NCBI RefSeq assembly: GCF_964204865.1
Contig: NC_135258.1
Location: forward strand, 10,044,001-10,108,000
Reading direction: 5' to 3'
Origin: Styela clava
Taxonomy: Eukaryota
DNA: 64,000 nt
Of the stretch, positions 1 through 64,000 are shown one piece after another. Position 1 is the stretch's first letter. Each line of letters begins with the position of its first letter. Position numbers and translations under genes: made by a program. The notes beneath the pieces were generated by a model that saw only the letters and a program-made list of their open reading frames with translations, ran no database searches and had not been told where the DNA came from.

Positions 1-14627: not shown

Positions 14628-16587
14628 ATGAAGGTAATCGTAGCTGGTTTTCCTAAAACCAGGACAAAAACATTGAATTCTGCATTGACGAAACTTGGAT
14701 ACAAAGTGTACGACTACTCAGAAAATGCAATTTATTTGGGAGACGAGTGGAAGAAAATTTTAACAAAACGATGAACAATGAGGATTTCAATAAAATGTAC
14801 AAAAATGTTGATGCATTTGTTGATTTACCAACGTGTTATTTTGGGGAAGAAATCCATAAGGCTTTTCCAGACGCGAAGGTGCGTGATTGTTTTGCGAATT
14901 TTTTATTACATCGTCTATTTAAATCCTTATTTATACATATTTAATATAAGTTGAAACATAGCTTGAGTATATGAATGCTGTAGTAATATAAATATATTTA
15001 TATAGTATGAATTGATTAAAATTGGTTTAGTCGAAGAATAAAATAATTATTTTAATCAGAGACAAACATACAGAGGGTCCCAAAAGTTAATTGATTAATT
15101 AATTTGTGAGTAATATCTGTTAGCCTACATTGGGACCACCCTGCATTGCATATGTATCATTTATTGGACACGTAGTGGACATAGCGATCGTTTCAATATT
15201 ATGTTGTTATTGTTATTTGTCTCCGTCATTTTTAAAAAATCGCTTTTCTCTTCGAATACAGGACCAATTGCTTTGAAATTTTCAGTGGTTAAAGATAAAA
15301 TTTTTCTCCAGAAGGCTATTACTTTTTTTTCGCTATGACGTCATCACAATTATTGCCATTGGGTGGCGCTACGTCTTCATATATTTGAGCATAGCTCTCT
15401 TGTTCAATAATCAAATTTTCATCCATGGACGTGTGTTGTTAATTGAAGTTGCCAATATTTTATGGACGATGGATAACTATAATTTATTGACTGAATCTAG
15501 ATTCTAGACCAAGCAGTCTAATTTCATCACCATTTCAAAATATAAACAAAGGTTGATGGGATTTTGTTGTAGATAATCCTCAGTACACGAGAAAATGAAG
15601 ACGTCTGGTAAAGAAGCCCTGAAAATCAATTTAGAATATCGGAGAATCTAATATCGTACGTAATTTTAATGATACTTTCGCCAACTGCACGGAAAACGTT
15701 GACAGACTGCACGTACCCAGCATGTAAGTGACAACAAGTATATCCATTTGACTTATTGGAAGTGGATCTATAGATCGCTGTTAGTATTATGTTGTTGTTA
15801 GAATTCTTTTTCACGTTCTTGTTGTTAATCAAATTCGATTTTCGTGTTTTTCGCTTCCGTGTCCATATAGTCCGTTTCCATGCATTTGTGTATTGCTCTC
15901 TTGTTACGTAATTGCATGTTGGTCCTGTTGTTCGAATGCCATCAATTTTACGTAATGTAAAATAATGATGCAGATTTAGCATATGATACTTTGTAATTTT
16001 GTGTATTATAGCTCGGATTATGTTCGCGATTCCAAATATGCGAACGATCGGGTATAAACCTTTTAATAGAGAACTGCTCAAGTTGAAATATCGTGCACAT
16101 AACGCACACGTTTTACAGGTATGTATAATGAATTTATTTGAAAAATATCTGAAAATATTTTTACTGCATTACTTTCAATGTACTATGTCATGTAATCATT
16201 GCTGAATGCTTCGTTGACGACGATCACAACATACTCCATTTAGGATTTTGAGATATATATGACTTCATAATTAAGACGAGTTTTCGTATGTCTTTCAAGA
16301 TAATATTTTAAATTAATATTTATTATTTTATACAGAATGCACCCAAAGACAAACTGTTAGTTTACAAAGTGACGGAAGGTTGGGATCCACTTTGTGATTC
16401 TCTCGGTGTTTCAATCCCTAGTGAACCCTTTCCACATAAAAACAAAGGCGGAGATATCACCCAAGAGATTATAAGCACACATCAAATTATGCCTAAACTC
16501 AAGCAAGAAGTGATGGCTTCATACATACTTTTGACAGCAGGATTCGGAGTTAAGAGGATATTTGTTATACAAATTTGGTCTGAATAA
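14628..16587 (+). pseudogene. Sulfotransferase-like (PF17784-type) array copy 1, pseudogene
   Basis: MKVIVAGFPKTRTKTL has a P-loop G->R change. There is a TGG->TGA stop plus a frameshift in exon 1 (~14771) and a TAA in exon 2 (GTCTGGTAA ~15608). The 4-exon layout is retained. Confidence 0.85.
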
Positions 16588-17643
16588 AATTGCATTATTG
16601 ACTTGCAGAGCGTAACGTTGTAGTCTTACTTTATACCATGGTTATTAAAATCACATCCCTAACTAACTACAAGTTTGCATTATGTGTTTGAAACAACGAT
16701 TCGATTATTCTATCTATACTGACAAGTCACAAAAATCATGTTAAATGTTTCATAATAAAATGTTAAAAAGTATTATCTATTTTATTGGTATGTAAACAAA
16801 TGATTTATGATAAACAAAATGACGTTCTTATCGACAGTTGTTTATTGTTCACATGTGATTTATAGTTTTGAGTTTTATTACAACTTTGCTCCGAATAAAC
16901 CCTAGATCAGTTTTTTTTTTATTATTAATTTTATTTTATTTGGCTTCATCTGAAAAAAAAACGGATTATTTCTTCATGAGTTGCTGGATACCTACAATGC
17001 AATAAGTTCGCCAACAGATTCGATTTCTAGCCTTAGTCGTAAATCTCTCCGAAACTGACGCTGGAGTCCTGCAACAATGAAATTTCATGTATTACTCAGC
17101 ACACTGCTTTCCATGTTTTTAGGTAAAATTTCAACACTAGAAGCACAATTTTTGTAGTGACATTTATTAAAACTAACTATCATGAATTACACTCAATCAC
17201 TGATCGGATTCTAGTGATTTCGTGTTCATGGAACTCAGATTTGGGCCGCGCTCCAAAAAGATTTAAAAGCACTGCCCTAAAGTAAAGCATACAAGTGTAA
17301 GCATTTTCAGACGCAATGAAATTTTTTCTATTTTGTATAGCATATTACGAATCACGTTCTGCAAGCTTACATTTTACCCCGATTTTTCTAACCATCGATG
17401 CTAAATACATTTAGGTCAGTAACTCAATACCGAGTTATTCTGGCAGAGTGATATCGAAATATATATATATATAGGTGTCCAAATGCCTACCGAAGAGTAT
17501 ATTTCAGACAGCTTTTAAATGTGTATTTCATCGACAAAATTTGAACCAATATTAGCTTAATTTCGTAATGTTTGCTTACCACAGACGGCGTTATACTATA
17601 CCCGGAGGGCCAACTGCAATACCGTGTTGCAATAGCACTTAAG

Positions 17644-19848
17644 ATGAAGGTTATAGTTGCTGGATTTCCTAAAACAGGTACAAAGACCATAAACACAGTT
17701 TTAACTGAATTTGGATACAAGGTGTACGATTACCCTGAAAATGCTTTCGATTATGGAGATGACTGGGGACGAATATTTAAAGAAGGCTGGAGCGTAAGTG
17801 ATTTTCAGCGAATGTACAGAGATGTAGATGCTGTTGTTGACGTGCCATGTTCCTATTTCTGGGAGGAAATCCACAAAGCATTTCCAGATGCAAAGGTAAG
17901 ATTTGGAGAAATAATAAAGTAGGTGATTTCTTTCTTACATGCAAAAATGGGAGGGCCATTGGGTCAGCCACAGATCCAAGCTCGCGTTATTACATATATT
18001 TTTCTGTATGTGTTTTTATCTAAAAGCTAAATTTACGTGTATAGTCTTGAATGTTCACGCCTCTGCATGCATACCTGACGAGCTAACAACATGCGTGGTT
18101 CATTGTATCGGGATATGATATATTATAATGGTAAGTATATACCGATATATAAAGGAATACTGATGTAGATATATAAAAAGAGTTATAATATGTTTCTTAA
18201 TGATTTGTCATGAGTCAGTTACTGCTACTTAGCCTTGGGCAGTTGGCGAATGAAAGTGAAGAACATTAATATTTTTCAGTGATAAAACTTTCCTAACTTG
18301 AAAATGTATTGTACTCCTTTTTTGCGAAATGAATATTTTCAGTCCATTTAAAGGCAAAATTTGGTAGATGCTTCGCGAACCTTTCCGATTCCGATACGTT
18401 ACTCGCTGCTGCAATGAGTACGTATTTTGCAAATGTTGACGTTTCTAATAAAACAAGCTGCATATTTGTGTCATTCCATAAATGGTGCTAAAGGAAAAAT
18501 TAATCTTAAATCAAAACTCTATATAGTTCATTCGAGTAAACATTTAGGCTGCCACAAATCTCACAGACAAATGCGATAATCCCTGTTAACATGAAAATAA
18601 TTCATTCCGTAAATAGCTTGGCAAATAGTTGATGAGTATATTTAGGGTACTCGTCAGTATTTGTTGCCCGAATGAATAAATAATGCATGTGGCACGCATA
18701 TATTGGTACTGATCATAAACTTGAAATGGCTCGCTTATAATTAAGTTGTATTTTGTCGACTAAAAAATGCAAATCTTGTTATAAACAAAATAATTTTAAC
18801 ATGCCTGTCTGAACTTATCCATAATTGATTAAAAAATGGAATCAACATAATTCAGATCATTCTATCAATTCGTGAAAATGAAGAAGCATGGTTGAAAAGT
18901 TTAGAGAATCAAATGAAGATGATAGATTTTAACATGTTAGGATTAATGCAACACCTTTCACCTACATTCAGAAAGTTGGAACGTAATATGGATCTTAATT
19001 TCTGTGAGTTTAAAATTACACGGACCGTTGTACATTTTACGGCTAATAATAGAAGAAATAAAATAAAAAATCGAAAAAAATTGAATTATATATGGTTCAA
19101 ATCGGCAGATAACAAAATGCAAATTGAAAATCAATTTTTCATTTAGACCTATACGTATTGTTTTATTTGGAGTTGTTCTTTTTCTACAGCTCCAGCTATG
19201 TTTGGTATCTCAGACATACGAGATATAGGGCGTAAACCATACAACAAGGAATTGCTGAAGCTTAAATATCGTGCTCATAACGCGCATGTCATTCAGGTAT
19301 TATCATTTAGATTTTAAACAGCATGGAATATTTTATACATCTAAGCCGGCCCCTGTATCAATTTATTCACTCAATATCAATTTTACCTCACCTTTGCTAT
19401 ATCCTGCGCTTAAGTGTGACATGAAAATTTATACGAATCATTCAACTTATACTTTAAACGATACTGTATGTATTGAAATACCAAACACAGCCTGTTTTTT
19501 TTTTATCTGGCTCCAACAAACTTTTGTCTAAAAATACAGAATGCACCATCGGACAAGCTTCTCATTTACAAAGTCACTGATGGTTGGGATCCTATTTGTA
19601 AATTTCTTGGAGTTCCTGTTCCTAACAAACCATTCCCGCACAAAAATAAAGGTGGAAAATATGTTATTGATATTATAAACTCTCATCCATATGCTAGAAA
19701 GATGGAGAAAGAACTGTTGCTGTCATTACTAGCTTCTGCCACCATGATTGGAATCGGCGGTTATATGGTGTATAAAATCGGTTTCTCAAACCTTCGAGAA
19801 ACATCCATGAACTTGTTTACAAGTGCACAATCCTACTTTTGTGAATAA
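17644..19848 (+). CDS. Sulfotransferase-like (PF17784-type) array copy 2, intact, ~271 aa, C-terminal TM anchor
   Basis: Exons 17644-17895, 18856-19003, 19190-19296, 19540-19848 join in frame. Motifs: MKVIVAGFPKTGTKT (5'-PSB-like P-loop), DAVVDVP..FWEEIHKAFPDAKIILSIR..W..S (3'-PB-like), YRAHNAHV, GWDPICKFLGVPVP..PFPHKN, then hydrophobic tail LLLSLLASATMIGIGGYMVY. Confidence 0.88.
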
Positions 19849-20202
19849 AGTTTATCAACAAAGTAAATTCGAAATGATTTGTAGTATATCGCTTTTTTGA
19901 ACAAATTAAATTAATTTACCATTGCAACTTTGAGAGTATTGTCTTTTTACAGTGTTTTCGCCATAGTTGGCGCTTACAAACTGGCCCACTTGTTCAACCA
20001 CTTGTCACTTAAAAGTATTTTTGACGACACTTATTTTTGTCTTTTAAATGCTGTTATTTGATATTGCTGCTATATTTTGTATTTTAACGTTGGAGACACC
20101 GAGGGCGTTATGGCACTGTCAATCTTTTTTTGTTAATATGTTAGGCTCGGCTGAGGGTTGGCAGCAATGCAGCTGTAGTTGTTTTAGTTAGATGATCTAG
20201 AG

Positions 20203-21153
20203 CAGGGGTCACCAATCTTTTCGAGGCCGAGGGCTACTTTCTGGGTACAAATTAAGCCGCGGGCTACCAATTCAATGTACACTTCTAAAAAAAAAGCGGC
20301 TGTGTGGCCATCGTTAGTGTGCTAAGTGTTAGATTCGCAGGTTAGAATCCCATGCATGGAGATTGCTGCCCCCCTCGCCGCCGTTGGGATGGCTTCCTTC
20401 GCCATCAAGTACATGCTTACAAAAAACTAAATAATCCCATATTCGACATGAAATGGTAACCGGACGAAAGGCCTTTGTTCGCCATATGGTTGAGCCGTCT
20501 TATCGGCTATCTTCTCCCCCGGGATAAATATGTAAATCCCATCCTATCCTGAGTTTATGTCAAAAATGTTGATTCACAAAGATAGGTTGAACGAAACAAT
20601 GGTCTCGTAAAATAGAATTGCTGTATGATTTGAATCGCGAGCTTTTTCTGCCCATATTGCGCTGACCAGTGGATAGTTAGAGCGGTAGATTGCGTGACAA
20701 GCCATGAAATATCTTTTTTGCTTTGCTGTCGCTCCATCGCCCCACAAATGAGACACGCGCAGGCTGTTTTCATGGTGGGTTTTTATCGTTTTTCAGCCAT
20801 TTTCTTTGGAATCAATAATTATATTATTGCTGCTCCACAGACCAACGGACAAGAAAAAGCGCGGGTTCGTGGTAAGTGATATCAGTGTGATGTCATAATT
20901 GGAAGAGTGTTAATTGACCCGTCACGTTACTGAGGTCAAATAAAAATCAGGTTGATGGCTATAATAATTAATATAGTGCCATTCCCGATTCCCATATAAG
21001 TGTGATTTATACAAGAATAGCAGGACAAAATTTAATTGATGTAGCTTACTCATAAGCGCCGTTATTAAGCTTAGTTTGGAACAGATCTGCGGGTGACTCA
21101 TATGGTCTTCACGGGCGACTTGGTGCCCGCGGGCAACGCGTTGGTGATCCCTG
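20203..21153. mobile_element. hAT (Buster/Charlie-type) non-autonomous element containing a nested SINE
   Basis: TIRs CAGGGGTCACCAA / TTGGTGATCCCTG. The 8-bp TSD ATCTAGAG/ATCTAGGG fits the Charlie-type NTCTAGAN target. Confidence 0.85.
20296..20550 (+). mobile_element. tRNA-headed SINE copy, nested in the hAT element
   Basis: B-box-like GGTTAGAATCCC and a 3' tail GGGATAAATATGTAAATCCCATCCTATCCT shared with copies at 49428-49742(-), ~51430-51545 and 59710-59890. Confidence 0.7.
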
Positions 21154-21779
21154 ATCTAGGGTCTTTTAAGTCTGTAAAATTGTTTATGGTTCTTAAGTAA
21201 GTTACCGAGTGTGCTTATTTCGGATTTTATGACTATTAGATTAGGATAGGTTTAGATATTGTAATGTTAGTCAATACCTGGTGTACCGGATTTTCTGCCC
21301 TCTTTTGAAGTTGTCCTATATTTCAGGGTTTGTCTTTAGTTTTTCATTGTATATATTGTTTTCTTACATCGTGATGCCTCGTGTTTGATATTTTCATTGT
21401 ACCTTTCTGTTCTGCTAATTTGATTGGAGTATTTAGTTGCATTATGTTTTCAGATTGATAACACTGTTTTTTTTTTGTTCACATTTACGCATGTTAGAGC
21501 ATTTTAGAAGAAATAGGTAGAGGTAAAATGCTGTGTGGAATACGTTTTTTTTTGCTTATGGACCGGGTTAACTTTCAAAAGTGTTTGATCTTTAGTCATT
21601 GATTTATTTTATTTTTTTTACAATTCGTTTCGTGTAGAATCTTGCAATCTTGTTTGTTTTTTAATCATGGCAACGTGTTCGTTGATAATTTTGCCTTTTT
21701 GTTTATTCTATCTTCTGTGTAAGTTAATTGATGAATATTTTTCCTTATTATTCTTTTGTGAGTAAATGAGATGGCTTCA

Positions 21780-23074
21780 TTTAGAAGACATCCATTAGCA
21801 ACAAAGATACCTCCAGTTTCAAAGGATATGAAGAAGGAGGAATGGATTTTGAAGATCATGCTCTACATCAATTTTCCCAAAGGGAGTTGAATGATTTAGT
21901 TCGCAACCTCAGATTGCCAAAAGACTCTGCCAAACTGTTGGCTTCCAGGTTGAAGGAAATAATCTCCTTTCTGACAGTACTTACATCAGCTTCTTCTGCA
22001 ACAGGCATAAAGAATACCTCCATTTTTTCTCGGAAGAAAAGTATTTGGTTTACTGTGCCGATCCGATATTGTGCAGCTTTTGCTCAAGCTTAGAGTGCCA
22101 CATCACGGTGGGAGGAACTGGTGCATTGCAAGGAAAGGAGCGTCATCAATAACCGTCTGGTTGAATACTCTTCCCTCCATTGTTCATTTAAGCTCGTAAG
22201 CTTCACTTACATGTGCCAGGCTTTTAACCTTAAATTAGTGCATGACACTTATGTGTAATATAAATATGGCTCTAATATGATTGGTCAGTAAGAGTTTATA
22301 TTTTTATGTATACGTCTTATCGTGGACGTATGTCAAAACAAAAGCAATAAGATATTTTTGCGTCGTTTTCAAGCATGATATATGCTTGTCCGGGCGTTTG
22401 TGACCCCGGTTGCGCTTCACTTTTCTTTAACATATTTTAAATTCTACGAGTTTTAAATCTGTAAGTATTCAAAAGCTAAGAAATATGCAATGAATCTGTT
22501 ATTACTTGAAGAAAGTAATTTGAGCGAGTTCACAATCGTTTTTGGCGCGTAAACAAGCTTGTAATCATTACCCGCACAGAAATAAACGAACAAAGAGTGC
22601 ATTCGCTCGAAACAGCTATAGCGAAAACATTCGCCCTTTGTATCTTGAATTTTTTGCGTTGCGTTTCGCTCCAGACGGCCACTCTTATCTCGTTGTCTGT
22701 TAGATGTCTGGTCCATCTGGCATGTATTTATCACTCCGATTTGAAATACAAAACTTTTTTCAATATTTTCCATTACTTTTCTTTTTCAATGTCCACCATT
22801 CAGCTTTTATTAATCGATGTTTCCATCTCGTAATCAATATATATTGTTGAACAACGAATTTTTTTCTTTTTTTAATATGTGTGCTGACAAAATGACGTCA
22901 TAATGACACAAAAATGTAATCAATTTTGTCAATCGGGCTGATTTTTTAAAACGCACAAACTTGACCTGATGGAGAGAAACGGATGTTATTCTCGGATTCA
23001 GCAGTGCCAAAATACCCCAAATCAGTTGCAAAAATTCAAACAACATTCGAAAAGTAAAAAAAAATTGGCCAGTG
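21780..23074 (+). mobile_element. Degenerate DDE-transposase remnant (recalled as TcMar-m44-like) with putative right end ...CCAGTG|TA
   Basis: Frameshifted peptides FSQRELNDLVRNLRLPKDSAKLLASRLKE, NLLSDSTYISFFCNRHKEYLHFFSEEKYLVYCAD and a degraded V.N.LV...LFPPL..KL motif (~22140-22195). The family assignment is from memory of similar invertebrate transposases. Confidence 0.55.
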
Positions 23075-23331
23075 TAAATAATAAATCGCATTAATTGAAG
23101 GAAATATTGAGAAGATTGACATCAGACCATATCAGAAGATACTTTGGACTATTGGAAGATTCATTTATTCAGACGGTACGCTACATATTGATAGCTTAAT
23201 TTAGCCAACTCAATCGTCGATTTTTAGCGACTTAGATTTTGAATACGACAAGCATACTAAAACTAACTATCTATATCAAAACCACCCAAACCAGATATTG
23301 TTTACCATTACGCCCGAAAATCTGTCTGGAG

Positions 23332-23400
23332 CAGGGTTCACCAAACTACGGCCCGCGGGCCGGATCCGCCCGTGGCGTCCTTTCATTTGGCCCGCAATAA
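23332..23400 (+). mobile_element. hAT-type terminal fragment
   Basis: CAGGGTTCACCAAACTACGGCCCGCGGGCCGGATCCG, typical of Charlie/Buster left ends; no matching right end found. Confidence 0.55.
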
Positions 23401-23884
23401 CATAAAAAAATGGCGCATTTTTTTCCAAGATATGTATCCCCGAGCATCGACTTCTTTGTTTATTTCGTAACATTGGCCAATCAGCGAGATGCAAAACTTG
23501 ACCTAACAATAGACCTTTTCGCATCCGCTCTAGATTTTCAGTTGTGGTTTCAAATAATATCTCGTTTTCGCGATTTTGAATGCTATTCGTTAGTTTTTGG
23601 TCGTGATTCAGAAATTTAAGTATTAATCAAATAAGTCAATCATTTTTTTTCCTTCATAGGAGTTGTAGTTTAATCGCGGTAATCAAAAATTGTCTAGAAA
23701 TAGTTGTGATAAAATAGGCTAACATTATATACCGGAACGCAGCGTTTCTGCAAAGGTTGCACTCGTACACTCGTGGCGCGTGCTTTCGTCGAAACTGTTG
23801 CTGTGTACGTTTCTCGTGCTGAAATAAACGTCGAACGTGCATTTTGCGCTAATAGTGCAAATCACATTAACTTTTGTACTTTAG

Positions 23885-25225
23885 TAATTTCCCAAAACGG
23901 AAACAAAAATATTGAACGAGGCTTTATCCATACTCGGATATAATGTGTATGACCATCACGAAAATGCTTTTAATTTTGGCGAACAGTGGGGTGAAATATT
24001 CCGCAAAGGTTGGACCACTGATGATTTTAAGCGAATGTACAGTGGAGTAGATGCTGTCGTTGATGTACCATGCTGTTATTTCTGGGAAAAAATTCACAAA
24101 GCTATTCCTGTTGCAATGGTAAGAAAATACGTGATGTTTGTTTCTTCATTTGCGGTTCAACGGGTCGGCGTATAGCGAAACTTATAAATTTACTTTTTGT
24201 AACAGTTATCACACTTTAAAATAACCCCTTTTCTAAAGGCATTTGAGGGGTATAATAAGTCAGCAAATACGATTTTCTTGGTCGCACTTAGCTTGAAAAT
24301 GGTTTTCATGTTTTACAACATTATAAGATAATATGTACATGCGTGAAATCTTGCCATTTTGATTTGCCATAACTCGGAAATAGTGGGAGTTTTTTTTCAC
24401 AAAGATTTGTCTTCGGATTTGATATATTTTCACTAAGAATTTCTGCAGATTGTTTTGTCACTGCGAGAAAGTGATGAGGTTTGGTTAAAAGGTTTCGAGA
24501 ATCAGATGAAAGTCGGAGGAAACAACATTGTTCTAACTGTGATGAATTATCTCTCGCCGACATCAAGAAAAATGGGGACTAATGTGGGATATCCGTTATG
24601 TAGGTACTTCGTAAATTATATAGGCGACTGAATATCGTGAAAAAAGCATGTACATATTTGATTTGCATCCATATCCAACATCGAAATATACCAATAGATG
24701 ATACTAACGGCATTTCCGATTACTTTGAAGCTATCACAATATTCGGAATCTCAGACATACCGTACGTTTGATTGATGTCAACCTTACAATAAGGAGTTGT
24801 TGAAACTGAAATATCGTGCACATAACGCTTACGTAATGCAGGTAAATATTAGGAAATAATACCTTCTCATTTCTGACTAATTCTACATGAGTTTATATCA
24901 TCACTGTGATATTGAATATTTTCTAATGTAGAATACACCCCCTGAAAAATTACTTATTTACGAGGTGACGGAGGGCTGGAAACCTCTGTGTGATTTTCTT
25001 GGAGTCCCGATACCGGATGAAGATTTCCCACATAAAAATAAGGATAAGGGTGGAGAAATCCTAAAAGAAACTATGAAAAATCACCCAATTATGCAAAAGA
25101 TGAAACAAGAAATATTGATATCATCGCTACTTTTTACAACTTTTCTTGGCATCGGTGGATATCTTGTTTACAATAATGGTTTAATGAACATGTTCAATTC
25201 ACTAACTGATGCACTCAAGCGCTAA
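23885..25225 (+). pseudogene. Sulfotransferase-like array copy 3, pseudogene
   Basis: The start and first codons are lost and the P-loop is degenerate (FPKTETKIL). Exon 3 has a TGA/frameshift (~24768). Exons 2 and 4 remain recognisable (EGWKPLCDFLGVPIPDEDFPHKN + TM tail). Confidence 0.82.
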
Positions 25226-25565
25226 AACAATTTTAAAAAGAGTCATTTTCAGAGATTCACGCTAAGAGGTTCATGTAGCATGTGTTTGTTTGCCTCCTAA
25301 TTTCAGATCACATCTAATTTTAGATAAGATTTAGCAAATATGTGTATGAAGGAGTTCCCTCGACCGAGCGCAGCACGGCCTTTGTTTGGAGCACAATATA
25401 TATAATGGTTCTATATTTGCCTCCAGCTTTAATGATTGGGAGGAGTGTGGCCTATTGTATTCTATTCTGTTTCTAGCATATTTCTTGGTTATATTTACTT
25501 TTCTTGAAAAAATGCCATTTTCTTATAACTATATTTGAATTTGAATAATTCAAACGGATCACACA

Positions 25566-25599
<34 letters not shown>

Positions 25600-26375
25600 A
25601 GATGTCTGATTTTAAATGTCAAATCTAAGACTAATGATTACTTTCAACATATTATTATGTGAATGTTTTTCTTAAAAGTGAGTGAATATATTGAAAGAAT
25701 TTATTTAAACGCACGACAACAAATTGTCACAGATGTTGTAGTCACGTTCATCACGAATATTTCAATCAAGCACAGCGTTTTGATTTATTGAACTACATGT
25801 AAAGATTTCTAAAACAAGTGAATTACATCGTTACGGAAATGTAACGTTTCAGAAACATAGGCGGATCAAACAAAATTTTTGAAATATGTACAGCAGTGCG
25901 AAAGCTACTTAGTTCATAACTTATGTGTGAATGAAATCATATCAAATGTGTTCTTTGGAGCGAATTACGAGATTACAACGTCATAAGTAATTTTGTTTGC
26001 CCAATTCAGAAAGTAAAGGGAACACACCTGTAATCCCCATAGTTGCTCGTACAGTCTATTTCAAGCAAGTGTGTGAGCAAAGAACCTCTGTCGGCTATAC
26101 CGGGTTGTAGCCATTTTCAATACACCTCTCAGTGACTTGAATTGAAAATAATTTCAGAGAGGAACTCGTCGCCCGGCACAGCGAGTTGGTTTTGTACTCT
26201 GCATATAGCGCTTCCCCAAGCTATGCAACGATACCAAAATTTGAAAAAAAACATCAGCTGAGTGAATATTGTGGTCGGAAATCAAGCAAGTTGACAGCAG
26301 AAAATCAAGTTGACGACAGTTAGTTGAAGCCCAAATCTAATTAAATACATTTCAAAATTACGCACACTCTACAAT

Positions 26376-26947
26376 ATGAAAGTCATAGTATCTGGATTTC
26401 ACAAAACCGAAACGAAAACGTTGAATGAGGCGCTAACAATACTTGGATACAAGGTCTGCGATTATTTCGAAAATGCGCATGATTAGGCTGACGAATGGGG
26501 GAAAATATTTCTCGTAGGTTGGACTACTAACGATTTTAAGCAAATGTACAAGAAGGCAGAAGCTGTCGTCGATGTACCTTGCTGTTATTTCTGGGAGGAC
26601 AGTCCATTCTTTTATCTTATAATGTTTATTTCATCGAATATTTGTGAATACAGAACGCATCGCCAGATAAACTTTTAGTTTACAAAGTCACGGAAGGTTG
26701 GAAACCACTTTGTGATTTTCTCGGAGTTCCAGTGCCCAGGGATGATTTCCCTCACAAAAATAAAGGCAGAGAAATTTTCAAAATAAACATGGAGAAACAT
26801 CCGGTTATCCAAAAATGTAAACGAGAGGGGATTAGAACGTCGTTACTTCTTGCAACGACTGTTAGCGTTGGATATATTGTTCACAAATATGGTTTATGGA
26901 ATATTTATCGATCGGTCGCCGACGCAATAACTCTTCCGTGGATCTAA
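26376..26947 (+). pseudogene. Sulfotransferase-like array copy 4, internally deleted pseudogene
   Basis: MKVIVSGFHKTETKTL with an in-frame TAG at ~26484. Exon 1 breaks off at FWE (~26598) and runs directly into intron-3-like sequence and exon 4 (26654-26947). Exons 2-3 are missing. Confidence 0.85.
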
Positions 26948-27833
26948 CTTGGAACTACACAATCTCATTGTTACTATCTGTTATTCTTTAAGATTTGGAA
27001 ATATTCAGATTCAGAATAATATAGTTCTTGTGTATATTGCAGCTTTACAATTTCGTGAATAGATATGGTCGTTTTCCGGATTTTTTTTATAAATATTATA
27101 AATAATACGTGTGATCAGAAGCTAATAATAAATCTATGTAAAGAAACATATCATACATACGAGTATATACATGGAGTAATGCTATTTTGAAGACGATATC
27201 ATTTATATTATTATGGTTTGTTCTTGATTTGTCTTATTCTTCTATTGAACTTCAGGAGTTTAGCAAATTATTGTTTAAGGTTGATTGTTAAATCTATATA
27301 TATTCATAACAAATAATACACATTGACATAGCCGTACACAAGCATTTGAAATGAATATGATTGATATTCTTATATATCATCGCTCATTAGAGTGGAGAAA
27401 CATTTCTGCAAGACCCAACAGGTAGCAGCCAAACTATTTGTTCGAATGTTTGGTCATCGGTGGTATCCACTCCAGCCTTTTTCGTTAATCCGCTCATGTA
27501 TTTTTCACTGTCTTCTGGTACAACCGGCGGAAAATAATGACCTAAAATTGCTCTGTAATATATATTAAAATTAATTTTGAAAACAAATAGTATTCTCATT
27601 TTTCACTTTTTAAACCGGTTATATATGAGTTAATATTCATGAAGGCCGAAATCGTGCACGTTTATACTATTCCTATTTTTGTAGACGAAAGTCCAAAGAA
27701 ACTATTTGCCGACGTAATAGTTTTCTCGCTCAAAAGCGTGTCTAAATACACTTTGAAAGCAAACACTCAATCGTAGTTTCTCGATAGCACGGGACACACT
27801 ACACTTAGTCTTATAATTCGTTCGACCTTCAAG

Positions 27834-29577
27834 ATGAAAGTTATAGTTGCTGGGTTCTCCAAAACTGGTACAAAGACTTTAAACTCAGCGTTAACTAAAT
27901 TAGGATATACGGTATATGATTATCCAGAAAACGCATTCATATTGGGAGATGATTGGGAAAAAATACAAAAATATGGCTGGACAACAGCTGATTTTAAGCG
28001 AATGTACGAAAACGTAGATGTCGTCATGGACGCACCGTGTTGCTGTTTCTGGGAAGAAATTCATAAAGCATTTCCTGATGCAAAGGTAAAATTTTTACTT
28101 TTGGTGATGAGGGATTAGATGTAGAATTGCTTAATGTTTTCTGAATGTATGATTTATGGTGGATGTATGATTTATGGTCAATACACAAACAATTGTCAGT
28201 TATTACTTTTCAAGTTGGAGGAAAAGCTTAATAAATGAACAGTATAATGTTTTATATCATTTATTTATAACCAGTACAAATTCATGCTATTAGCAATATT
28301 CTTCAACATTGTTCCCCGATTTCTGTGAATGATTCAACACAAGAATTTATAATTTTTTCAATACATGAACAATAGCAGCATTGATAGGTTATCTGGTCAA
28401 GTTTATCTTCACGTTGGTGAGCTTGCATTCGGATACCTCTAGCTACCTCATCTACCATTACCTTGAAACAATAATCAAAAAAGTAGCAGCAGTAAATATA
28501 TATGTTACACACTATAAGTATTTTTATGTGAGACTAAACAAAATCACTTGATTTTAATAGCATAATTAATTTACTGTTTAGATAATTTTATCTATTCGAG
28601 ATAGTGATGAACAATGGCTCAAAAGTTTGGAAAAACAAATGCTGAGTTCAGAAGGAAATTGGGCTGTCAAATTGATGACTTATCTCTCGCCGACTTATCG
28701 CAGTATTATGAACAAAACTGCATTACCAACGTGTACGTATCATTGTTTTTATAAAACGTACAATACAAGGAATTTAAAAATTAGAAAAGCTTATGTACGG
28801 CTATGTCAATGTGTATTATTTGTTATGAATATAAATTTAACAATCAACCTTAAACAATAATTCGCTAAGCTCCTGAAATAAATAGTAAAGTAAAAATCTA
28901 TTTATTACAGCTCTAATAATGTTTGGAGTTGATGACATCAGAGCAATTTGTTACAAACCTTACAACAGAGATTTGTTCAAACTCAAGTATCGCGCACACA
29001 ATGCTTACGTGTTGCAGGTACTGTATTGCCTACCAATAATAAATATTGCTATTCGTGATTCCTTTTACTGCACTTGCTTCATTATTTCAAAATAATATCA
29101 TTTTGTTTTTTAATGAATTGAGTGACCATGCTGGCGTTTTTGAAACTCCTCGATTGATTGATACTCCACATTCCCAATCGCCAAGAGTTTAAAACGTTTA
29201 CCGTGCGTAATTACATTGTCAATAAAATGATGACACGCATATGTTGATAAAATTCTTTTATACAGAATGCCCCACCTGATAAACTTCTCGTCTACAAAGT
29301 TACAGAAGGTTGGGAGTAAAGTTGGGAAGGTAAATTTCTCGGAATTCCTGTTCCGGATGAACCGTTTCCTCATAAAAACAAAGGAGGAGACATTATTCAA
29401 GAGATGTTGGCCACGCATCCGACTGTAATACGAATGAAAAGAGAAATGATTTTATCAACCGTAACCCTAGCAACGATGCTTTGTCTTGGTGGATATTTTG
29501 TGTACAAACGTGGGTGGAAAGATTTATCCATTACATCCATGATTGATTCAGTAAGAGGACTAACGTATTCAGAATAA
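27834..29577 (+). pseudogene. Sulfotransferase-like array copy 5, single lesion (premature TAA in exon 4)
   Basis: Exons 27834-28085, 28582-28732, 28911-29017 and 29266-29577 are otherwise intact. GW-DPLC-KFL is replaced by GGT TGG GAG TAA AGT TGG GAA GGT AAA TTT (TAA 29317-29319). Confidence 0.8.
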
Positions 29578-30503
29578 TTTTTTATAATTTGTTGTAATAG
29601 TATCAAATACCCCGCTTTCTAACCATTCTAGCAAATGGTTAATTCAAATGACAACAATTGCATATCTCAATATAGGTCCTAGTAAATACATAAACGATAT
29701 TCTCTCTATTGGTCTTCTTCACTTTTGTTATTGCTGTTCTTATTCTTGATAAGAAATTAGAGCATTACGTCTGAGTACCACAGGAGTTGCAAACGGCCAC
29801 CGACACGATGATTTGTACTTGGATTTTTTCTTGCAACAGAGATGTCAGTCGTTTGAAGTTAATACCAAACTTGACAGTCTAGTCGACCGTTGAGAGGCTA
29901 ATAATAAATCTTTGGGAAAAACATATCATATATATATATATATACATAGAGTACTGATGTCCGTAAATCAAGTTCCTATGTTTTTTTTCCAAGACGCTAT
30001 GTTTTTTGAGAAAGAGATGTTTTGCAACAAGCATTTACATACCAAAGTCAGTTCTTGATATGGCTTACTCCTCTATTGAACTTCGGAAGCTTCGCAAAAT
30101 ATTGCTTAAAGTTGATTATAAAACTTTTATTTATAGCAAACGACAGAAAGATTAATACGCTTGGACAAAGCCGTAAGCAGGCCTTTGAAAAGAGTAAAGA
30201 TAGGCCTAGTAAATACAAAAACGATATTCTCACATTTGCTCTTCTTTATTTTTGTCATTGCTGATGTCAGTCGTTAGAAGTTGATAGCAACTTGACAATG
30301 AAAAAGATTTTGCAAGTCAGTAGTTCGTTCTAAATCAATCATATTCATAACCATCTTATATTTATAACTCATTGAAGCATATCAGTAATCAGATTGAGAA
30401 GCTTTTGTTGTAAATAGCAACTCTTTACTGACGGAGTAGATACTCGGTATCACAGCAACAGATTATATCAGTTAATTAGGTAATCCCAGAAGAGAGTTTA
30501 GTC

Positions 30504-31211
30504 CAGGGGTGGCCAACCTATGGCGCATGCGCCAAACGTGGCACATTGCATGATTAGAAGTGGCGCATTGCATCTTTAACCCTTTTCATGCCAAAATTGT
30601 TAATTGCACTTGGCTTCTCAAGCCAAGCCGTTTTTTTGCGATTTACATGGTGTCTTTTGATTGTACCTAAAATTTATTCTCCTTACTCCACGTCGCCCAC
30701 TTACGGCTTGTTGGAATTAGAAACAACAGGCGATTATCGACTTTAGCTTTTGGACGAACTTTATCACATTCATTCTAGACTTTTAGCAAAAATTAGTAAA
30801 ATTTACTATTTTTCCCTACTGAAGTAAAAAGTTCAGAACTTCTGGAAAAATAGAAAATCGTCATTTATCAGCTTGAAACATGGATTTTCCATTGCCCAGA
30901 CTTCCCAAATATCACCCAATAACCATTGAACAACCAGTTGAATTGCCCAAGCCTAAAAAAATTATTATAAATCAACCCACAACATGCTGAAAAGGACCCC
31001 TAAATACCACCTTTTTCATCCAAACTTCAAATGACCGTTGTCAACAAAAGCGAAGCGTAAAATACGTGTGTATATATGTGTGTGTATTATAAATTTATAT
31101 AATTTCAACAAGAAGCGGACATTAGGCGTGGGAATACAAGAGATTTACGGCGCATCTGAAACATTATGTTTAAAACGTGGCGCATGGTATGTGAAAGGTT
31201 GGCCACCCCTG
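30504..31211. mobile_element. hAT MITE (Buster/Charlie-type), 708 bp
   Basis: TIRs CAGGGGTGGCCAACCT / AGGTTGGCCACCCCTG with a perfect 8-bp TSD GTTTAGTC; it ends 163 bp upstream of the copy 6 ATG. Confidence 0.92.
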
Positions 31212-31374
31212 GTTTAGTCAGTCGTTTGTCGTTCATAGAAATCGCGTGTTTGTTCGGACGAGGTACTCTTGCCTGAATACACATCAAAAGCAAACATTCA
31301 AAAACACAGACCTGTGTGCGTGGAAGGACAGGATTTATTGCTCAAAGAGTAGCTTTGTTTCTCTGACCTTCAGA

Positions 31375-34300
31375 ATGAAAGTCATAGTTGCTGGTTTCCC
31401 CAAAACCGGCACAAAAACATTGAATGTAGCGTTGACAAAATTAGGATATAAGGTATATGATGCACCTGAAAACACGTACTATTTAAACAAGGATTGGGAT
31501 AAAATACTAAATAAAGGGGGATGGTCAACAGAGGATTTCAAGCGAATGTACAAAGATGTAGATGCTGTTGTCGATATGCCAAGCTGTTATTTTTGGGAAG
31601 AAATTCACAAAGCCTTTCCTGACGCGAAGGTAATATTAACAATTAAGAACGTAAATAAATCGTCACGCTAATAACCGAATTGCGTAAGTCATTTTTAGCA
31701 GTTTTGAGAAAAACGTAATAAACCTCCTAATGATATTGTTATGTCATTGAGAGTCAATCATTTTCCATGGTTCAATTTTTTGATCGTAGCCGGATTTAAG
31801 TTATTTTGTATGACGCAGTTATGTGACGTCATAATTGCGCACTGTGACTTAGGCAGAAATGTGTCTATGACTTTGGGACATACGCAATTTCGCAACTTGA
31901 CTATATGCAGCAGTCATGAAAAACAAACATTCCAAAAACGAATGTAATTCTCAGTATCTACGATGTCTAATCCCCAAAATAGCAAATTTATTTCAATTAC
32001 ATCATTTTTTATGTTCAATAATATGTATTTCATCAATATAACACGTTCTGCACACCCACCGAAATAAGACTAAGATTAAATATAAAGAATTAAATAGTAA
32101 TGCACCATTATATGAAAGCCAATCAAGGTGAATTGGACTCAGACAGTGACTATCACAAGTGCACGCCTTCCTAAACCGTAGTAAAAATCAAATTTATAAG
32201 CGCTGAGCTAGAATCTGAGATAGAATCTGAGAATCTAAATACCTACTTTATAAAAAAAACTCAAAACCGCCAAATATGACTTAGGCAATTCGGTTATTAG
32301 CCTGACGAAATGTATTTCATAGACATTTTCACAATGACAAATCTCAATATGAACTACTGATTTTTGTGGTTTTCACGACAACTTTTTATCCCAACTTAAA
32401 TGTTTATGATACACAGGTTCGAATGGTATTTTGTTATCACGTATTGTAAGTTAGTGTCTCTGATTGAGGCTGAGAAATTGTTTTAGCTCTCAATAAGCAA
32501 CAGTATAGCTATAGAGTCTATACTATAGACCAGGGGTGGGCACACCACGGCTCGCGAGCCGCATGCGGCTTTTCTCGCTAACATAAATTATTATCCAAAT
32601 TTTAACTAAGAGAAAAACGTTCATGTAAACTCTTTTAATTTATTAAAAAGCCGTAAAGAAGTTTTCGTCAATGATTAGGATAAATTATCTTTTAGTATGA
32701 AAATCGCTGTAGCGTTGAATTTTGAATTTAAGTCAGTCAAGCCACAAATCTTTCGTCACAATGGTCAATTGATGCGTCGGCGGTATTGCAGCTTGATTGC
32801 GGTTAGTCAGTCTAAGTTACTGTGCGATATGTCCTCAAACAAAAACGAAAGTACGAAGATGAAAACAGAGTTGTCAAGTCAGAATGGGAAGAACGTACGA
32901 ATTTACCAGTCAGCAGAATAAACCTTTGTGCTTAATCTGTCATAAGCTACTAAGTCAGAATAAAGTCAGCAATTCAATCAGCACCATGAAACGAATCATG
33001 AAAACTTCCTACGAGACTACTCTCGTAAATCAGCTATAAAGAAACACAAATTAAATGAGCTCAAATTGTGCATATATTTGAGTATAGCTGCCAATTGTTT
33101 ATCTATTTATTGTTATTAGACTCTTGTGTGAATTTCTTTTCCGTTCATGGTATTTTGATAGTATTATTAAATTCACAAATTTTCCGGCTCTTTTAAAGTT
33201 CTGACTTGCAGCATGCGGCTCTTATACTAAAAAATTGTGCCCACCCCTGCATAGACCCTCAGCGTTCAAACATAGACAATTTGTGTAAATGTGTACATTT
33301 CCGTACTGTAAAATGTGCGGCAGGATTCGCAAGTCAATTTCATGCTTGTTTGCTTAATTTGAGTTCTGAAAGAGGTTTACATATAAAACAAACAAGACAA
33401 CTCTTCAAGAGTCAACGATTCCAAAAAAAAATGCTTGCTTATCAAAACAAAATGACAGAAAGAAGGGTAAAATCAAAAATTTGTAGACTATCTGAAACAG
33501 GGTCGTCCAACTTTTTTGGTCGAAGGGCCACATGTAGTTTACCAATTATTGCGCTGGCCACTTAACATGGCATTATGTTCTAGTTTTGCTACACTGAGTA
33601 CAGGTTAATGGAAAAACAAACAGTACCTCCACACCAAACTTTCAGAATTATTTACCAATAAAACCAATAAATAAACCAAAAAAAAAGAAAATACGTGCTG
33701 ATACATGTGCTCGCGTACTCCAAACATCACATTGAAATAAATTTTTAAAAAAATACGTGGGTGTGTGGGGTCTAATACATTGTTTTAGCATAGTATATGG
33801 CAGGTTACCGCTTCTATACAGATTGAGTTCGAATATATATGCCTTTTTAAATTACACTTTCCACATTCTTGACAGATGTATGATTTTTCTCCAGTATGGG
33901 TTCGAACATGGCGTTTTAATTCTTCTGGAGTTTTGAAGGATTTCTTACAAACCAAAGGGTTTCTTGCCAGTAAGGATCTTTTCATGCTTCTGTAATTTTT
34001 GAGCCTGAAGCGCCCACCACAACATTTACAAGCATATGGTTTATCTCTGTCATGTATTTGTGTATGTGTCCGTAGATTACTTCTCTTTCGAAAATATTTT
34101 CCACATTGATCACAAAAATATGGTTTTTCTCCAGTATGGATTCGAATATGGTTTTTCAAGCTAGAATGACCGGAAAAACCTTTTTCACAATATTTACATT
34201 TGTATCGTTTTTCTCCAGTATGGGTTCGAATATGACATTTTAAATCAGTTTTATTATTGAAGGCCTTCTTGCATTTTTCACAAACAAAAGGTTTCTCTTC

Positions 34301-37214
34301 AGTATGTTTCTTTTCATGAATCTGTGAGTTATTTTTGTGACTGAAGCGTTTACCACAATGTCTGCAAGCATATGGTTCATGTCCATTATGCATTTGCATA
34401 TCAACCTGTAGATTACTTTTTTGCTGAAATGATTTTCCACATTGCTCACAAGAATATGATTTTTCTCCAGTGTGAGTTTGAACATGTCTTCGTAAGTTAG
34501 ATTTTTGCTTGAAACGTTTTCCACAATATTTACATATGTATGGCTTTTAACCAGTATGGGTTCGAATATGAGTCTTCAGGTTCGACTGCTGCGAAAAATA
34601 CTTCCCACAATGATAACAATGAAACGTTTTTTTTTCTGGTGTGGGATCGAATATGTAAATCTCGTTTCGAATCCAATGACTTATGACATTCTTTACACAC
34701 CAAAGGTTTTTTCCTGTATGGATTCTTTCATGCGCTTGTACATGACTTTTTCGCCTGAAACACTTGCCACAATGTTTACAAACGTACGGTTTATCTCCAC
34801 TATGGATTTGTGTGTGTACCTGGAGATAACATTTTTGTCGGAAACATTTTCCGCGCTGTCTACAAGAATATGGTTTTTCATCAGTGTGGACTCGAATGTG
34901 ACGCATATACGCCCCTGTGGTTGTAAACGATTTTTCACAACTTTTTGTCTGCAGTTTGGTTCTGTGACTACCTTTATGTATTTCCAAAGACACTCCTTCT
35001 ATAAAGAACCTCTCGCTGGGTTTTTTCGGTTTTACTTTTCCATCGGATTTCTCCATATTAGAAGTTTGTGTAAATGTCTTTGACAAAGATGCAATTACTG
35101 ATGAGACCCATGAATATGTCCGATGTCCGCTAGATATCCTTTGTTATTTATGATATATATTACGCACATTGCAGATCACTCCATATATATTACTGCACTA
35201 AAATTTTCTTATGTTATCTGACCCGGAGCCCCAAAAAATGGTAACGTCAGTACTTTATATTTCGAATTGCCGGTAACACTTGAGATATGTAGAGTGTTAC
35301 AGTATTCAACGGAGCAGCATTTTATAAACACTAGAATGAAAGTATTCACAAAGGAGTTCAATATTTTATTTTGATTTTATTACATTTAATGAATATGCAT
35401 ATAAATTATTTACAAAAACCATACTATAATTGAATTTCGAATCTTTTCTAGTTCAAAGTCATCAAAACTGCCTAAATAAAAATAAGATCCACCTTACTGA
35501 AAATGCAACTACTCGTCTTTTTCAGAACGATTCAAAATAAAGCTAATCATAAACTACTAACTGCGGCTATAATTTCCTGTCTAGTTCCCAGAATTTACGT
35601 CGCGCTTAAACTTATTGTTTGAATTGTTAGACGCGTAGTAATTCGTTAATCGTAGTATTCATAGCCTTTTCCCAACAGGCTCCACACACACACTATGACA
35701 GATTATCATTGAATACCATTTATAAGATCATGCCTGAAACTTTACAATAACCATCGTGTATAGTCTACTAAAATGATATTGTATTCTACATATGGTCGAC
35801 TGGTACAGATAGAAATGTTGCACGGTTAGCATTAATCTTGCTATTTCGGTTTGAAACACCGGATAGCTAAAACTAACATAAATCGCTGGGAACATTGTAT
35901 GTGTGGGACCTCATAATTTAGAATTTAGTTTGCTATGAAGTGTAAAACAATGGCATATATCAAAGCCTGAATAATCCAATTCTTTTTCAGATAATTTTAT
36001 CCTTGCGTGAAAGCGATGACGAATGGCTAGAAAGTTTGGAAAAACAAATGAAGACATCGGGTGGCATTAGGGCAATAAAATTGATGACATTTCTTTCTCC
36101 AACTTATCGTAATATTTTGATTAAAACTGGTCGACCGGCATGTGAGTAATGAGAATAAAATATTGACATTTTTTCACCTCGAAATATTGAAATTATTTTC
36201 CGGAAAATCAAATTACGAAATTGTAGATTTTTGCAAATTCAGTTCATATATCCACACCATAGTATATTGTTGAATTTGGTCAGTGAACTCCAAGTCAGTT
36301 TTATTTTTCAACTATGCATCACAATATGCTATCGAAGCTATTAAAGGAAATGAATCTGATACAAAGTTGAACTGTTTGCTATTTGTTTGAAGACTACCCA
36401 AATTTTAGTCGGAGCCTAACAAAAGCACTATAGCAGTGAAACCTTTATTACTGAATATCATCAACTTTTGCAATCCTATATTTTTACAGCCTTAATCATG
36501 TTCGGTATGGAAAATATCAGTTCAATAAGCCACAGGCCTTACAATAAAGACATGCTAAAACTCAAGTATCGTGCCCATAATGCTCATGTATTGCAGGTAA
36601 TTTTGAATATATATATATATTGTTCACTAAGATTGATAGACTATTGAGCAATATGATATTTCTGTAAATTATTCTGGCTTTCGTTCTCCGGGTGGTCTGA
36701 AAGTAGCTGAAATAAAGCAGATAATGTGCCGGAAAACAACATTCATTGGATAGAAAGATTCAAAAAGCAAAATACCTGCTTTTTGGTCGCTCTCATTTTC
36801 TACTATGTATATATTATATATTTTTATTCACAAGACTAGTTATGATTATCAATTAGTTGTTTTTGTTCCGATTATACCTAATTCAGTTGCAAAATTTTTA
36901 CTCAGAACGCACCTCCGGACAAGCTTCTTGTATATAAAGTCACAGAAGGATGGGATCCCCTTTGCAAATTTCTTGGAGTTCCTATTCCTGATGAAACATT
37001 TCCTCACAAGAATAAAGCAGGAATTATTATTCGTGAGATGTTGGCAACGCATCCAATTCTTATAAAAATGAAGAGAGAAATGTTGATATCATCTGCAATC
37101 CTGGCAACTTCACTTAGCATTGGCGGATTTTTTGTTTACAAACGTGGCTTCAGAAATATAATTAAACTTATCATCAATTTTGTTCAAAATATATTTCCAA
37201 ATAATTACTTTTGA
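31375..37214 (+). CDS. Sulfotransferase-like array copy 6, intact, with a 4.36-kb insertion-laden intron 1
   Basis: Exons 31375-31629, 35991-36141, 36490-36596, 36906-37214 join in frame, with all family motifs and the TM tail (MLISSAILATSLSIGGFFVY). Confidence 0.83.
31661..32307. mobile_element. Sola1-like non-autonomous element, copy 2 (internally deleted)
   Basis: Same TIRs as 9201-10022, with 4-bp TSD AAAT/AAAT. It is ~175 bp shorter and has a TAGAATCTGAGA tandem duplication at the deletion junction. Confidence 0.85.
32531..33249 (+). mobile_element. Internally deleted hAT (Buster; GTF2IRD2/EPM2AIP1-like) transposon
   Basis: TIRs CAGGGGTGGGCACA / TGTGCCCACCCCTG with flanks CTATAGAC/CATAGAC. 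A frameshifted transposase N-terminus, KRKYEDENRVVKSEWEE...KPLCLICHK...HHETNH (BED-like finger), lies at ~32829-33065. Confidence 0.85.
33785..35086 (-). pseudogene. Intronless tandem C2H2 (Kruppel-type) zinc-finger pseudogene, antisense within intron 1 of copy 6
   Basis: Roughly 14 CxxC...HxxxH units with TGEKPY-type linkers are split across frames (ORFs 34547-35086 and 33785-34399, with frameshifts between and within them). Confidence 0.85.
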
Positions 37215-37846
37215 GATCAATACAACTGGAACGCAATTATCGTCCTCAAATATATTTTATGCTCTGTTTTGAAAATGAGATTTTTCATGTTATTTTGCAA
37301 CAAGGTACTTATGCACTAAAATGACAAAAATAAAATAATTTTCTTTTGTGGAAAATAAAGTCATTGAGTTTTATTTTCGTATATATATATATAAGTAAAT
37401 ATCAGTTTGTCGTTTTATACCTATACTGGAATTTCGATTTTGGAGAAGCGTGGGCATATATATATATATATGAACTTTCCCCTACCTACCCGCGTGTACG
37501 TAGCTTGTTTGATCGTTTCGCAATCTAATACTAGCGATCAAAACGATATTTGCTCAGTTTTGTACAGACGAAACGACGTGGAAGAAATAGCACAGAACAG
37601 TCTTATAGAACAAATACGCTAATCACGTTTTAAATCCCGCGATATCATTCAAACTGGAGATATGAAAAGGTTCTGTAGTTAGTGCTGTAGAGTGGTTGGC
37701 TGATGAAATATTTATTACGCTTACATTTCAGGACAGTCTCACTCAGTTGATCTCAACATGCTAATTTTATATATTGTATATATACGTAGAGACTAATTGG
37801 AATTTATTTTGATCTGAGTTTGCACGTACTCATAACGGCGTTTACA

Positions 37847-40400
37847 ATGAAAGTCATTGTAGCTGGAATGCCCAAAACGGGCACGAAAACTTTGAACGAA
37901 GCTTTGTCAAACATGGGATTCAAGGTATACGATTATATCGAAAATTCTGTATACTTACGAAATGAATGGATGAAAATTTTGAAAACAGGATGGTCAACCG
38001 AAGATTTTAAACGGATGTTTGAGGACGTTGATGCAGTTACAGATGTTCCTAGTTGTTATTATTGGGAAGAAATCCACAAGGCATTTCCTGATGCAAAGGT
38101 ACTGCCATAAATTCAATCCAATTACCGAATAGGTTGTCCCAATTTAAATAACAATAAACAATGAATATCATTGCTGCCCTATTTTCGCTCATCTATCTAC
38201 CGCACCAATTCAAAGAACGAGATATATTTCAGTTGTGAGCTTCAACAAAGATGGTTTGTGGGTTCAATGCCCCGAAACAATCATAACTCGAGTTTGTCAG
38301 TGCAAAATTTATGATTGTTCCGGGACAATGAACCCACAAACCATCTTTGTTGAAGCTCACAACTGAAATATATCACGTTCTTTGAATTGGTGCGGTAGAT
38401 AGATGAGAGTACACGTCATCTTACCGATTCCTTAATCAATTCTGTTACTGCTTGATGCCAACTTGTGATTGACAACATAAGATCTCTGAAAACATATATT
38501 CGTAATTAATTTATCCATCCATGGGTCTTTTTTATTTTACAAAAATTTCACTTTAGTCGTCCATTGCGATTACTTCGAAAAACATCCCTAGCGTATAGTA
38601 TTTTAATATTATATGTTACGTGTGCTCTCCCGATGTGCTAAAAAGACATATATATGCTAAAAAAAAATTGGTACATGAAAAAACGAAGTCCGAGTTGGCA
38701 CATTTAATTTGTGTTTTCGGTTTGCGCAGAAACAAAACATGCTCTACCCCCAACAGGCTTGATAAAAAGTTATTCGGATCTCATTCGTATATATACAACA
38801 TAAAGTGGTATTGCCTTTCTGTTACTCGATGTGCTTAAGCAATCTCCGCGAGTAACTTATTTTAATTCCCACATCCCTATTAAATATTTTAGTTTTTATA
38901 GACAAAATTTAATAATGCAAATGTTATATGACTTTTTGTAGATAATTTTAACTCTTCGAGAAAATGACGAAGTTTGGCTTAAAAGTTTCAAGAATCAAAT
39001 GAAAACGTCGAATGGAAATACAATGGTTACTTTGCTGAGCTATCTTTCTCCAACTTTTCGAAGATCTGTTTTTGATATTGGATTTGCTATGTGTAAGAAA
39101 TCATATTTACAGGACATAACAGTAACCTTAGCTTTGTAAAGATTCAGTGAATATTATGCTTAAATACAAGTCGGCAACGCAGAGGTCATTTGCAACATAA
39201 TCTAGAAAAATCATAACTTTTGTGCAAAGCGTCGTAGATTACTGAGACTTTTAGGAAAAATTCACACACAAACAGAGTTTAGGTGTGAAAAATAAATATA
39301 TATACATTTTTTCATTTTTGTTCTGTTTTTGGGGTCACCCTTTGTATACGCAATAATAAACAGCATGTTATCGATGCACTCACGTCGTTTTTTCATTATG
39401 TTTTTGAACAGCAACCGATGACAAGCCTCTAATCAGTTTATGAGTAAAATCACGTAAAATTACTAGCGACATCGCAGTAGTCTTAATGCTCTTAAATGCA
39501 TATTTCATTCTCTGAGACTTGAAATTAGTTATGCTGTTTTCAGTCTAATATTATTATTCATTTTTTTTTCTATAGCACCGGTAATATTTGGATTAGCTGA
39601 TGTGCGCCATATAGCATATGACAGCGTGAACGGTGACATGCTGAAACTGAAATACCGAGCACACAACGCTCATGTTATGCAGGTAAATAATAATTTTATT
39701 ATCTTTCGATTATACTGTTCTCAAGAAATTGGTCATTAACATTTATCCTACACTTGTAATAAATTTGCGCGCAGTCGTATGTAGCCTATTACAGGAATAA
39801 TAAATACGTACATATATACAGTCTTTTCAAGTAATTCTTGATCTCTTAGCATATTACAGTCATTTTTCCACTTTTGTACAATATCTGTAATATTTATCTC
39901 TTATTTGTATAAGTATACAGGAACACTCGCAATCCTGACCACTCATGCACAAATCATCCAACAAGCACTCAATGTTTATATATTTTTTGTGCTTCAGTTT
40001 TAGCTGTTTTATTCTAATTTTACGCACCTTCCAGCACTATATAGTTGCACCTTTGATTTCTTAAATGATCTCTGTTCATTGTGCTGTGATTAAGATTCTA
40101 TAACGAGATTTTCATGTATATATGGTTTCTATGCTCAAATTCTACAAATAGAATGCACCACCGGACAAACTTCTCGTTTACAAAGTCACGGAAGGTTGGG
40201 ATCCGCTATGTAAATTTCTTGGCGTTCCTGTCCCTGATAAACCATTTCCACACAAAAACAAAGGCGGTGCAATGATTGAGGAACATTTGAAATCGGATCC
40301 AATCGTACAAAAGATGAAAAGAGAGATGATGGTGTCTTCTATTTTGTGCACAGCCTTTCTTGGTCTTGGAGTATACTTTATCTACAAACGTGGAATTTGA
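37847..40400 (+). CDS. Sulfotransferase-like array copy 7, intact
   Basis: Exons 37847-38098, 38942-39092, 39576-39682, 40152-40400 join in frame: AGMPKTGTKT, DAVTDVP, YRAHNAHV, GWDPLCKFLGVPVP, and a TM tail ending YKRGI*. Confidence 0.87.
38188..38407. repeat. Near-perfect inverted repeat (~99-bp arms, 22-nt spacer) in intron 1 of copy 7
   Basis: 38188-38286 is the reverse complement of 38309-38407 with about 4 mismatches. Confidence 0.95.
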
Positions 40401-41385
40401 CTTTTAGCTTAATTGTAGTTGATGGTTTAAAAATATAAATGCTTAGAATACAAAACTCTTCTAACTTAGTAGATCAGTGGATACCACATAATTGAAACAG
40501 TAGGAGAAAGTGGGGAACGTTGTGACTCTTTTTTTCTTCTTTTGCATATTTTAACCCCTTTATTCTGCACATTCATTTCACTTTACGGGGATAATGCCGA
40601 GAGGGGTAAATGTAGTATTTATACATCGGCTAAGAAATTCCCTAGCGACACACATCTTTTCACTGAAATGCTTAAAAAAACGTCTTTCAAGTGTCCCACT
40701 GTACCCCACTTGTGAGGCACATTCGGACAGGCCCTGGGGCACATTGAAAAAAAAAAACGATAGCGTCGATGCATTTATCTGCCCAGGTAATAGAAGTTAG
40801 TATTCGTAAGCTAAGCATTTGACAGTGATCTAGCAATATTAAATGATTAAAAAATTAACACTCATTATCATATTATCAATTTCATAACTTGTCATTGTAC
40901 CAGTGTATTCAATAACAAGCCGTGTCGGCAATTGCTGTACAATGGAAACAATCACCCTTCATATGATATGATAGAAACATATATCAAGATTCAAGACTAT
41001 ATAAATTTTACAAACTTCGGCTACATCAATGAGTAACCCCCATTGCAATTTGAAGTATTATTATTGCCTGTGAGGACTATCGCTAATTGGCGATTTAAAT
41101 TACTTTTATTCGACAAGCATCGGTTGCGAGCTGCGACTGATTGGCCAATCAATAAACCTCAATGGGATGTTTAGCCGTATAGCATAGCCCGTTAGCAGTT
41201 GAATTGCCCTCTTCAACGTTATACGTTGCGAATAAATATGTGACACTGACGCTTGAGCCTCGAGCCATGACGAGATAAGTAAACATATCACAGCGAGCAA
41301 GTAGCAGTACTTGTTTTTAATTTCGCGCAGCGGCGTAGTACTAGGGTGAAATCTTTGTCAGGAAATAAACCACGGACAGGTTACC

Positions 41386-44300
41386 ATGAAAGTCATTGGT
41401 GCAGGATTATTGAAAACAGGCACGAATACATTACATGAAGCTTTTACTATTCTCGGTTACAAGTCCTACCATTATTTTGAGAGTGTATCATATCATGGAG
41501 AAGAACGGTCAAAAATATTGAATAAAGGATGGAAAACAGAAGATTTTAAACGGATGTACGAAAATTTAGATGCTGTATTTGATGGCCCGGGGCTCTATTT
41601 CTGGGAGGAAATTCATAAAGCTTTTCCTGAAGCCAAGGTGAAAGTCTTGATATAGAAAATATTAATACTACATTTTAATTTTGCTCTCCGTCTCGTTGAC
41701 TTCGAAATTATATATATATATTGCTGCGGCTCGTCTAGTATGTAACCAGAAGTATAAACTTATAGTGGGCGTGATATTTTTCCGTATTTCATTCGCGATT
41801 CCGCCGTCCCAAAATATGTCACTGCGACGTCACCACAATCATGTAATAGAGCTTACCAAAGACGATTGGAGACGATTACCCGCAAGTGTAAAGGTTTGCC
41901 GAAATAAGGAAAACGAGACAATGTTTGAAAATTTGTCCGAGTGAAATAAGTTCTTGGGCGACTTCTGAAATTTCAATTGTTCCGTCACCATCACGCAATT
42001 TTTGATTGGCCATTTTTATGACGATAAACAAGGAAGTCAATATCCATAGAAAGGTGGAAATTGGTCATAAACTATTTCCTCTTTTTCCGTATTACCATAA
42101 AAGTTCGTTTCAAAACTCCGAACCCAGTAAATCATATTTGTACGCTCTTTGCTCGTGTGAATTTCCCTAACTCTAAACTTTGGGACCAAAGGCCAATCTG
42201 TTTGAATATTATTTAGGGAGATTGAAATAATGATTTCATTTTTAGATTATCTTGACTGTTCGCGAAAACGAAGATGTGTGGCTTGAAAGTCTGATTAATC
42301 AAATGAAAGTTATGGAAAGCAATTTTCTATTTCGACTGATGGAATATCTCTCTCCATCTTACCGCAAAACAATCATCAACATCATGCTTCCCTTGTGTAA
42401 GTTCCATTTGTTCAATAAATAACATACGCTACGAACCAATACTTATTCAGTTGTATAACACCTATATCACGGACGATATCCAAGAAACTGTTAAATAAAG
42501 AGATAACAAAACAGTCAGCGCTAGGGATGTAAGTTTCGAATATTTCATTTTCGAATCGAATCCCGAATCTGATTCTATTTGGTATAGCACATTATCGTTA
42601 ACTTCCTTTAATTTGAAAGAGCAATAGCATAAATTGTAATTAAATAACAATAAGGAACTTGAAGAATGATTAAGTTAGTAGAAGAACACCTTGAATTTAT
42701 GCTTCAACTAGATAACATATTTGAGAATATTCATTTTTGTTACATAAAGTTACACTCAGTTATATTTACTTATTACCTAACTTTATGTTCGCAAATATGA
42801 CCCAAAGTATATACCGTAGATCATTTCTTCTAAAATTAAACTTCAAAATTCATCAAAATGATAAACGCCAGTGAAATATGCGTTATTGGCCTACCGCCTG
42901 CGCCGCGATTTTAATTAAAGAAAGAAAATGATAACGAAGGAAGCATCGCAGATCTATGTTTTTAATGAGGAATAATATTGTTATTACAATGACATCACAT
43001 AGGTAATTTAAAGACACGTTTATATAATGAGATATTTGTAAAACTTTTTTAGGATTTTAAATAGTCTAAAAAAAGTAACGAAACCTTTGGTCCCTCTAAA
43101 GCTGTGACCCATATGAAATTTAACAACCCTCGGAGTGTCACGACTTAGAAACGTTGTAAACGTAGGGAAAATAAACGCTTTTGGTCGGTGAGGAGACAAC
43201 GCCGCTGTGTCGTGCAATGGCCTCGTGTTATCTAAATTCTAAATTATTATTTTTTTAAAAATAGAATCAAGTCGTTTTTTTCAAATTGCTTCGAGTTTAT
43301 GTTGATTTGAATTGCTTCGATTCGAAATTCTGAAACTTACATCCCTAGTCAGCGCACACAAAGTGATAACGTCTACACGTTGATGATTAATTTATGACGT
43401 TTGGTAGGCCTAATTGAAACAAATGTCGATATTCGCTCTTAGGAAGAAAATTCCATGACTTAAGATTCGAAGTGTAAATAGAGCTTGAATTGAATGAGCA
43501 GACAATTTCAACTGGAAAACTGCGTGATATGAACACTATTAATTATCTTTTTAAGCCTAATTCTGAGTCTGATAAAACAGGGACGAGTCTGGACTTGTAG
43601 GTACATATATATTTGTTACACTACGAACATTCCTGAAGAGATTAAAGCAAAGCCAATGCAAAATGCTATGCTGCGATAATGAACTTAAAATTAAGAAATC
43701 GTTTCACTTTTTCAGCGAAAATATGCTTTGGAATGGATATCCGTAAAATTCGCTGGGAAAATCATCTTAACAGGGAATTGATCAAACAGAAATATCGAAT
43801 GCACAACAGATATGTGATGCAGGTTGTAATACTGTTGTAAACTTACCTCACAGAGTACATAGCCAAGACGAAATTTTGTAATTTTTTTTAAATGTAATTA
43901 CATATTTGGCCCCTACAAATAGGGAAAAGCCTAGCACACATCTCTCTAAAATAAATGTAATAACATTCCATAATCGAATAAAAGCAAAATCATAAATTAA
44001 TCACCCTTTGGTCAGTTGTTTTGGCAGTTATTTTTACATATCTGTTTCTTAACAGTATGTACTAGAAGCACATCAAAATTCTATTATTTATTGTCACCTT
44101 GCAAAACATATTCATGTGTAACTCTCAGCGCTTTCCATAGTTACTATAATCTATGTATTTCAAAGTTTGAGGTTAGGTTTAAACTATATTTTTTATTGTT
44201 AAAATAAAATCGTAAACATTACAGAATGCACCCAAAGACAAACTCTTAGTTTACAAAGCTTCAGAGGGATGGGAACCACTTTGTAAGTTTCTTGGTATTC

Positions 44301-44518
44301 CTATTCCTGACGAACCATTCCCACATAAAAACAAGAAAGGAAAAATCATCAATGAATATCTACAATACAATCCATTGGTGATTCGAATGAAAAGAGAGAT
44401 GTTTGTATCCTGTACTGTTCTGGCAATTGTGGTACCAATTGGTGGATATCTTCTGTATAAACGAGGAGTAAAAAATTTATATGAATCCTGTTTAAAGTTA
44501 TTTTGTGACTATGTTTAA
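41386..44518 (+). CDS. Sulfotransferase-like array copy 8, intact, divergent subfamily
   Basis: Exons 41386-41637, 42246-42396, 43716-43822, 44225-44518 join in frame: MKVIGAGLLKTGTNT, SYHYFE, DAVFDGP, YRMHNRYV, GWEPLCKFLGIP, TM tail. Confidence 0.85.
42522..43347. mobile_element. hAT MITE with Ac-like termini, 826 bp, in intron 2 of copy 8
   Basis: TIRs TAGGGATGTAAGTTTC / GAAACTTACATCCCTA with a perfect 8-bp TSD GTCAGCGC and subterminal TTCGA/TCGAA repeats. The paralogous site in copy 9 (~46975-46990) is empty. Confidence 0.93.
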
Positions 44519-44995
44519 AATATCACATCTCAAAACCTTATATCTAAGTTTGTAAAATAAAACTGAATCGTCTCCGAAAATATTTCGTTATTAATGTCAA
44601 GACAGAGGGGAAATAATATTATTTATGTAGACGTTCGTCAAAACCTTATACTTTCAACCAGAATTGACCTCATGGTCACAAGAAATGGAGATGATTCGCC
44701 CCATAATCTTAATCACAAACAGGGTTTTTTGACATATATGAATTACTTTTGTGTCTGAAGATTTTCTCGGGTATCATAGCTAGTCGCATAGTTAACACGA
44801 AGCCGCCAATCCTGATTCGGGAAGAGATGCAACGAGCTGATAACCATTTATAAGTCTCTATGTATATCTGCTATCGAGTTTACACAACTGCTACAAACTA
44901 TTTCTGATTGAATATATTTATTACAAAAACACTGCTATATAAACATCAAGATTCAAGTCCTAGGAAAAAGATTAAATGCAAAAATATTTCACAAA

Positions 44996-45140
44996 TCATA
45001 CAGACACCAGCATAGAAAGTGAAGCGCTTGTCTTTTGCGGTTGTTTCAAATTGAAGCCACCTCCTGCAAACCTCGCTCCGTCTGTACGTTTTGATTGAAT
45101 GATTGGCGCACTAGATCGAGCTAATGCAGGATCGCGTTCC
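44996..45140 (-). other. Duplicated CFAP58 terminal exon (orphan copy, reading frame open)
   Basis: After an intact AG acceptor (45141-45142) it reads ERDPALARSSAPIIQSKRTDGARFAGGGFNLKQPQKTSASLSMLVSV*. The true last exon reads ERDRALAQAGAPIIQPQRTDGARFAGGGFNLKQPQKTSA*. Confidence 0.85.
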
Positions 45141-45358
45141 CTAAAAATATACAAAATAAATGGTATAAACTGAGCACCGAGGCATGCTTGTCAATATGAT
45201 TGTCAATATGTGTGCCACTGACGCTTGAACCTCGCGCAATGAGGATATAAGTAAACATCACAGTGAGCTAGTGGCAGTCCTTTTAATTTTGCGCATCGGC
45301 GTATGTAGACAGTCTAGTGTGAAATCCTTGTCAGGAAATATACTACAGACAGGTTATC

Positions 45359-48083
45359 GTGAAAGTCATTGGTGCAGGATTATCGAAGACAGGCACCAAT
45401 ACCTTACATGAAGCTTTTACTATTCTCGGTTACAAGTCCTACCATTATTTTGAGAGTGTATCATATCATGGAGAAGAATGGTCGAGAATACTAGCTGAAG
45501 GATGGAAAACAGGAGATTTTAAACGGATGTACGCAAATTTAGATGCTGTATTTGATGGCCCGGGGTTCTATTTCTGGGAAGAAATTCATAAAGCTTTTCC
45601 TGAAGCTAAGGTAAAAGTGTTAATGCACAAAATATTAGCACTACAATTTGATTTGGCTTTCCGTCTCATTGACTCGAAAATTATGTATGTATGTTTGTTC
45701 ATTTGCCTCAAAATGTAATAGTATCTGTATAATAATTAAAAGTGTAAAAGAGACTGGATACATGTTCAAGACCTTACTGGCCTAAGACGCATGTGCGACA
45801 TGTACCCCTAACGAGTATAACAGCAGTTTAGGACTGCTGCGTTATATTAGGACAATATATATACATGAAATATGCTACAGGGCCTACAAATAAAACTCCA
45901 TTACAATACACAGGGCAAGAGTTACGGCACAACGACGATATGTACAATAGTTAAGTTATGGCACGTCCATGTCCTAGAATTCAGTGTGAATATATTTATA
46001 TGAATATTGCTGTGGCTCGTCTAGTTTATAACAACAAGTATATACTTATAGTGGGCGTGACATTTTTTTCGTATATATATCATTCGTGGCCCCCTCGCAA
46101 TTGCGCCATTCAAAAAAAAATACGTCACTGCGACTTCACCACAATCACGTAATAGAGGTAATACCTATTGCCAAAGAATGGGGACTATTAACCCAATCAT
46201 TGCGAAGAGCTCAAATGTATATGAATCTCATGCAACAAAATTCAAATCAAATTTCAACCACGAAAGCTTTTTTTATTCAATATATACCGGTATTTACGAC
46301 ATATATACAACTGAAATCTTCAAAATCTTGTCGAAATGATGAAAAGGAGACAATATTTGCAACCACGTTTGATATTTTGTCAGAGTCAAATATCTTCTTG
46401 AACGACGTTTTAAATTTTAATTGTCCCGTCACCGTTATGTAGTTGTTGATTGGCCATTCTTATGACGATAAACGAGGAAGTCAATATCCATAGAAGGATG
46501 GAAATTGGACATAAACTGTCGCCTGCTAAGCGTATTACCATAAAAGGTCGTTTAAACACTCCGAAACGAGTAAATCTCTCTCTCGCTTATTCCTCGTGTA
46601 AATTTCTTCAACTCTAAACTATGACACCAAAGGCCGACCCATTCAAATTTTGTTTAAAGAGATTGAAATAACTTATTCTCATTTTTAGATTATTTTATCT
46701 GTTCGCGAAAGCGAAGATGTGTGGCTTGAAAGTCTGATTAATCAAATGAAAGTTATGGAAAGCAATTTTCTTTTTCGACTGATGGAATATCTCTCTCCGT
46801 CTTACCGCGAAACAATCTCCGGCATCCTACTTCCCATGTGTAAGTTCCATCTGTTAATTAAATAAATAACAAACGCTGATAACCAATTTTTATTCATGCG
46901 TATTTAATTACACACCAAATGTGAAACACCCATATACAGGCAATATCCAAGAAGCTGCTGAATAAAGAGAGAACAAAACAAAGCGCAAACGAAGTGATAT
47001 CTCGTCTGTACAAGTTGATAATTGATCGCTTTTGGTAGGGAGAATTGAAATAAACGGCGCTTTTCGTCCCGACCGTAGGAAGATAAATTCATGATTTCGA
47101 ACCGGAGTTGTAAGTAGGGTTTGAATTAGCAAATAATTTTTACGATTGTGAAGCGGCGTGATATAAAACACTATATTCTTAGCCTACTTCTGACTTCGAA
47201 AAAGGGGTGTGTGTACTCTAGATCCCTTATGCTGCGATGACAAACTCAAATCTAATAAGTCGTTTCACTTTATCTTCAGCAAAAATATGCTTCGGAATAC
47301 CAGATCTCCGTGAAATTCGCTGGGAGAATCATCTTAACAGGGAATTGATGAAACAGAAATATCGAATGCACAACAGATATGTGATACAGGTTGTAATACT
47401 GTAAACTTACCTTGCCGAGTACATAGCCAAGACGAAATTTTGTTATTTGTTTTAATATAATTACATATTTGGCGCCCACAGATAGGAAAAAACTAATACA
47501 CATCTCTACAAAATAAACATATATATTTGCATTTCAGAATCGAAGGAAAGCAAAATCATAAATTAATGACTCTTTGGTCAGTTGGTTCGGAAGTTATTTT
47601 TACTTATCTGTTTCTTAACAGTATGTACTAGGCAAAAAGAGCAGGCTACTTCAAAATCCTGGTATTTTTGTCCTCTTGCAAAATATATTCATGCGTGACT
47701 CCTAGTGCTTTCCATAGTTACATCAATCTATATGTTTCAAAGTTTGAGTTTAGGTTTGAACTCTATTTTTCATTGTTGAAATAAAATTGCAAACATTACA
47801 GAATGCACCTAAAGACAAACTCTTGGTCTACAAAGCTTCAGAGGGATGGGAACCACTTTGTAAGTTTCTTGGTATTCCTGTTCCTGACGAACCATTCCCA
47901 CATAAAAACAAGAAAGGAAAAATCATCAGTGAGTATCTACAATACAATCCATTGGTGATTCGAATGAAAAGAGAGATGTTTGTATCCTGTACTGTTCTGG
48001 TAATTGTGGTACCAATTGCTGGATATATTCTATATAAACGAGGAGTGAACAATTTATTTGAATCCTGTTTAAAGTTGTTTTGA
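45359..48083 (+). CDS. Sulfotransferase-like array copy 9, recent duplicate of copy 8; ORF open but ATG->GTG (possible incipient pseudogene)
   Basis: Exons 45359-45610, 46689-46839, 47280-47389, 47802-48083 join in frame. GTTACCATG in copy 8 corresponds to GTTATCGTG here, and an in-frame TGA at 45320 excludes an unspliced upstream ATG. Confidence 0.7.
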
Positions 48084-48660
48084 ATATGCCTGAAATATCA
48101 CATATCAAAACCATATATATAAGTTTGTAGAATAAAACCGACGAATCTCCGAGAATATATTTATTATAAATGTCAAGACGGGGTAGAAACAATGTTATTT
48201 ATGTCGCGCACGCTTATGACGTAGATCCGTGCGTCAAAACCTTATACTTTCAACCTGAAATTTATATCAGATAACAAATATGTTACCCTGGATATAGAAA
48301 ACTTGAGATGAATCACCCCAAAATCTTAATTACAAACAGAGTTTTTCGCTTTCTATGAACTACTTTTGTGTCTAAAGATTTCTGTAGGTATCACAGCAAG
48401 TCCCAGATCTCATAGGAAACATATCATGAAGCCGCCAGTCATGAGTCGGAAAAACATGTTATTGTGCCATTACATGCCATTCATAAGCGTTTATATATAT
48501 TATCCCATCTGCTCTCATATTTGCACTACTGCTACAAACTATTTCTAATTGAATATATTTATTTCAAAAACAGTGCTATAGAAACATGAAGATTGAAATC
48601 CTATGAAAAAGAATGAAAGCAGAAATATTTTACAAATTATTCAGACAGTAGCATAGAAAG

Positions 48661-51600
48661 TTAAGCGCTTGTCTTTTGCGGTTGTTTCAAATTGAAGCCT
48701 CCTCCTGCAAACCTCGCTCCGTCTGTACGTTGTGGTTGAATAATCGGGGCACCAGCTTGTGCTAAAGCACGATCGCGTTCCCTGTAATATTTGCAAAATA
48801 AATTATATAAATTGAGTATCGGAGCATGCTTTTGCTATTGTCAGATAATGACGTCCATCCAACTTTGGGCACTTGGCCATGCCACCCCTTGCAAACTGAA
48901 AATGGGTACCGTAATCTGAGGTAACAAATTCACGTTTTCTGGTAGACTACTATGGCGATTTATTACAGCTTTTGGCATTTCAAATTCGAGTTATACTTGC
49001 TTGGAACTGCAATTTTATACATAACTCAGAATTTAAAAAAAATAAGTTTACTTCCTTCACAAAGGAACACTTTTTTGTAATAAACAGTCTTTTATAAAAA
49101 AAAAAACGTGGAGACAGTCGGCAGATAACCAAACATACTTGAGTTGCTGTTCTTTTTTCTTTTGAATGAAATACTTCTTCTTTATTTCTTGTAATTCACG
49201 AGCTAACCTTTCAATTTCATATTTATATTCTGAGGATTGAGCTTCGTACATGTTCAACTCTGATGCCAAGCGCTGGAAAAATAACAATAAGGATATATAT
49301 GACATTCAATGTAGTCAAACAAATACCAGAAATGTCTCATAAATCAAAATTAAAAACAAATAAAATGATTTAATTCAAAAACACTTTTACAATGTTTAAA
49401 CATATAACACATTATTGAGGAATGAGTTAGGATGGGATAGGATATATTTATCCCAGGGGAAAAGGAAAGTCGATAAGACCTCTTAATTATATGTTGAACG
49501 ATGGATGGCCTCTCGTCCAGCTACCAGTCAATATTGGGTATGAGATTAGTTATCCAGTCTTCGGATGCATGAATTCGATGTTAGAGGAAGTCATAACCGA
49601 CCACCCTGAGGCGGCGAGGAGTCCAGCAATCTTCTCGCACATAACTATCCCCGCCTAGGATTCGATCCTGCGAACCCAAGCAGGGTAATCAAAGGTGCGG
49701 TGGTGATCGTATTTCTAACACTTGCGCAACACCATCGAGTTAATGGTTTTTATTTGAGTGTAGTATTTGTTGCATTAGTCCAGTATAAATAATGTCACAC
49801 TTAGGTTATATCTTAATTCCTAAGTTTCTGTTGTGTAGTGTAGAGTTGCATATCAATTTGACTGCGATTATTGTATAGTTGGTAGCCTGAGAAACTGAGG
49901 GCATTCAGCTATAGTGCAATGAATGTCGATTTTAAAATCTTCAGTTATTTCGATTCCTGATCAAAACAAGTTAGATAACCAAAAACTTTCACATTAAACA
50001 GCCATGCATGAGAAGTGAATGTGGGTATTCTATCAGATAATAGTATCAGCACGATGGATGGCACATCATGACAAGAAATAGGAAGACGCTTGTAGTTGCA
50101 CTTCTTATTTCCCTGCATAAGTTCGCAAGGTCGAAACCCACAGAGGTTAGTAATTTGCAAGAGGAGTTCTGGACTACCTGCCGCCATCGGGTGGTTCACC
50201 TAACTACTGAACATTCACAACATCAAGTTTATGCATCATAAACAAATAGCAGGTCAACTATTTTCATACCTGTTATGGACTGATAACGGGCCAAGAGGTC
50301 ATGACCTATGATCAAGATGTATTTAGGATTTCCTCTCCCCGTTATAATTATAAAATTATTATCCTATTGATTCACCTTCATTTGCTTTGTTTTATCTCTC
50401 AGTGTTTGTTGATAAATTTGTAATTGCTCAGCAACTTCAGGACCTGGTTGTCGAGCTAGAATGTGTTTCAATTCAACATAAAGTTTTTCCTTCTCCTGAA
50501 TCATGAGTTCTTTTTCAACAACTTCTTCTGTCTTCCCAATTAATCGTCTTTGTAAAGCCTGAGAGGACAGAATTGACTGAAGTTAGATTGTTAATGTAGA
50601 TTGAAACTATCTTGATTGGAATTATTATATTCATTTTTTTACATGAAAGTTTTCGCCATAAATTAGCAAAATCCAAACTGACTTTCGTTGAGTATGAGAC
50701 TGAGGGAAAAAGGAAATTTTGGACAGACCCGTAGATTGCATAATATTTCTTGAGTTCCGTTAACTAATTAGCACGTGGTTAGAAACAATGATCTTGACTT
50801 CCAATCAAGCTTCAGATTAAAGCGATGACTTTTAACTACTCGCTATCAAACAAGTTGATAATACATCGCTATTTATACTCAATAAATATTTTGTAGTTCT
50901 GAAGAGCCCATACGAATAAGATATTTTAAATGGAAACAAAAAAAATTTAAAAAAGAAGAAAAACTAACCTGTATTTTTTGTATCATTTCATAAGCACTCG
51001 GATCCGATCCTTCTAATTTTCTCCATCTGTGAATATTCATTGGATTTTCAAGTTCTTCCTCCAATGCTTTACAACGTGTTCGTTCCCGAAGTAGTTCACG
51101 TTGAATGTGATAAACCTCTCTCCTGCGAATTAAAATAAAATATAAAGTATCTCCGATCCGAACACACATAATTATGTGCAAAAGAATTGATCGAATCTTC
51201 TTAGACGCCACAGGACCTTAAACCACTGGCCGGTCACGGCTTTTTCCACTGTTCAAGTATATGTATGTGAAATAATAGCTGGTACCAATTTGGAATCGAG
51301 ACTGGTTACCGAACAATATGGTTTGTCATGTACTGTTTTATCACCCTTTCATAATATATTTGTTGTCTGATTAAAATTATAACTTGGTTCTGTGTGAATA
51401 CGAAAGAGTATTTTCCTCACCGACCTATTATTCTCATACACGACATGGAATGGTGACTTGACGAAAGGCCATAGTTTTCCATATGACTAAGCTGTGTTAT
51501 TGGATTTCTTTTTCCCAGACGGAAATACAAAAATCCTATCCCTACTCAATATGAGAAGTTTTACCTCAAATCTTCCACACTTGCAACACTCTTTGTAAGA

Positions 51601-54600
51601 ATGGTTTTCTCACGACGTAATTTTTTAATCTCCAGTTTCAAAATTCTGATATCCTCAAGTCGTTGACGATATTGAATTTCTCCCTTGTTAAGAGTCGATT
51701 GTTGTATCTTGATTTTTTCGTAGAGAAGTGCTAACTCATCATTACGACGTACAAGTTGGGTTCCGAGAATGTCTCTTTCACTGATGACCTGTCCATCAAG
51801 AGAAACAAAAAAATGATGTTTATAAAGAATAATTCGATTTATTTTGGAGCATAATATATATTTGAATATAAATTAACTGAATAATCTTCAGCTAATTTGC
51901 ATATTTTTACCAATAAATTCAATTTCACCATTATTATAAACCAATAAGCTATGAATAATACAATTTCTAGAAGTGATATCATCTTTTGTGCAATTATAAC
52001 ATTTATTGAGTTTACTATATATACCAATATATATGCTAGACAGATCACCAAATACAAATATATACATCCATACAGAAACAAATCATTAGGTCAGCTTAAA
52101 CATAAAAATAAAATCCGATCACTATCTATTACAAATGTCTAATGGATAATAAAATAATAGGCATTCTCAATTTTCAATTTCTGAATCATTCATTATTCAT
52201 TCTGGACGCCCAGAAATAGACCAAACGGATAGACATTTTCTCAAATCATAACATAAAATCAACTGTTAGGAAAGGCATTTATATCAGAGGTGTGCAACCT
52301 GCGGCCCGTGGGCCAAATGCCGCCCACAAGGAAAAATTGTAAGGCCCTCGGTGAGATGCCAATTTTATATGGTGTGTGGCTCGCGAAACGAGTTTTCAAT
52401 TGAGTTTTATCTGGTACGTGCAATTAACTACAATCCCTTTGCGTTGCAAAGCCTCTACCTGAGTCCAATTTATTATCTATGCCTATGATGTTACAATGCC
52501 GTAACAGCTAGCTCGTGCAAAGTGAACAACGCATGTCATAAGATCAATAACCAAAATTTTTGAGTCTGCAACTACTAGAAAGCCTATGTTACCGTAAAAA
52601 AAGGTGCGGCCTGCAGTTTCACCCAGTTATTTGTATCTGGCCCTCTTGTATGTATTAAAGGTTGCACACCCCTGATTAAACATAATGAGCAATATCATTT
52701 AGACATGAGGTATTGATCTCTGGGTAATACAATACCCAGTAAAAACAGGATTATTATTTGGTTACCCTAAACAATTATACTGATCTGATTGCACCTATAT
52801 GGAGATAGAGAAAATTGTGTACCTGATCCAACTCTTTCATTTGTCTTTTTCTTTCTGCATCAGCTTCTCTGATGACTTGTTGTAGTTTAGCAACTTCTTT
52901 TTCCATTTGCTCAAGCTGAGTTTTGCTTTCCGCAGCTTGTTGTTTCATTCTCTGGAGCTCAGCCTGAGAAAGAATAATTAATATCATTGCTGTCATCTTA
53001 GTTCTGGTCATTCTGAGAAACCTTTGACTGGCCAGATATGATCTAATCAAGAAAGTGGCTCCAGTGACATTACATACATATGCCATACTTGACTTAATAT
53101 AATGGGATAAATTCTCCTTCGAATGTGATTTACTTGGGGGCCTGGAGATTATATGAAAATTATTGCTTCACAATTTCATATATTTTATTACCCTAAACTG
53201 CTTGTCTGAAAAAATCTGACTTTAGTCAGACAAAACGTTTAAAAAATAATGGTTGTAAACTATTTGTCGGATGACTTCACTCACATGAGATGCTACAAAA
53301 TATATTTAGAGAACGTGTATGTAAGACTCTTGAACTATTCATTACAGCCATTCTGATTCTTGTGAACAGTGCATACATATGCACTAACACAACAGGAAAA
53401 GGAGGAGCAGCTAGGCTCACACTACTATAATCAATCATACAAAAAAGTTTAATTTTCAAATTTTCACGATCAATGAGCATCAGTTGTTTGCATTGATCAA
53501 CTTGATCACAAAAATTCGTTCTGATTCTTTTTTTATCTGTCCACTCAAATGAAAACTCATGTGTTTTGATGTGCAACCTAACCTTGAGAGATTCTTTTTC
53601 TTTCTCCACTCTGGCATGATCAAGATTAACTTTAACGAGAGCCGCTTCTTTTGTTGTAATTTCTTCTTTCAACTGATCGATTTGATGATTCATAATCTTT
53701 AGTTTCCTTTTCATTTCTGTGATTTCATCCTGTAAAAAAGTGAGAAAAAAAAACACCTGTTTATTTTAATAAAACTAATCGGAAGGTCTAAAGCAGTAGT
53801 TTCAATCATTAGGCTTCGGACAAATACAGACTTATACAGTTTTATCCCATTTCTTGCATTTTGACTCCCTGAATTTAAAAATAGAGCAATTTTTAACACA
53901 GTTATGTTGACTAAATTAGGGATTGCCAAACTTTTCAAATTCAGGACATATTTGCTCTCTGTAATACAAATGTGGCACATGGAAAATAAATTTCTCTTTA
54001 ATAACATCAAATTACGACAAAGAAAAGTTTCACAATACACTGAACTTCACCATGGTACAGAAAATGTCAACGGACAGGCACACACGCACGGCAAAAATTC
54101 ATAAAAGTTACCAAAACCTCAAATGAGGTTTATTGAACAGACAAAATAAAAGTGGTACGAGGGCAATTTCATCCTGGGATTTAGTATATAAGTGACAAAA
54201 TTAGATTCGAAAGCATTGTTAACAAATGAATATAAGATAAAAAAAAAACTATGATATTAGATGTAATCAAATTTATCTGCCTGATTTACTGATAACTTGA
54301 TATCTTTCGATAAGAATAAATTTATATATAGCTCCAAGCTTGACCATGGTTGCTTGAAACTTTCTATCGAAGGAATGGAACCTCGCGTTGAAACTTTTTC
54401 AAAATATCATAACATGGCATCTCCTAAACACAGTCATTTCTCTATCTGTATGAACCTTTGGGAGTCCATTTTGAATAGAATTTAGTATGAAGTTTATACT
54501 ACAGAATGTCTATAAACTCCTTTTACAATTTCAATTTTGTTATGAAGTCAGTTCTCAATATATTTTAACCAGGTTTGTCGTTTTTATATCAGTAGTAGTT

Positions 54601-57600
54601 TTAAGTATTTTCACTTCATTTAATATATCTGTTAGGGCCAAAACAATATACGGTATCGATAAATTTCATTTGCAATTTTTAAAATTTTCCAAGACTTTAG
54701 GATAAATATTAGCAAGGATTAATGAATATATTACCTGTGCTTCAATTAGATTCTTGCTGTAGAGATTACGATCCGATCGAACAGCCTCATACAGATTCTG
54801 TTGTTGTTTTAATTTTGTTTCAGCTTCAGCAATTTTCTTTTTATAATCGAAAATCTGCATTTCCCGTACTTTTACATCTTCCATGTGTTGTAAAACCTGT
54901 ATTATAATACATTATAAATATAATTCTGCCTAAGATCAAGTAAAAAGGATTTTCCTATTTATTTCATGAGAGAGGAAATCTGATGAGGTGACCTAACCAT
55001 GGTCTTTCGCCAGACCATATTATGTATGGAAAGAGTTAACTGGTACAATAAAAATGAGTTGCACCATTCATCCAAGGCTGGAGGGTGGTTTGAAATCGCA
55101 TGGCTTCGTTTCCAGCTTATGAGACTCTGTATATTCGAACATCAGCTCCGAAACTTCATTCATTACCTATACATGACTCTTTGGGTATTGATGTTTTGAT
55201 ATGGCCATTGGCCACTATCTTGAAACACTAGTAGAACTCAAAACCATGATTTAAGGGTTTCAAATTTTAACTAAATTTTTGATTATAGAAATTTAAGCCT
55301 AAATTTTGAATTAGAAACTAAATAAAATATTGAAAAAAAGCTGAAAAAGAATAGATTTGATAAAAAAGATTTGATAAAGAATTTTCCTCAATATTAACTT
55401 AAACATAAATACCTTTTGTGTGAGATCAGAAGCTTCGTTGATATATCTGTCTCTTTCTTTTTCAAGTTGATAGATAATTTTTCTTTGTTTTTGAGCTTCA
55501 TCCTTGTAATTTTGTATTTCCTGTTCCAAATTCTTTTTACTTTGTTCATGAAGACGAACCAAATTCATTTGTTTTTGTGTAGCATGTGATGACTGTCAAA
55601 GATTAAAAACACTAACATAAGCAAGATATTTATAATATTTTATTTTATTCTTTCGCTTCAAACAAGGGTCTGAACCAGCATGCTTTGTAGATAAGGAGGC
55701 GCTCCAGAAGTGTGCGTAACCAATATGGAGGTAATTAATTTTGTTCGCCTACTTTACATCAAGTTGAATAAAGAGACTGAAACCTATGGGCAAGGGGTAT
55801 ATTCACTTAGCTAACACAGACAGTCCCCGAACTCTTAAATAGAACTAAAAAAGGAAAAATCGAAATAAAATGATGGCTTAACCCTAACCTGGTACATACA
55901 CTACGGAAGTACCCTTCCTGATTCGGCATTGTCTACCCAATTTTTTGCATCCTGGGTAAGGTGGCGAAGATGACATTTGAACCCAATATATCGACCTGCG
56001 ATGCCTTCATAGTCAATTTCGTGGATGTTTAGTAAGTAATTATAACAGTACAGATTATTAAAATATTTGGGTTATAGTCAAAATAAGTTCACCATCATGA
56101 CTATTGCATAGTCAATGTTTGTAGTGAATGAATTTATTTTTTATACTAAACCAGTAACAGCGCTATAGGTGTCGCTGCTTGAAGGCCCAACCAGGTCCCT
56201 CGCGACTCCTGTCGCACAATAACTGATACTAGTCCATTTTTTTCTGTACAAATCTTTGTGCATTTGCATTTTGTGACAACAAATAAACGATTGGCTGACT
56301 GACTGATCAATGATCCTGCATTGGAATTGTTTTAATAAGTAATTCATCATCAAGTTTGCTAAATAATGCTATTTTATTTTTTCAATTTTCCTTACATGAT
56401 ATTAGAAAATGAATTTTATTTACCTTGAGTAAATTCTTGTTTAGAATATCTCTTTCTCTCACTAGTTCATCAGCTTGCTTTTTGTCAATCTCTGCCTGTT
56501 TTTTCATCACATCAAGCTCTAAAATGAAATAGAAAAAAATTGTTAACCTTATTATTAGGGTTTATGAAAAAGTCAAAATGTTATTTAAAATGTGAAAAGC
56601 AATATTTTGAACTAGTATTAACTAAACATATGATTAAAATTGCTGTTGCTATTTTATTTCAATCATCCATTTTGTATGCATGACTTTATAGGGTGAAATC
56701 CTGTGTTACCATGTGGCATGGTATTGCTTCTAATAGAATTCATTTAGCGTGGCAATTGACGAATCGCGCTAAGCGACAGGAACCATGTGAGGTTTGAGGT
56801 TCTACCATCTACGATCCTGACTACACTCCTTACCACTGTGCATGATACTGATGGTCAGTTTCTGTTCCCCCCACCATTGTGATTCATTCATGTAGATCAA
56901 GTACATGGTTAACTCATCGCATACCCACCATGGACCAGTAACCAGACGATAGCCGAGTCTGGCTTGTCATATGATTTAGAATTTTTTTTGCCTTTCCTCT
57001 CTCTCGTGATATCCTGTATGTACCATCTTCAATGGCTTGGTTTATCAAGAAGAATATTAAATACCAATCTATTTTGACCTATCTCATAATCTTGAAATTT
57101 TACCTCTTTCCAAGCCACCAATTTGACTTTTAAGTGTATCTCTTTGTCCTTCCACTTCCGATTTACTTTCTTCAACTAACTGTAATTTTCTCTGAATATT
57201 TTCTCTCATTTTATTTAGTCTTGTTGTATCTTGACGCATCTGGTTTATTTCATCTTCGCGAGCCTGTTGGATTAGAAAATTTGATAATTTTATTTTGTTC
57301 ATATCAATATGCACACATTGTCTTATTTCATCATTATATTATTGTCCAACATTTCTATTTGAACTTGGATATTCCAAAAGATTTTAGTTTTATTTTTCAT
57401 TACAATATAAGAAATAAAAGACATCAATCATAATACTAATGTTGCGGTATTCCAATATTTGTATGTGATAGCCAGAAGTTTACGAAAGACAAATTTTGAA
57501 CTTAATCCTTAGTTTTCCATTCAATCCATTGGCTGGAAACCATTCAATTGTTCAATTTAACACCCAGAGTATAAAAAATTAGGTGGAGGTTGCTTATCAG

Positions 57601-60600
57601 AAACCCATAGAAGCACCCTGTATCTAAGCATAATACAAATCCACTACGGCTTTTCTTTCAAATTTTAGATGTAAATACAATTCTATGAAAAAGCATTTTA
57701 CAATTTATTTATATGAGACAAATTTAAGCCTGCCATGGCTTGTTAGGAGAGAGAATTATGAGACATTATTATGACCCTTACTTTAAGATCAGCTGCTTTA
57801 GTTTGATTATCGCTTGCCAGAGCATCCGCATTATCAATTTGATTTTGATAATCTTGTTGTAGTTTAGTAAGTCTAGCATTCAGAAGGTCAGTGTCCCGAA
57901 CAGCTTTCTCATGAAGAATCTGGTGAAATTAAAGGCAATTTTTCACTAATAACCTTCACCTTATTCAAAAAATAATTTAAACTTTTCTTCACTCAAGTTG
58001 ATAGAAAAATAACGGAATAAGATACCAGAAAGCATTTGAGCAATGATTGGCCGTAACAAGATGGTAGAAAAAATTAATACAATTATGAATTTATTGTAGG
58101 CTATATTTATAATGTATTACAATTTATATACAATTTGGCATAAAAGCCACGATTTATATCAATTTTTTAATGTTTATTAGGCAAGTGGTACAAGTCATAT
58201 CTAATATATAGCCTATAATTAAATTAGTATGTCCTTTACCAATTTATTAAATTATGCATAAAATGATAAAATGATAAAACTATGACATAAAGGTAACAAG
58301 CTTTTTCTTTTTTCTCTTTGAAATGAAATACTGTAGATGTTGAACAAACTCATACTCTCTGTTCCTTGAGTTGTTGTTCCAGTCTAACATTGTCATCTTT
58401 ACTTCGTTGTAACTGAGTCGTTGCTGCTTTATTTTCTGACGTTTTATTATCAAGATCATTTTTTAATCCTTTCACATCTCGTTCCATTTTTTCTTTTTTT
58501 CTTGTTTCCCTTTGGACTTCATTTTGCTTCATTTGGATGTCTTGTTGAAGCTAAAATTATCGAAAGTGAATTAATATTTATATTATGTCAATATTTTTCA
58601 AAATTAAAATGAATTACACTATTTTAGAGATTTACATTTTGTGTATCAATGCCTCAAGGAACGCAAACTTATATAGTGTTGTGTTATTGAACCTTTTTGT
58701 ATGTAAAATTTCAGTTGGGATTTTTACATACATTCCTTTGAGGAATGAAATTTCATCTCTGGTAATAGCTACCGTAATCAGTTCGATGTCAAGAACATAC
58801 ATGGTGAGAAACCATTACAAGCTAGCAGTTATATAATTATCTCCATCTTCAATCTCCTTGCAGAATATTCATTACCGTAATATTTACTTTGTGATACAGA
58901 ATATGTATGCAGTGAATGCAGTGCAAAACTATTAGTTTCTGTTTTAAGTTCTTGAAACTGCTTATTTTCAATAATTGAAGACTGTTTCTGGATAATTTTA
59001 ATGCTTTGCAAAAATCAAACCTCTGCAATTTTCATTTCGGCAGCTTCCTTGTCAGATTCTGCTTTCTGTTGAACAGCCGCAGCAGCAGCAAGTTGTTCCC
59101 TAGCTTTGACAATCTCGGACAAGAGATCATCTCGTTCTCGAGTTAAATCTTCTTTTGCCTTCAGAAGTTCGTTTACACTGTTAAAAAGTGTGCAATAGAT
59201 AAATCATAAAAAAATAAAGTTTGTTACTTGGTTTGTAGTAAACAAATCACCGTCTGTAGCCTGTACTATAAATATGTTTCAGAATATAGACGATATCCAA
59301 AATACAGAGAGCAAAAAATTACTCGAATATGAAACTAACACTAAGACACGGGTTATCACGGACTGGGGGTAACTTTACTCCTTGGGTAAATTTGACCTTC
59401 AGTGGGTCCTAGGGGTGAATTTGGCAGGTAAGATAACCATGAGTAAATAACCATATAGCCGATTGCAAAATCTGCTGTTGCACAATAAATAACACTGTGC
59501 TTTCGCTGCAAAGAAGCTATTTAGTATAGATTCACTTTTCATAATTCACTTACAGTACATTGAAAAAAAAGTGAAAAAGATAAGACGTACACAGAAAATG
59601 TACTGTGTCAACTTGGAAAATTGTCATGAGGTGAACAATGAAATAGAGGTCTAGGCTCTTCAAAATGAGATGTTCACAGCATAAAACTTCATTGAAGTCA
59701 GACAGGTTTCGGCTCAGCAGTGTGACGCATCATGCCAAGCGTTAGGAATACGCTCGCCACCGCAATTCTGATTACCCTGCATGGGTTAGCAAGTTCGAAT
59801 CCCATGCGAGGATGGGTGTGTGCAAGAGGATTAAGCTGTGTTATCGATTTTCCTTTCCCCATGAGATAAATATGTAAATCCTATCCTATCATAAGTTTAC
59901 CTGTGTTCCTGGCCCATAGATAATCCAGCTCCCTGTTCAACTAGTTTAGTCAAGTTTGCAATTTCAAGTTTTAGACTTTGTATAGTTTCTCGTGTTCTCG
60001 TCTCCTTCTCTGTAGCAGAGTCAACCATCCTCCAAGCTTTTTCCAACTCAGTTTTAAGTTGTTGTATTGTGGCCTAAAGGTAATTATCATAAACCAGATA
60101 TTTTACATAATCAGGACATGCTGAGCATTTGAGCCCAGGTAAAAATGACTGACATTATAAACTATGTCCATAAGGATATATCCAGATTTATAATTGTCAC
60201 TGATTTGTATAAATTTTGAAAATTTGCAAAAGTTCATGCCCAGCAAGCTGGAGGGTCAAAAAATAAAAAATTTATTCTTATGTGTACTCATTATGCCCTG
60301 CAGTTTCTCAAACCTAGTTAAGACAAACTTGCTTGACACGTTGGAGATTTATCTTTTCATAAAAAACTGACAAATGAAAGATTACAACAATGGTGGAAAA
60401 GACAACTCCTCTATTCCTCAGCAATAATCTTGTTCCTTATTGAAATCTTTTTTTCTAATGAATCCTATACCAGTTCCTAAATATGAATTAATCAAGTATA
60501 CCTGATCATCTTGAGACAGCTTGAGTGCCTGAGAAACTTTTGATGAATTTGCAACAATTTCTGCATTTAATTCACGACATTTTCCCATTAATCGCTTTTC

Positions 60601-61263
60601 ACTTTCATGAGATTTCATCAAGGCTTTATGTAGTTTTTCATATTCGATGCGAAATCTAAAAAAAAGGTTATTGATCAAATATTACTACAAAATAATAATG
60701 AATAATTAAATTCCACAGTATTATGTAACAGGTTTCATATGCTTAATAATTAAATTTGAACTCATGCAAACATATGAGAAAATGGTATGTAACTCCACAG
60801 ATAGGGCGGTTCAAGTTATGAGTTTGATTTTTTATTACGTTGGAAGTTGTTTAAAAATAATAATATATAAATGCCCGTGGATTTAATTACTGAATTAGGG
60901 TTGGGATTGTATCAGCGCTGACTGCGGTACTGGTTATCAGTAAAATTCATGGGCGTAAAGTCTGTAAGGTAAAATATCTGCTTATTATGTTCATATAAGA
61001 GTACATTAAAATAGTTTTTTATTCCAGATTTTTGCTGTTACAGTGTTGAGTATCAATGGGTGATAAAGCTTGTCACAAGGCAACAAAGTCAAAACATTAT
61101 CCCGGAAATCATTAGTCTATATACCAGTAAAATAAAATCGCCTTTTCACTTACTTTTCCAGGGTTTTATCTCCCATTAACTCTCCCAAAACTTCCTGGAA
61201 GTCTTTTTCCAATGCCTGAAATGCATCTTCTTCGAATGCTGCTTTATCAGCAGTTGCCGCCAT
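48661..61263 (-). CDS. CFAP58: Cilia- and flagella-associated protein 58 (CCDC147), ~17 exons
   Basis: N-terminus MAATADKAAFEEDAFQALEKDFQEVLGELMGDKTLEK|FRIEYEKLHKALMKSHESEKRLMGKCRELNAEIVANSSKV. Internal segments IFDYKKKIAEAETKLKQQQNLYEAVRSDRNLYSKNLIEAQ, ERDILGTQLVRRNDELALLYEKIKIQ and ALEEELENPMNIHRWRKLEGSDP, and C-terminus RFAGGGF, are all characteristic of CFAP58. ATG at 61263, TAA at 48661-48663. Confidence 0.95.
49428..49742 (-). mobile_element. tRNA-headed SINE, near full length
   Basis: The minus strand has a tRNA-like head with a B-box-like GGATCGAATCC and a 3' tail GGGATAAATATATCCTATCCCATCCTA. Confidence 0.72.
52285..52674. mobile_element. hAT MITE (~390 bp) in a CFAP58 intron
   Basis: TIRs CAGAGGTGTGCAACCT / AGGTTGCACACCCCTG with GGCCC subterminal motifs; the TSD is decayed. 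Confidence 0.8.
55697..55914 (-). mobile_element. Harbinger-like MITE, inverted relative to 8416-8622
   Basis: Reverse-complement homology to 8416-8622 along its length. Confidence 0.6.
56061..56220 (+). repeat. ~160-bp dispersed repeat, second copy at ~62092-62250
   Basis: Shared GTTCACCATCATGACTATTGCATAGTCAATG...CTAAACCAGTAACA...ATAGGTGTCGCTGCTTGAAG...TGTCGCA. Confidence 0.85.
59710..59890 (+). mobile_element. SINE copy with internal deletion
   Basis: B-box-like GTTCGAATCCC (~59793) and tail GATAAATATGTAAATCCTATCCTATC. Confidence 0.7.
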
Positions 61264-61426
61264 TTTATTGGACTAGGTTGTGAATCTAACTGTACTTCTA
61301 CCTGTTTACATAGTCTAAACAGTAAACTGAATTTTATTTTATTCCTTATTCGCACAATAATAAAAGTTACAAAAATTCGCAGACTGTGGTGACAAAGCCA
61401 GTGAGGGAAAGTTCGACATAACAAAC

Positions 61427-61440
61427 GTATCCATGGAAAC
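61427..61440. promoter_or_regulatory. RFX X-box upstream of CFAP58
   Basis: GTATCCATGGAAAC matches the X-box consensus GTHNYYATRRNAAC and lies ~165 bp upstream of the ATG of an axonemal gene. A forkhead-type TGTTTAC sits at 61303-61309. Confidence 0.75.
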
Positions 61441-62639
61441 TATCGACCTACAGCGCCACGTGTGGCTGATAAATTAGGAAAACTAATATTTTTGCTAAAA
61501 TTGAGGTTTTCCTAATCACCTATTTTGTTGATTATATTAGCAAAAATACCGATCGCCAATAAGCCCACAGTGACGTAGAAATATATTATGACCTTTAAGC
61601 GTGTTTATAAATAAGCACTCGTTTTCGTGATTTTTACAGTCATCTGTTAGGTTTTATTCATATTTCCCGATGACTTAGAGTTTAGACGCCTTTTTCTCCG
61701 CAGAAGTTATTTGGTGATTTTAAGATTTCAATAGTAGCTGCCTGAACATTTTGAAACGAAAAGATAAGTTACGTTTTCAGATGTAAAACAGGATGTCTCC
61801 CAAAAATACTCTCAAAATTGGCAACACAAATTTTCCATTGATGACGTATAGGAGGAATTTTCAAAGGGCTAAGTGTTGAGAGGAATCCATCGCATATAAA
61901 CGTTATATGATTTTTTGAATAGTCTTTGTTGCGAGTTTTTTTTTGAAAATTTTTTTTCCAAACTTCTCTCCCTCTAAATTTTATTTACACAATTTTTCAA
62001 AATTGCTTATGTCGTCAATTCCTCTCGATTTGTCTCTTTTACTAATTTTATTATATATGTTAGAAAAGTTGCGATCGCTCTTGAGTTTCCAAAAATATTG
62101 GGGTTGTAGTCAAATATGTTCACCATCATGACTATTGCATAGTCAATGTCTGTAGCGAAAGCAATTATTTTTTTACACTAAACCAGTAACAACAGATAGG
62201 TGTCGCTGCTTGAAGACCTAACCAGGCCACTCGCGACCACTGTCGCATAATTACGTTACATTCATTAATTAAAAAGTAAAAATTGCAATAAAAATATTTT
62301 TCTCATTCCATATCAGTTGATTCCCAAAAGTCAAAGCTCTGTGAATATTTTATCTTCATCGTCGTCAACTCTGAAACCTCCGTTAGTATGTTCTTCCTTT
62401 GTTGCCTAAAATGATGTCCGGTTATCACAATCCTCATAACTCTCATTTGTTGAGATGTGGCTTGGGTTTTTATACGTTCCGAAAAACAGTACTTTTTGTC
62501 CGATATCTTCAATCCACACGCTTAAATGCGCTATAGTGCCAGCACGCGAATGGAAATCAGAAAATTATGTCGTGCTCACGTTATCGGACTGGTCTTTATC
62601 TTCATTGGCTTCATAAAGACCGTTGTGTCCATCGCTCTA

Positions 62640-64000
62640 ATCAATTCCAAATCTTAAAAACCTCCTCAGTTTTTCTTGGAAGCAACTTATTAAAGAGCCA
62701 AATATCAAAAAATGGCCTCTCCATCCACCTAAAAAGGCATGCTTTATAATGAAAACTACGACCGGAAGAAATAGCCTGTCCAGCGATTCCATCGGCGTAT
62801 GTTAATTTGAATAATGTCTCAAAATTATAATTCAGTATTATATTCAATATATCAAAAGTTCACCAAGCCAATGTAAACAGAATCACCAAATGACCATTTT
62901 ACGTGCGTTTAGAACCAATGACATTTTGTACCTATGCATAATTACTTTCCTCTTACCGCAATTAGACAGGAGACATCCCAAACTTACAGGACAAGGCATT
63001 AGAGTCACATTTAAACCATTCACCACAATCTCTACCCGTGATTAGCACTAAGTAATTTATCAAATAAATTTTTAAATATCTATAATGTTTACTTATAGCA
63101 TCTAACTAAGCGGTTAATAAACTGATAATACTTCTGAAAATGATGCAACTTAGAAGTCCAACTGGGCCGATGTATCATAATGAAATAGAGTAAAAGGAAA
63201 AAGCATCTTCATATGCAACATCGTTTTCTGTTTGTTTAATTTCTTCTGTACTTGTTGTAAGCATCGAAGTACTCATATTTGATTGAAATGTGTCATTGCA
63301 AGTGTTATTACGATACTTAGTGGAAAGCGGTGAAAGACGAATAAACTCGTTTGAAAACGGGACAGTTTGCATTCCAATAAATAGCCAAGTGGAATATGCA
63401 AGTCCACAAACTATTCCGCCTGTAGCACCCTGAAACGGGAATTAAAAATTGAATGAGAGCTGCCTAACTAACAAATAGCCAATCGTCAAGCATATAAAAG
63501 TTAAACTGACATTTCCCCATGTCCAATCTTGTGAAAATATCAATTGAACGTCATCTGCCAATTTGAGTCTAGCTAATACAATTCCGTGGGCAAAGGATCA
63601 CACAAATCTACTAGGACACTATGAGCCATTTTACCCATCCATCTATCTATATCTCCTTTCGAGTCATCTTCCGTAAGCCAAGTTGAAATCTTGGATTGTT
63701 GTAAAAAAATCGAATTTTCATAAACCACAAATTTTCATAAACTCACAAATGTTCAGTAAAGATTGACTCGAGAGACAAACCTGTTTTTTTTTTCTAACCT
63801 ATTTAGAATTGTAAAAATATATAAGTTGGAATTGCGATCCAATATATAAAATATTGAAATAAAACTCACTTTCCAGTTTGCAAATGGAATCTGCATTTTT
63901 AAAGTGAATAAGCCCAAAATAGGACCAATCGTGATGGCTAGTAAACTTAAAATTACTTCAAAGAGTTCGGTTACAGAATAGCAATTCTGTAGTTGTTGTC
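62640..64000 (-). pseudogene. SLC5-family (SLC5A8/SMCT/NIS-like) sodium:solute symporter, 3' part, disrupted
   Basis: LLAITIGPILGLFTLKMQIPFANWK|GATGGIVCGLAYSTWLFIG (exons ending 63870 and starting 63429), then FSFYSISL*YIGPVGLLSCII with an in-frame TGA at 63175-63177. The downstream PFFDIWLFNKLLPRK/LRRFLRFGI needs a frameshift (~62675). Confidence 0.68.

Follow-up and report, generated by a model that had tools for sequence, protein, structure and literature searches.

A nine-copy array of genes and pseudogenes for putative PF17784 sulfotransferases, predicted to be tail-anchored, in the ascidian Styela clava

A 64,000-nt window of Styela clava contig NC_135258.1 contains, at positions 14628-48083 of the window, an array of nine co-oriented paralogues built on one plan of four coding exons. 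With moderate confidence, we read the array as genes and pseudogenes for sulfotransferases of the Pfam PF17784 family that are tail-anchored, face the cytosol, and act on small lipophilic hydroxyls. This is a genuine and expressed family, with a very large expansion in ascidians; its members are already annotated, though unnamed. Protein sizes across the array are approximately 250-275 residues, and the copies are as follows:

Copy 1: 14628..16587, + strand, pseudogene
Copy 2: 17644..19848, + strand, intact, 271 aa; exons 17644-17895, 18856-19003, 19190-19296, 19540-19848
Copy 3: 23888..25225, + strand, pseudogene
Copy 4: 26376..26947, + strand, pseudogene
Copy 5: 27834..29577, + strand, single lesion
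Copy 6: 31375..37214, + strand, intact, 273 aa; exons 31375-31629, 35991-36141, 36490-36596, 36906-37214
Copy 7: 37847..40400, + strand, intact, 252 aa; exons 37847-38098, 38942-39092, 39576-39682, 40152-40400
Copy 8: 41386..44518, + strand, intact, 267 aa; exons 41386-41637, 42246-42396, 43716-43822, 44225-44518
Copy 9: 45359..48083, + strand, open frame; exons 45359-45610, 46689-46839, 47280-47389, 47802-48083

The preliminary description of this DNA had counted nine co-oriented, four-exon paralogues, with copies 2, 6, 7, and 8 intact, copies 1, 3, 4, and 5 independently broken, and copy 9 lacking an ATG. This count is confirmed by a local tblastn search using copy 7's four exon peptides as queries (nine copies on the + strand of the window and no further ones), and by a motif scan of the window (six intact P-loops and nine last exons with FPHKN). 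Intron borders are GT-AG, with phases 0, 1, and 0 conserved across the array genes, and Tandem Repeats Finder detected no repeats in the array region. Intron 1 of copy 6, at 4361 bases, contains an antisense zinc-finger ORF.

The lesions, as read copy by copy, agree with the earlier division into intact and broken genes. Copy 1 carries a KTRT P-loop, two frameshifts (one near 14765 in exon 1, the other in the tail), and a stop in exon 2; copy 3 has lost its start and first 7 codons behind two stops and has a KTET P-loop, plus, within the 5′ half of exon 3, a frameshift and a stop; and copy 4, also KTET, has a stop in exon 1 and has lost exons 2 and 3, such that approximately 50 bases separate exon 1 from exon 4. 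Copy 5 has one lesion, a short replaced stretch whose stop, at 29317-29319, falls within the GWxPLCxFLG motif (which reads GWE*SWEGKFLG), and NCBI models this copy as a truncated protein of 187 aa (P0088). Copy 9 has an open 264-codon frame, with GTG at the position where other copies have ATG, and no in-frame ATG was found upstream of this GTG. The earlier claim about copy 9 thus stands with one amendment: because an older NCBI protein that is 98% identical to copy 9 begins with Met, the assembly seems to carry an allele that has lost the start. Among database proteins, NCBI LOC120339558 (P0245) is exactly identical to the product of copy 2, and none of those returned is identical to the products of copies 6, 7, or 8.

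Contigs of sequencing runs, compared over positions 38900-44899 (run type "RNA" here being probable, as guessed by software), show that copies 7 and 8 are spliced. Three probable RNA runs, each from a different study, have contigs that leave out precisely introns 2 and 3 of copy 7 and introns 1 to 3 of copy 8, all matching the predicted GT-AG borders, and none of these splice joints was seen in contigs of the DNA run.

Family membership was assessed by searching the window exons separately against profiles, and by full-length searches and fold comparisons of P0245; joined exon models were used to translate the copies, to compute hydropathy and dN/dS, and to compare the products with database proteins. 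Exons 1, 2, and 4 of copy 7 match PF17784 with E-values of 5e-24 (85.7 bits), 2.6e-4, and 9e-17 (62.1 bits), respectively, and exon 3 alone (48 aa from the variable middle of the domain) has no Pfam match. P0245 reaches 184.6 bits against this profile (positions 1-214 of 215; gathering cut-off, 22.8 bits) and matches three proteins of solved structure: SgdX2 (2e-20), Cpz8 (2e-19), and SmSULT-OR (6e-15). Its AF2 model (pLDDT 95.2) superposes on Cpz8-PAP with a Z of 23.9 (rmsd 2.5 Å, 204 residues) and on SgdX2 with a Z of 22.2; superposition on SmSULT-OR, a check put forward in the preliminary description, gave a Z of 20.4. The next family reaches Z 9.6. Across the three solved PF17784 members, rmsd is 2.5-3.6 Å over 189-231 residues, and Foldseek comparison of a paralogue (P0041) had the same outcome. 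The profile of the cytosolic SULTs, PF00685, scores 13.9 bits (cut-off, 22) and aligns to the P-loop only. HMM, sequence, and fold thereby concur with the earlier assignment to PF17784.

Based on these comparisons, residues 1-210 form a PAPS-type sulfotransferase fold that opens directly with strand β1 and the 5′-phosphosulfate loop (K10-T-G-T13), with the R90/S99 pair of the 3′-phosphate site retained. Residues K10, T11, G12, T13, D66, P68, R90, and S99 are conserved at >90% across 103 homologues; R90, W96, S99, D66, and P68 are nearly invariant in homologues and present in every intact copy. In alignment, the D-x-P Asp falls opposite Asp91 of SmSULT-OR, which hydrogen-bonds the acceptor hydroxyl (PMC4618941). 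KTGT occurs in copies 2, 5, 6, 7, 8, and 9, and KTRT or KTET in the dead copies 1, 3, and 4.

These residues bear on a second reading, in which the fold is kept but the proteins are non-catalytic regulators or perform some other nucleotide-dependent chemistry. In its favor, the PF17784 proteins LdrG and LdrH of Aspergillus oryzae are described just as lipid droplet regulators, P-loop kinases have the same fold at Z ~9, some paralogues elsewhere in the Styela genome have K-C-G-T or K-S-G-T loops, and a catalytic role for tailed members is argued from sequence and fold. We nevertheless judge it quite improbable: three proven sulfotransferases are far closer in structure than other matches, the residues defining PAPS binding and acceptor activation in solved relatives are all >90% conserved, intact copies are under purifying selection, and the P-loop glycine is exactly what the dead copies lost.

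Beyond the sulfotransferase-type domain lies the tail. The N-terminal sequence, M-K-V-I-V-A-G-x-P-K-T-G-T, constitutes β1 and the P-loop (the latter coded at 37865-37888 in copy 7), and no hydrophobic segment occurs there in the intact copies. All intact copies instead have a hydrophobic helix at the C terminus followed by Y-K-R/I-G (helix coded at 19714-19770 in copy 2 and at 40326-40382 in copy 7, where YKRGI and the stop follow). The 19-residue Kyte-Doolittle mean of this helix is 1.8-2.4, with 5-25 residues following, and the highest mean outside the tail is 0.7-1.5. Eisenberg values (<H> 0.68-0.79, μH 0.07-0.10) place it among transmembrane, not amphipathic, segments, although its hydrophobicity is only moderate and Gly, Pro, Ser, and Thr occur in it. 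Solved homologues stop before the tail, leaving residues 227-271 of the P0245 model unmatched, and a comparable tail is present in 117 of 142 full-length homologue representatives. On both hydropathy scales, then, the sequences have what the preliminary description had claimed: no signal anchor and a single C-terminal helix of transmembrane type.

The helix fits a tail anchor, with membrane insertion being predicted solely from hydropathy scales. In order, the tail comprises a short juxtamembrane helix (P-x-x-x-K/R-M-K-R-E), a single helix that is hydrophobic throughout its ~19-21 residues, and Y-K-R-G followed by 1-21 further residues. With no signal peptide and a sole hydrophobic helix at the extreme C terminus, such proteins would be completed in the cytosol and inserted later as tail-anchored proteins. 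The catalytic domain would face the cytosol, where PAPS is made, on the membrane of some organelle, and hydroxyls of small lipophilic molecules would be sulfated at the membrane surface. The tail of the same enzyme might instead be peripheral, or form a hairpin, on a lipid droplet or a single leaflet, or it might serve in oligomerization. This alternative, which we consider unlikely but the more serious of those concerning the proteins themselves, draws on the attachment of LdrG and LdrH to lipid droplets by amphipathic helices, on the G-G or P-I-G-G in Styela helices, and on a strongly amphipathic stretch (μH 0.55-0.74) after the helix in copies 6, 8, and 9. However, the segment itself combines high mean hydrophobicity with an almost zero hydrophobic moment, its 19-21 residues are too short for a hairpin, and it ends 0-5 residues from the C terminus in copy 7, in P0001, and in cnidarian, rotifer, and Ciona homologues, all of which argues against this alternative.

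The array is only one among many in the genome, in which there are at least 80 exon-1 loci. Older paralogue pairs have dN/dS of 0.12-0.18, and copies 8 and 9 (89% aa identity) have a dS of 0.15 and dN/dS of 0.34; these ratios indicate that the intact copies have been kept under purifying selection. Run X2 carries a +2 insertion, a frameshift, in exon 2 of copy 8. Together, the lesions, dN/dS values, and ATG allele of copy 9 uphold the birth-and-death dynamics previously proposed, with old paralogues under purifying selection, a recent duplication behind the pair 8 and 9, four copies that are dead, and what appear to be null alleles that still segregate. As genome biology, the array is ordinary, being a clean example of gene turnover. 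A tree built on 84 columns of exon 1, which neither shows nor excludes one origin for the nine copies, groups copies 2, 3, 5, and 6 weakly, joins copies 8 and 9 to a locus on contig C14 (G000:C14:9965927), and leaves copy 7 unplaced. We also considered whether PF17784 proteins replace the classical SULTs in Styela, and rejected this idea in view of 129 exon matches to PF00685.

Ciona, Phallusia, and Clavelina likewise have an expanded family, with dozens of further loci in Ciona and Clavelina, and the tailed architecture is found in a sea anemone (the cnidarian Exaiptasia), a rotifer, and an aphelid. Of the "chordate-lineage expansion" described earlier, the expansion holds across the ascidians (which are the chordates compared), but the tailed form, being present in these other lineages, is not a chordate invention. 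This distribution also speaks against recent horizontal acquisition of the family by tunicates from bacteria or fungi. The best solved matches are indeed bacterial, and the genome has two intronless paralogues; yet the array genes have three spliceosomal introns of conserved phase, the tailed form occurs in cnidarian, rotifer, and aphelid as well as in four ascidian genera, and both intronless paralogues pair with intron-bearing Styela loci in the exon-1 tree (starred support), a placement that fits retrocopies. Given the introns and the wide animal distribution, we reject recent transfer as very improbable.

Should the tail behave as predicted from its sequence, these proteins would carry out PAPS-dependent sulfation at the cytosolic surface of membranes, a sensible site for modifying sterols, long-chain alcohols, and other membrane-soluble molecules. 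Alkanols or sterols are conjectured as substrates. C8-C10 alkyl sulfates are found in ascidians, whose species-specific sperm attractants (SAAF) are disulfated steroids, such that the literature substantiates the earlier statement that alkyl and steroid sulfates occur in these animals; the literature examined names alkyl sulfatases and no enzyme making the ascidian alkyl sulfates or SAAF. With at least 80 loci in Styela, dozens in Ciona and Clavelina, and rapid birth and death, the family is an obvious candidate set for producing ascidian sulfates. Animal sulfotransferases in the literature searched are only soluble cytosolic or Golgi-lumenal type II membrane proteins, and our searches found no paper describing a tail-anchored sulfotransferase or Styela sulfotransferases of the PF17784 type. 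It is possible, and we offer it tentatively as the less probable outcome, that these proteins represent a third topological class of sulfotransferase in animals and opisthokonts at large, next to soluble SULTs and Golgi-lumenal enzymes: an ancient (cnidarian, rotifer, aphelid), tail-anchored, cytosol-facing PF17784 class that expanded massively in ascidians and there makes alkyl sulfates and SAAF.

Several known systems resemble the Styela proteins in part. Closest in both structure and sequence are Streptomyces Cpz8 (caprazamycin pathway, PDB 9KF1/9KF2) and SgdX2 (sungeidine pathway, PDB 8Y9P), PAPS-dependent O-sulfotransferases whose acceptors are hydroxyls of small secondary metabolites; these bacterial enzymes, however, are soluble, 212-256 aa in length, lack the C-terminal 45-60 residues, and are encoded by single genes within biosynthetic clusters, as opposed to the multigene arrays of Styela. 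SmSULT-OR of Schistosoma (PDB 4MUA/4MUB, with orthologues in S. haematobium and S. japonicum) also belongs to PF17784 and has both a P-loop at the extreme N terminus and a D-x-P Asp contacting the acceptor hydroxyl, but the schistosome enzymes are soluble, ~255 aa long, and ~24% identical to the copy 2 protein, and, having no hydrophobic tail, they end where the Styela juxtamembrane helix starts. LdrG and LdrH of A. oryzae offer the one eukaryotic precedent for membrane association in PF17784 (catalysis is not addressed there): they attach to the lipid surface from the cytosolic side and differ, comparing by description, in having two amphipathic helices rather than one uniformly hydrophobic terminal helix.

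Classical tail-anchored proteins (cytochrome b5, Sec61-β, and SNAREs) have no sequence relationship to the Styela proteins but share with them the lack of a signal peptide and a single hydrophobic helix no more than ~25 residues from the C terminus, with basic residues after it. In several Styela copies, 16-25 residues follow the helix, which is long but within the usual tail-anchor limit; in copy 7, P0001, and others, the helix ends 0-5 residues from the C terminus, as in classical tail anchors. Vertebrate cytosolic SULTs (PF00685) and Golgi type II enzymes have the same superfold (Z ~8.6-9.5) and PAPS-binding logic (a 5′-PSB loop and 3′-PB Arg/Ser), whereas the Styela proteins have neither their catalytic His context nor the N-terminal signal anchor that typifies the Golgi type II enzymes, and the predicted Styela topology is the opposite of that of the Golgi enzymes.

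Searching the window by local tblastn with four exon peptides from one intact copy recovers nine PF17784-type paralogues, all co-oriented within 14628-48083, and zero further copies in the rest of the 64 kb. Independently, a six-frame motif scan detects intact G-x-x-K-T-G-T loops in six places and F-P-H-K-N in nine last exons. The window is free of N runs, with a G+C content of about 33-38%. Exon limits are canonical GT-AG throughout and phases are conserved: exon 1 ends in ...A-K, exon 2 starts with I-I-L and closes one base into a split Ser codon, exon 3 ends in Q, and exon 4 starts with N-A-P. Together with a reading of the lesions, these results agree at every point with the preliminary description of a nine-copy array and of the state of each copy, as follows.

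Copies of the array (window coordinates; all in the same orientation)
Copy 1, 14628-16587: P-loop Gly to Arg; frameshift in exon 1, stop in exon 2, frameshift in the tail
Copy 2, 17644-19848: intact, 271 aa
Copy 3, 23888-25225: first seven codons lost; P-loop Gly to Glu; exon 3 broken
Copy 4, 26376-26947: P-loop Gly to Glu, as in copy 3; stop in exon 1; exons 2 and 3 deleted
Copy 5, 27834-29577: sole lesion a stop within the GWxPLCxFLG motif, at 29317-29319
Copy 6, 31375-37214: intact, 273 aa
Copy 7, 37847-40400: intact, 252 aa
Copy 8, 41386-44518: intact, 267 aa
Copy 9, 45359-48083: open frame, with GTG in place of the ATG of the other copies and no upstream in-frame ATG

Antisense to copy 6, within its 4.4-kb intron 1, are two neighbouring minus-strand ORFs (253 and 198 codons; 33788-35143) rich in C2H2 zinc fingers (zf-H2C2_2 at E 2e-48 and 4e-17); they represent either a nested gene or a pseudogene whose frame is broken once. 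Summed contig depth in a DNA run reaches 300-1900 at 40500-40899, 42500-42699, and 43300-43499, against about 10-15 elsewhere; high-copy repeats account for these peaks, both in the interval separating copies 7 and 8 and within intron 2 of copy 8.

Homology searches were run by separate exons, and full-length analyses on P0245 (a database protein identical over its whole length to the copy 2 model; LOC120339558, 271 aa) and other database proteins; joined exon models of the window copies served in local scripts only. The exons of copy 7 match PF17784 at E 5e-24 (exon 1), 2.6e-4 (exon 2), and 9e-17 (exon 4), with both PF00685 and PF13469 under the cut-off, and P0245 reaches 184.6 bits across positions 1-214 of the 215-position profile. 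Among solved structures, P0245 matches SgdX2 (2e-20), Cpz8 (2e-19), and the schistosome oxamniquine-activating sulfotransferases (6e-15) in sequence. Its AlphaFold model (pLDDT 95.2, pTM 0.88) superposes on Cpz8-PAP with Z 23.9 (rmsd 2.5 A over 204 residues), on SgdX2 with Z 22.2, and on SmSULT with Z 20.4, the next family being the tyrosylprotein sulfotransferases at a Z of only 9.6; a Foldseek search with the model of a paralogue, P0041, ranks these families identically. Across 103 aligned homologues, K10, T11, G12, T13, D66, P68, K84, R90, W96, and S99 are at least 90% conserved, as is the GWxPLCxFL...PFPxxN block, and the Asp of D-x-P corresponds in alignment to the Asp through which SmSULT hydrogen-bonds the acceptor hydroxyl of oxamniquine (PMC4618941). 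On each feature examined, profile scores, structure matches, and the modelled fold thus uphold the proposed assignment to PF17784, and catalysis is predicted.

The array genes are already in public annotation, without name or function. Besides copy 2, copy 5 up to its premature stop corresponds to P0088 (187 aa), and P0309 is an N-terminally short version of copy 7 (97% identical). Copy 9 is matched at 98% identity by an older NCBI protein of Styela clava, P0244 (LOC120339780), which however starts with Met and differs at four further amino acids. Because P0244 aligns best in this assembly to the copy 9 exons and nowhere else, the ATG/GTG difference at 45359 is most simply allelic, and the GTG appears to be a segregating null allele.

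Evidence for transcription comes from contigs of three runs from three studies (X1, X2, and X3), whose RNA status is a guess; these contigs behave like transcript assemblies. The exons of copy 7 are covered, with 39093-39575 and 39683-40151 skipped, as are those of copy 8, with 41638-42245, 42397-43715, and 43823-44224 skipped; every skipped interval is GT..AG and falls exactly at predicted junctions. In the DNA run from the same species, the introns are covered and none of these joints occurs. One odd joint that runs backwards, from 41557 to 38940, is best explained by copy 7's exon 1, located outside the compared stretch, aligning to its paralogue. The spliced copy 8 contig of X2 (depth 33.7) carries two extra bases (AT) after 42343, within exon 2, that are absent from X1, X3, and the DNA run; this insertion would define a frameshift allele of copy 8, which is otherwise intact and transcribed.

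Old pairs share 51-64% protein identity, their dS being saturated and their dN/dS 0.12-0.18. Between copies 8 and 9 the identity is 89% (dS 0.15, dN/dS 0.34), and their duplication unit takes in 277 bases of 3' flank (44866-45142 and 48507-48783, 87% identical). Farther downstream, on the minus strand, are coiled-coil exons of CFAP58 (52778-53765; PF21771, E 2e-17 and 3e-10). Across the Styela assembly there are 154 PF17784 exon matches, of which at least 80 are exon-1-type loci, 15 of these with stops, and many sit in tandem arrays on contigs C14, C17, C19, C1, and C10; an origin of the nine copies in place is more than a tree as short as that of exon 1 can prove. In the arrays at C17, 11.95-12.08 Mb, and C14, 10.91-10.95 Mb (L034-L047, L054, L055, L064), the P-loop reads K-C-G-T or K-S-G-T, not K-T-G-T, and neighbours are near-identical (branch lengths about 0-0.01); these duplications are very recent. 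The classical sulfotransferases (PF00685) likewise form a large family in this genome, with 129 exon matches and arrays at C6, 3.29-3.53 Mb, and C4, 15.29-15.36 Mb.

Two copies are intronless: L001 (847-1617, minus) and L002 (1016-1774, plus), full-length at 256 and 252 aa and with the same tail. NCBI lists one intronless paralogue from another part of the assembly, at 100% identity, as 'uncharacterized protein LOC120332197 [Styela clava]'. L001 and L002 each pair with intron-bearing Styela loci in the exon-1 tree, at starred support (100/100 and 98/89, respectively), and they therefore look like expressed retrocopies, not foreign genes.

Named ascidian homologues, from Ciona intestinalis, C. 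savignyi, Phallusia mammillata, and Clavelina lepadiformis, span many loci, some with consecutive accession numbers; those outside the ascidians belong to a sea anemone (Exaiptasia), a bdelloid rotifer, and an aphelid. When the best 150 of 6452 related clusters are considered, 117 of their 142 full-length representatives have a C-terminal hydrophobic helix. Given this spread, the tailed architecture is old and widespread and the expansion, earlier described as chordate-lineage, is ascidian-wide; the tailed form was invented neither by chordates nor at this locus. Acquisition by horizontal transfer is unlikely, given the introns and the distribution. Further tailed homologues (P0011-P0026 and P0186-P0213; 243-250 aa, 35-40% identical to the Styela proteins) belong to clusters very abundant in ENA assemblies, with up to 247 members.

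All five open copies have a sole strongly hydrophobic stretch, at residues about 228-248 (Kyte-Doolittle 19-residue mean 1.8-2.4, at most 1.5 elsewhere), followed by Y-K-R/I-G and 5-25 residues in total. Solved relatives end ahead of this region, and residues 227-271 of the P0245 model are without counterpart. The N-terminus runs directly into beta-1 and the P-loop, and a signal sequence is therefore absent; hydropathy thus bears out the reported lack of an N-terminal anchor and the presence of a C-terminal helix. The main rival reading, that the helix binds lipid droplets or one leaflet, or oligomerises, instead of spanning the membrane, rests on LdrG/H, PF17784 members of Aspergillus oryzae that bind lipid droplets through amphipathic helices. 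On the Eisenberg scale the stretch itself (<H> 0.68-0.79, hydrophobic moment only 0.07-0.10) has a predicted transmembrane, not amphipathic, pattern, and in copies 6, 8, and 9 the 16-25 residues beyond it are strongly amphipathic. Taken whole, the sequence carries the signature of tail anchoring with the catalytic domain in the cytosol, from which we infer insertion into a membrane, its topology, and the membrane targeted.

Ascidian alkyl sulfates (PMC6268736, PMC6780655, PMC13390645) and the sulfated steroid SAAF (PMC8835908) are documented, as had been stated, and these papers tie no sulfotransferase to the compounds. In a Didemnum genome paper, orthogroups labelled unknown 'sulfotransferase family domain' are part of the small set common to all tunicates. 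Our literature search found no description of a tail-anchored sulfotransferase; it found five papers that mention PF17784, one of them the study of LdrG/H. What lies beyond sequence, fold, and splicing we infer, and the idea about topology is attractive and testable. The array genes add a new, membrane-tailed form to a known enzyme family, one for which LdrG/H provide the nearest precedent of a membrane-associated member.
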